From positions 29,822,001 to 29,886,000 of the forward strand of contig JANJGN010000012.1 of the NCBI GenBank assembly GCA_026770705.1: a DNA stretch of 64,000 nucleotides, written 5' to 3'. The stretch is from Isurus oxyrinchus. Its lineage: Eukaryota. The notes beneath the pieces are model-generated. The model was not told the DNA's origin and searched no databases. It worked only from the letters and a program-made list of their open reading frames with translations. The translations under genes and the position numbers were made by a program. Shown here piece after piece: positions 1 through 64,000 of this stretch (the first letter of the stretch is position 1; each line of letters opens with the position of its first letter).

Positions 1-152
1 TTCAACTGCAAATGCTCAGACATCCACAGCAGCAGAAACCTCAACATCAACTTCTGTTTCATCAAGTGCAACAGCACAAACTACAGTGAGGTCCACTAAA
101 ACATCAATAACTGAAACAACAACAGCAACTACTCTAGTCCCATCAAAAAGTG
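1..152 (+). CDS. Partial B-family exon (cut by the window edge)
   Basis: Encodes ..STANAQTSTAAETST..LVPSKS, ending AGTG|GTGAGT at 152/153. Confidence 0.8.
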
Positions 153-3100
153 GTGAGTATACGAAAGTACACTTTGCAGATATTACATTCTCAGTCCAGG
201 CAAAATGCAGGAAGGTAGAAACACATAAAGAAATATGAGAAATGATTCTACTGGTGTGTTGTTGGCTAGCATGATGCATTGGACTATCATGCGCTCATGA
301 CTTTTGGTGAAATACCCTCAGTTAAAAACGAGGCTATGTTAGGTAACTCAGGATCTTCCATTATTTATCAGTTTTACCAAATCATAGAGCATAACCTATG
401 TACATAATCATGTGAAAATGACATTGTTTTGATTAATTCTTTGCATCATGGCCATTTGTTACTTGCTTTGCATATCTGACGAAGAAGGCAACTTTTCAGG
501 TTATAACATAATGATGTTGTTCCAGGCATTATGTATACCCCATTCAGTCTATCTTCAATTTCTATAATAGCAGCAACAGAAATTTCAATTGCAAGTACAC
601 AGACATCCACTACATCAGAAGCCACCACATCAGCTCCTGCATCAAGCAGTACGATAGCGATGACAACTGTTGGGAACTTTACAGATGCATCGACCACTGC
701 GGTAACATCCATCACAACATCACTCCCTTCAACAAGTCGTGAGTACATGAGTCCTGTCTTATCACTTTGACCATCACTAATCCTTCCAGCCCACTCCGAG
801 GTATAACAGATTAAACTGGTGAGAGATCAACTGATTATACCAAGGTGCTGGCTACAATTGCCCCAAGTAGAGTTATGCGCAGATTAGATTTGCTCAGTAC
901 TGTTGTTTCAACATGGCAAGATATGTGACTAATTTTCATGAGCTGGGACTTCTCAGAAGTCGATTCTTTGGGCCTGAATTTTAGAATGTTGTTCCATGCT
1001 TTTTGAGTGCTCCCTTAAGCCGATCACCTCTTTTAATAACAGCAGCAACAGAAACTTCAACTGCAAATGCACAGACATCCACAGCAGCAGAAACCTCAAC
1101 ATCAGCTTCTGTTTCATCAAGTGCAACAGCACAAACTACAGTGAGCTCCACTAAAACATCAATAACTGAAACAACAACAGCAACTACTCTAGTCCCATCA
1201 AAAGTCGTGACTATACGAAAGAACACTTTGCAGATATTACATTCTCAGTCCAGGCAAAATGCAGGAAGGTAGAAACACATAAAGAAATGTGAGAAATGAT
1301 TCTACTAGTGTGTTGTTGGTTAGCATGATGCATTGAACTATCATGCGCTCATGACTTTTGGTGAAATACCCTCAGTGAAAAATCAGGCTACGTTAGGTTC
1401 CTCAGGATCTTCCATTATCGGCTTTACCAAATCATAGAGCATAACCTTTGTACAGAAGCTTTGATGTACTCTCCACGCTCACTGCTTACCTCAATAAAAC
1501 ATTGCCTGTTTGAATGTTGGCAGCAGAAATATCGTATTCAAGTACACAGACATCCACGGCAGCACTGACCTCTACGTCTGCTCCTCCCTCAACAAGTGGA
1601 ACAGCATCAACATCCACCGAAGGCTCTACTGAAGGGTCAACAACTGAAGAATCGACAATCACTACGTCACTCCCAACAACAAGAGGTAAGAAAACAAAAG
1701 CAGTCTTTGCAACCATACCATTATGAATTCATTCAAACAGCTGGATGATAGAATTACTTACACAAAAGCTATTGAAACATTACAGGAGTATGTTGTTGTT
1801 ACACTTTCCCACAGTTAACGTTATGTCAAACTCACTTGGTACACTAACGCTGCCACAATTCCCGGCCACATTATCTTTATTAGTGTGTATGAGTAAATGC
1901 GAGTTCCAACAAAAAGTGGGGCACAACTGTTGTTCAAAAACTATCATATATTGTTTCAACTTTGTCATTCCCCTCAATAATAATATATCCCTTCCTCAAT
2001 CACAGTGGCAGAAGTATCAACAAATACACCGACGTCCACATTAGCACCGACTTCTACACCAGCTTCTGCCACAACAAGTACAATAGCACGAACATCTACA
2101 GCAAGCTCGACAGAAGCATCGACATCTGAGGCAACGACAGTTACAACCTCACTCCCTTCATCAAGTGGTGAGTAGCTGAGTGCTCTCTGCTCAGTTCTAA
2201 CATTCAGATTTCGTTCACATACTGAATGTTGAGAAACAGACAATAGACTTGGAAGAATAGAATATAGCATGAAGTCGGCTATGAATGTGCACAGGACAAT
2301 CACGTGAAAATGACATTGTTTTGATTAATTCTTTGCATCATGGCTATTTGTTACTTGCTTTGCATATCTGACGAAGAAGGCAACTTTTCAGCTATAACAT
2401 AATGATGTTGTTCCAGGCATTATATATAACCCATTCAGTCTATCTTCAATTTCCATAATAGCAGCAACAGAAATTTCAATTGCAAGTACACAGACATCCA
2501 CTACATCAGAAGCCACCACATCAGCTCCTGCGTCAAGCAGTACGATAGCGATGACAACTGCCGGGAACACTACAAATGCATCGACCACTGCAGTAACATC
2601 AATCACAACATCACTCCCTTCAACAAGTGGTGAGTACATGAGTCCTGTCTTATCACTTTGACCATCACTAATCCTTCCAGCCCACTCCGAGGTATAACAG
2701 ACTAAACTGGTGAGAGATCAACTGATTATACCAAGGTGCTGGCTACAATTGCCCCAAGTAGAATAATGCGCAGATGAGATTTGCTCAGTAATGTTTCAAC
2801 ATGGCAAGATATGTGACTAATTTTCATGAGCTGGGCCTTCTCAGAAGTCGATTCTTTGGGCCTGAATTTTAGAATGTTGTTCCATGCTTTTTGAGTGCTC
2901 CCCTGAGCCTATCACCTCTTTTAATAACAGCAGCAACAGAAACTTCAACTGCAAATGCTCAGACATCCACAGCAGCAGAAACCTCAACATCAACTTCTGT
3001 TTCATCAAGTGCAACAGCACAAACTACAGTGAGGTCCACTAAAACATCAATAACTGAAACAACAACAGCAACTACTCTAGTCCCATCAAAAAGTGGTGAG

Positions 3101-6100
3101 TATACGAAAGTACACTTTGCAGATATTACATTCTCAGTCCAGGCAAAATGCAGGAAGGTAGAAACACATAAAGAAATATGAGAAATGATTCTACTGGTGT
3201 GTTGTTGGCTAGCATGATGCATTGGACTATCATGCGCTCATGACTTTTGGTGAAATACCCTCAGTTAAAAACGAGGCTATGTTAGGTAACTCAGGATCTT
3301 CCATTATTTATCAGTTTTACCAAATCATAGAGCATAACCTATGTACATAATCATGTGAAAATGACATTGTTTTGATTAATTCTTTGCATCATGGCCATTT
3401 GTTACTTGCTTTGCATATCTGACGAAGAAGGCAACTTTTCAGGTTATAACATAATGATGTTGTTCCAGGCATTATGTATACCCCATTCAGTCTATCTTCA
3501 ATTTCTATAATAGCAGCAACAGAAATTTCAATTGCAAGTACACAGACATCCACTACATCAGAAGCCACCACATCAGCTCCTGCATCAAGCAGTACGATAG
3601 CGATGACAACTGTTGGGAACTTTACAGATGCATCGACCACTGCGGTAACATCCATCACAACATCACTCCCTTCAACAAGTCGTGAGTACATGAGTCCTGT
3701 CTTATCACTTTGACCATCACTAATCCTTCCAGCCCACTCCGAGGTATAACAGATTAAACTGGTGAGAGATCAACTGATTATACCAAGGTGCTGGCTACAA
3801 TTGCCCCAAGTAGAGTTATGCGCAGATTAGATTTGCTCAGTACTGTTGTTTCAACATGGCAAGATATGTGACTAATTTTCATGAGCTGGGACTTCTCAGA
3901 AGTCGATTCTTTGGGCCTGAATTTTAGAATGTTGTTCCATGCTTTTTGAGTGCTCCCTTAAGCCGATCACCTCTTTTAATAACAGCAGCAACAGAAACTT
4001 CAACTGCAAATGCACAGACATCCACAGCAGCAGAAACCTCAACATCAGCTTCTGTTTCATCAAGTGCAACAGCACAAACTACAGTGAGCTCCACTAAAAC
4101 ATCAATAACTGAAACAACAACAGCAACTACTCTAGTCCCATCAAAAGTCGTGACTATACGAAAGAACACTTTGCAGATATTACATTCTCAGTCCAGGCAA
4201 AATGCAGGAAGGTAGAAACACATAAAGAAATGTGAGAAATGATTCTACTAGTGTGTTGTTGGTTAGCATGATGCATTGAACTATCATGCGCTCATGACTT
4301 TTGGTGAAATACCCTCAGTGAAAAATCAGGCTACGTTAGGTTCCTCAGGATCTTCCATTATCGGCTTTACCAAATCATAGAGCATAACCTTTGTACAGAA
4401 GCTTTGATGTACTCTCCACGCTCACTGCTTACCTCAATAAAACATTGCCTGTTTGAATGTTGGCAGCAGAAATATCGTATTCAAGTACACAGACATCCAC
4501 GGCAGCACTGACCTCTACGTCTGCTCCTCCCTCAACAAGTGGAACAGCATCAACATCCACCGAAGGCTCTACTGAAGGGTCAACAACTGAAGAATCGACA
4601 ATCACTACGTCACTCCCAACAACAAGAGGTAAGAAAACAAAAGCAGTCTTTGCAACCATACCATTATGAATTCATTCAAACAGCTGGATGATAGAATTAC
4701 TTACACAAAAGCTATTGAAACATTACAGGAGTATGTTGTTGTTACACTTTCCCACAGTTAACGTTATGTCAAACTCACTTGGTACACTAACGCTGCCACA
4801 ATTCCCGGCCACATTATCTTTATTAGTGTGTATGAGTAAATGCGAGTTCCAACAAAAAGTGGGGCACAACTGTTGTTCAAAAACTATCATATATTGTTTC
4901 AACTTTGTCATTCCCCTCAATAATAATATATCCCTTCCTCAATCACAGTGGCAGAAGTATCAACAAATACACCGACGTCCACATTAGCACCGACTTCTAC
5001 ACCAGCTTCTGCCACAACAAGTACAATAGCACGAACATCTACAGCAAGCTCGACAGAAGCATCGACATCTGAGGCAACGACAGTTACAACCTCACTCCCT
5101 TCATCAAGTGGTGAGTAGCTGAGTGCTCTCTGCTCAGTTCTAACATTCAGATTTCGTTCACATACTGAATGTTGAGAAACAGACAATAGACTTGGAAGAA
5201 TAGAATATAGCATGAAGTCGGCTATGAATGTGCACAGGACAATCACGTGAAAATGACATTGTTTTGATTAATTCTTTGCATCATGGCTATTTGTTACTTG
5301 CTTTGCATATCTGACGAAGAAGGCAACTTTTCAGCTATAACATAATGATGTTGTTCCAGGCATTATATATAACCCATTCAGTCTATCTTCAATTTCCATA
5401 ATAGCAGCAACAGAAATTTCAATTGCAAGTACACAGACATCCACTACATCAGAAGCCACCACATCAGCTCCTGCGTCAAGCAGTACAATAGCGATGACAA
5501 CTGCCGGGAACACTACAAATGCATCGACCACTGCAGTAACATCAATCACAACATCACTCCCTTCAACAAGTGGTGAGTACATGAGTCCTGTCTTATCACT
5601 TTGACCATCACTAATCCTTCCAGCCCACTCCGAGGTATAACAGACTAAACTGGTGAGAGATCAACTGATTATACCAAGGTGCTGGCTACAATTGCCCCAA
5701 GTAGAATAATGCGCAGATGAGATTTGCTCAGTAATGTTTCAACATGGCAAGATATGTGACTAATTTTCATGAGCTGGGCCTTCTCAGAAGTCGATTCTTT
5801 GGGCCTGAATTTTAGAATGTTGTTCCATGCTTTTTGAGTGCTCCCCTGAGCCTATCACCTCTTTTAATAACAGCAGCAACAGAAACTTCAACTGCAAATG
5901 CTCAGACATCCACAGCAGCAGAAACCTCAACATCAACTTCTGTTTCATCAAGTGCAACAGCACAAACTACAGTGAGGTCCACTAAAACATCAATAACTGA
6001 AACAACAACAGCAACTACTCTAGTCCCATCAAAAAGTGGTGAGTATACGAAAGTACACTTTGCAGATATTACATTCTCAGTCCAGGCAAAATGCAGGAAG

Positions 6101-9100
6101 GTAGAAACACATAAAGAAATATGAGAAATGATTCTACTGGTGTGTTGTTGGCTAGCATGATGCATTGGACTATCATGCGCTCATGACTTTTGGTGAAATA
6201 CCCTCAGTTAAAAACGAGGCTATGTTAGGTAACTCAGGATCTTCCATTATTTATCAGTTTTACCAAATCATAGAGCATAACCTATGTACATAATCATGTG
6301 AAAATGACATTGTTTTGATTAATTCTTTGCATCATGGCCATTTGTTACTTGCTTTGCATATCTGACGAAGAAGGCAACTTTTCAGGTTATAACATAATGA
6401 TGTTGTTCCAGGCATTATGTATACCCCATTCAGTCTATCTTCAATTTCTATAATAGCAGCAACAGAAATTTCAATTGCAAGTACACAGACATCCACTACA
6501 TCAGAAGCCACCACATCAGCTCCTGCATCAAGCAGTACGATAGCGATGACAACTGTTGGGAACTTTACAGATGCATCGACCACTGCGGTAACATCCATCA
6601 CAACATCACTCCCTTCAACAAGTCGTGAGTACATGAGTCCTGTCTTATCACTTTGACCATCACTAATCCTTCCAGCCCACTCCGAGGTATAACAGATTAA
6701 ACTGGTGAGAGATCAACTGATTATACCAAGGTGCTGGCTACAATTGCCCCAAGTAGAGTTATGCGCAGATTAGATTTGCTCAGTACTGTTGTTTCAACAT
6801 GGCAAGATATGTGACTAATTTTCATGAGCTGGGACTTCTCAGAAGTCGATTCTTTGGGCCTGAATTTTAGAATGTTGTTCCATGCTTTTTGAGTGCTCCC
6901 TTAAGCCGATCACCTCTTTTAATAACAGCAGCAACAGAAACTTCAACTGCAAATGCACAGACATCCACAGCAGCAGAAACCTCAACATCAGCTTCTGTTT
7001 CATCAAGTGCAACAGCACAAACTACAGTGAGCTCCACTAAAACATCAATAACTGAAACAACAACAGCAACTACTCTAGTCCCATCAAAAGTCGTGACTAT
7101 ACGAAAGAACACTTTGCAGATATTACATTCTCAGTCCAGGCAAAATGCAGGAAGGTAGAAACACATAAAGAAATGTGAGAAATGATTCTACTAGTGTGTT
7201 GTTGGTTAGCATGATGCATTGAACTATCATGCGCTCATGACTTTTGGTGAAATACCCTCAGTGAAAAATCAGGCTACGTTAGGTTCCTCAGGATCTTCCA
7301 TTATCGGCTTTACCAAATCATAGAGCATAACCTTTGTACAGAAGCTTTGATGTACTCTCCACGCTCACTGCTTACCTCAATAAAACATTGCCTGTTTGAA
7401 TGTTGGCAGCAGAAATATCGTATTCAAGTACACAGACATCCACGGCAGCACTGACCTCTACGTCTGCTCCTCCCTCAACAAGTGGAACAGCATCAACATC
7501 CACCAAAGGCTCTACTGAAGGGTCAACAACTGAAGAATCGACAATCACTACGTCACTCCCAACAACAAGAGGTAAGAAAACAAAAGCAGTCTTTGCAACC
7601 ATACCATTATGAATTCATTCAAACAGCTGGATGATAGAATTACTTACACAAAAGCTATTGAAACATTACAGGAGTATGTTGTTGTTACACTTTCCCACAG
7701 TTAACGTTATGTCAAACTCACTTGGTACACTAACGCTGCCACAATTCCCGGCCACATTATCTTTATTAGTGTGTATGAGTAAATGCGAGTTCCAACAAAA
7801 AGTGGGGCACAACTGTTGTTCAAAAACTATCATATATTGTTTCAACTTTGTCATTCCCCTCAATAATAATATATCCCTTCCTCAATCACAGTGGCAGAAG
7901 TATCAACAAATACACCGACGTCCACATTAGCACCGACTTCTACACCAGCTTCTGCCACAACAAGTACAATAGCACGAACATCTACAGCAAGCTCGACAGA
8001 AGCATCGACATCTGAGGCAACGACAGTTACAACCTCACTCCCTTCATCAAGTGGTGAGTAGCTGAGTGCTCTCTGCTCAGTTCTAACATTCAGATTTCGT
8101 TCACATACTGAATGTTGAGAAACAGACAATAGACTTGGAAGAATAGAATATAGCATGAAGTCGGCTATGAATGTGCACAGGACAATCACGTGAAAATGAC
8201 ATTGTTTTGATTAATTCTTTGCATCATGGCTATTTGTTACTTGCTTTGCATATCTGACGAAGAAGGCAACTTTTCAGCTATAACATAATGATGTTGTTCC
8301 AGGCATTATATATAACCCATTCAGTCTATCTTCAATTTCCATAATAGCAGCAACAGAAATTTCAATTGCAAGTACACAGACATCCACTACATCAGAAGCC
8401 ACCACATCAGCTCCTGCGTCAAGCAGTACGATAGCGATGACAACTGCCGGGAACACTACAAATGCATCGACCACTGCAGTAACATCAATCACAACATCAC
8501 TCCCTTCAACAAGTGGTGAGTACATGAGTCCTGTCTTATCACTTTGACCATCACTAATCCTTCCAGCCCACTCCGAGGTATAACAGACTAAACTGGTGAG
8601 AGATCAACTGATTATACCAAGGTGCTGGCTACAATTGCCCCAAGTAGAATAATGCGCAGATGAGATTTGCTCAGTAATGTTTCAACATGGCAAGATATGT
8701 GACTAATTTTCATGAGCTGGGCCTTCTCAGAAGTCGATTCTTTGGGCCTGAATTTTAGAATGTTGTTCCATGCTTTTTGAGTGCTCCCCTGAGCCTATCA
8801 CCTCTTTTAATAACAGCAGCAACAGAAACTTCAACTGCAAATGCTCAGACATCCACAGCAGCAGAAACCTCAACATCAACTTCTGTTTCATCAAGTGCAA
8901 CAGCACAAACTACAGTGAGGTCCACTAAAACATCAATAACTGAAACAACAACAGCAACTACTCTAGTCCCATCAAAAAGTGGTGAGTATACGAAAGTACA
9001 CTTTGCAGATATTACATTCTCAGTCCAGGCAAAATGCAGGAAGGTAGAAACACATAAAGAAATATGAGAAATGATTCTACTGGTGTGTTGTTGGCTAGCA

Positions 9101-12100
9101 TGATGCATTGGACTATCATGCGCTCATGACTTTTGGTGAAATACCCTCAGTTAAAAACGAGGCTATGTTAGGTAACTCAGGATCTTCCATTATTTATCAG
9201 TTTTACCAAATCATAGAGCATAACCTATGTACATAATCATGTGAAAATGACATTGTTTTGATTAATTCTTTGCATCATGGCCATTTGTTACTTGCTTTGC
9301 ATATCTGACGAAGAAGGCAACTTTTCAGGTTATAACATAATGATGTTGTTCCAGGCATTATGTATACCCCATTCAGTCTATCTTCAATTTCTATAATAGC
9401 AGCAACAGAAATTTCAATTGCAAGTACACAGACATCCACTACATCAGAAGCCACCACATCAGCTCCTGCATCAAGCAGTACGATAGCGATGACAACTGTT
9501 GGGAACTTTACAGATGCATCGACCACTGCGGTAACATCCATCACAACATCACTCCCTTCAACAAGTCGTGAGTACATGAGTCCTGTCTTATCACTTTGAC
9601 CATCACTAATCCTTCCAGCCCACTCCGAGGTATAACAGATTAAACTGGTGAGAGATCAACTGATTATACCAAGGTGCTGGCTACAATTGCCCCAAGTAGA
9701 GTTATGCGCAGATTAGATTTGCTCAGTACTGTTGTTTCAACATGGCAAGATATGTGACTAATTTTCATGAGCTGGGACTTCTCAGAAGTCGATTCTTTGG
9801 GCCTGAATTTTAGAATGTTGTTCCATGCTTTTTGAGTGCTCCCTTAAGCCGATCACCTCTTTTAATAACAGCAGCAACAGAAACTTCAACTGCAAATGCA
9901 CAGACATCCACAGCAGCAGAAACCTCAACATCAGCTTCTGTTTCATCAAGTGCAACAGCACAAACTACAGTGAGCTCCACTAAAACATCAATAACTGAAA
10001 CAACAACAGCAACTACTCTAGTCCCATCAAAAGTCGTGACTATACGAAAGAACACTTTGCAGATATTACATTCTCAGTCCAGGCAAAATGCAGGAAGGTA
10101 GAAACACATAAAGAAATGTGAGAAATGATTCTACTAGTGTGTTGTTGGTTAGCATGATGCATTGAACTATCATGCGCTCATGACTTTTGGTGAAATACCC
10201 TCAGTGAAAAATCAGGCTACGTTAGGTTCCTCAGGATCTTCCATTATCGGCTTTACCAAATCATAGAGCATAACCTTTGTACAGAAGCTTTGATGTACTC
10301 TCCACGCTCACTGCTTACCTCAATAAAACATTGCCTGTTTGAATGTTGGCAGCAGAAATATCGTATTCAAGTACACAGACATCCACGGCAGCACTGACCT
10401 CTACGTCTGCTCCTCCCTCAACAAGTGGAACAGCATCAACATCCACCGAAGGCTCTACTGAAGGGTCAACAACTGAAGAATCGACAATCACTACGTCACT
10501 CCCAACAACAAGAGGTAAGAAAACAAAAGCAGTCTTTGCAACCATACCATTATGAATTCATTCAAACAGCTGGATGATAGAATTACTTACACAAAAGCTA
10601 TTGAAACATTACAGGAGTATGTTGTTGTTACACTTTCCCACAGTTAACGTTATGTCAAACTCACTTGGTACACTAACGCTGCCACAATTCCCGGCCACAT
10701 TATCTTTATTAGTGTGTATGAGTAAATGCGAGTTCCAACAAAAAGTGGGGCACAACTGTTGTTCAAAAACTATCATATATTGTTTCAACTTTGTCATTCC
10801 CCTCAATAATAATATATCCCTTCCTCAATCACAGTGGCAGAAGTATCAACAAATACACCGACGTCCACATTAGCACCGACTTCTACACCAGCTTCTGCCA
10901 CAACAAGTACAATAGCACGAACATCTACAGCAAGCTCGACAGAAGCATCGACATCTGAGGCAACGACAGTTACAACCTCACTCCCTTCATCAAGTGGTGA
11001 GTAGCTGAGTGCTCTCTGCTCAGTTCTAACATTCAGATTTCGTTCACATACTGAATGTTGAGAAACAGACAATAGACTTGGAAGAATAGAATATAGCATG
11101 AAGTCGGCTATGAATGTGCACAGGACAATCACGTGAAAATGACATTGTTTTGATTAATTCTTTGCATCATGGCTATTTGTTACTTGCTTTGCATATCTGA
11201 CGAAGAAGGCAACTTTTCAGCTATAACATAATGATGTTGTTCCAGGCATTATATATAACCCATTCAGTCTATCTTCAATTTCCATAATAGCAGCAACAGA
11301 AATTTCAATTGCAAGTACACAGACATCCACTACATCAGAAGCCACCACATCAGCTCCTGCGTCAAGCAGTACGATAGCGATGACAACTGCCGGGAACACT
11401 ACAAATGCATCGACCACTGCAGTAACATCAATCACAACATCACTCCCTTCAACAAGTGGTGAGTACATGAGTCCTGTCTTATCACTTTGACCATCACTAA
11501 TCCTTCCAGCCCACTCCGAGGTATAACAGACTAAACTGGTGAGAGATCAACTGATTATACCAAGGTGCTGGCTACAATTGCCCCAAGTAGAATAATGCGC
11601 AGATGAGATTTGCTCAGTAATGTTTCAACATGGCAAGATATGTGACTAATTTTCATGAGCTGGGCCTTCTCAGAAGTCGATTCTTTGGGCCTGAATTTTA
11701 GAATGTTGTTCCATGCTTTTTGAGTGCTCCCCTGAGCCTATCACCTCTTTTAATAACAGCAGCAACAGAAACTTCAACTGCAAATGCTCAGACATCCACA
11801 GCAGCAGAAACCTCAACATCAACTTCTGTTTCATCAAGTGCAACAGCACAAACTACAGTGAGGTCCACTAAAACATCAATAATTGAAACAACAACAGCAA
11901 CTACTCTAGTCCCATCAAAAAGTGGTGAGTATACGAAAGTACACTTTGCAGATATTACATTCTCAGTCCAGGCAAAATGCAGGAAGGTAGAAACACATAA
12001 AGAAATATGAGAAATGATTCTACTAGTGTGTTGTTGGCTAGCATGATGCATTGGACTATCATGCGCTCATGACTTTTGGTGAAATACCCTCAGTTAAAAA

Positions 12101-15100
12101 CGAGGCTATGTTAGGTAACTCAGGATCTTCCATTATTTATCAGTTTTACCAAATCATAGAGCATAACCTATGTACATAATCATGTGAAAATGACATTGTT
12201 TTGATTAATTCTTTGCATCATGGCCATTTGTTACTTGCTTTGCATATCTGACGAAGAAGGCAACTTTTCAGGTTATAACATAATGATGTTGTTCCAGGCA
12301 TTATGTATACCCCATTCAGTCTATCTTCAATTTCTATAATAGCAGCAACAGAAATTTCAATTGCAAGTACACAGACATCCACTACATCAGAAGCCACCAC
12401 ATCAGCTCCTGCATCAAGCAGTACGATAGCGATGACAACTGTTGGGAACTTTACAGATGCATCGACCACTGCGGTAACATCCATCACAACATCACTCCCT
12501 TCAACAAGTCGTGAGTACATGAGTCCTGTCTTATCACTTTGACCATCACTAATCCTTCCAGCCCACTCCGAGGTATAACAGATTAAACTGGTGAGAGATC
12601 AACTGATTATACCAAGGTGCTGGCTACAATTGCCCCAAGTAGAGTTATGCGCAGATTAGATTTGCTCAGTACTGTTGTTTCAACATGGCAAGATATGTGA
12701 CTAATTTTCATGGGCTGGGACTTCTCAGAAGTCGATTCTTTGGGCCTGAATTTTAGAATGTTGTTCCATGCTTTTTGAGTGCTCCCTTAAGCCGATCACC
12801 TCTTTTAATAACAGCAGCAACAGAAACTTCAACTGCAAATGCACAGACATCCACAGCAGCAGAAACCTCAACATCAGCTTCTGTTTCATCAAGTGCAACA
12901 GCACAAACTACAGTGAGCTCCACTAAAACATCAATAACTGAAACAACAACAGCAACTACTCTAGTCCCATCAAAAGTCGTGACTATACGAAAGAACACTT
13001 TGCAGATATTACATTCTCAGTCCAGGCAAAATGCAGGAAGGTAGAAACACATAAAGAAATGTGAGAAATGATTCTACTAGTGTGTTGTTGGTTAGCATGA
13101 TGCATTGAACTATCATGCGCTCATGACTTTTGGTGAAATACCCTCAGTGAAAAATCAGGCTACGTTAGGTTCCTCAGGATCTTCCATTATCGGCTTTACC
13201 AAATCATAGAGCATAACCTTTGTACAGAAGCTTTGATGTACTCTCCACGCTCACTGCTTACCTCAATAAAACATTGCCTGTTTGAATGTTGGCAGCAGAA
13301 ATATCGTATTCAAGTACACAGACATCCACGGCAGCACTGACCTCTACGTCTGCTCCTCCCTCAACAAGTGGAACAGCATCAACATCCACCGAAGGCTCTA
13401 CTGAAGGGTCAACAACTGAAGAATCGACAATCACTACGTCACTCCCAACAACAAGAGGTAAGAAAACAAAAGCAGTCTTTGCAACCATACCATTATGAAT
13501 TCATTCAAACAGCTGGATGATAGAATTACTTACACAAAAGCTATTGAAACATTACAGGAGTATGTTGTTGTTACACTTTCCCACAGTTAACGTTATGTCA
13601 AACTCACTTGGTACACTAACGCTGCCACAATTCCCGGCCACATTATCTTTATTAGTGTCTATGAGTAAATGCGAGTTCCAACAAAAAGTGGGGCACAACT
13701 GTTGTTCAAAAACTATCATATATTGTTTCAACTTTGTCATTCCCCTCAATAATAATATATCCCTTCCTCAATCACAGTGGCAGAAGTATCAACAAATACA
13801 CCGACGTCCACATTAGCACCGACTTCTACACCAGCTTCTGCCACAACAAGTACAATAGCACGAACATCTACAGCAAGCTCGACAGAAGCATCGACATCTG
13901 AGGCAACGACAGGTACAACCTCACTCCCTTCATCAAGTGGTGAGTAGCTGAGTGCTCTCTGCTCAGTTCTAACATTCAGATTTCGTTCACATACTGAATG
14001 TTGAGAAACAGACAATAGACTTGGAAGAATAGAATATAGCATGAAGTCGGCTATGAATGTGCACAGGACAATCACGTGAAAATGACATTGTTTTGATTAA
14101 TTCTTTGCATCATGGCTATTTGTTACTTGCTTTGCATATCTGACGAAGAAGGCAACTTTTCAGCTATAACATAATGATGTTGTTCCAGGCATTATATATA
14201 ACCCATTCAGTCTATCTTCAATTTCCATAATAGCAGCAACAGAAATTTCAATTGCAAGTACACAGACATCCACTACATCAGAAGCCACCACATCAGCTCC
14301 TGCGTCAAGCAGTACGATAGCGATGACAACTGCCGGGAACACTACAAATGCATCGACCACTGCAGTAACATCAATCACAACATCACTCCCTTCAACAAGT
14401 GGTGAGTACATGAGTCCTGTCTTATCACTTTGACCATCACTAATCCTTCCAGCCCACTCCGAGGTATAACAGACTAAACTGGTGAGAGATCAACTGATTA
14501 TACCAAGGTGCTGGCTACAATTGCCCCAAGTAGAATAACGCGCAGATGAGATTTGCTCAGTAATGTTTCAACATGGCAAGATATGTGACTAATTTTCATG
14601 AGCTGGGCCTTCTCAGAAGTCGATTCTTTGGGCCTGAATTTTAGAATGTTGTTCCATGCTTTTTGAGTGCTCCCCTGAGCCTATCACCTCTTTTAATAAC
14701 AGCAGCAACAGAAACTTCAACTGCAAATGCTCAGACATCCACAGCAGCAGAAACCTCAACATCAACTTCTGTTTCATCAAGTGCAACAGCACAAACTACA
14801 GTGAGGTCCACTAAAACATCAATAACTGAAACAACAACAGCAACTACTCTAGTCCCATCAAAAAGTGGTGAGTATACGAAAGTACACTTTGCAGATATTA
14901 CATTCTCAGTCCAGGCAAAATGCAGGAAGGTAGAAACACATAAAGAAATATGAGAAATGATTCTACTCGTGTGCTGTTGGCTAGCCTGATGCATTGGACT
15001 ATCATGCGCACATGACTTTTGGTGAAATACCCTCAGTTAAAAACGAGGCTATGTTAGGTTACTCAGGATCTTCCATTATATATCAGTTTTACCAAATCAT

Positions 15101-18100
15101 AGAGCATAACCTATGTACATAAACATGTGAAAATGACATTGTTTTGATTAATTCTTTGCATCATGGCCATTTGTTACTTGCTTTGCATATCTGACGAAGA
15201 AGGCAACTTTTCAGGTTATAACATAATGATGTTGCTCCAGGGATTATGTATACCCCATTCAGTCTATCTTCAATTTCTATAATAACAGCAACAGAAATTT
15301 CAATTGCAAGTACACAGACATCCACTACATCAGAAGCCACCACATCAGCTCCTGCGTCAAGCAGTACGATAGCGATGACAACTGCCGGGAACTCTACAGA
15401 TGCATCGACCACTGCGGTAACATCCATCACAACATCACTCCCTTCAACAAGTGGTGAGTATATGAGTCCTGTCTTATCACTTTGACCATCACTAATCCTT
15501 CCAGCCCACTCCGAGGTATAACAGATTAAACTGGTGAGAGATCAACTGATTATACCAAGGTGCTGGCTACAATTGCCCCAAGTAGAGTTATGCGCAGATT
15601 AGATTTGCTCAGTACTGTTGTTTCAACATGGCAAGATATGTGACTAATTTTCATGAGCTGGGACTTCTCAGAAGTCGATTCTTTGGGCCTGAATTTTAGA
15701 ATGTTGTTCCATGCTTTTTGAGTGCTCCCTTAAGCCGATCACCTCTTTTAATAACAGCAGCAACAGAAACTTCAACTGCAAATGCACAGACATCCACAGC
15801 AGCAGAAACCTCAACATCAGCTTCTGTTTCATCAAGTGCAACAGCACAAACTACAGTGAGCTCCACTAAAACATCAATAACTGAAACAACAACAGCAACT
15901 ACTCTAGTCCCATCAAATGTCGTGACTATACGAAAGAACACTTTGCAGATATTACATTCTCAGTCCAGGCAAAATGCAGGAAGGTAGAAACACATAAAGA
16001 AATGTGAGAAATGATTCTACTAGTGTGTTGTTGGTTAGCATGATGCATTGAACTATCATGCGCTCATGACTTTTGGTGAAATACCCTCAGTGAAAAATCA
16101 GGCTACGTTAGGTTCCTCAGGATCTTCCATTATCGGTTTTACCAAATCATAGAGCATAACCTTTGTACAGAAGCTTTGATGTACTCTCCACGCTCACTGC
16201 TTACCTCAATAAAACATTGCCTGTTTAAATGTTGGCAGCAGAAATATCGTATTCAAGTACACAGACATCCACGGCAGCACTGACCTCTACGTCTGCTCCT
16301 CCCTCAACAAGTGGAACAGCATCAACATCCACCGAAAGATCTACTAAAGGGTCAATAACTGAAGAATCGACAATCACTACATCACTCCCAACAACAAGAG
16401 GTAAGAAAACAAAAGCAGTCTTTGCAACCATACCATTATGAATTCATTCAAACAGCTGGATGATAGAATTACTTACACAAAAGCTATTGAAACATTACAG
16501 GAGTATGTTGTTGTTACACTTTCCCACAGTTAACGTTATGTCAAACTCACTTGGTACTCTAACGCTGCCACAATTCCCGGCCACATTATCTTTATTAGTG
16601 TCTATGAGTAAATGCGAGTTCCAACAAAAAGTGGGGCACAACTGTTGTTCAAAAACTATCATATATTGTTTCAACTTTGTCATTCCCCTCAATAATAATA
16701 TATCCCTTCCTCAATCACAGTGGCAGAAGTATCAACAAATACACCGACGTCCACATTAGCACCGACTTCTACACCAGCTTCTGCCACAACAAGTACAATA
16801 GCACGAACATCTACAGCAAGCTCGACAGAAGCATCGACATCTGAGGCAACGACAGTTACAACCTCACTCCCTTCATCAAGTGGTGAGTAGCTGAGTGCTC
16901 TCTAATCAGTTCTAACATTCAGATTTCGTTCACATACTGAATGTTGAGAAACAGACAATAGACTTGGAAGAATAGAATATAGCATGAAGTCGGCTATGAA
17001 TGTGCAGAGGACAATCATGTGATAATGACATTGTTTTGATTAATTCTTTGCATCATGGCCATTTGTTACTTGCTTTGAATATCTGACGAAGAAGGCAACT
17101 TTTCAGCTATAATATAAAGATGTTGTTCCGGGCATTATGTATAACCCATTCAGTCTATCTTCAATTTCCATAATAGCAGCAACAGAAATTTCAATTGCAA
17201 GTACACAGACATCCACTACATCAGAAGCCACCACATCAGCTCCTGCGTCAAACAGTACGATAGCGATGACAACTGCTGGGAACTCTACAGATGCATCGAC
17301 CACTGCGGTAACATCAATCACAACATCACTCCCTTCAACAAGTGGTTAGTATATGAGTCCTGTCTTATCACTTTGACCATCACTAATCCTTCCAGCCCAC
17401 TCCGAGGTATAACAGATTAAACTGGTGAGAGATCAACTGATTATTCCAAGGTGCTGGCTACAATTGCCCCAAGTAGAATAATGCGCAGATGAGATTTGCT
17501 CAGTAATGTTGTTTCAACATGGCAAGATATGTGACTAATTTTCATGAGCTGGGCCTGCTCAGAAGTCGATTCTTTGGGCCTAAATTTTAGAATGTTGTTC
17601 CATGCTTTTTGAGTGCTCCCTTAAGCCTATCACCTCTTTTAATAACAGCAGCAACAGAAACTTCAACTGCAAATGCACAGACATCCACAGCAGCAGAAAC
17701 CTCAACATCAGCTTCTGTTTCATCAAGTGCAACAGCACAAACTACAGTGAGCTCCACTAAAGCATCAATAATTGAAACAACAACAGCAACTACTCTTGTC
17801 CCATCAAAAAGTGGTGAGTATACGAAAGTACACTTTGCAGATATTACATTCTCAGTCAAGGCAAAATGCAGAAAGGTAGAAACACATAAAGAAATGTGAG
17901 AAATGATTCTACTAGTGTGTTGTTGACTAGCATGATGCATTGGACTATCATGCGCTCATGACTTTTGGTGAAATACCCTCAGTTAAAAACGAGGCTACGT
18001 TAGGTTACTCAGGTTCTTCCATTATTTATCGATATAACCAAATCATAGAGCATAACCTTTGTACAGAAGCTTTGATATACTCTCCATGCTCACTGCTTAC

Positions 18101-21100
18101 CTCAATAAAACATTGCCTGTTTGAATGTTGGCTGCAGAAATATCGTATTCAAGTACACAGACATCCACGGCAGCACTATCCTCTACGTCTGCTCCTCCCT
18201 CAACAAGTGGAACAGCATCAACATCCACCGCAGGCTCTACTGAAGGGTCAACAACTGAAGAATCGACAATCACTACGTCACTCCCAACAACAAGAGGTAA
18301 GAAAACAACAGCACTCTTTACAACCATTCCATTATGAATTCATTCAAACAGCTGGATGATAGAATTACTTACACAAAAGCTATTGAAACATTACAGGAGT
18401 ATGTTGTTGTTACACTTTCCCACAGTTAACGTTATGCCAAACTCTCTTGGTACTCTAACGCCGCCACAATTCTTGGCCACATTATCTTTCTTAGTGTATT
18501 TCCGTAAATGCGAGTTCCAACAAAAAGTGGGGCACATATGTTGTTCAAAACTTTCATATATTGTTCCAACTTTTACATTTCCCTCAATAAAAATATATCC
18601 CTTCCTCAATCACAGTGGCAGAAGCATCAACAACAAATACTCAGACGTCAATAGTAGCACCTACCTCTACATCAGCTCCTGCCACAACAAGTACAATAGC
18701 ACCAACGTTTACAGCAAGCTCGACAGAAGCATCGACATCTGAGGCAACGACAGTTACAACCTCACTCCCTTCATCAAGTGGTGAGTAGCTGAGTGCTCTC
18801 TGCTCAGTTCTTAAATTCAGATTTCGTTCACATACTGAATGTTGAGAAACAGACAATAGACTTGGAAGAATAGAATATAGCATCAAGTCGGCTATGAATG
18901 TGCAGAGGACAATCATGTGAAAATGACATTGCTTTGATTAATTCTTTGCATCATGGCCATTTGTTACTTGCTTTGCATATCTGACGAAGAAGGCAATTTT
19001 TCAGCTATAATATAATGACGTTGTTCCAGGCATTATGTATACCCCACTCAGTCTATCTTCAATTTCTATAATAGCAGCAACAGAAATTTCAATTGCAAGT
19101 ACACAGACATCCATTACATCAGAAGCCACCACATCAGCTCCTGCGTCAAACAGTACGATAGCGATGACAACTGCTGGGAACTCTACAGATGCATCGACCA
19201 CTGCAGTAACATCAATCACAACATCACTCCATTCAACAAGTGGTGAGTACATGAGCCCTCTCTTATCACTTTGACCATCACTAATCCTTCCAGCCCACTC
19301 CGAGGTATAACAGATTAAACTGGTGAGAGATCAACTGATTATACCAAGGTGCTGGCTACAATTGCCCCATGTAGAGTTATGCGCAGATTAGATTTCCTCA
19401 GTACTGTTGTTTCAACATGGCAAGATTTGTGACTAATTTTCATGAGCTGCGACTTCTCAGAAGTCGATTCTTTGGGCCTGAATTTTAGAATGTTGTTCCA
19501 TGCTTTTTGAGTGCTCCCTTAAGCCGATCACCTCTTTTAATAACAGCAGCAACAGAAACTTCAACTGCAAATGCACAGACATCCACAGCAGCAGAAACCT
19601 CAACATCAGCTTCTGTTTCATCAAGTGCAACAGCACAAACTACAGTGAGCTCCACTAAAACATCAATAACTGAAACAACAACAGCAACTACTCTAGTCCC
19701 ATCAAAAGTCGTGACTATACGAAAGAACACTTTGCAGATATTACATTCTCAGTCCAGGCAAAATGTAGGAAGGTAGAAACACATAAAGAAATGTGAGAAA
19801 TGATTCTACTAGTGTGTTGTTGGTTAGCATGATGCATTGAACTATCATGCGCTCATGACTTTTGGTGAAATACCCTCAGTGAAAAATCAGGCTACGTTAG
19901 GTTCCTCAGGATCTTCCATTATCGGTTTTACCAAATCATAGAGCATAACCTTTGTACAGAAGCTTTGATGTACTCTCCACGCTCACTGCTTACCTCAATA
20001 AAACATTGCCTGTTTGAATGTTGGCAGCAGAAATATCGTATTCAAGTACACAGACATCCACGGCAGCACTGACCTCTACGTCTGCTCCTCCCTCAACAAG
20101 TGGAACAGCATCAACATCCACCGAAGGCTCTACTGAAGGGTCAACAACTGAAGAATCGACAATCACTACGTCACTCCCAACAACAAGAGGTAAGAAAACA
20201 AAAGCAGTCTTTGCAACCATACCATTATGAATTCATTCAAACAGCTGGATGATAGAATTACTTACACAAAAGCTATTGAAACATTACAGGAGTATGTTGT
20301 TGATACACTTTCCCACAGTTAACGTTATGTCAAACTCACTTGGTACTCTAACGCTGCCACAATTCCCGGCCACATTATCTTTATTAGTGTCTATGAGTAA
20401 ATGCGAGTTCCAACAAAAAGTGGGGCACAACTGTTGTTCAAAAACTATCATATATTGTTCCAACTTTGTCATTCCCCTCAATAATAATATATCCCTTCCT
20501 CAATCACAGTGGCAGAAGTATCAACAAATACACCGACGTCCACATTAGCACCGACCTCTACACCAGCTTCTGCCACAACAAGTACAATAGCACCAACATC
20601 TACAGCAAGCTCGACAGAAGCATCGACATCTGAGGCAACGACAGTTACAACCTCACTCCCTTCATCAAGTGGTGAGTAGCTGAGTGCTCTCTAATCAGTT
20701 CTAACATTCAGATTTCGTTCACATACTGAATGTTGAGAAACAGACAATAGACTTGGAAGAATAGAATATAGCATGAAGTCGGCTATGAATGTGCAGAGGA
20801 CAATCATGTGATAATGACATTGTTTTGATTAATTCTTTGCATCATGGCCATTTGTTACTTGCTTTGAATATCTGACGAAGAAGGCAACTTTTCAGCTATA
20901 ATATAAAGATGTTGTTCCGGGCATTATGTATAACCCATTCAGTCTATCTTCAATTTCCATAATAGCAGCAACAGAAATTTCAATTGCAAGTACACAGACA
21001 TCCACTACATCAGAAGCCACCACATCAGCTCCTGCGTCAAACAGTACGATAGCGATGACAACTGCTGGGAACTCTACAGATGCATCGACCACTGCGGTAA

Positions 21101-24100
21101 CATCAATCACAACATCACTCCCTTCAACAAGTGGTTAGTATATGAGTCCTGTCTTATCACTTTGACCATCACTAATCCTTCCAGCCCACTCCGAGGTATA
21201 ACAGATTAAACTGGTGAGAGATCAACTGATTATTCCAAGGTGCTGGCTACAATTGCCCCAAGTAGAATAATGCGCAGATGAGATTTGCTCAGTAATGTTG
21301 TTTCAACATGGCAAGATATGTGACTAATTTTCATGAGCTGGGCCTGCTCAGAAGTCGATTCTTTGGGCCTAAATTTTAGAATGTTGTTCCATGCTTTTTG
21401 AGTGCTCCCTTAAGCCTATCACCTCTTTTAATAACAGCAGCAACAGAAACTTCAACTGCAAATGCACAGACATCCACAGCAGCAGAAACCTCAACATCAG
21501 CTTCTGTTTCATCAAGTGCAACAGCACAAACTACAGTGAGCTCCACTAAAGCATCAATAATTGAAACAACAACAGCAACTACTCTTGTCCCATCAAAAAG
21601 TGGTGAGTATACGAAAGTACACTTTGCAGATATTACATTCTCAGTCAAGGCAAAATGCAGAAAGGTAGAAACACATAAAGAAATGTGAGAAATGATTCTA
21701 CTAGTGTGTTGTTGACTAGCATGATGCATTGGACTATCATGCGCTCATGACTTTTGGTGAAATACCCTCAGTTAAAAACGAGGCTACGTTAGGTTACTCA
21801 GGTTCTTCCATTATTTATCGATATAACCAAATCATAGAGCATAACCTTTGTACAGAAGCTTTGATATACTCTCCATGCTCACTGCTTACCTCAATAAAAC
21901 ATTGCCTGTTTGAATGTTGGCTGCAGAAATATCGTATTCAAGTACACAGACATCCACGGCAGCACTATCCTCTACGTCTGCTCCTCCCTCAACAAGTGGA
22001 ACAGCATCAACATCCACCGCAGGCTCTACTGAAGGGTCAACAACTGAAGAATCGACAATCACTACGTCACTCCCAACAACAAGAGGTAAGAAAACAACAG
22101 CACTCTTTACAACCATTCCATTATGAATTCATTCAAACAGCTGGATGATAGAATTACTTACACAAAAGCTATTGAAACATTACAGGAGTATGTTGTTGTT
22201 ACACTTTCCCACAGTTAACGTTATGCCAAACTCTCTTGGTACTCTAACGCCGCCACAATTCTTGGCCACATTATCTTTCTTAGTGTATTTCCGTAAATGC
22301 GAGTTCCAACAAAAAGTGGGGCACATATGTTGTTCAAAACTTTCATATATTGTTCCAACTTTTACATTTCCCTCAATAAAAATATATCCCTTCCTCAATC
22401 ACAGTGGCAGAAGCATCAACAACAAATACTCAGACGTCAATAGTAGCACCTACCTCTACATCAGCTCCTGCCACAACAAGTACAATAGCACCAACGTTTA
22501 CAGCAAGCTCGACAGAAGCATCGACATCTGAGGCAACGACAGTTACAACCTCACTCCCTTCATCAAGTGGTGAGTAGCTGAGTGCTCTCTGCTCAGTTCT
22601 TAAATTCAGATTTCGTTCACATACTGAATGTTGAGAAACAGACAATAGACTTGGAAGAATAGAATATAGCATCAAGTCGGCTATGAATGTGCAGAGGACA
22701 ATCATGTGAAAATGACATTGCTTTGATTAATTCTTTGCATCATGGCCATTTGTTACTTGCTTTGCATATCTGACGAAGAAGGCAATTTTTCAGCTATAAT
22801 ATAATGACGTTGTTCCAGGCATTATGTATACCCCACTCAGTCTATCTTCAATTTCTATAATAGCAGCAACAGAAATTTCAATTGCAAGTACACAGACATC
22901 CATTACATCAGAAGCCACCACATCAGCTCCTGCGTCAAACAGTACGATAGCGATGACAACTGCTGGGAACTCTACAGATGCATCGACCACTGCAGTAACA
23001 TCAATCACAACATCACTCCATTCAACAAGTGGTGAGTACATGAGCCCTCTCTTATCACTTTGACCATCACTAATCCTTCCAGCCCACTCCGAGGTATAAC
23101 AGATTAAACTGGTGAGAGATCAACTGATTATACCAAGGTGCTGGCTACAATTGCCCCATGTAGAGTTATGCGCAGATTAGATTTGCTCAGTACTGTTGTT
23201 TCAACATGGCAAGATTTGTGACTAATTTTCATGAGCTGGGACTTCTCAGAAGTCGATTCTTTGGGCCTGAATTTTAGAATGTTGTTCCATGCTTTTTGAG
23301 TGCTCCCTTAAGCCGATCACCTCTTTTAATAACAGCAGCAACAGAAACTTCAACTGCAAATGCACAGACATCCACAGCAGCAGAAACCTCAACATCAGCT
23401 TCTGTTTCATCAAGTGCAACAGCACAAACTACAGTGAGCTCCACTAAAACATCAATAACTGAAACAACAACAGCAACTACTCTAGTCCCATCAAAAGTCG
23501 TGACTATACGAAAGAACACTTTGCAGATATTACATTCTCAGTCCAGGCAAAATGTAGGAAGGTAGAAACACATAAAGAAATGTGAGAAATGATTCTATTA
23601 GTGTGTTGTTGGTTAGCATGATGCATTGAACTATCATGCGCTCATGACTTTTGGTGAAATACCCTCAGTGAAAAATCAGGCTACGTTAGGTTCCTCAGGA
23701 TCTTCCATTATCGGTTTTACCAAATCATAGAGCATAACCTTTGTACAGAAGCTTTGATGTACTCTCCACGCTCACTGCTTACCTCAATAAAACATTGCCT
23801 GTTTGAATGTTGGCAGCAGAAATATCGTATTCAAGTACACAGACATCCACGGCAGCACTGACCTCTACGTCTGCTCCTCCCTCAACAAGTGGAACAGCAT
23901 CAACATCCACCGAAGGCTCTACTGAAGGGTCAACAACTGAAGAATCGACAATCACTACGTCACTCCCAACAACAAGAGGTAAGAAAACAAAAGCAGTCTT
24001 TGCAACCATACCATTATGAATTCATTCAAACAGCTGGATGATAGAATTACTTACACAAAAGCTATTGAAACATTACAGGAGTATGTTGTTGATACACTTT

Positions 24101-27100
24101 CCCACAGTTAACGTTATGTCAAACTCACTTGGTACTCTAACGCTGCCACAATTCCCGGCCACATTATCTTTATTAGTGTGTATGAGTAAATGCGAGTTCC
24201 AACAAAAAGTGGGGCACAACTGTTGTTCAAAAACTATCATATATTGTTCCAACTTTGTCATTCCCCTCAATAATAATATATCCCTTCCTCAATCACAGTG
24301 GCAGAAGTATCAACAAATACACCGACGTCCACATTAGCACCGACCTCTACACCAGCTTCTGCCACAACAAGTACAATAGCACCAACATCTACAGCAAGCT
24401 CGACAGAAGCATCGACATCTGAGGCAACGACAGTTACAACCTCACTCCCTTCATCAAGTGGTGAGTAGCTGAGTGCTCTCTAATCAGTTCTAACATTCAG
24501 ATTTCGTTCACATACTGAATGTTGAGAAACAGACAATAGACTTGGAAGAATAGAATATAGCATGAAGTCGGCTATGAATGTGCAGAGGACAATCATGTGA
24601 TAATGACATTGTTTTGATTAATTCTTTGCATCATGGCCATTTGTTACTTGCTTTGAATATCTGACGAAGAAGGCAACTTTTCAGCTATAATATAAAGATG
24701 TTGTTCCGGGCATTATGTATAACCCATTCAGTCTATCTTCAATTTCCATAATAGCAGCAACAGAAATTTCAATTGCAAGTACACAGACATCCACTACATC
24801 AGAAGCCACCACATCAGCTCCTGCGTCAAACAGTACGATAGCGATGACAACTGCTGGGAACTCTACAGATGCATCGACCACTGCGGTAACATCAATCACA
24901 ACATCACTCCCTTCAACAAGTGGTTAGTATATGAGTCCTGTCTTATCACTTTGACCATCACTAATCCTTCCAGCCCACTCCGAGGTATAACAGATTAAAC
25001 TGGTGAGAGATCAACTGATTATTCCAAGGTGCTGGCTACAATTGCCCCAAGTAGAATAATGCGCAGATGAGATTTGCTCAGTAATGTTGTTTCAACATGG
25101 CAAGATATGTGACTAATTTTCATGAGCTGGGCCTGCTCAGAAGTCGATTCTTTGGGCCTAAATTTTAGAATGTTGTTCCATGCTTTTTGAGTGCTCCCTT
25201 AAGCCTATCACCTCTTTTAATAACAGCAGCAACAGAAACTTCAACTGCAAATGCACAGACATCCACAGCAGCAGAAACCTCAACATCAGCTTCTGTTTCA
25301 TCAAGTGCAACAGCACAAACTACAGTGAGCTCCACTAAAGCATCAATAATTGAAACAACAACAGCAACTACTCTTGTCCCATCAAAAAGTGGTGAGTATA
25401 CGAAAGTACACTTTGCAGATATTACATTCTCAGTCAAGGCAAAATGCAGAAAGGTAGAAACACATAAAGAAATGTGAGAAATGATTCTACTAGTGTGTTG
25501 TTGACTAGCATGATGCATTGGACTATCATGCGCTCATGACTTTTGGTGAAATACCCTCAGTTAAAAACGAGGCTACGTTAGGTTACTCAGGTTCTTCCAT
25601 TATTTATCGATATAACCAAATCATAGAGCATAACCTTTGTACAGAAGCTTTGATATACTCTCCATGCTCACTGCTTACCTCAATAAAACATTGCCTGTTT
25701 GAATGTTGGCTGCAGAAATATCGTATTCAAGTACACAGACATCCACGGCAGCACTATCCTCTACGTCTGCTCCTCCCTCAACAAGTGGAACAGCATCAAC
25801 ATCCACCGCAGGCTCTACTGAAGGGTCAACAACTGAAGAATCGACAATCACTACGTCACTCCCAACAACAAGAGGTAAGAAAACAACAGCACTCTTTACA
25901 ACCATTCCATTATGAATTCATTCAAACAGCTGGATGATAGAATTACTTACACAAAAGCTATTGAAACATTACAGGAGTATGTTGTTGTTACACTTTCCCA
26001 CAGTTAACGTTATGCCAAACTCTCTTGGTACTCTAACGCTGCCACAATTCTTGGCCACATTATCTTTCTTAGTGTATTTCCGTAAATGCGAGTTCCAACA
26101 AAAAGTGGGGCACATATGTTGTTCAAAACTTTCATATATTGTTCCAACTTTTACATTTCCCTCAATAAAAATATATCCCTTCCTCAATCACAGTGGCAGA
26201 AGCATCAACAACAAATACTCAGACGTCAACAGTAGCACCTACCTCTACATCAGCTCCTGCCACAACAAGTACAATAGCACCAACGTTTACAGCAAGCTCG
26301 ACAGAAGCATCGACATCTGAGGCAACGACAGTTACAACCTCACTCCCTTCATCAAGTGGTGAGTAGCTGAGTGCTCTCTGCTCAGTTCTTAAATTCAGAT
26401 TTCGTTCACATACTGAATGTTGAGAAACAGACAATAGACTTGGAAGAATAGAATATAGCATCAAGTCGGCTATGAATGTGCAGAGGACAATCATGTGAAA
26501 ATGACATTGCTTTGATTAATTCTTTGCATCATGGCCATTTGTTACTTGCTTTGCATATCTGACGAAGAAGGCAATTTTTCAGCTATAATATAATGACGTT
26601 GTTCTAGGCATTATGTATACCCCACTCAGTCTATCTTCAATTTCTATAATAGCAGCAACAGAAATTTCAATTGCAAGTACACAGACATCCATTACATCAG
26701 AAGCCACCACATCAGCTCCTGCGTCAAAAAGTACGATAGCGATGACAACTGCTGGGAACTCTACAGATGCATCGACCACTGCAGTAACATCAATCACAAC
26801 ATCACTCCATTCAACAAGTGGTGAGTACATGAGTCCTGTCTTATCACTTTGACCATCACTAATCCTTCCAGCCCACTCCGAGGTATAACAGATTAAACTG
26901 GTGAGAGATCAACTGATTATACCAAGGTGCTGGCTACAATTGCCCCATGTAGAGTTATGCGCAGATTAGATTTGCTCAGTACTGTTGTTTCAACATGGCA
27001 AGATTTGTGACTAATTTTCATGAGCTGGGACTTCTCAGAAGTCGATTCTTTGGGCCTGAATTTTAGAATGTTGTTCCATGCTTTTTGAGTGCTCCCTTAA

Positions 27101-30100
27101 GCCGATCACCTCTTTTAATAACAGCAGCAACAGAAACTTCAACTGCAAATGCACAGACATCCACAGCAGCAGAAACCTCAACATCAGCTTCTGTTTCATC
27201 AAGTGCAACAGCACAAACTACAGTGAGCTCCACTAAAACATCAATAACTGAAACAACAACAGCAACTACTCTAGTCCCATCAAAAGTCGTGACTATACGA
27301 AAGAACACTTTGCAGATATTACATTCTCAGTCCAGGCAAAATGCAGGAAGGTAGAAACACATAAAGAAATGTGAGAAATGATTCTACTAGTGTGTTGTTG
27401 GTTAGCATGATGCATTGAACTATCATGCGCTCATGACTTTTGGTGAAATACCCTCAGTGAAAAATCAGGCTACGTTAGGTTCCTCAGGATCTTCCATTAT
27501 CGGTTTTACCAAATCATAGAGCATAACCTTTGTACAGAAGCTTTGATGTACTCTCCACGCTCACTGCTTACCTCAATAAAACATTGCCTGTTTGAATGTT
27601 GGCAGCAGAAATATCGTATTCAAGTACACAGACATCCACGGCAGCACTGACCTCTACGTCTGCTCCTCCCTCAACAAGTGGAACAGCATCAACATCCACC
27701 GAAGGCTCTACTGAAGGGTCAACAACTGAAGAATCGACAATCACTACGTCACTCCCAACAACAAGAGGTAAGAAAACAAAAGCAGTCTTTGCAACCATAC
27801 CATTATGAATTCATTCAAACAGCTGGATGATAGAATTACTTACACAAAAGCTATTGAAACATTACAGGAGTATGTTGTTGTTACACTTTCCCACAGTTAA
27901 CGTTATGTCAAACTCACTTGGTACACTAACGCTGCCACAATTCCCGGCCACATTATCTTTATTAGTGTCTATGAGTAAATGCGAGTTCCAACAAAAAGTG
28001 GGGCACAACTGTTGTTCAAAAACTATCATATATTGTTTCAACTTTGTCATTCCCCTCAATAATAATATATCCCTTCCTCAATCACAGTGGCAGAAGTATC
28101 AACAAATACACCGACGTCCACATTAGCACCGACTTCTACACCAGCTTCTGCCACAACAAGTACAATAGCACGAACATCTACAGCAAGCTCGACAGAAGCA
28201 TCAACATCTGAGGCAACGACAGGTACAACCTCACTCCCTTCATCAAGTGGTGAGTAGCTGAGTGCTCTCTGCTCAGTTCTAACATTCAGATTTCGTTCAC
28301 ATACTGAATGTTGAGAAACAGACAATAGACTTGGAAGAATAGAATATAGCATGAAGTCGGCTATGAATGTGCACAGGACAATCATGTGAAAATGACATTG
28401 TTTTGATTAATTCTTTGCATCATGGCTATTTGTTACTTGCTTTGCATATCTGACGAAGAAGGCAACTTTTCAGCTATAACATAATGATGTTGTTCCAGGC
28501 ATTATATATAACCCATTCAGTCTATCTTCAATTTCCATAATAGCAGCAACAGAAATTTCAATTGCAAGTACACAGACATCCACTACATCAGAAGCCACCA
28601 CATCAGCTCCTGCGTCAAGCAGTACGATAGCGATGACAACTGCCGGGAACACTACAAATGCATCGACCACTGCAGTAACATCAATCACAACATCACTCCC
28701 TTCAACAAGTGGTGAGTACATGAGTCCTGTCTTATCACTTTGACCATCACTAATCCTTCCAGCCCACTCCGAGGTATAACAGACTAAACTGGTGAGAGAT
28801 CAACTGATTATACCAAGGTGCTGGCTACAATTGCCCCAAGTAGAATAACGCGCAGATGAGATTTGCTCAGTAATGTTTCAACATGGCAAGATATGTGACT
28901 AATTTTCATGAGCTGGGCCTTCTCAGAAGTCGATTCTTTGGGCCTGAATTTTAGAATGTTGTTCCATGCTTTTTGAGTGCTCCCCTGAGCCTATCACCTC
29001 TTTTAATAACAGCAGCAACAGAAACTTCAACTGCAAATGCTCAGACATCCACAGCAGCAGAAACCTCAACATCAACTTCTGTTTCATCAAGTGCAACAGC
29101 ACAAACTCCAGTGAGGTCCACTAAAACATCAATAACTGAAACAACAACAGCAACTACTCTAGTCCCATCAAAAAGTGGTGAGTATACAAAAGTACACTTT
29201 GCAGATATTACATTCTCAGTCCAGGCAAAATGCAGGAAGGTAGAAACACATAAAGAAATATGAGAAATGATTCTACTCGTGTGCTGTTGGCTAGCCTGAT
29301 GCATTGGACTATCATGCGCTCATGACTTTTGGTGAAATACCCTCAGTTAAAAACGAGGCTATGTTAGGTTACTCAGGATCTTCCATTATATATCAGTTTT
29401 ACCAAATCATAGAGCATAACCTATGTACATAAACATGTGAAAATGACATTGTTTTGATAAATTCTTTGCATCATGGCCATTTGTTACTTGCTTTGCATAT
29501 CTGACGAAGAAGGCAACTTTTCAGGTTATAACATAATGATGTTGCTCCAGGGATTATGTATACCCCATTCAGTCTATCTTCAATTTCTATAATAACAGCA
29601 ACAGAAATTTCAATTGCAAGTACACAGACATCCACTACATCAGAAGCCACCACATCAGCTCCTGCGTCAAGCAGTACGATAGCGATGACAACTGCCGGGA
29701 ACTCTACAGATGCATCGACCACTGCGGTAACATCCATCACAACATCACTCCCTTCAACAAGTGGTGAGTATATGAGTCCTGTCTTATCACTTTGACCATC
29801 ACTAATCCTTCCAGCCCACTCCGAGGTATAACAGATTAAACTGGTGAGAGATCAACTGATTATACCAAGGTGCTGGCTACAATTGCCCCAAGTAGAGTTA
29901 TGCGCAGATTAGATTTGCTCAGTACTGTTGTTTCAACATGGCAAGATATGTGACTAATTTTCATGAGCTGGGACTTCTCAGAAGTCGATTCTTTGGGCCT
30001 GAATTTTAGAATGTTGTTCCATGCTTTTTGAGTGCTCCCTTAAGCCTATCACCTCTTTTAATAACAGCAGCAACAGAAACTTCAACTGCAAATGCACAGA

Positions 30101-33100
30101 CATCCACAGCAGCAGAAACCTCAACATCAGCTTCTGTTTCATCAAGTGCAACAGCACAAACTACAGTGAGCTCCACTAAAACATCAATAACTGAAACAAC
30201 AACAGCAACTACTCTAGTCCCATCAAATGTCGTGACTATACGAAAGAACACTTTGCAGATATTACATTCTCAGTCCAGGCAAAATGCAGGAAGGTAGAAA
30301 CACATAAAGAAATGTGAGAAATGATTCTACTAGTGTGTTGTTGGTTAGCATGATGCATTGAACTATCATGCGCTCATGACTTTTGGTGAAATACCCTCAG
30401 TGAAAAATCAGGCTACGTTAGGTTCCTCAGGATCTTCCATTATCGGTTTTACCAAATCATAGAGCATAACCTTTGTACAGAAGCTTTGATGTACTCTCCA
30501 CGCTCACTGCTTACCTCAATAAAACATTGCCTGTTTAAATGTTGGCAGCAGAAATATCGTATTCAAGTACACAGACATCCACGGCAGCACTGACCTCTAC
30601 GTCTGCTCCTCCCTCAACAAGTGGAACAGCATCAACATCCACCGAAAGATCTACTGAAGGGTCAATAACTGAAGAATCGACAATCACTACATCACTCCCA
30701 ACAACAAGAGGTAAGAAAACAAAAGCAGTCTTTGCAACCATACCATTATGAATTCATTCAAACAGCTGGATGATAGAATTACTTACACAAAAGCTATTGA
30801 AACATTACAGGAGTATGTTGTTGTTACACTTTCCCACAGTTAACGTTATGTCAAACTCACTTGGTACTCTAACGCTGCCACAATTCCCGGCCACATTATC
30901 TTTATTAGTGTCTATGAGTAAATGCGAGTTCCAACAAAAAGTGGGGCACAACTGTTGTTCAAAAACTATCATATATTGTTTCAACTTTGTCATTCCCCTC
31001 AATAATAATATATCCCTTCCTCAATCACAGTGGCAGAAGTATCAACAAATACACCGACGTCCACATTAGCACCGACTTCTACACCAGCTTCTGCCACAAC
31101 AAGTACAATAGCACGAACATCTACAGCAAGCTCGACAGAAGCATCGACATCTGAGGCAACGACAGTTACAACCTCACTCCCTTCATCAAGTGGTGAGTAG
31201 CTGAGTGCTCTCTAATCAGTTCTAACATTCAGATTTCGTTCACATACTGAATGTTGAGAAACAGACAATAGACTTGGAAGAATAGAATATAGCATGAAGT
31301 CGGCTATGAATGTGCAGAGGACAATCATGTGATAATGACATTGTTTTGATTAATTCTTTGCATCATGGCCATTTGTTACTTGCTTTGAATATCTGACGAA
31401 GAAGGCAACTTTTCAGCTATAATATAAAGATGTTGTTCCGGGCATTATGTATAACCCATTCAGTCTATCTTCAATTTCCATAATAGCAGCAACAGAAATT
31501 TCAATTGCAAGTACACAGACATCCACTACATCAGAAGCCACCACATCAGCTCCTGCGTCAAACAGTACGATAGCGATAACAACTGCTGGGAACTCTACAG
31601 ATGCATCGACCACTGCGGTAACATCAATCACAACATCACTCCCTTCAACAAGTGGTTAGTATATGAGTCCTGTCTTATCACTTTGACCATCACTAATCCT
31701 TCCAGCCCACTCCGAGGTATAACAGATTAAACTGGTGAGAGATCAACTGATTATTCCAAGGTGCTGGCTACAATTGCCCCAAGTAGAATAATGCGCAGAT
31801 GAGATTTGCTCAGTAATGTTGTTTCAACATGGCAAGATATGTGACTAATTTTCATGAGCTGGGCCTGCTCAGAAGTCGATTCTTTGGGCCTAAATTTTAG
31901 AATGTTGTTCCATGCTTTTTGAGTGCTCCCTTAAGCCTATCACCTCTTTTAATAACAGCAGCAACAGAAACTTCAACTGCAAATGCACAGACATCCACAG
32001 CAGCAGAAACCTCAACATCAGCTTCTGTTTCATCAAGTGCAACAGCACAAACTACAGTGAGCTCCACTAAAGCATCAATAATTGAAACAACAACAGCAAC
32101 TACTCTTGTCCCATCAAAAAGTGGTGAGTATACGAAAGTACACTTTGCAGATATTACATTCTCAGTCAAGGCAAAATGCAGAAAGGTAGAAACACATAAA
32201 GAAATGTGAGAAATGATTCTACTAGTGTGTTGTTGACTAGCATGATGCATTGGACTATCATGCGCTCATGACTTTTGGTGAAATACCCTCAGTTAAAAAC
32301 GAGGCTACGTTAGGTTACTCAGGTTCTTCCATTATTTCTCGATATAACCAAATCATAGAGCATAACCTTTGTACAGAAGCTTTGATATACTCTCCATGCT
32401 CACTGCTTACCTCAATAAAACATTGCCTGTTTGAATGTTGGCTGCAGAAATATCGTATTCAAGTACACAGACATCCACGGCAGCACTATCCTCTGCGTCT
32501 GCTCCTCCCTCAACAAGTGGAACAGCATCAACATCCACCGCAGGCTCTACTGAAGGGTCAACAACTGAAGAATCGACAATCACTACGTCACTCCCAACAA
32601 CAAGAGGTAAGAAAACAACAGCACTCTTTACAACCATTCCATTATGAATTCATTCAAACAGCTGGATGATAGAATTACTTACACAAAAGCTATTGAAACA
32701 TTACAGGAGTATGTTGTTGTTACACTTTCCCACAGTTAACGTTATGCCAAACTCTCTTGGTACTCTAACGCCGCCACAATTCTTGGCCACATTATCTTTC
32801 TTAGTGTATTTCCGTAAATGCGAGTTCCAACAAAAAGTGGGGCACATATGTTGTTCAAAACTTTCATATATTGTTCCAACTTTTACATTTCCCTCAATAA
32901 AAATATATCCCTTCCTCAATCACAGTGGCAGAAGCATCAACAACAAATACTCAGACGTCAATAGTAGCACCTACCTCTACATCAGCTCCTGCCACAACAA
33001 GTACAATAGCACCAACGTTTACAGCAAGCTCGACAGAAGCATCGACATCTGAGGCAACGACAGTTACAACCTCACTCCCTTCATCAAGTGGTGAGTAGCT

Positions 33101-36100
33101 GAGTGCTCTCTGCTCAGTTCTAACATTCAGATTTCGTTCACATACTGAATGTTGAGAAACAGACAATAGACTTGGAAGAATAGAATATAGCATCAAGTCG
33201 GCTATGAATGTGCAGAGGACAATCATGTGAAAATGACATTGTTTTGATTAATTCTTTGCATCATGGCCATTTGTTACTTGCTTTGCATATCTGACGAAGA
33301 AGGCAATTTTTCAGCTATAATATAATGACGTTGTTCCAGGCATTATGTATACCCCACTCAGTCTATCTTCAATTTCTATAATAGCAGCAACAGAAATTTC
33401 AATTGCAAGTACACAGACATCCATTACATCAGAAGCCACCACATCAGCTCCTGCGTCAAACAGTACGATAGCGATGACAACTGCTGGGAACTCTACAGAT
33501 GCATCGACCACTGCAGTAACATCAATCACAACATCACTCCATTCAACAAGTGGTGAGTACATGAGCCCTCTCTTATCACTTTGACCATCACTAATCCTTC
33601 CAGCCCACTCCGAGGTATAACAGATTAAACTGGTGAGAGATCAACTGATTATACCAAGGTGCTGGCTACAATTGCCCCATGTAGAGTTATGCGCAGATTA
33701 GATTTGCTCAGTACTGTTGTTTCAACATGGCAAGATTTGTGACTAATTTTCATGAGCTGGGACTTCTCAGAAGTCGATTCTTTGGGCCTGAATTTTAGAA
33801 TGTTATTCCATGCTTTTTGAGTGCTCCCTTAAGCCGATCACCTCTTTTAATAACAGCAGCAACAGAAACTTCAACTGCAAATGCACAGACATCCACAGCA
33901 GCAGAAACCTCAACATCAGCTTCTGTTTCATCAAGTGCAACAGCACAAACTACAGTGAGCTCCACTAAAACATCAATAACTGAAACAACAACAGCAACTA
34001 CTCTAGTCCCATCAATAGTCGTGACTATACGAAAGAACACTTTGCAGATATTACATTCTCAGTCCAGGCAAAATGCAGGAAGGTAGAAACACATAAAGAA
34101 ATGTGAGAAATGATTCTACTAGTGTGTTGTTGGTTAGCATGATGCATTGAACTATCATGCGCTCATGACTTTTGGTGAAATACCCTCAGTGAAAAATCAG
34201 GCTACGTTAGGTTCCTCAGGATCTTCCATTATCGGTTTTACCAAATCATAGAGCATAACCTTTGTACAGAAGCTTTGATGTACTCTCCACGCTCACTGCT
34301 TACCTCAATAAAACATTGCCTGTTTGAATGTTGGCAGCAGAAATATCGTATTCAAGTACACAGACATCCACGGCAGCACTGACCTCTACGTCTGCTCCTC
34401 CCTCAACAAGTGGAACAGCATCAACATCCACCGAAGGCTCTACTGAAGGGTCAACAACTGAAGAATCGACAATCACTACGTCACTCCCAACAACAAGAGG
34501 TAAGAAAACAAAAGCAGTCTTTGCAACCATACCATTATGAATTCATTCAAACAGCTGGATGATAGAATTACTTACACAAAAGCTATTGAAACATTACAGG
34601 AGTATGTTGTTGTTACACTTTCCCACAGTTAACGTTATGTCAAACTCACTTGGTACTCTAACGCTGCCACAATTCCCGGCCACATTATCTTTATTAGTGT
34701 CTATGAGTAAATGCGAGTTCCAACAAAAAGTGGGGCACAACTGTTGTTCAAAAACTATCATATATTGTTCCAACTTTGTCATTCCCCTCAATAATAATAT
34801 ATCCCTTCCTCAATCACAGTGGCAGAAGTATCAACAAATACACCGACGTCCACATTAGCACCGACCTCTACACCAGCTTCTGCCACAACAAGTACAATAG
34901 CACCAACATCTACAGCAAGCTCGACAGAAGCATCGACATCTGAGGCAATGACAGTTACAACCTCACTCCCTTCATCAAGTGGTGAGTAGCTGAGTGCTCT
35001 CTAATCAGTTCTAACATTCAGATTTCGTTCACATACTGAATGTTGAGAAACAGACAATAGACTTGGAAGAATAGAATATAGCATGAAGTCGGCTATGAAT
35101 GTGCAGAGGACAATCATGTGATAATGACATTGTTTTGATTAATTCTTTGCATCATGGCCATTTGTTACTTGCTTTGAATATCTGACGAAGAAGGCAACTT
35201 TTCAGCTATAATATAAAGATGTTGTTCCGGGCATTATGTATAACCCATTCAGTCTATCTTCAATTTCCATAATAGCAGCAACAGAAATTTCAATTGCAAG
35301 TACACAGACATCCACTACATCAGAAGCCACCACATCAGCTCCTGCGTCAAACAGTACGATAGCGATGACAACTGCTGGGAACTCTACAGATGCATCGACC
35401 ACTGCGGTAACATCAATCACAACATCACTCCCTTCAACAAGTGGTTAGTATATGAGTCCTGTCTTATCACTTTGACCATCACTAATCCTTCCAGCCCACT
35501 CCGAGGTATAACAGACTAAACTGGTGAGAGATCAACTGATTATTCCAAGGTGCTGGCTACAATTGCCCCAAGTAGAATAATGCGCAGATGAGATTTGCTC
35601 AGTAATGTTGTTTCAACATGGCAAGATATGTGACTAATTTTCATGAGCTGGGCCTGCTCAGAAGTCGATTCTTTGGGCCTAAATTTTAGAATGTTGTTCC
35701 ATGCTTTTTGAGTGCTCCCTTAAGCCTATCACCTCTTTTAATAACAGCAGCAACAGAAACTTCAACTGCAAATGCACAGACATCCACAGCAGCAGAAACC
35801 TCAACATCAGCTTCTGTTTCATCAAGTGCAACAGCACAAACTACAGTGAGCTCCACTAAAGCATCAATAATTGAAACAACAACAGCAACTACTCTTGTCC
35901 CATCAAAAAGTGGTGAGTATACGAAAGTACACTTTGCAGATATTACATTCTCAGTCAAGGCAAAATGCAGAAAGGTAGAAACACATAAAGAAATGTGAGA
36001 AATGATTCTACTAGTGTGTTGTTGACTAGCATGATGCATTGGACTATCATGCGCTCATGACTTTTGGTGAAATACCCTCAGTTAAAAACGAGGCTACGTT

Positions 36101-39100
36101 AGGTTACTCAGGTTCTTCCATTATTTATCGATATAACCAAATCATAGAGCATAACCTTTGTACAGAAGCTTTGATATACTCTCCATGCTCACTGCTTACC
36201 TCAATAAAACATTGCCTGTTTGAATGTTGGCTGCAGAAATATCGTATTCAAGTACACAGACATCCACGGCAGCACTATCCTCTACGTCTGCTCCTCCCTC
36301 AACAAGTGGAACAGCATCAACATCCACCGCAGGCTCTACTGAAGGGTCAACAACTGAAGAATCGACAATCACTACGTCACTCCCAACAACAAGAGGTAAG
36401 AAAACAACAGCACTCTTTACAACCATTCCATTATGAATTCATTCAAACAGCTGGATGATAGAATTACTTACACAAAAGCTATTGAAACATTACAGGAGTA
36501 TGTTGTTGTTACACTTTCCCACAGTTAACGTTATGCCAAACTCTCTTGGTACTCTAACGATGCCACAATTCTTGGCCACATTATCTTTCTTAGTGTATTT
36601 CCGTAAATGCGAGTTCCAACAAAAAGTGGGGCACATATGTTGTTCAGAACTTTCATATATTGTTCCAACTTTTACATTTCCCTCAATAAAAATATATCCC
36701 TTCCTCAATCACAGTGGCAGAAGCATCAACAACAAATACTCAGACGTCAACAGTAGCACCTACCTCTACATCAGCTCCTGCCACAACAAGTACAATAGCA
36801 CCAACGTTTACAGCAAGCTCGACAGAAGCATCGACATCTGAGGCAACGACAGTTACAACCTCACTCCTTTCATCAAGTGGTGAGTAGCTGAGTGCTCTCT
36901 GCTCAGTTCTAACATTCAGATTTCGTTCACATACTGAATGTTGAGAAACAGACAATAGACTTGGAAGAATAGAATATAGCATGAAGTCGGCTATGAATGT
37001 GCACAGGACAATCATGTGAAAATGACATTGTTTTGATTAATTCTTTGCATCATGGCTATTTGTTACTTGCTTTGCATATCTGACGAAGAAGGCAACTTTT
37101 CAGCTATAACATAATGATGTTGTTCCAGGCATTATATATAACCCATTCAGTCTATCTTCAATTTCCATAATAGCAGCAACAGAAATTTCAATTGCAAGTA
37201 CACAGACATCCACTACATCAGAAGCCACCACATCAGCTCCTGCGTCAAGCAGTACGATAGCGATGACAACTGCCGGGAACACTACAAATGCATCGACCAC
37301 TGCAGTAACATCAATCACAACATCACTCCCTTCAACAAGTGGTGAGTACATGAGTCCTGTCTTATCACTTTGACCATCACTAATCCTTCCAGCCCACTCC
37401 GAGGTATAACAGACTAAACTGGTGAGAGATCAACTGATTATACCAAGGTGCTGGCTACAATTGCCCCAAGTAGAATAATGCGCAGATGAGATTTGCTCAG
37501 TAATGTTTCAACATGGCAAGATATGTGACTAATTTTCATGAGCTGGGCCTTCTCAGAAGTCGATTCTTTGGGCCTGAATTTTAGAATGTTGTTCCATGCT
37601 TTTTGAGTGCTCCCCTGAGCCTATCACCTCTTTTAATAACAGCAGCAACAGAAAATTCAACTGCAAATGCTCAGACATCCACAGCAGCAGAAACCTCAAC
37701 ATCAACTTCTGTTTCATCAAGTGCAACAGCACAAACTACAGTGAGGTCCACTAAAACATCAATAACTGAAACAACAACAGCAACTACTCTAGTCCCATCA
37801 AAAAGTGGTGAGTATACAAAAGTACACTTTGCAGATATTACATTCTCAGTCCAGGCAAAATGCAGGAAGGTAGAAACACATAAAGAAATATGAGAAATGA
37901 TTCTACTAGTGTGCTGTTGGCTAGCCTGATGCATTGGACTATCATGCGCTCATGACTTTTGGTGAAATACCCTCAGTTAAAAACGAGGCTATGTTAGGTT
38001 ACTCAGGATCTTCCATTATATATCAGTTTTACCAAATCATAGAGCATAACCTATGTACATAAACATGTGAAAATGACATTGTTTTGATAAATTCTTTGCA
38101 TCATGGCCATTTGTTACTTGCTTTGCATATCTGACGAAGAAGGCAACTTTTCAGGTTATAACATAATGATGTTGCTCCAGGGATTATGTATACCCCATTC
38201 AGTCTATCTTCAATTTCTATAATAACAGCAACAGAAATTTCAATTGCAAGTACACAGACATCCACTACATCAGAAGCCACCACATCAGCTCCTGCGTCAA
38301 GCAGTACGATAGCGATGACAAATGCCGGGAACTCTACAGATGCATCGACCACTGCGGTAACATCCATCACAACATCACTCCCTTCAACAAGTGGTGAGTA
38401 TATGAGTCCTGTCTTATCACTTTGACCATCACTAATCCTTCCAGCCCACTCCGAGGTATAACAGATTAAACTGGTGAGAGATCAACTGATTATACCAAGG
38501 TGCTGGCTACAATTGCCCCAAGTAGAGTTATGCGCAGATTAGATTTGCTCAGTACTGTTGTTTCAACATGGCAAGATATGTGACTAATTTTCATGAGCTG
38601 GGACTTCTCAGAAGTCGATTCTTTGGGCCTGAATTTTAGAATGTTGTTCCATGCTTTTTGAGTGCTCCCTTAAGCCGATCACCTCTTTTAATAACAGCAG
38701 CAACAGAAACTTCAACTGCAAATGCACAGACATCCACAGCAGCAGAAACCTCAACATCAGCTTCTGTTTCATCAAGTGCAACAGCACAAACTACAGTGAG
38801 CTCCACTAAAACATCAATAACTGAAACAACAACAGCAACTACTCTAGTCCCATCAAATGTCGTGACTATACGAAAGAACACTTTGCAGATATTACATTCT
38901 CAGTCCAGGCAAAATGCAGGAAGGTAGAAACACATAAAGAAATGTGAGAAATGATTCTACTAGTGTGTTGTTGGTTAGCATGATGCATTGAACTATCATG
39001 CGCTCATGACTTTTGGTGAAATACCCTCAGTGAAAAATCAGGCTACGTTAGGTTCCTCAGGATCTTCCATTATCGGTTTTACCAAATCATAGAGCATAAC

Positions 39101-42100
39101 CTTTGTACAGAAGCTTTGATGTACTCTCCACGCTCACTGCTTACCTCAATAAAACATTGCCTGTTTGAATGTTGGCAGCAGAAATATCGTATTCAAGTAC
39201 ACAGACATCCACGGCAGCACTGACCTCTACGTCTGCTCCTCCCTCAACAAGTGGAACAGCATCAACATGCACCGAAGGCTCTACTGAAGGGTCAACAACT
39301 GAAGAATCGACAATCACTACGTCACTCCCAACAACAAGAGGTAAGAAAACAAAAGCAGTCTTTGCAACCATACCATTATGAATTCATTCAAACAGCTGGA
39401 TGATAGAATTACTTACACAAAAGCTATTGAAACATTACAGGAGTATGTTGTTGTTACACTTTCCCACAGTTAACGTTATGTCAAACTCACTTGGTACACT
39501 AATGCTGCCACAATTCCCGGCCACATTATCTTTATTAGTGTGTATGAGTAAATGCGAGTTCCAACAAAAAGTGGGGCACAACTGTTGTTCAAAAACTATC
39601 ATATATTGTTTCAACTTTGTCATTCCCCTCAATAATAATATATCCCTTCCTCAATCACAGTGGCAGAAGTATCAACAAATACACCGACGTCCACATTAGC
39701 ACCGACTTCTACACCAGCTTCTGCCACAACAAGTACAATAGCACGAACATCTACAGCAAGCTCGACAGAAGCATCGACATCTGAGGCAACGACAGGTACA
39801 ACCTCACTCCCTTCATCAAGTGGTGAGTAGCTGAGTGCTCTCTGCTCAGTTCTAACATTCAGATTTCGTTCACATACTGAATGTTGAGAAACAGACAATA
39901 GACTTGGAAGAATAGAATATAGCATTAAGTCGGCTATGAATGTGCACAGGACAATCATGTGAAAATGACATTGTTTTGATTAATTCTTTGCATCATGGCT
40001 ATTTGTTACTTGCTTTGCATATCTGACGAAGAAGGCAACTTTTCAGCTATAACATAATGATGTTGTTCCAGGCATTATATATAACCCATTCAGTCTATCT
40101 TCAATTTCCATAATAGCAGCAACAGAAATTTCAATTGCAAGTACACAGACATCCACTACATCAGAAGCCACCACATCAGCTCCTGCGTCAAGCAGTACGA
40201 TAGCGATGACAACTGCCGGGAACACTACAAATGCATCGACCACTGCAGTAACATCAATCACAACATCACTCCCTTCAACAAGTGGTGAGTACATGAGTCC
40301 TGTCTTATCACTTTGACCATCACTAATCCTTCCAGCCCACTCCGAGGTATAACAGACTAAACTGGTGAGAGATCAACTGATTATACCAAGGTGCTGTCTA
40401 CAATTGCCCCAAGTAGAATAACGCGCAGATGAGATTTGCTCAGTAATGTTTCAACATGGCAAGATATGTGACTAATTTTCATGAGCTGGGCCTTCTCAGA
40501 AGTCGATTCTTTGGGCCTGAATTTTAGAATGTTGTTCCATGCTTTTTGAGTGCTCCCCTGAGCCTATCACCTCTTTTAATAACAGCAGCAACAGAAACTT
40601 CAACTGCAAATGCTCAGACATCCACAGCAGCAGAAACCTCAACATCAACTTCTGTTTCATCAAGTGCAACAGCACAAACTACAGTGAGGTCCACTAAAAC
40701 ATCAATAACTGAAACAACAACAGCAACTACTCTAGTCCCATCAAAAAGTGGTGAGTATACAAAAGTACACTTTGCAGATATTACATTCTCAGTCCAGGCA
40801 AAATGCAGGAAGGTAGAAACACATAAAGAAATATGAGAAATGATTCTACTAGTGTGCTGTTGGCTAGCCTGATGCATTGGACTATCATGCGCTCATGACT
40901 TTTGGTGAAATACCCTCAGTTAAAAATGAGGCTATGTTAGGTTACTCAGGATCTTCCATTATATATCAGTTTTACCAAATCATAGAGCATAACCTATGTA
41001 CATAAACATGTGAAAATGACATTGTTTTGATAAATTCTTTGCATCATGGCCATTTGTTACTTGCTTTGCATATCTGACGAAGAAGGCAACTTTTCAGGTT
41101 ATAACATAATGATGTTGCTCCAGGGATTATGTATACCCCATTCAGTCTATCTTCAATTTCTATAATAACAGCAACAGAAATTTCAATTGCAAGTACACAG
41201 ACATCCACTACATCAGAAGCCACCACATCAGCTCCTGCGTCAAGCAGTACGATAGCGATGACAACTGCCGGGAACTCTACAGATGCATCGACCACTGCGG
41301 TAACATCCATCACAACATCACTCCCTTCAACAAGTGGTGAGTATATGAGTCCTGTCTTATCACTTTGACCATCACTAATCCTTCCAGCCCACTCCGAGGT
41401 ATAACAGATTAAACTGGTGAGAGATCAACTGATTATACCAAGGTGCTGGCTACAATTGCCCCAAGTAGAGTTATGCGCAGATTAGATTTGCTCAGTACTG
41501 TTGTTTCAACATGGCAAGATATGTGACTAATTTTCATCAGCTGGGACTTCTCAGAAGTCGATTCTTTGGGCCTGAATTTTAGAATGTTGTTCCATGCTTT
41601 TTGAGTGCTCCCTTAAGCCGATCACCTCTTTTAATAACAGCAGCAACAGAAACTTCAACTGCAAATGCACAGACATCCACAGCAGCAGAAACCTCAACAT
41701 CAGCTTCTGTTTCATCAAGTGCAACAGCACAAACTACAGTGAGCTCCACTAAAACATCAATAACTGAAACAACAACAGCAACTACTCTAGTCCCATCAAA
41801 TGTCGTGACTATACGAAAGAACACTTTGCAGATATTACATTCTCAGTCCAGGCAAAATGCAGGAAGGTAGAAACACATAAAGAAATGTGAGAAATGATTC
41901 TACTAGTGTGTTGTTGGTTAGCATGATGCATTGAACTATCATGCGCTCATGACTTTTGGTGAAATACCCTCAGTGAAAAATCAGGCTACGTTAGGTTCCT
42001 CAGGATCTTCCATTATCGGTTTTACCAAATCATAGAGCATAACCTTTGTACAGAAGCTTTGATGTACTCTCCACGCTCACTGCTTACCTCAATAAAACAT

Positions 42101-45100
42101 TGCCTGTTTGAATGTTGGCAGCAGAAATATCGTATTCAAGTACACAGACATCCACGGCAGCACTGACCTCTACGTCTGCTCCTCCCTCAACAAGTGGAAC
42201 AGCATCAACATCCACCGAAAGCTCTACTGAAGGGTCAATAACTGAAGAATCGACAATCACTACATCACTCCCAACAACAAGAGGTAAGAAAACAAAAGCA
42301 GTCTTTGCAACCATACCATTATGAATTCATTCAAACAGCTGGATGATAGAATTACTTACACAAAAGCTATTGAAACATTACAGGAGTATGTTGTTGTTAC
42401 ACTTTCCCACAGTTAACGTTATGTCAAACTCACTTGGTACTCTAACGCTGCCACAATTCCCGGCCACATTATCTTTATTAGTGTCTATGAGTAAATGCGA
42501 GTTCCAACAAAAAGTGGGGCACAACTGTTGTTCAAAAACTATCATATATTGTTTCAACTTTGTCATTCCCCTCAATAATAATATATCCCTTCCTCAATCA
42601 CAGTGGCAGAAGTATCAACAAATACACCGACGTCCACATTAGCACCGACTTCTACACCAGCTTCTGCCACAACAAGTACAATAGCACGAACATCTACAGC
42701 AAGCTCGACAGAAGCATCGACATCTGAGGCAACGACAGGTACAACCTCACTCCCTTCATCAAGTGGTGAGTAGCTGAGTGCTCTCTGCTCAGTTCTAACA
42801 TTCAGATTTCGTTCACATACTGAATGTTGAGAAACAGACAATAGACTTGGAAGAATAGAATATAGCATGAAGTCGGCTATGAATGTGCACAGGACAATCA
42901 TGTGAAAATGACATTGTTTTGATTAATTCTTTGCATCATGGCCATTTGTTACTTGCTTTGAATATCTGACGAAGAAGGCAACTTTTCAGCTATAATATAA
43001 AGATGTTGTTCCGGGCATTATGTATAACCCATTCAGTCTATCTTCAATTTCCATAATAGCAGCAACAGAAATTTCAATTGCAAGTACACAGACATCCACT
43101 ACATCAGAAGCCACCACATCAGCTCCTGCGTCAAGCAGTACGATAGCGATGACAACTGCCGGGAACTCTACAGATGCATCGACCACTGCGGTAACATCAA
43201 TCACAACATCACTCCCTTCAACAAGTGGTTAGTATATGAGTCCTGTCTTATCACTTTGACCATCACTAATCCTTCCAGCCCACTCCGAGGTATAACAGAT
43301 TAAACTGGTGAGAGATCAACTGATTATTCCAAGGTGCTGGCTACAATTGCCCCAAGTAGAATAATGCGCAGATGAGATTTGCTCAGTAATGTTGTTTCAA
43401 CATGGCAAGATATGTGACTAATTTTCGTGAGCTGGGCCTGCTCAGAAGTCGATTCTTTGGGCCTAAATTTTAGAATGTTGTTCCATGCTTTTTGAGTGCT
43501 CCCTTAAGCCTATCACCTCTTTTAATAACAGCAGCAACAGAAACTTCAACTGCAAATGCACAGACATCCACAGCAGCAGAAACCTCAACATCAGCTTCTG
43601 TTTCATCAAGTGCAACAGCACAAACTACAGTGAGCTCCACTAAAGCATCAATAACTGAAACAACAACAGCAACTACTCTTGTCCCATCAAAAAGTGGTGA
43701 GTATACGAAAGTACACTTTGCAGATATTACATTCTCAGTCAAGGCAAAATGCAGAAAGGTAGAAACACATAAAGAAATGTGAGAAATGATTCTACTAGTG
43801 TGTTGTTGGCTAGCATGATGCATTGGACTATCATGCGCTCATGACTTTTGGTGAAATACCCTGAGTTAAAAACGAGGCTACGTTAGGTTACTCAGGTTCT
43901 TCCATTATTTATCGATATAACCAAATCATAGAGCATAACCTTTGTACAGAAGCTTTGATATACTCTCCATGCTCACTGCTTACCTCAATAAAACATTGCC
44001 TGTTTGAATGTTGGCTGCAGAAATATCGTATTCAAGTACACAGACATCCACGGCAGCACTACCCTCTACGTCTGCTCCTCCCTCAACAAGTGGAACAGCA
44101 TCAATATCCACCGCTGGCTCTACTGAAGGGTCAACAACTGAAGAATCGACAATCACTACGTCACTCCCAACAACAAGAGGTAAGAAAACAACAGCACTCT
44201 TTACAACCATTCCATTATGAATTCATTCAAACAGCTGGATGATAGAATTACTTACACAAAAGCTATTGAAACATTACAGGAGTATGTTGTTGTTACACTT
44301 TCCCACAGTTAACGTTATGCCAAACTCTCTTGGTACTCTAACGCTGCCACAATTCTTGGCCACATTATCTTTCTTAGTGTATTTCCGTAAATGCGAGTTC
44401 CAACAAAAAGTGGGGCACATATGTTGTTCAAAACTTTCATATATTGTTCCAACTTTTACATTTCCCTCAATAAAAATATATCCCTTCCTCAATCACAGTG
44501 GCAGAAGCATCAACAACAAATACTCAGACGTCAACAGTAGCACCTACCTCTACATCAGCTCCTGCCACAACAAGTACAATAGCACCAACGTTTACAGCAA
44601 GCTCGACAGAAGCATCGACATCTGAGGCAACGACAGTTACAACCTCACTCCCTTCATCAAGTGGTGAGTAGCTGAGTGCTGCCTGCTCAGTTCTTAAATT
44701 CAGATTTCGTTCACATACTGAATGTTGAGAAACAGACAATAGACTTGGAAGAATAGAATATAGCATCAAGTCGGCTATGAATGTGCAGAGGACAATCATG
44801 TGAAAATGACATTGTTTTGATTAATTCTTTGCATCATGGCCATTTGTTACTTGCTTTGCATATCTGACGAAGAAGGCAATTTTTCAGCTATAATATAATG
44901 ACGTTGTTCCAGGCATTATGTATACCCCACTCAGTCTATCTTCAATTTCTATAATAGCAGCAACAGAAATTTCAATTGCAAGTACACAGACATCCATTAC
45001 ATCAGAAGCCACCACATCAGCTCCTGCGTCAAACAGTACGATAGCGATGACAACTGCTGGGAACTCTACAGATGCATCGACCACTGCAGTAACATCAATC

Positions 45101-48100
45101 ACAACATCACTCCATTCAACAAGTGGTGAGTACATGAGTCCTGTCTTATCACTTTGACCATCACTAATCCTTCCAGCCCACTCCGAGGTATAACAGACTA
45201 AACTGGTGAGAGATCAACTGATTATACCAAGGTGCTGACTACAATTGCCCCAAGTAGAATGATGCGCAGATGAGATTTGCTCAGTACTGTTGTTTCAACA
45301 TGGCAAGATATGTGACTAATTTTCATGAGCTGGGACTTCTCACAAGTCGATTCTTTGGGCCTGAATTTTAGAATGTTGTTCCATGCTTTATGAGTGCTCC
45401 CTTAAGCCTATCACATCTTTTAAAAACAGCAGCAACAGAAACTTCAACTGCAAATGCACAGACATCCACAGCAGCAGAAACCTCAACATCAGCTTCTGTT
45501 TCATCAAGTGCAACAGCACAAACTACAGTGAGCTCCACTAAAACTTCAGTAACTGAAACAACAACAGCAACTACTCTAGTCCCATCAAAAAGTGGTGAGT
45601 ATACGAACGTACATTTTGCAGATATTACATTCTCAGTCCAGGCAAAATGCAGGAAAGTAGAAACACATAAAGAAATACGAGAAATGATTCTACTAGTGTG
45701 TTGTTGGCTAGCATGATGCATTGGACTATCATGCGCTCATGACTTTTGGTGAAATACCCTCAGTTAAAAATGAGCTACGTTAGGTTACTCAGGATCTTCC
45801 ATTATTTATTGGTTTTACCAAATCATAGAGCATAACCTATGTACAGAATCATGTGAAAATGACATTGTTTTGAGTAATTCTTTGCATCATGCCCATTTCT
45901 TACTTGCTTTGCATATCTGAAGAAGAAGGGAACTTTTCAGCTATAATATAAAGATGTTGTTCCAGGCATTATGTATACCCCATTCAGTCTATCTGCAATT
46001 TACATAATAGCAGCAACAGAAATTTCAATTGCAAGTACACAGACATCCACTACATCAGAAGCCACCACATCAGCTCCTGCGTCAAGCAGTACGATAGCAA
46101 TAACAACTGCCGGGAACTCTACAGATGCTTCGACCACCGCAGTAACAGCAATCACAACATCACACCCTTCAACATGTGGTGAGTACATGAGTCCTGTCTT
46201 ATCACTTTGACCATCACTAATCCTTCCAGCCCACTCCCAGGTATAACAGACTAAACTGGTGAGAGATCAACTGATTATACCAAGGTGCTGGCTACAATTG
46301 CCTCAAGTAGAATTATGCGCAGATGAGATTTGCTCTGTACTGTTGTTTCAACATGGCAAGATATGTGACTAATTTTCATGAGCAGGGACTTCTCAGAAGT
46401 CGATTCTTTGGGCCAGAATTTTAGAATGTTGTTCCATGCTTTATGAGTGCTCCCTTAAGCCTATCACCTCTTTTAAAAACAGCAGCAGCAGAAACTTCAA
46501 CTGCAAATGCACAGACATCCACAGCAGCAGAAACCTCAACATCAGCTTCTGTTTCATCAAGTGCAACAGCACAAACTACAGTGAGCATCACTCAAACATC
46601 AATAACTGAAACAACAACAGCAACTACTCTAGTCCCATCAAAAAGTGGTGAGTATACGAAAGTACACTTTGCCGATATTACATTCTCAGTCCAGGCAAAA
46701 TGCAGAAAGGAAGAAACACATAAAGAAATGTGAGAAATGATACTACTAGTGTGTTGATGGCTTGAATGATGCATTGGACTATCATGCGCTCATGACTTTT
46801 GGTGAAATACCCTCAGTTAAAAATGAGGCTACGTTCCGTTACTCAGCATCTTCCATTATTTATCGGTTTTACCAAATCATAGAGCATAACCTTTGTACAG
46901 AAGCTTTGATGTAGAGCTCCATGCTCACTGCTTACCTCAATATAACATTGCCTGTTTGAACGTTGGCAGCAGAAACATCGTATTCAAGCACACAGTCATT
47001 CACGTCAGCACTGACCTCTCCGTCTGCTCCTCCCTCAACAAGTGGAACAGCATCAACATCCACTGAAGGCTCTACTGAAGGGTCAACAACTGAAGAATCG
47101 ACAATCACTACGTCACTCCCAACAACAAGAGGTAAGAAAACAAAAGCACTCTTTGCAACCATTCCATTATGAATTCATTCAAACAGCTGGATGATAGAAT
47201 TACTTACACAAAAGCTATTGAAACATTACAGGAGTATGTTGTTGTTACACTTTCCCACAGTTAACGTTATGTCAAACTCACTTGATACTCTAACGCTGCC
47301 ACAATACCCGGCCACGTTATCTTTATTAGTGTCTTTGAGTAAATGCGAGTTCCAACAAAAAGTGTGGCACAAATGTTGTTCAAAAACTATCATATATTGT
47401 TCCAACTTTTTCATTTCCCTCAATAATAATATATCCCTTCTTCAATCTCAGTGGCAGAAGTATCAACAAATACACAGACGTTCACATTAGCACCGACCTC
47501 TACATCAGCTTCTGCCACAACAAGTACAAAAGCACCAACATCTACAGCAAGCTCGACAGAAGCATCGACATCCGAGGCAACGACAGTTACAACCTCACTC
47601 CCTTCCTCAAGTGGTGAGTAGCTGAGTGTTCTCCAATCAGTTCTAACATTCAGATTTCGTTCACGTACTGAATGTTGAGAAACAGACAATAGACTTGGAA
47701 GAATAGAATATAGCATCAAGTCGGCTATGAATGTGCAGAGGACAATCATGTGAAAATGACATTATTTTGATTAATTCTTTGCATCATGGCCATTTGTTAC
47801 TTGCTTTGCATATCTGACGAAGAAGGCAACTTTTCAGCTATAATATAATGATGTTGTTCCAGGCATTACGTATACCCCATTCAGTCTATCTTCAATTTCT
47901 ATAAAAGCAGCAACAGAAATTTCAATTGCAAGTACACAGACATCCACTACATCAGAAGCCACCACATCAGCTCCTGCGTCAAGCAGTACGATAGCGATGA
48001 CAACTGCCGGGAACTCTACAGATGCATCGACCGCTGCAGTAACATCAATCACAACATCACTCCTTTCAACAAGTGGTGAGTACATGAGTCCTGTCTTATG

Positions 48101-50984
48101 ATTTTGACCATCACTAATCCTTCCAGCCCACTCCGAGGTATAACAGACTAAACTGGTGAGAGATCAAATGATTATACCAAGGTGCTGGCTACAATTGCCC
48201 CAAGTAGAATAATGCGCAGATTAGATTTGCTCAGTACTGTTGTTTCAACATGGCAAGATATGTGACTAATTTTCATCAGCTGGGACTTCTCACAAGTCGA
48301 TTCTTTGGGCCAGAATTTTAGAATGTTGTTCCATGCTTTTTGAGAGCTCCCTTGAGCCTATCACCTCTTTTAAAAACAGCAGCAACGGAAACTTCAACTG
48401 CAAATGCACAGACATCCACAGCAGCAGAAACCTCAACATCAGCTTCTGTTTCCTCAAGTGCAACAGCACAAACTACAGTGATCTCCACTAAAACATCAAT
48501 AACTGAAACAACAACAGCAACTACTCTAGTCCCATCAAAAAGTGGTGAGGAGACGAATGTACACTTTGCAGATATTACATTCTCAGTACAGGCAAAATGC
48601 AGGAAGGTAGAAACACATAAAGAAATATGAGAAATGATTCTACTAGTGTGTTGTTGGCTAGCATGATGCATTGGACTATCATGCGCTCATGACTTTTGGT
48701 GAAATACCCCTCAGTTAAAAATGAGGCTACGTTACGTAACTCAGGATCTTCCATTTTTTATCGGTTTTACCAAATCAGAGAGTATAACCTTTGTACAGAA
48801 CCTTTGATGTACTCTCCATGCTCACTGCTTACCTCAATAAAACATTGCCTGTTTGAATGTTGGCAGCAGAAATATCGTACTCAAGTACACAGACATCCAC
48901 GGTAGCACTGACCTCTACATCTGCTCCTCCCTCAACAAGTGGAACAGCATCAACATCCACCGCAGGCTATACTGAACGGTCAACAACTGAAGAATCAACA
49001 ATCACTACGTCACTCCCAACAACAAGAGGTAAGAAAACAACAGCACTCTTTACAACCATTCCATTATGAATTCATTCAAACAGCTGGGCGATAGAATTAC
49101 TTACACAAAAGCTATTGAAACATTACAGGAGTATGTTGTTGTTACACTTTCCCACAGTTAACGTTATGTCAAAATCTCTTGGGTACTCTAACGCTGCCAC
49201 AATTCTCGGCCACATTATCTTTCTTAGTGTATTTCAGTAAATGTGAGTTCCAACAAAAAGTGGGGCACATATGTTGCTCAAAACTTTCATATATTGTTCC
49301 AACTTTTTCATTTCCCTCAATAAAAATATATCCCTTCTTCAATCACAGTGGCAGAAGCATCAACAACAAATACTCAGACGTCCACAGTAGCACCTACCTC
49401 TACATCAGCTTCTGCCACAACAAGTACAATAGCACGAACATCTACAGCAAGCTCGACAGAAGCATCGACATCTGAGGCAACGACAGTTACAACCTCACTC
49501 CCTTCATCAAGTGGTGAGTAGCTGAGTGCTCTCTGCTCAGTTCTACATTCAGATTTCGTTCACATGCTGAATGTTGAGAAACAGACAATAGACTTGGAAG
49601 AATAGAATATAGCATCAAGTCGGCTATGAATGTGCAGAGGACAATCATGTGAAAATGACATTGTTTTGATTAATTCTTTGCATCATGGTCATTTGTTACT
49701 TGCTTTGCATATCTGACGAAGAAGGCAACTTTTCAGCTATAATAAAGATGTTGTTCCAGGCATTATGTATACCCCATTCAGTCTTTCTTCAATTTCTATA
49801 ATACCAGCAACAGAAATTTCAATTGCAAGTACACAGATATCCACGACATCAGAAGCCACCACATCACCTCCTGCGTCAAGCAGTACGATAGCGATGACAA
49901 CTGCCAGGAACTCTACAGATGCATCGACCACTGCAGTAACATCAATCACAACATCACACCCTTCAACAAGTGGTGAGTACATGAGTCCTGTCTTATCACT
50001 TTGACCATCACTAATCCTTCAAAAGATGTAACACCTGCCCCTTCACTTCCTCTCTACTCACCGTCCAAGGGCCCAAACACTCCTTTCAAGTGAAGCAGCA
50101 TTTCACTTGCATTTCCCCCAACTTAGTCTACTGCATTCGTTGCTCCCAATGTGGTCTCCTCTACATTGGAGAGACCAAACGTAACCTGGGCGACCGCTTT
50201 GCAGAACACCTGCGGTCTGTCCGCAAGAATGACCCAAACCTCCCTGTCGCTTGCCATTTTAATACTCCACCCTGCTCTCTTGCCCACATGTCTGTCCTTG
50301 GCTTACTGCATTGTTCCAGTGAAGCCCAACGCAAACTGGAGGAACAACACCTCATCTTCCGACTAGGCACCTTACAGCCTTCCGGTCTGAATATTGAATT
50401 CAATAACTTTAGGTCGTGAGCTCCCTCCCCTATCCCCACCCCCTTTCTGTTTCCCCCTTTTTTTCCCCTTTTTTTTCCCTATAAATTTTATAGATTTTTC
50501 TTTTCCCACCTATTTCCATTATTTTTAAATATTTTAAAATCTTTTATGCTCCCCCCACCCCCACTAGAGCTGTACCTTGAGTGCCCTACCATCCATTCTT
50601 AATTAGCACATTCGTTTAGATAATATCACCAACTTTAACTTTAACACCTATGTGTTCTTTTGTCCCATTGTCACTGACATCTTTTGATGATCTGCTTCTA
50701 TCACTCAGCAGGTCTGGCAGCATCGGCGGAGAAGAAAAGAGTTGACCTTTCGAGTCTTCATGACCCTTCGACAGAACAAGTTCTGTCGAAGGGTCATGAG
50801 GACTCGAAACGTCAACTCTTTTCTTCTCCGCCGATGCTGCCAGACCTGCTGAGTTTTTCCAGGTAATTCTGTTTTTGTTTTGGATTTCCAGCATCCGCAG
50901 TTTCCTTTGTTTTTATATTTGCTTCTATCAATGCTTGTTTGTCTACACAAGCACCTCTGTCTCTCTCTCTCTCTCTCCGCCCCC

Positions 50985-51015
<31 letters not shown>

Positions 51016-54000
51016 ACCTTAAACCAGCTTATATTTCAACTCTTTCCTGGACTCGAAATCAAGTTCTGTCGAAGGGTCATGAAGACTCGAAACGTCAACT
51101 CTTTTCTTCTCCGCCGATGCTGCCAGACCTGCTGAGTTTTTCCAGGTAATTCTGTTTTTGTTTTGGATTTCCAGCATCTGCAGTTTTGTTTTGTCTTGTA
51201 CTAATCCTTCCAGCCCACTCCGAGTTATAACAGACTAAACTGGTGAGAGATCAACTGATTATACCAAGGTGCTGGCTACAATTGCCCCAAGTAGAATAAT
51301 GCGCAGATTAGATTTGCTCAGTACTGTTGTTTCAACATGGCAAGATATGTGACTAATTTTCATGGGCTGGGACTTCTCAGAAGTCGATTCTTTGGGCCTG
51401 AATTTTAGAATGTTGTTCCATGCTCTATGAGTGCTCTCTAAATTCTATCACCTCTTTTAATAACAGCAGCAACAGAAACTTCAACTGCAAATGCACAGAC
51501 ATCCACAAGAGCAGAAAGCTCAACATCAGCTTCTGTTTCATCAAGTGCAACAGCACAAACTACAGTGAGGTCCACTAAAACATCAATAACTGAAACAACA
51601 AAAGCAACTACTCTAGTCCCATCAAAAAGTCGTGAATATACAAAAGAACACTTTGCAGATATTGCATTCTCAGTCCAGGCAAAATGCAGGAAGGTAGAAA
51701 CACAAAGAAATGTGAGAAATGATTCTACTAGTGTGTTGTTGGCTAGCATGATGCATTGGACTTTCATGCGCCCATGACGTTTAGTGAAATACCCTCAGTT
51801 AAAAACGAGGCTACGTTAGGTTACTCAGGATCTTCCATTATTTATCGGTTTTACCAAATCGTAGAGCATAACCTTTGTACAGAAGCTTTGATGTACTCTC
51901 CATGCTCACTGCTTACCTCAATAAAACATTGCCTGTTTGAATGTTGGCAGCAGAAACATCGTATTCAAGTACACAGACATCCACGGCAGCACTGCCCTCT
52001 ACGTCTGCTCCTCCCTCAACAAGTGGAACAGCATCAACATCCATCACAGGCTCTACTGAAAGGGCAACAACTGAAGAATCGACAATCACTACATCACTCC
52101 CAACAACAAGAGGTAAGAAAACAAAGCACTCTTTGCAACCATTCCATTATGAATACATTCAAATAGCTGGACGATAGAATTACTTACACAAAAGCTATTG
52201 AAACATTACAGGAGTATGTTGTTGTTACACTTTCCCACAGTTAACGTTATGTCAAAATCTCCTGGTACTCTAACGCTGCCACAATTCTCGGCCACGTTAT
52301 CTTTCTTAGTGTCTTTGAGTAAATGCGAGTTCCAACAAAATTGGGGCACAAATGTTGTTCAAAAACTTTCATATATTGTTCCAACTTTTCCATTTCTCTC
52401 AATAACAATATATTCCTTCTTCAATCACAGTGGCAGAAGTATCAACAAATACTCAGACATCCACAGTAGCACCGACCTCTACATCAGCTCCTGCCACAAC
52501 AAGTACAATAGCACCAACATCTACAGCAAGCTCGACAGAAGCATCGACATCTGAGGCAACGACAGTTACAACCTCACTCCCTTCAACAAGTGGTGAGTAG
52601 CTGAGTGCTCTCTGCTCAGTTCTAACATTCACATTTCTCTCACCTACTGAATGTTGAGAAACAGACAATAGACTTGTAAGAAAAGAATATAGTTGGCTAT
52701 GAATGTGGAGAGGACAATCTTGTGAAAATGACATGGTTTTGATTACATCTTTGCAAAATGGCCATTTGTTAATTGCTTTGCATATCTGACAAAGAAGGCA
52801 ACTTTTCAGGTATAATTTAATGATGTTGTTCCAGGCATTATGTATACCCCATTCAGTCTTTCTTCAATTTTCATAATAGCAGCAACAGAAATTTCAACTG
52901 CAAGTATACAGACATCCACTACATCAGAAGCCACCACATCAGCTCCTGCCTTAAGCAGTACGATAGCGATGACAACTGCTGGGAGCTCTACAGATGCATC
53001 AACCACTTCAGTAACATCAATCACAACATCACTTCCTTCAACAAGTGGTGAGTGCACGAGTCCTGTATTATCACTTTGACCATCACTAATCCTTCCAGCC
53101 CACTCCGTGGTATAACAGACGAAACTGGAGAGAGATCAACTGATTATACCAAGATGCTGGCTTCAATTCCCCCAAGTAGAATAATGTACTGATGAGCTTT
53201 GCTCAGTACTGTTGTTTCAACATGGCAAACTACGTTACAAATTTTCATGAGCTGGGAGTTCTTAGAAGTCGATTCTTTGGGCCAGAATTTTAGAATGTTG
53301 TTCCACGCTTTTTGAGTGCACCCTTAAGCCTATCACCTCTTTTAATAACAGCAGCAACAGAAACTTCAACTGCAAAAGCACAGACATCCACAGCAGCAGT
53401 AACTTCAACATCAGCTTCTGTTTCATCAAGTGCAACAGCACAAAGTACAGTGAGCTCCACTAAAACATCAATAACTGAAACAACAACAGCATCTACTCTA
53501 GTCCCATCAAAAAGTGGTGAGTATACGAAAGTACACTTTGCAGATATTACATTCTCAGTCCAGGCAAAATGCAGGAATGTAGAAACACATAAAGAAATGT
53601 GAGAAATGATTCTACTAATGTATTGTTGGCTAGAATGATGCATTGGACAATCATGCAGTCATGACTTTTGGTGAAATACCCTCCATTGAAACGAGGCTAC
53701 AATATGTTACTCAAGAGCTTCCATTACTTACTGGTTTTACCAAATCAGTGAGCATAACCCATGTGCAGAAGCTTTGATATACTCTCCATGCTCTCTGCTT
53801 ACCTCAATAAAACATTGCCTGTTTGAATTTTGGCAGCAGAAATATCATCTTCAAGTACACAGGCATCCACGGCAGCACTGACCTCTACATCTGCTCCTCC
53901 CTCAACAAGTGGAACAACATCAACATTTACCGCACGTTCTACTGAAGGGTCAACAACAGAAGAATCGACAATCAGTATGTCACTCTCAACAACACGTGGT

Positions 54001-57000
54001 GAGAAAACAAAAGCACTCTTTGCAACCATTCCTTTATGAATTCATTCAAACTGCTGGATGTTAGAATTACATACTGAAAAGCTATTGAAATATTACAGGA
54101 GTATGTTGTTGCTACAATTTCCCAGTTTTAATGTTACGTCAAACTGTCTGGGTACTCTAACGATTACCGGCCACATATCTTTCTTAGTGTCTTTCAGTAA
54201 ATGCGAGTTCCAACAGAAATTGGGGCACAAATATTGTTCAAAAACTTTAATATATTGTTCCAACTTTTTCATTTCCCTCAATAACAATATATCCCTTCTT
54301 CAATCACAGTGGCAGAAGCATCAACAACAAATACACAGACGTCCACAGCAGCACCGACTCCTACATCAGCTCCTGCTTCAACAGGTACAATAGCACCAAC
54401 ATCTACAGCAAGCTCGACAGAAGCATCGACATCTGAGGCAACGACAGTTACAACCTCACTCCCTTCATCAAGTGGTGAGTTGCTGAGTGCTCTCTGCTCA
54501 GTTCTACCATTCAGATTTCTTTCACCTATTGAATGTTAAGAAACAGACAATAGACTTGGAAGAATAGAATATAGCATCAAGTTGGCTCTGAAAGTGCAGA
54601 GGACAATCAGGTGAAAATGACACTGTTTTGATTAATTCTTTGCAACATGGTCATTCGTTATTTTCTTTGCATATCTGACGAAGAAGGCAACTTTTCAGCT
54701 ATATTATAAAGATGTTGTTCCAGGCATTATGCATAACCCATTCAGTCTAACTTCAATTTTCATAATAGCAGCAACAGAAATTTCAATTGCAAGTACACAG
54801 ACATCCACTACATCAGAAGCCACCACATCAGCTCCTGCGTCAAGCAGTACAATAGCGATGACAACTGCCGGGAACTCTACAGATGCATCGACCACTGCAG
54901 TAACATCAATCACAACATCAATCCCTTCAACAAGTGGTGAGTACATGAGTCCTGTCTTATCACTTTGACCATCACTAATCCTTCCAGCCCACTCCGAGGT
55001 ATAACAGACTAAACTGGAGAGAGATCAACTGATTACAGCAAGGTGCTGGCTACAATTGCCCCAAATAGAATCATGCGCAGATGAGATTTGCTCAGTGCAG
55101 TTGTTTCAACATGGCAAGCTATGTTACTAATTTTCATGAGCTGGGAGGTCTTAGAAGTCGATTCTTTGGGCCAGAATTTTAGAATGTTGTTCCATGCTTT
55201 TTGAGTGCACCCTTAAGCCTATCACCTCTTTTAATAACAGCAGCAACAGAAACTTCAACTGCAAATGCACAGACATCCACAGCAGCAGAAACCTCAACAT
55301 CAGCTTCTGTCTCAACAACTGCAACAGCACAAACTACAGTGAGCTCCACTAATACATCAATAACTGAAACAACAACAGCAACTACCCTAGTCCTATCAAA
55401 AAGTGGTGAGTATACGAAAGTACACTTTGCAGATATTACATTCTCAGTCCAGGCAAAATGCAGGAAGGTAGAAACACATAAAGAAATGTGAGAAATGATT
55501 CTACTAATGTATTGTTGGTTAGAATGATGCATTGGACTATCATGCGCTCATGACTTTTGGTGAAATGCCCTACACTGAAATGAGGCTACATTATGTTACT
55601 CAAGATCTTCCATTATTTTCTGGTTTTACCAAATCATAGGGCATAACCTTTGTGCAGAAGCTTTTATATACTCTCCATGCTCTCTGCTCACTTCAATAAA
55701 ACATTGCCTGGTTGAACGTTGGCAGCAGAAACATCGCATTCAAGTACACAGAGTTAATGTTATGTTAAACTGTCTTGGTACTCTAACGTTGCCACAATTT
55801 TCGGCCACGTGATCTTTCTTAGTGTCTTTCAATAAATGCGAGTTCCAACAAAAAGTGGGGCACGAATGTTGTTCAAAAACATTCATATATTGTTTCATCT
55901 TTTTCATTTCGAACAATAAAAATATATCCTTTCTTCAGTCACAGCAGCAGAAGCATCAACAATAAATACTCAGACATCCACAGTAGCACCGACCTCTACA
56001 TCAGCTCCTGCCACAACAAGTACAATAGCACCAACATCTACAGCAAGCTCGACAGAAGCATCGACATCTGAGGCAACGACAGTGGCAGCCTCACTCCCTT
56101 CATCAAGTGGTGAGCAGCTGAGTGCTCTCTAATATTCTGAATTATTTCACCTACTGAATGTTGAGAAACAGACGATAGACTTGTAAGAAAAGAATGTAGC
56201 ATGTAGTTGGCTATGATTGTGCAATCTTGTGTAAATGACATTGTTTCGATTAATTCTTTGTTAAATCTCCATTTGTTACTTGTTTTGAATATCTGATGAA
56301 GAAGGCAACTTTTCAGCTATAATATAACGATGTTGTTCCAGGCATTATGTATACCCCATTCAGTTTTTCTTCAATTTTCATAATAGCAGCAACAGAAATT
56401 TCAACAGCAAGTACAGAGACATCCACTACATCAGAAGCCACCACATCAGCTCCTGCCTCAAGCAGTATGATAGCGATGACAACTGCCGGGAGCTCTACAG
56501 ATGCATCGACCACTGCAGTAACATCAATCACAACATCAATCCCTTCAACAAAGGGTGAGTATATGAGTCCTGTATTATCACTTTGACCATCCCTAATCCT
56601 TCCAGCCCACTCTGAGGTATAACAGACTAAACTGGAGAAAGATCAACTGATTATACCAAGGTGCTGGCTACAATTGCCCCAAGTAGAATAATGCACAGAT
56701 GAGCTCTGCTCAGTACTGTTGTTTCAACATGGCAAACTACGTTACTAATTTTCATGAGCTGGGATTTCTTAGAAGACGATTTATTGGGCCAGATTTTTAG
56801 AATGTTGTTCCATGCTTTTTGAGTGCTCCCTTAAGCCCATCAACTCTGTTAATAACAGCAGCAAACAAAACATCAACTGCAAATGCACAGACATCCACAG
56901 CAGCAGAAACCTCAACATCAGCTTCTGTTTCATCAAGTGCATCAGCACAAACTACAGTGAGCTCCACTAAAACATCAATAACTGAAAAAACAACAGCCAC

Positions 57001-60000
57001 TACTCTACTCCTACCTGCAAGTGGTGAGTATACGAAGGTACACTTTGCAGATATTACATTCTCAGTCCAGGCAAAATGCAGGAACGTAGAAACACAAAGA
57101 AATGTGAGAAATGATTCTACTAATGTATTGTTGGCTGGAATGATGCATTGGACAATCATGCGCTCATGATTTTTGGTGAAATACCATCCGTTGAAACGAG
57201 GCTACATTATGTTACTCAAGAGCTTCCATTATTTTCTGGTTTTACCAAATCATAGAGCACAACTTTGTGCAGAAGCTTTGATATACTCTCCATGCTCTCT
57301 GCTTATCTCAATAAAACATTGCCTGTTTGAATGTTTGCAGCAGAAACATCGTCTTCAAGTACACAGACATCGACGGCAGCACTGACCTCTACATCTGCTC
57401 CTCCCACAACAAGTGGAACAACATCAACATTCACCGCACGCTCTACTGAAGAGTCAACAACGGAAGAATCGACAATCAGTATGTCACTCTCAACAACAAG
57501 TGGTGAGAAAACAAAAGCACTTTTTGCAACCTTTCCTTTATGAATTCATTCAAACTGCTGGACAATAGAATTATGTACTCAAAAGCTATTGAAACATTAC
57601 AGGAGTATGTTGTTGTTATAATTTCCCAGTTTTAATGTTATGTCAAACTGTCTTGGTACTCTAACGATTACCAGCCACATATCTTTCTTAGTGTCTTTCA
57701 GTAAATGCGAGTTCCAACAAAAATTGGGGCACAAATATTGTTCAAAAACTTTCATGTATTTTTCCAACTTTTTCATTTCCCTCAATAACAATATATCCCT
57801 TCTTCAATCACAGCGGCACAAGCATCAACAGCAAATACACAGACATCCACAGTAGCACCGACCCCTCCATCAGCTCCTTCCTCAACAGGGACAATAGCAC
57901 CAACATCTACAGCAAGCTCGACAGAAGCATCGACATCTGAGGCAACGACAGTTACAACCTCACTCCCTTCAACAAGTGGTGAGTGGCTGAGTGCTCTCTG
58001 CTCACTTCTAACATTCTGATTTCTTTCACCTACTGAATGTTGAGAAACGGACAATAGACTTGGAAGAGTAGAATATAGCATCAAGTTGGCTCTGAATGTG
58101 CAGAGGACAATCATGTGCAAATGAAATTGTTTTGATTAATGCTTTGCAACATGGTCATTCGTTACTTTCCTTGCATATCTGGTGAAGAAGGCAACTTTTC
58201 AGCTATAATATAACAATGTTGTTCCAAGCATTATGTATACCCCATTCAGTCTAACTTCAATTTTCATAAAAGCAGCAACAGAAATTTCAACTACAAGTAC
58301 ACAGACATCCACTACATCAGAAGCCACCACATCAGCTCCTGCCTCAAGCAGCATGATAGCGATGACAACTACTGGGAGCTATACAAATGCATCGACTATT
58401 GCAGTAACATCAATTACAACATCACTCCCTTCAACAAGTGGTGAGTATGTGAGTCCTGTATTATCACTTTGACCATCACTAATGCTTTCAGCCCACACCG
58501 AGGTTTAACAGACTAAACTGGAGAGAGATCAACTGATTACAGCAAGGTGCTGGCTACAATTGCCCCAAGTAGAATTATGCGCAGATGAGGTTTACTCAGT
58601 ATTGTTGTTTCAAGACGGCAAGCTAAGTTACTAATTTTCATGAGCTGGGACTTCTTAGAAGTCGATTCTTTGGGCCAGATTTTTAGAATGTTGTTCCACA
58701 CGTTTTGAGTGCTCCCTTAAGCCTATCACCTCTTTTAATAACAGCAGCAACAGAAACTTCAATTGCAAATGCACAGACATCTACAGCAGCAGAAACCTCA
58801 ACATCAGCTTCTGTTTCATCAAGTGCAACAGCACAAACTACAGTGAGCTCCAATAAAACATCAATAACTGAAGCAACAACAGCCACTACTCCACTCCCAT
58901 CAACAAGTGGTGAGTATACGAAAGCAAGCTTTGCAGATATTACATTCTGAGTCTAGGCAAGATGCAGGAAGGTAGAAACACATAAAGAAATGTGAGAAAT
59001 GATTCGACTAGTGTATTGTTGGCTAGAATGATGCATTGGATAATCAGGCATCGAGTTTACATTAGGTTACTCAGGAGCTTCCATTATTTATCGGTTTTAA
59101 CAAATTATACAGCACAACCTTTGTGCAGAAGCTTTGATATACTCTCCATGCTCTCTGCTTACTTAAATAAAACATTTCCTGTTTGAATGTTGTCAGCAGA
59201 AACATCATATTCAAGTACACAGACATCCACAGCAGCACTGACCTCTATGTCTGCTCCTCCCTCAACAAGTGGAACAGCATCAACATCCACCACAGGCTCT
59301 ACTGAAGGGTCAACAGCTGAAGAATCGACAATCACTACGTCACTCCCAACAACAAGAGGTGAGAAAACAAAAGCACTCTTTGCAACTATTCCATTTTGAA
59401 TTCATTCACACAGCTGGATGATAGAATTACTTACTGAAAAGCTATTGAAACATTACAGGAGTATGTTGTTGTTATACTTTCCCACAGTTAATGTTATGTC
59501 AAACTCTCTTGGTACTCTAACGCTGCCACAATTCCCGGCCACGTTATCTTTCTTAGTTTCTTTGAGTAAATGCGAGTTCCAACAAAAAGTGGGGCACAAA
59601 TGTTGTTTAAAAACTTTCATATATTGTTCCATCTTTTTCATTTCCCTCAATAACAATATATCCCTTCAATCACAGTGGCAGAAGCATCAACATCAAATAC
59701 ACAGATGTCCACAGTAGCACCGACCTCTACATCAGCTACTGCCTCAACAATTACAATAGCACCAACATCTACAGGAAGCTCAACAGAAGCATCGATATCT
59801 GAGGCAACGACAGTGACAACCTCACTCCGTTCATCAAGTGGTGAGTAGCTGAGTGCCCTCAACTCAGTTCTAACATTCTGATTTCTTTCACCTACTGAAT
59901 GTTGAGAAACAGACAATAGACTTGTAAGAAAATAATATAGCATGTAGTTGGCTATGTGAAAATGACAATCATGTGAAGATGACATTGTTTTGATTAATTC

Positions 60001-60298
60001 TTTGCATCATGGCCATTTGTTACTTGCTTTGCATATCTGACGAAGAAGGCAACTTTTCAGCTGTAATATAAAGATGTTGTTCCGGGCATTATGTATACCC
60101 CATTCAGTCTATCTTCAATTTTCATAATAGTAGCAACAGAAATTTCAACTGCAAGTACACAGACATCCACTACATCAGAAGCCACCACATCAGCTCCTGC
60201 TTTAGGCAGTACTATAACGATGACAACGGCCGGGAGCTCTACAGGTGCATCGACCACTGCAGTAATATCAATCACAACATCACTCTCTTCCATAAGTG
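1..60298 (+). CDS. Internal part of a giant multi-exon mucin-like (Ser/Thr/Ala-rich) gene; about 124 tandem exon modules; 5' and 3' ends lie outside the recognisable region
   Basis: Each S/T-rich segment is bounded by an AG acceptor and a GT donor (mostly G|GTGAGT or G|GTAAGA). Lengths are 159-168 nt, multiples of 3, and always phase 1-1. Frames stay open in the diverged copies checked, while introns take indels. No signal peptide, VWD, SEA or transmembrane domain is seen, so the family cannot be named. Confidence 0.85.
571..738 (+). CDS. A-family exon, variant A' (168 nt); repeats at 3514, 6457, 9400 and 12343
   Basis: Acceptor ttctataatag|CAGCAACAG; donor AGTC|GTGAGT; encodes AATEISIASTQTSTTSEATTSAPASSSTIAMTTVGNFTDASTTAVTSITTSLPSTS. 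Confidence 0.75.
1043..1206 (+). pseudogene. B' exon variant (164 nt): frameshifting and with a weakened donor; probable pseudo-exon or terminal exon; 13 copies
   Basis: Reads TCAAAAGTC|GTGACT versus TCAAAAAGTG|GTGAGT in intact B. That is a 1-bp deletion plus changes at donor positions -1 and +5. Confidence 0.65.
1524..1685 (+). CDS. C-family exon (162 nt), representative copy
   Basis: Acceptor tgttggcag|CAGAAATA; donor AGAG|GTAAGA; encodes AEISYSSTQTSTAALTSTSAPPSTSGTASTSTEGSTEGSTTEESTITTSLPTTR. The pyrimidine tract is weak. Confidence 0.7.
2006..2167 (+). CDS. D-family exon (162 nt), representative copy; missed by the ORF track
   Basis: Acceptor cccttcctcaatcacag|TGGCAGAA; donor AGTG|GTGAGT; encodes VAEVSTNTPTSTLAPTSTPASATTSTIARTSTASSTEASTSEATTVTTSLPSSS. 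Confidence 0.8.
2462..2629 (+). CDS. A-family exon (168 nt), representative copy
   Basis: ttccataatag|CAGCAACAG ... AGTG|GTGAGT; encodes ..AMTTAGNTTNASTTAVTSITTSLPSTS. Confidence 0.8.
2931..3095 (+). CDS. B-family exon (165 nt), representative intact copy
   Basis: ctcttttaataacag|CAGCAACAG ... AAAAGTG|GTGAGT; encodes AATETSTANAQTSTAAETSTSTSVSSSATAQTTVRSTKTSITETTTATTLVPSKS. Confidence 0.8.
17177..17344 (+). CDS. A* exon (168 nt) with a GTTAGT donor; 6 copies
   Basis: AGTG|GTTAGT at 17344/17345; read-through gives GGT TAG. Confidence 0.6.
18138..18296 (+). CDS. C2 exon (159 nt) using the distal AG; 6 copies
   Basis: gttggctgcag|AAATATCG ... AGAG|GTAAGA; still phase 1-1. Confidence 0.65.
18616..18780 (+). 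CDS. D2 exon (165 nt, one extra Thr codon relative to D)
   Basis: tcacag|TGGCAGAAGCATCAACAACAAAT ... AGTG|GTGAGT. Confidence 0.78.
27060..45300. repeat. Mosaic of 2,943-bp-type and 3,789-bp-type units
   Basis: Offsets: 27085 to 30028 (2943), 30028 to 33817 (3789), 37603 to 40546 (2943), 38658 to 41601 (2943). Diagnostic SNPs switch type within units. Confidence 0.9.
50021..50419 (+). pseudogene. C-terminal GIY-YIG endonuclease fragment of a Penelope-like element
   Basis: Open frame KRCNTCP..FTCISPNLVYCIRCSQCGLLYIGETKRNLGDRFAEH..RKLEEQHLIFRLGTLQPSGLN: the VY..CxxC..YIGET, R, E and GLN motifs of PLE endonucleases. No reverse transcriptase is present. Confidence 0.9.
50703..50854. repeat. 152-bp near-perfect palindrome (75-bp arms, 2-nt loop)
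   Basis: ACTCAGCAGG...ACAGAAC aa GTTCTGT...CCTGCTGAGT, with 2 mismatches by eye. Confidence 0.95.
50779..50817 (+). ncRNA. Minimal hammerhead-ribozyme-like motif with a variant core, copy 1
   Basis: AGTT-CTGTCGA-AGGGTC atgag GACTC-GAAAC-GTC^AACT. Stem I is AGTT/AACT, stem II is GGGTC/GACTC, stem III is the palindromic ACGT. The core is CUGUCGA rather than CUGANGA. Confidence 0.55.
50955..51017. repeat. Compound microsatellite (CT)n-(C)n-(CA)n
   Basis: Read directly from the sequence. Confidence 0.95.
51062..51100 (+). ncRNA. Minimal hammerhead-ribozyme-like motif, copy 2
   Basis: AGTTCTGTCGAAGGGTCATGAAGACTCGAAACGTCAACT, inside a ~125-bp direct repeat of 50778-50903. Confidence 0.55.
55726..55752 (+). 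pseudogene. Truncated C exon (about 263-bp deletion removing most of the exon and its donor)
   Basis: ..CAAGTACACAGA joins directly to GTTAATGTTATG of the C-D intron. Confidence 0.85.
60131..60298 (+). CDS. Last recognisable exon of the array (A family, 168 nt)
   Basis: ttcataatag|TAGCAACAG ... ATAAGTG|GTGAGT; frame is open. Confidence 0.75.
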
Positions 60299-60419
60299 GT
60301 GAGTATATGATTGCTGTCTTAACACTTTAACCATCACTAATCCTTCCAGCCCACTCCGGGGTTTAAAAGACTAAATTGGAGATAGATCAACTAATTATGG
60401 CAAGGTGCTGGCTACCACT

Positions 60420-61531
60420 TGTAAAATCAGCATGCTGTGATCACACACTATCTCACTATCTGCACGAAGGCATCGGACTCACCTGCTTGGGCCTTGATGT
60501 CCACATGTGTGCAGTCTATTGCACCCTGTACTCAGTAGAAGCCAGCAATGGCCGTGAAGCCTCTTGCTCACTCTGCCTGACTTGCCTGATCCCAATGGCA
60601 GTGGATGAATGTTAACGCATGTTTAAACAGAGCGTCTGTAACCTGCTTGACACAAGTGTGGACAGCTGATTGGGAGACACCACAATGATCATCCCCAACC
60701 CCTGGAAGGAGCCAAAAGCATAGAAGTTGAGGGCAGCTTTGACCTTCTGAACCACTGGAACTGGGTGGCCACCCACACAGTTAGTGGCAATCTCAGGCTC
60801 TATCATCTCACAGATATAGTTAATTGTCTCCCTTGATAGCCGGAGCCTTCTTCAGCACTGCACCATCAGACATATTGAGGTAGGTGCTTCTCCGCCTTTA
60901 TACCCTGGCATCTGGATAGTGGCATCTTCTGTCGCCCCTTCCGCTCTTGACTATCTCTTGGCCCTGCACCCCTTGTGCCTGCGCCTGTCCTCCCAAAGGT
61001 GGCTCCCCTGGAGGCTGAATGTGCTCTCCTGGCCTCCTCCCGCTTCTTGCCCTCCCTTCCTCCTCAGAGAAGCTGCCTCCAGTGGACAGTTCAGCTCCGA
61101 TTCCCAGGCTAAGGGAAGGCTTCCTGAAACCTGCAGGCCCAGAAAACATTACTCATTGCAGGGTGATGACCTGAAGGTTAAGAGTCCAGAAAAAGCAGCT
61201 GGAGAGCGTTTTGAAGTAGTGCAGATCACACAGGCAAGTTTCAAAAACTTTCAAAAATAAATATTTGACTGTGCACACTCGCGACCACAGTGAGCCCCCT
61301 TATCTCGCCCGTGGATGAGGTTAATCCAAATGTATCCTAACCGCCTTCCCGTCGCGCCCATGTGCCAACCCGAAGATTGCACAGGTGTCGAAAAATTGGC
61401 GTTGATTGCTGAGTCAAGGGTTTTAAGTTGCCGGTTAATTAATGGTGGGCATGTGTTGGACATCATCACATGCCCACCCAGCAAAATATTGCGATGACCC
61501 GCCCCCACCTGCTAATGGAAAAACTCCACCT
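60420..61531 (-). mobile_element. Decayed PIF/Harbinger DNA transposon fragment (HARBI1-like DDE transposase N-terminus)
   Basis: Minus strand, with frameshifts and stops: RRLRLSRETINYICEMI..KVKAALNFYAFGSFQ..CGVSQSAVHTCVKQVTDAL..FTAIAGF*VQGAIDCTHVDIKA (GAIDCTHV at 60502-60525). Possible terminus near 61,530; boundaries are approximate. Confidence 0.85.
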
Positions 61532-61589
61532 CTGCAGTCACACCCTCCTGTCGCTGATCACAGACCAAATTTGAATGACCAAATCTGAG

Positions 61590-62025
61590 GGCAAAGTGTG
61601 CAGGTAACTCTCCCCTTGCCTGATGTGGCGCAATGCCTGCAGCTCAGGCTCCAGCTCCTCAACTCGGACCCGAAGTGCTGCAAACACTTACTACAGATGT
61701 GTCCACTCTGGATCACCTTGGTGTCCAGCAGGCCCCACATGCTGCAGCAGCAACACATCACCTGTCCTGCCATCACTATCACATTTTATTCAATTATTTA
61801 TTTAATTACTCTCGTATCCCTGCTCCTAACACTTGAAGAATCCTCACTCTTTACACTTTATTGTCATATTTTTTTACATATCAGTATCGACCTTATACTC
61901 AACAACTATTTCTTACGAAACGAGAAAAAAATACTAGAGACCTGAACACAAATTAAAGACCTTACTTTTACTTTAAAGAATAAAAATACTCACAAATCCT
62001 ACTCACCAATCAGCTGCTCTCCGCA
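61590..62025 (-). mobile_element. CR1-type LINE 5' fragment (5' UTR plus ORF1 N-terminus)
   Basis: From the ATG at 61773: MAGQVMCCCCSMWGLL..HICSKCLQ, then a frameshift into LRVRVEELEPELQALRHIRQGESYL. This resembles the zinc-finger/leucine-zipper start of CR1 ORF1. Confidence 0.7.
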
Positions 62026-62366
62026 CTCTTTAATGGTCCTCATATGCTCCTCGCTATCTCACTGTCAAAGGCCCCGCTACTCCTCTTGTTCTCTCACTGT
62101 TAAAGGCCATGCTGTTCCTCTCACTCTCATTGTTAATTGCCCTGCTGCTCCTCTCACTCTCTCACTGTTACTGGCCCCACTGCTCCTCTCGCTCACTCAC
62201 TGTTAATGGCCCTGCTGCTCCTCTCACTCTCTCATTGTTAATGGCCCCACTGCTCCACTTACTCTCTCACTAGTAAAGGTGCCATTGCTCCTCTCGCTCT
62301 CTCACTATTAATGGCCCCGCTGTACCTCTCACTCACTGTTAATGGCCAGGCTGCTCCTCTCACTCT
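62025..62366. repeat. Degenerate minisatellite, ~35-bp unit, about 10 copies
   Basis: Consensus close to CTCTCACTGTTAATGGCCCCRCTGCTCCTCTCACT. Confidence 0.9.
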
Positions 62367-63728
62367 TTGTTCTCACTCTCACTTCTATCTGTTATTCCAA
62401 ATGACTTTTGATCCCTTAAGGTAAATGGAAAAGTGCTTAATAGAATCTGAAGACACTTACTGTTAAAAGTTTTGGGTCTTGCCAAGATATTCTATCAGGC
62501 ACAGTGGTGCTGCCAATTCACATGAGTGACACAAGTGTCAAACATTTGGGGAGCGGTGAGAAGGGGGGTGCCTAATACCAAACAATGCAAAGTATAACCA
62601 AAGGGATAACCAAAGGGATAAACTCATGTAATCCAAATTGGATATTCACACCTTTTGCATTTGCTTTGCATTGTGTATCTTTCATCATTTCTAAAGTGGC
62701 CTGAGAAAACACCTGTTAAGATCAGATACAAGTTATTAAACTGCTTTATTTCACAAACAGCAAGCGAAAATACAGTTATAATTAGATTTATGTAATTCCA
62801 TGAATACGAATTATCTTTGCATAATAGCAAAATAATGAACATATATGTCCCCCACACCTTGCTTGACTTGAACCAAGTAATTCTTAGCTATCTTCCTGAA
62901 TCCTGACTTTCTGCTTCTGGGCAAAGCCTGCTCTAGCAGCTTACTGTTTGAAAATCTGACTGTCACTGCATTAGGATTAGGGTTAGGGTTTCTGGCCCTT
63001 TTCAATCCCACGTTCAAAACTGGACACATGAGTCTATGTAGATAACTCATGCCAATTGCTTGGGACTGGAGACTTCAAAACGCAATGTATATGAGGGTTC
63101 ACTGAATACCAAGATATATTTTTGATTTTTGGGGAAACAACGTCAATGGCTAGATCATTGATATTTTAACTGCCTTTTGAGTTTTCAAAAACTTGTGTAA
63201 ACATATTTTGTTTGAAAGTATCTCTTTTCCAAATACTTTCAATGAAAAATATGAATCCTTATTTTCACATCTACCACTCCCTCAAGACTTTATAGAGAAA
63301 ACAGTTCCAAATGTTGTAGTATAATCAGCATCCAGAAGGTATTGCCTGGTTTTTCTATGCCTTTCAAATAAAAGCAAGGTTATTCTTGTTTTCTTTTAAG
63401 TTGTGAAACATGGATATGGATTTGACAAGTGATCTCACACACTCACCTCCTTGCACATCAACCTGCACTAATGGCAATTACTACTGCTCACCAGGTCTCT
63501 CTTCCGAAGTCGAATTGACATTACCGATAAAATAATTTTTCAGCATGGACCTGTCCAAGCAGCATTTTTGACTAGTTTATTTTTTTTTAGGATCATGAGG
63601 TTAATTTGCATTTATATAAGTGTATGAGCTCTAATCATGTTGCATTGCTGAGACTGGTGTCATATTTATTGTTAATTTGCAAACTGTGAGTATCTGAAAG
63701 GAAACATCAGACTTCCTATTTACACATT

Positions 63729-64000
63729 GGGCAGGATTTTCAGGTTGTTGGGTGGGTGCGGCGGGCAGGTCTGGGAGTGGCCAGGAAATGGCCCGCAATC
63801 AACCGCCAACCGCGGTTTCTCACTGGCTGAACAATTAATGGCCAGCCAGCGTGAAAGGCATGCTGAGAAGCTCAACGCTGCCGGTGTGGGGGCAGGAGCA
63901 GGGCGAGCGCTGAAGTCTGTGCAGGTGCGGGGGAGCATACAATGAAAGCTGCCTCAGGGAGCTGAAGAATTTTAAACAAATGAATAAAGTTTCAAAAATT
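63729..64000. mobile_element. Probable left end of a non-autonomous Harbinger-like element
   Basis: Abrupt switch to GC-rich sequence starting GGGCAGGATTTTC. It loosely resembles the reverse complement of the end near 61,530 (GGTGGAGTTTTTCC..GGTGGGGGCGGG). No partner end is in the window. Confidence 0.4.

Follow-up and report, generated by a model that had tools for sequence, protein, structure and literature searches.

A predicted serine/threonine-rich stalk of symmetric mini-exons in a partial duplicate of a shark MUC16-like mucin gene

Our analysis indicates that the stretch of DNA examined here (64,000 nt of Isurus oxyrinchus, hereafter the window) holds exons for the serine/threonine-rich (S/T-rich) stalk of a shark MUC16-like transmembrane mucin. 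Judged from their sequence context, these exons belong to a 5′-partial tandem duplicate of the gene, comprising promoter region, signal exon and about 190 modules, and the transcript of this duplicate likely reads through and is spliced onto the complete copy downstream, a reading that we favour with modest confidence. Plain numbers refer to positions in the window; places outside it are given as w, the genome position on C12 minus 29,822,000. The exons, arrays and repeat units of array 1 and of the complete copy located below lie on the plus strand.

The exon array of the window

BLAST searches of the 64-kb window with four seed exons identified 124 modules of four families (A-D), all on the plus strand and ordered as ABCD plus AB runs, which form the window part of PTS exon array 1 (1..60298). 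The full array has about 190 modules and starts some 30 kb upstream of the window (first module near w -30,464). With boundaries projected, 110 of the 124 modules are intact, i.e. flanked by AG and GT, of a length divisible by 3, stop-free and of phase 1-1, and measure 165 nt (n=39), 162 nt (n=34), 168 nt (n=31) or 159 nt (n=6), corresponding to 53-56 codons. The first intact exon starts 13 nt before window base 1. Examples are found at 571..738 for family A (168 nt, phase 1-1, with a C at donor position -1 in this copy), 2931..3095 for B (intact, 165 nt), 1524..1685 for C (162 nt; lacking the homologous AG, for which an in-frame CAG 3 nt downstream would serve) and 2006..2167 for D (162 nt). 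Joined by script, the intact exons give 6,034 aa without a stop, composed of 30.9% threonine, 24.6% serine (together 55.5%, or ~56%), 15.2% alanine and only 4.6% proline. Introns have a median length of 307.5 nt (n=122 measurable), with 121 of them within 277 to ~440 nt and a single outlier of 1,494 nt that is due to an inserted retroelement. A first-pass annotation made from the letters alone had put the array at about 124 modules of 53-56 codons in four families, about 110 of them frame-preserving, with introns of about 0.3-0.4 kb and roughly 6,000 aa of S/T-rich sequence, and all of these figures were reproduced.

The families are 67-73% identical in DNA, with alignment scores of 150-175 against at most 69 in 50 shuffles each, and many diverged modules show 89-95% identity. 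Five 2,943-bp units of six modules each occupy 1..14715; units 1-4 differ by 0-2 bases and unit 5 by 6-7, which would reflect either a very recent expansion or an uncertain copy number in the assembly.

Relationship to MUC16

The MUC16-like identity is assigned on the basis of nine SEA domains, transmembrane (TM) and tail exons, MUC16 as the best solved matches, synteny with ADAMTS10 and the presence of tandem paralogues. Downstream of the window and on the strand of its array follow array 2 (w 86,659-164,021, ~158 modules; the count of ~150 intact ones is approximate, with four modules failing automatic boundary projection), nine SEA domains together with array 3, a set of 11 PTS modules after SEA 1 (w 169,091-232,045), the TM exon (w 239,493) and a tail exon with the stop (w 241,297). 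Eight of the SEA domains are tandem repeats and one is juxtamembrane. Single SEA exons score weakly alone (Pfam E 0.004, under the cut-off), and in the white-shark orthologue P0003 Pfam recognizes SEA in eight stretches (E 2.6e-134). The best solved matches are SEA domains of human and mouse MUC16 (E 1.7e-5 for one shark exon), to which the white-shark orthologue aligns with E 1.9e-16 to 3.6e-14, compared with only 1.2e-4 for a protease SEA; this likeness is judged from matches to solved structures. SEA 1 carries two cysteines with 18 residues between them, and 19 are reported for human MUC16 (PMC10829539). Homologues were named mucin-16 or mucin-16-like in 8 of 9 cases in one search and 16 of 19 in another, and the TM and tail exons are kept in the paralogues as well as in other sharks and rays.

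An ADAMTS exon with 98% identity to Heterodontus ADAMTS10 lies 0.9 Mb downstream (C12:30.97 Mb), and a class I myosin, whose paralogue is not settled, 1.1 Mb downstream (31.17 Mb). The whale-shark match to this ADAMTS exon carries the label ADAMTS6-like. MUC16, ADAMTS10 and MYO1F lie together at the human TCO locus (PMC8220141) and all on chromosome 28 in chicken (PMC5703906, PMC1552070). Between VWD/CK, SEA/TM and GAIN/7TM domains, all named as candidates for the flanks in the first-pass annotation, the sequence points to SEA/TM of the MUC16 type: the exons after the arrays encode SEA, one TM and a stop, and no VWD/CK or GAIN/7TM was seen among these exons. From composition and family the stalk is probably densely O-glycosylated, and from family the mucin would be located at the apical surface. 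The cluster holds at least four tandem paralogues, a neighbouring one of which has a single large (7-kb) PTS exon; 24 candidate exons from the 180 kb downstream, scanned against Pfam, revealed no neighbouring gene.

A 5′-partial tandem duplicate

A block of 26 kb, starting at a duplication junction at ~60,417 and reaching w 86,628, is a 93-95% copy of w -61,959..-30,500, with 4.7% mismatch over 24.8 kb. The predicted signal-peptide exon of array 1 (w -56,586..-56,517, outside the window) accordingly has a counterpart in a second signal exon at w 65,756-65,825. This first exon is hydrophobic, 23 codons long and conserved in three copies, the signal peptide being predicted from the sequence. Between the duplicates 69 of 70 positions of the signal exon and 216 of 218 in the proximal 200 bp are identical; that both copies were free of constraint is rejected (P 0.001), but constraint on just one of the copies is not rejected (P 0.13). 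No SEA or TM exon was found between the end of array 1 (60,298) and the second signal exon. The first-pass annotation missed that its array belongs to a partial duplicate lacking a 3′ end. A repeat at the junction that resembles a Harbinger transposon gave no match to Pfam.

Broken modules and selection on the reading frame

Thirteen of the 124 modules are B copies of 164 nt with a -1 frameshift and, in 13/13, a degraded donor (GTC/GTGACT). They span 1043..41804, with starts at 1043, 3986, 6929, 9872, 12815, 15758, 19547, 23336, 27125, 30068, 33857, 38698 and 41641, and are predicted to be skipped in splicing; in the one copy tested no in-frame, stop-free substitute donor was found. One further module, a truncated C (55723..55753; 1/124), has lost most of its exon and the donor to a deletion. 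Since all 13 frameshifted copies are donor-degraded and an in-frame B copy at 51,467 has a similarly weak donor, the sequences suggest that donor loss preceded the frameshift. Array 1 has amplified such copies and contains 18 frameshifted B, 5 truncated C and 2 donor-less B modules.

Array 1 is nevertheless under selection for its reading frame. It shows no nonsense variant where 6.3-7.4 would be expected (P 0.0006-0.002), and the ratio of in-frame to frameshift indels is 3:1 in exons versus 6:27 in introns (P 0.038; alignment duplicates collapsed by hand). Of 47 module lineages that date back to the duplication or earlier, 3 are wholly broken compared with 14.5 expected under neutrality since then (P 5e-5), a test that assumes independent lineages and flank mutation rates and whose effective number could be lowered by gene conversion. 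The pN/pS ratio is 1.04-1.08, and therefore residue identity is unconstrained, the constraint being on the frame only. In array 2 four single-site calls appeared as nonsense, and a real stop is present in just one module of that range.

Splice joints and the fate of the array 1 transcript

Splice evidence comes from contigs of four runs, whose label as RNA is guessed, on one 10-kb stretch outside the window, with placed joints at depth 2-6. Runs X3 and X6 contain SEA-PTS, PTS-PTS and PTS-SEA joints at predicted GT-AG sites, and in both a B-to-D joint matches, to the base, the acceptor predicted at w 163,863. These contigs support joints of array 2, array 3 and SEA exons only. Most array 3 modules are without a joint, and absence of cover there proves nothing. 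Seven contig pieces are mostly ambiguous between the arrays and fit array 2 at least equally well; mismatch counts placed none of the seven in array 1 or across a span from array 1 to array 2. For 57,700-60,400 none of eight runs is listed with RNA, which is uninformative on expression.

The favoured read-through of the duplicate into the complete copy is based on three features: the final exon of array 1 (60131..60298, family A) has a strong, intact donor (GTG/GTGAGT), the duplicate has inherited no terminator, and the second signal exon shows no evident acceptor. As a first exon the latter would be passed over, and the final donor would be joined, across 26.8 kb, to the first module of array 2 that is intact (w 87,134), a distance close to the 26.5 kb of the first intron in the gene itself. 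Under this model the upstream promoter would yield a mucin of ~19,000 aa and the downstream promoter one of ~10,000 aa. Intact modules would mostly be included, modules losing a splice site would drop out harmlessly because all exons are of phase 1-1, and the main source of length change would be unequal crossing-over, in units of 0.95, 1.9 and 2.9 kb. Early termination would be possible, given poly(A)-like hexamers between 61,256 and w 65,297. In an extended form, which we regard as improbable, the two promoters would act as a length switch (~19,000 versus ~10,000 aa) over ~320 intact exons with further splice-varied inclusion, beside a paralogue with a mammal-like single PTS exon.

The first-pass annotation had proposed a splice-tunable glycoprotein, and its symmetric-exon S/T-rich domain is borne out, with modules of the same families spliced at the predicted sites. 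As for tunability, each placeable PTS joint links adjacent exons, and no skipping of intact modules was seen among these few joints (four runs, 10 kb, low depth, contigs only). The broken modules are the only skips that the sequence demands, so that these would be constitutive rather than regulated. Regulated or stochastic exon inclusion, by which one allele would produce many stalk lengths, is a tentative alternative. It would fit the uniform 1-1 phase, the presence of at least two in-frame acceptors within 9 nt in 117 of 123 exons, the poor acceptor of family C and the weaker donors of some intact copies (six GTG/GTTAGT, five GTC/GTGAGT and one GTC/GTGAAT), but tandem copying of a single phase 1-1 exon is enough to explain the symmetry, and regulation is not needed. 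Precedents are Xenopus FIM-C.1, called polymorphic via alternative splicing in a paper citing Hauser and Hoffmann 1992 (PMC7177656), shorter transcripts of human MUC16 from a single tumour (PMC10829539) and chicken MUC2, where PTS cassettes are spread over exons 32-44 and one in-frame splice variant, but no massive alternative splicing, was described (PMC3549977). Some skipping may coexist with read-through.

The duplicate might instead be a gene in its own right, consisting of signal exon and array 1 and encoding a secreted mucin without an anchor; its transcript would run through the last donor unspliced and be polyadenylated at 61-65 kb. The first stop in the intron after this donor would be met after ~10 codons. 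In favour of this reading are a signal exon belonging to the duplicate, post-duplication selection on array 1, the lack of SEA and TM before the next signal exon and an AATAAA at 63,367 with a U/GU-rich tract behind it. We nonetheless consider it rather unlikely, as the last exon retains a consensus donor, the hexamers sit in copied upstream intergenic sequence where such words are common, and a dedicated terminal exon was not found.

More doubtful still is a silent or recently silenced copy whose array continues to expand by unequal crossing-over and carries dead modules along. The broken share is indeed higher in array 1 (28/191) than in array 2 (~10/160), and the contig pieces include none assignable to array 1. 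However, the broken copies stem from few events (3-4 of 47 lineages), nonsense variants are lacking, signal exon and proximal promoter are almost unchanged, and 16 of 78 modules are likewise broken in the complete paralogue upstream. Non-coding satellite-like DNA or an assembly artefact is largely refuted and very improbable: the near-identity of the first four 2,943-bp units means that their number may be wrong, but stops and frameshifts are avoided, splice sites are conserved, sister modules are spliced in contigs, many modules have diverged, and the divergence of the duplicated blocks exceeds that of a haplotype duplicate.

Comparison with known mucins

Human MUC16 is one gene. The shark gene resembles it in its large N-terminal S/T domain, SEA repeats, TM, short tail and ADAMTS10/MYO1F locus. 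Human MUC16 is a type I membrane mucin with tandem multi-exon SEA repeats bearing a cysteine pair, a TM and a short tail; its amino domain of 12,068 aa is encoded in 9 exons and followed by 19 repeats of 156 aa with 5 exons each (PMC3431878, PMC10829539, PMC8220141). The shark gene, in contrast, has ~350 modules of ~55 codons, nine SEA domains of ~140 aa (4 exons apiece in the tandem ones) and a PTS block that separates SEA 1 from SEA 2, and it has a partial duplicate besides four or more paralogues. Hundreds of symmetric mini-exons, and not just a few giant exons, can thus make up the stalk in the MUC16 family.

Most of this protein seems to be missing from public shark gene models. The white-shark model P0003 aligns with the downstream copy one exon after another (82-100% identity), P0002 and P0003 start inside the second SEA without a PTS array, and none of the NCBI mucin-16-like models P0001-P0008 has more than ~700 residues before the first SEA (searched up to 2,000 aa). 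By protein periodicity, Heptranchias P0004 contains S/T repeats with a clear 57-residue period ahead of its SEA domains; the period is weak in whale shark and absent in the short N-termini of rays. A literature search that covered few subscription journals returned no description of the locus.

The contrast drawn by the first-pass annotation with the single large PTS exons of mammalian mucins was overstated, since multi-exon PTS domains are known from chicken Muc13 (PMC1552070) and MUC2 (PMC3549977). Chicken MUC2 and Xenopus FIM-C.1 differ from the shark mucin in being secreted, with VWD or TFF domains, and MUC2 has far fewer repeat exons. The human MUC3A/MUC3B/MUC12/MUC17 cluster of tandem SEA membrane mucins contains a duplicate pair of 92-93% identity and PTS domains of 5,291 and 13,089 aa in single exons, and both duplicates there are complete (PMC9578598), whereas one shark duplicate is partial and its PTS region is multi-exon.

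A similar design is that of chicken Muc13, an SEA/TM mucin with one PTS repeat per exon for which Lang, Hansson and Samuelsson (2006) proposed, but did not demonstrate, length control by splicing; zebrafish Muc13 was called similar and the multi-exon design was suggested to be ancestral (PMC1552070). Multi-exon mucin domains and the idea of tuning them by splicing are thus already published. In chicken Muc13 there are 12 or more repeats, each of 20 aa, and one SEA, whereas the MUC16-type shark gene alternates four families over more than 300 exons of 53-56 aa; what is new is this scale, the partial duplicate and the neighbouring paralogue with one large PTS exon. The bases that distinguish the shark exons make splice-controlled mucin length directly testable, and the presence of both stalk designs in a single paralogue cluster is relevant to the ancestral status suggested in 2006 for the multi-exon one.

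Exon array in the window

A single direct-repeat array fills almost the whole window. BLAST searches with four seed exons recovered 124 modules, i.e. short S/T-rich exons of four families (A-D), all on the plus strand, of which 110 are intact (AG, GT, 159-168 nt, length divisible by three, no stop). The others are 13 B copies of 164 nt, all with the donor GTC|GTGACT, and one truncated C module. The families are 67-73% identical to each other, well beyond shuffled sequences, and the module counts, sizes and family number of the first-pass annotation were borne out. Introns have a median length of 307.5 nt. The 110 intact exons translate to 6,034 aa, of which Ser+Thr make up 55.5%, Ala 15% and Pro 4.6%; adding the broken B copies leads to a stop after 179 aa. 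The one broken B copy tested had no in-frame, stop-free alternative donor, and the sole frameshift event in the window is located in copies whose donor is degraded too, so that the broken B copies would need to be skipped, which would be harmless because of the phase symmetry of the modules. NAGNAG-like tandem acceptors occur in the modules (e.g. window 2,929-2,940; at least two in-frame AGs within 9 nt in 117 of 123), and therefore no more than 1-2 codons are forfeited when one AG is lost, as has happened in every C copy. A retroelement insertion in an A-B intron (window 50,020-51,210), which we take to be Penelope-like, carries part of a GIY-YIG endonuclease (Pfam, E 1.2e-5) and left the frame of the flanking exons intact.

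Gene anatomy and MUC16 identity

We examined a continuous 944 kb around and including the window in the 4.98 Gb genome, where the window occupies C12:29,822,001-29,886,000; w coordinates extend the window numbering in both directions. The array of the window (array 1) comprises 190 modules from w -30,464 to 60,298. It is followed by array 2 (w 86,659 to 164,021, about 158 modules), a first SEA repeat (w 169,091-173,028), array 3 (w 174,755-179,831, 11 modules), seven further SEA repeats, a juxtamembrane SEA, a TM exon (w 239,493) and, last, the tail exon, which contains the stop (w 241,297). SEA and TM exons, among the flanking domains considered in the first-pass annotation, are thus present downstream of the arrays. 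The first exon of SEA 2 (w 181,026) apparently uses a GC donor, spanned by a contig of sequencing run X6; its SEA 1 counterpart is GT, with a 4-bp gap.

The best structure matches of one SEA exon were human MUC16, and eight of nine SEA-exon homologues were shark and ray 'mucin-16-like' proteins, with lamniform sharks closest. The white-shark mucin-16-like model, which has eight Pfam SEA stretches and strong structure matches only to MUC16 SEA, aligns exon for exon to the downstream copy (82-100% identity). Both this and the basking-shark model begin within the second SEA, without signal exon, arrays and first SEA, and most of the gene is therefore likely missing from public annotation. ADAMTS10 and MYO1F were the neighbours that we had assumed beforehand for a MUC16 locus. 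An ADAMTS exon (98% identity to Heterodontus ADAMTS10) and a class I myosin were found 0.9 Mb and 1.1 Mb downstream, both on the strand of the mucin gene, and the Heterodontus and whale-shark ADAMTS matches lie on contigs equal in listed size to those of their mucin-16-like models. MUC16, ADAMTS10 and MYO1F share one locus in human (PMC8220141) and lie on chromosome 28 in chicken (PMC5703906, PMC1552070). We read the window as genuine coding sequence, an array of exons for the predicted stalk of a mucin in the MUC16 family.

A partial tandem duplicate

At about 60,417, some 120 bp inside the intron after the last array-1 exon, the sequence changes to one copied from w -61,959, with a few bases common to both at the switch. 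The duplicated 26-kb blocks show 4.7% mismatch (24,758 aligned bases), and each holds a predicted signal exon (w -56,586 and 65,756; 70 nt, ATG, hydrophobic core, phase-1 donor), located as a conserved island against the upstream paralogue. The two signal exons are one synonymous base apart and the preceding 200 bp show 2/218 differences; neutrality of both copies is rejected (P 0.001), whereas neutrality of a single copy is not (P 0.13). From the junction and the signal exon in each block it follows that array 1 belongs to a copy with promoter region, predicted signal exon and stalk, whose own SEA and TM are absent.

The junction lies inside a dispersed transposon-like repeat (window 60,417-61,500), longer in the upstream copy and presumably Harbinger-like, for which a Pfam search gave no match. 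A 35-bp tandem repeat (9.2 copies, window 62,050-62,366) is also present in the upstream duplicate. The first intron contains isolated decayed modules with stop or frameshift (w -44,640, -38,748 and -30,476; copies at 77,766, 81,119 and 86,657), which were likely broken before the duplication.

Three additional paralogues, each with SEA and TM exons, lie upstream. The nearest is complete (w -176,339 to -94,495), with a signal exon at -176,339, 78 related modules (62 intact by automatic projection, GT lost in 11 B-like copies), five SEA, TM and tail. The second has a predicted single PTS (sugar-carrying stalk) exon at w -299,689 to -292,634 (7,056 nt, phase 1-1, 2,351 aa) with 35% S+T, 15% Pro and short imperfect repeats, directly followed by a repeat element. 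The third, which is the fourth paralogue of the cluster and more diverged (w -453,842 to -370,446), has SEA, TM and tail exons; its S/T region seems to be short and dispersed, and the juxtamembrane SEA has two similar exons there.

Selection, splicing and the proposed transcript

Synonymous and non-synonymous variants are about equally frequent in array 1 (pN/pS 1.08, distinct variants per site), and nonsense variants numbered 0 vs 6.3-7.4 expected (window alone, 0 vs 4.7-5.1). With indels collapsed by hand, in-frame to frameshift ratios were 3:1 in exons vs 6:27 in introns for array 1 (P 0.038) and 7:0 vs 11:57 for array 2 (P 1.6e-5). Module lineages, i.e. clusters at 4.7%, address the time since duplication: wholly broken lineages were 3 of 47 in array 1 vs 14.5 expected if neutral (P 5e-5) and 5 of 77 in array 2 vs 23.7, in rough tests that ignore gene conversion. 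This deficit suggests continued translation of array 1 after the duplication.

Contigs from four of eight listed runs, presumed RNA, were aligned to w 172,001-182,000 at 80% likeness. GT-AG joints connect SEA exon 3 to 4 (runs X3 and X6), SEA exon 4 to the first array-3 module (X3), array-3 module 4 to 5 (X6) and the last array-3 module to the next SEA; a 537-nt X6 contig extends across three SEA exons. In X3 and X6, the letters between two contig pieces put the end of a B-type exon exactly at w 163,863, the acceptor predicted for the final module of array 2. Two joints have shifted splice sites and, with the predicted other ends, would give in-frame exons of 165 and 153 nt. Three more joints among module-like pieces were unplaceable owing to non-canonical ends or unknown intervening letters. 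All placed joints thus link neighbouring exons of the downstream copy; no contig piece of the four runs in this placement was assignable to array 1.

The observed part of the mechanism comprises the anatomy, frame selection and this neighbour splicing. On balance, we lean towards an array-1 transcript that reads through and splices onto the complete copy. Transcription from the upstream promoter would pass over the second signal exon and join w 60,298 to w 87,134 over 26.8 kb; the native first intron up to the first intact module measures 26.5 kb. The stalk would comprise about 8,950 + 8,170 + 360 aa, to which SEA, TM and tail would add an estimated 1,300-1,400 aa; the downstream promoter product would have about 10,000 aa. 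Appreciable skipping of intact modules, compatible with read-through or a secreted product, is less likely than not: the modules are phase-symmetric, but all placed joints connect neighbouring exons. A secreted product without membrane anchor, as the absent SEA and TM of the duplicate would permit, appears unlikely. A silent duplicate is less probable still given its few wholly broken lineages, even with no contig piece assignable to array 1.

Comparison with known mucins

Our literature search of main texts found no published account of this locus. A term search of the main text of a shark skin proteome gave no mention of MUC16 (PMC10707392), and passages of PMC4948705 and PMC3056801 held nothing further for mucin comparison. 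In human MUC16, 9 exons encode an amino domain of 12,068 aa and each repeat takes up five exons (PMC3431878); there are 19 repeats, and one tumour had shorter transcripts (PMC10829539). For chicken Muc13, a one-repeat-per-exon PTS domain and a splice-tuning hypothesis have already been published (PMC1552070). In chicken MUC2, exons 32-44 carry PTS cassettes with one in-frame variant, and massive alternative splicing was not detected (PMC3549977); Xenopus FIM-C.1 has been termed polymorphic via alternative splicing (PMC7177656). Tuning of length by splicing, as proposed in the first-pass annotation, is thus an idea about twenty years old that may apply here. The scale, a partial duplicate under selection and both PTS designs side by side are relevant to mucin and splicing specialists. 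The predicted single PTS exon of the second upstream paralogue is mammal-like and shares a cluster with the exon-array genes. A comparable duplicate pair, with single-exon PTS, exists in the MUC3 cluster of human (PMC9578598).

Follow-up and report, generated by a model that had tools for sequence, protein, structure and literature searches.

An exon of the shark Isurus oxyrinchus, here termed B′, occurs 18 times within the exon array of a mucin-16-like gene and is probably a dead exon, whose splice donor has decayed, which is likely to be skipped, and whose frameshift is likely to be a harmless passenger of repeat expansion. Comparison with the neighbouring repeats clearly indicates that B′ descends from a normal B exon and lost a splice site; it also carries damage of a kind that exons still in use nearby do not allow. 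The first-pass annotation had offered three roles for B′: a hitch-hiking dead exon, a switch acting through nonsense-mediated decay (NMD), and a periodic terminator. The first fits best, and the switch finds no support.

Architecture of the locus

The window analysed here is a stretch of 64,000 nucleotides (nt) of contig JANJGN010000012.1; positions are relative to it, with negative numbers for upstream sequence, and all exons described lie on the forward strand. Repeat array 1 fills positions 1–60298 of the window and comprises phase-1 exons of 162–168 nt, of types A to D, with introns of about 300 nt and a Ser, Thr and Pro content of 61%. It encodes the Ser/Thr domain of a shark mucin-16-like gene, with one exon for each repeat; the gene name is taken from the NCBI labels of homologues and from PDB matches. 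Matches of 82–100% connect the SEA and membrane exons with P0001. P0001 itself has eight SEA domains, its four best matches among solved structures are MUC16-type SEA domains, and several SEA domains, then a membrane segment, follow the Ser/Thr/Pro domain on its 3′ side, in the MUC16-type order. By eye, the cysteine pair of one P0001 SEA repeat encloses 18 residues; in a human MUC16 SEA repeat 19 residues lie between the two cysteines, according to an excerpt of its description (PMC10829539). The repeat exon itself has no family in Pfam, and a protein search with it gave no match among 809 candidates. A gel-forming mucin was considered and rejected, as none of the 150 VWD matches listed (of 152) lies on this contig.

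The gene copy bearing array 1 has an intact candidate first exon, with 97.5% identity over 400 bp to the first exon of the downstream copy, and lacks SEA, membrane and stop exons of its own. Its last repeat exon (60131–60298) has a strong donor, with none of its own 3′ exons behind it. The junction of a tandem duplication of roughly 122 kb lies at 60416–60417: from 60417 onwards, the sequence repeats that from −61959 with 93–95% identity, beginning inside a high-copy repeat. The junction, located in this repeat, is bridged by none of the listed X1 contigs. Array 1 would be translated, with its own first exon as the most likely start, and its transcript would continue by splicing into exons belonging to the downstream copy; such a two-array transcript is predicted to encode about 18,500 amino acids.

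Copies and reading frame of B′

All 13 starts given for B′ in the window proved exact, and in each copy the exon is 164 nt long with an intact acceptor and the donor GTC/GTGACT. The copies lie at 1043–1206, 3986–4149, 6929–7092, 9872–10035, 12815–12978, 15758–15921, 19547–19710, 23336–23499, 27125–27288, 30068–30231, 33857–34020, 38698–38861 and 41641–41804 (the last of the 18). The reported 13-fold amplification thus stands for the window and falls short for the array, in which five more copies lie upstream, at −24927, −20382, −7786, −4843 and −1900. Among the 184 mapped repeat exons of array 1, 166 have a length that is a multiple of three and all 18 others are B′, so this pattern is not due to chance. 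The reference for B′, a normal B exon at 2931–3095, measures 165 nt and ends in GTG/GTGAGT.

The repeat units that contain B′ are 2,943 or 3,789 bp long and show a few base differences. Several of the 2,943-bp units are identical or at most 4 bases apart, the B′-bearing units diverge by up to 4%, and the average divergence between B′ copies is 1.5%. The exon ahead of B′ in the 2,943-bp unit is A′ (571–738), which is in frame and has a weakened donor (GTC/GTGAGT, −7.2 kcal/mol).

Both predicted fates of an included B′ were reproduced. Splicing to C gives CAG AAA TAT ... CAC TGA, a premature stop 14 codons into C and upstream of further junctions, and read-through ends in SRQNAGR and a TAG (1270–1272), at the same offset in all 18 copies. 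Consistent with the earlier claim, a full-length protein therefore needs B′ to be skipped.

Loss of the splice donor

The damaged donor (1207–1212 in the copy at 1043–1206) lacks two guanines, with G>C changes at position −1 (1206) and position +5 (1211), and barely pairs with U1. The loss of the exon-end G, besides that of the +5 G, had gone unmentioned in the first-pass annotation. On a donor score that is a simple U1 duplex energy, all 18 B′ copies reach −1.7 kcal/mol, against −7 to −12 kcal/mol for 161 of the 166 other mapped exons. Both guanines are absent in 6 of 1,990 human introns (PMC8283771), a human figure of 0.3%. A sequence-based test for usable splice sites passes the B′ acceptor and fails its donor.

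A search of B′ for a frame-restoring donor found none of any strength, the sole open in-frame GT, after 1120, scoring −2.5 kcal/mol. Out-of-frame cryptic donors lie after 1140 (−4.6) and after 1268 (−6.5). Frame rescue through a C acceptor at 1550 was rejected, this acceptor being weak and the route needing a dead or cryptic donor as well. The B′–C intron is short (317 nt), and holds an AATAAA at 1493–1498; the C acceptor follows 31 nt later, and the 60 nt 5′ of the AATAAA contain two TGTA motifs. An AATAAA lies behind every B′ copy, which the first-pass annotation had not mentioned.

Order of the lesions

A sister exon at 51467–51631 retains the full 165 nt in frame and ends in GTC/GTGAAT; it too lacks the −1 G and the +5 G. 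Its −1C and +16A markers are common to B′ (18 copies), to a form with a GT>CT donor (2 copies) and to this GTGAAT form (1 copy), and neither sister form carries the frameshift. These shared markers, which leave the deletion and +5C unordered relative to each other, clearly indicate that −1 G>C came first and was followed by three different donor hits, with the deletion on only one of them. Judged by these markers, donor decay started before the 1-nt deletion, which struck late, when the donor had already been weakened. In a tree of 39 distinct B units, 17 of the 18 B′ group, and the three donor-damaged forms do not fall together, probably because the units are mosaics.

B′ was not found in array 2, the downstream sister array. 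Three contigs from run X1, whose DNA differs from the window by 2–3% in low-copy sequence, carry the normal G at 1206 and 1211; such contigs cannot show absence. Runs X2, X5 and X6 gave no match to the array unit, and X3 and X4 matched only stretches of repeat elements 3′ of the array, results that carry no information on expression.

Selection on the reading frame

The exons with working donors contain no stop among 267 distinct substitutions, against 8.1–11.0 expected (P = 2e-5 to 3e-4). When the comparison is confined to units no more than 5.5% apart, a cut-off that roughly reflects the age of the duplication, there are 0 stops against 4.4 expected (P = 0.0125), and post-duplication variants remain depleted in stops at thresholds of 4.5–6.5% under single linkage (P = 0.04 to 0.006). 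The youngest expansions show 0 stops against 1.4–2.3 expected, where the test has no power. Both small indels in working exons are 3 nt long, 34 of the 39 in introns are not multiples of three, and no exon with a working donor carries a small frameshift. The absence of stops and small frameshifts from working-donor exons indicates that the frame matters, and therefore that B′ is most likely skipped. The other frame-breaking remnants of array 1 have lost a splice site too. One remnant outside the tested range, at −38748, has a stop behind a moderate donor (−7.4), and the same stop recurs at 81119 in the downstream copy.

Lacking a usable donor, B′ would not be defined as an exon, and the donor of the A exon upstream would join the acceptor of C; the frame would be kept, because every exon is of phase 1–1. 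Unequal crossing-over or gene conversion would then have copied the unit as a whole, B′ included. B′ is not the only dead exon to have been amplified: an unrelated exon with a GT>CT donor independently reached 11 copies in the neighbouring upstream paralogue's array, which has a first exon, SEA exons and terminal exons. In a human series of splice-site variants, skipping was the commonest outcome (70 of 148 events), although together cryptic splice sites, with 44 of the 148, and retained introns, with 29, exceeded it (PMC9925382). Strict neutrality requires very tight skipping, because 18 copies multiply any leak; by calculation, a leak of 5% per copy leaves 40% of transcripts intact.

B′ as an alternative last exon

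A stop and an AATAAA lie behind all 18 B′ copies and behind two other amplified donor-less lineages, an observation that counts against a pure passenger. It is possible, although we consider it unlikely, that B′ is a leaky alternative last exon, with read-through to the TAG at +64 and cleavage at the AATAAA. The acceptor would be used, the dead donor would no longer recruit U1, and a small fraction of transcripts would terminate at each copy, giving anchorless secreted mucins of 649 to 7,083 amino acids; these short transcripts would be immune to NMD, and the frameshift would be incidental. B′ carries several features of a composite last exon: an intact acceptor, a weak donor, an in-frame stop, and an AATAAA with upstream UGUA. 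Where the acceptor is intact and the donor dead, 36 of 39 exons have an AATAAA behind them, whereas among strong-donor introns 63 of 324 contain one; counted by origin, it is present in all three amplified lineages and in none of three single copies. It is derived in the lineage of a truncated C exon (four copies, one at 55722–55752, acceptor kept and donor deleted), being present in 4/4 copies and, at that place, in 0/33 intact array-1 C–D introns. Two upstream TGTA motifs accompany 21 of 21 dead-donor B exons but 1 of 11 normal B–C introns. The missing SEA, membrane and stop exons of the array-1 gene copy also fit, as does intronic polyadenylation caused by donor variants in human cancers, in the portion of that report considered here (PMC8501991).

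However, the AATAAA pattern was noticed post hoc and spans six independent origins, the copies being related by descent, which inflates P values calculated per copy or per cluster. The motif is ancestral in B–C introns (10 of 11 normal ones carry it), occurs in 17 of 44 working introns of the upstream paralogue, and appears in a shuffled intron 21% of the time. Downstream of the signal lies a weak element, a short GU-rich stretch which also serves as the acceptor of C, with A/C-rich exon sequence after it. In the same excerpted report, polyadenylated introns are longer than retained ones (PMC8501991), whereas the B′–C intron has only 317 nt. Termination must in any case be slight, because stops are depleted 3′ of the first B′. 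The next paralogues lack tandem exon arrays, and a further 200 kb of upstream sequence contained none.

The earlier suggestion of a periodic terminator may hold if transcripts are polyadenylated within the intron, at the AATAAA that follows the dead donor, with no part played by the frameshift. That amplified donor-less exons of shark mucin-16-like genes are periodic terminators producing a ladder of secreted mucins, a state reached three times at this locus, seems to us rather doubtful.

Other explanations

It is improbable that this copy is a recently inactivated duplicate, in which B′ would be tolerated whether spliced in or not. The array-1 copy is indeed a 3′-truncated duplicate that ends in an intron at 60416, and its youngest units offer no power to detect selection; against this, the candidate first exon is intact and nearly identical to its counterpart, post-duplication stops are depleted, and the working-donor exons are free of small frameshifts.

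Regulated use of GTGACT under some condition, leading to NMD, is very improbable. Inclusion does create the premature stop in C, the acceptor is intact and the GT retained, and 18 copies would amplify any inclusion rate. However, the donor lacks both guanines, the sister copies have lost the GT or kept the frame, which a switch could not tolerate, and B′ is young, being absent from array 2 and little diverged between copies; the normal G at 1206 and 1211 in the three X1 contigs is a further weak point. The title of ‘poison exon’ and the NMD switch are not supported, given a donor without both guanines, a young exon and a late deletion.

An assembly error is scarcely credible as the source of either the missing base or the copy number, and a homopolymer consensus error behind the base is unlikely from the sequence pattern: although the deletion falls in a run of five A's and near-identical 2,943-bp units could put the copy number off, absence of the base and the −1C/+5C haplotype go together in 18 of 18 copies, all five A's are retained by the three sister copies that share the GTC end, the five B′ copies whose run is interrupted by a T (15758, 30068, 33857, 38698 and 41641) are still 164 nt long, and B′ is present in units up to 4% apart.

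Comparison with known systems

MUC16 (CA125) and shark mucin-16-like proteins share with the present gene a Ser/Thr domain, tandem SEA domains and a membrane segment near the C terminus. The mammalian MUC16 Ser/Thr domain is encoded by a few very large exons, whereas in the shark gene this domain is spread over hundreds of short exons, and a duplication has copied the gene's 5′ half together with its first exon.

The PTS domain of chicken Muc13, as far as an excerpt of its description extends, likewise belongs to a membrane mucin and has near-identical exons, one per repeat, but comprises at least 12 repeats of 20 amino acids with one SEA domain (PMC1552070). The shark arrays have about 190 and 172 exons of about 55 amino acids, several SEA domains and amplified dead exons, which that excerpt does not mention for Muc13 (PMC1552070). 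NMD-coupled poison exons such as that of TRA2B resemble B′ in that inclusion would give a premature stop; in the part of the source used here, they are spliced in, regulated and ultra-conserved in splicing-factor genes (PMC12632421), whereas B′ lacks both donor guanines and is a young, multi-copy exon. In the excerpted cancer report, intronic polyadenylation that follows the loss of a donor shares with B′ a lost U1 site, an in-frame stop, an AATAAA in the next intron and a membrane-protein gene (PMC8501991). At B′, unlike there, the arrangement is inherited, 18-fold and set in a short intron, and use of the signal is putative. Soluble FLT1 is a further named case of intronic polyadenylation. 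Searches of open-access literature listings yielded no account of this locus, nor any of amplified dead exons within the array of a mucin.

Implications

As a passenger, B′ would be an ordinary but clean example of dead exons riding in exon-repeat arrays, and a warning for annotation, as a frameshifted exon present in 18 copies is no reason to call the mucin a pseudogene. A measurable bound also follows: 18 copies in series need near 99% skipping each, which leaves about 84% of transcripts whole. If B′ instead terminates transcripts, copy number in the array would directly adjust how much mucin is secreted relative to the membrane form, and its length. The suggestion of the chicken Muc13 authors, in the excerpt considered, that alternative splicing could vary domain length (PMC1552070) would extend to a testable idea of length variation by RNA processing, and the size distribution of the secreted mucins would be determined by how many dead exons the array contains and where they lie.

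The B′ exon and the reality of its deletion

Phase-1 exons of 162–168 nt (types A to D) follow one another in tandem through the window, with introns of ~300 nt between them. The first-pass annotation had placed 13 copies of B′, a shortened derivative of the 165-nt exon B, at 1043, 3986, 6929, 9872, 12815, 15758, 19547, 23336, 27125, 30068, 33857, 38698 and 41641. All were confirmed, each being 164 nt long, with its acceptor kept and the end GTC/GTGACT (slash, exon end), and five additional copies lie upstream of the window (coordinates are relative to the window; those below 1 or above 64,000 denote neighbouring DNA of the same contig, and adding 29,822,000 gives the contig position). The predicted consequences also held: when B′ is spliced to C, a TGA follows after 14 codons, whereas read-through terminates in SRQNAGR and a TAG (at 1270). 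In the Ser/Thr repeat array that holds B′ (array 1), end-to-end mapping succeeded for 184 of the 190 repeat units: 166 have lengths divisible by 3, and each of the remaining 18 is a B′. The repeat units that carry B′ measure 2,943 or 3,789 bp, and seven of these units differ from one another by 0–4 bases.

A homopolymer error is an unlikely source of the deletion, because the deletion is linked to a −1C/+5C haplotype in 18/18 copies, three sister exons sharing the GTC end retain five A's, and five B′ copies in which a T interrupts the A-run are nevertheless short; we consider it most improbable that the deletion or its copies are an artefact. The DNA sequencing run X1, whose contigs were compared with the window, covers exons and introns of the array unit. 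Three of its contigs span 1206 and 1211 with the normal G, two of them with the fifth A, although contigs cannot show the absence of B′. In low-copy pieces, X1 differs from the window at 9/328, 4/227 and 3/122 bases, so it probably represents a relative or the other duplicate.

Damage to the B′ splice donor

Judged from sequence, the donor is the main lesion of B′. Normal B ends in GTG/GTGAGT, and in B′ the exon-end G and the +5G are both gone. A simple donor–U1 duplex energy, calculated with ViennaRNA for the U1 end sequence, was −1.7 kcal/mol for B′, as compared with −7 to −12 in 161 of the 166 other mapped exons. The sole open in-frame GT in B′ reaches −2.5, and the cryptic donors after 1140 (−4.6) and 1268 (−6.5) are both out of frame. 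In a human set (n = 1,990), both guanines are absent in six introns (PMC8283771).

A −1C and +16A marker is common to the 18 B′ copies, a GT-to-CT form (two copies, −16886 and −13391) and a GTGAAT form (51467), and the latter two sister forms are in frame. By parsimony, the donor was weakened first and then received three further hits, one accompanied by the deletion, which may have preceded or followed +5C. A tree of 39 distinct B units did not unite the three donor-damaged forms and placed one B′ outside the B′ clade, as expected if the units are mosaics.

Other dead or weakened exons

Two further donor-less exons have been amplified at the locus. Array 1 contains four copies of a C exon truncated ahead of its donor, and in a paralogous gene upstream (the upstream paralog) an exon with a GT-to-CT donor has 11 copies in a periodic unit (−161001 to −137762), with a stop and AATAAA ~75 nt beyond each copy. 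These cases indicate that amplifying a donor-less exon requires neither a frameshift nor a special role.

The first AG of a tandem acceptor is mutated in A exons (15286, 29596, 38226, 41169 and 49805) and C exons (18135, 21924, 25713, 32445, 36234 and 44018); the second AG, 3 nt on, would preserve the frame, and these variants are also amplified. Weakened donors occur in six A exons ending in GTG/GTTAGT (17177, 20966, 24755, 31487, 35276 and 43060) and in eight in the array ending in GTC/GTGAGT (the 571–738 type). Weak-donor A exons could be partly skipped, varying mucin length in frame. An A–B intron contains a ~1.2-kb repeat-element-like insertion (~50020–51195) with an internally repeated segment; by eye, its ends carry a short direct repeat. 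Judged from contig depth, a 35-bp tandem repeat at 62050–62366 (~9 copies) has a high copy number in the genome.

Selection on frame in working exons

Substitution and indel patterns indicate that frame matters in working exons. Array-1 exons from −31 to 61 kb were considered if their donors scored −7 or stronger; among their 267 distinct substitutions there are 0 stops versus 8.1–11.0 expected (P = 2e-5 to 3e-4), and amino-acid changes are near neutral (ratio ~0.8). The array of the downstream duplicate (array 2, 86–163 kb) has one stop versus 14.7–15.9 expected. A remnant at −38748, outside the range tested, combines a stop with a −7.4 donor, and its duplicate at 81119 has the same stop. Among units at most 4.5, 5.5 and 6.5% apart, thresholds that approximate the age of the duplication but at which single linkage may admit older variants, there are 0 stops versus 3.2, 4.4 and 5.1 expected (P = 0.042, 0.0125 and 0.006); in the youngest units, 0 stops versus 1.4–2.3 expected leave the test without power. 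Four small exon indels were called: the two that affect working exons measure 3 nt, and B′ has the sole frameshift. By comparison, lengths not divisible by 3 account for 34 of 39 intron indels and, in a separate count within the homogenised zone, for 11 of 13.

Given the stop depletion and the 3-nt indels, translation of array 1 has probably continued since the duplication, and inclusion of B′ cannot be frequent; inactivity of the gene copy holding B′ is accordingly given little credence. By calculation, with a leak of 1, 5 or 10% at each B′ copy, 84, 40 or 15% of transcripts would stay intact.

Organization of the duplicated locus

There is a SEA domain at 225.8 kb. Used as a query, its exon matched 14 proteins of cartilaginous fishes out of 39 candidates; 13 of the 14 carry the label mucin-16-like (best identity 95–96%). 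P0001, a mucin-16-like protein used as the mapping reference, maps exon by exon to 169–241 kb (SEA repeats, membrane segment and last exon); it has eight SEA domains, and the four best matches to it among solved structures are SEA domains of the MUC16 type. A candidate first exon (70 nt, phase 1, containing an ATG as well as a hydrophobic stretch) occurs at −56586 and again at 65756, an assignment supported by a homolog (73% identity, E = 2e-40) that heads the upstream paralog at −176339. From 60417 onward, the sequence is a repeat of that from −61959 with 93–95% identity.

The predicted locus comprises a first exon and array 1 (190 units), the duplication junction, and a first exon, array 2 (172 units), SEA and membrane exons and a stop. 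No SEA or membrane exon was found between 60.4 and 86 kb, so the B′-bearing copy lacks its own 3′ end; the simplest inference is that the array-1 transcript splices onward into array 2, which would join ~8,900 and ~8,400 aa of Ser/Thr repeats to the SEA part.

The ~122-kb tandem duplication (−61959 to 241400 region, junction 60416–60417) took in the first exon and the Ser/Thr array and left out the SEA and membrane exons. By eye, an AG lying 17 nt upstream of the ATG in the second first exon would create an internal exon of 87 nt (65739–65825) that preserves phase and is in frame with this ATG, possibly by chance. Within the downstream copy, the first SEA unit and ~10 diverged Ser/Thr exons are duplicated (169000–181200), so that Ser/Thr exons recur behind a SEA domain. 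Upstream, the same strand carries at least three more SEA-repeat genes (−485000 to −94500), one with Ser/Thr/Pro repeats seemingly in a long uninterrupted stretch (~−299 to −293 kb) without short exons.

Discussion

We favour, with some reserve, the reading that B′ is a dead exon copy carried along by array turnover. Behind each of the 18 B′ copies and the three sister copies come a stop and then an AATAAA that lies 31 nt upstream of the C acceptor and has two TGTA motifs ahead of it. Stop and AATAAA also occur in the other two amplified donor-less lineages, the AATAAA of the truncated-C lineage being derived, and this recurrence behind all three argues for B′ as a leaky terminator, which we nonetheless regard as rather doubtful. 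AATAAA accompanies 36/39 dead-donor copies versus 63/324 strong-donor introns, with P values inflated by descent; counted by independent origin, it accompanies 3/3 amplified versus 0/3 single copies, a pattern noticed after the fact. However, the motif is ancestral in B–C introns (10/11 normal ones), occurs in 17/44 working introns of the paralog and arises in a shuffled intron 21% of the time. For a test of the pattern set out beforehand, no further array was found in 200 kb more upstream. In human cancers, donor variants trigger intronic polyadenylation, more so in long introns (PMC8501991), and 148 events at human splice-site variants include 70 of skipping, 44 of cryptic sites and 29 of retention (PMC9925382).

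Poison exons are spliced in and are ultra-conserved in splicing-factor genes (PMC12632421), whereas B′ has by sequence no usable donor, which makes an NMD switch very improbable. One exon per mucin repeat is already known in chicken Muc13 (PMC1552070); listings of the open-access literature yielded no report of the shark locus.

If the AATAAA ends were used, they would give secreted mucins of 649–7,083 aa, and the frameshift would merely shift the stop by 20 nt. Read-through over both copies would encode ~18,500 aa from ~320 repeat exons, with two possible promoters.
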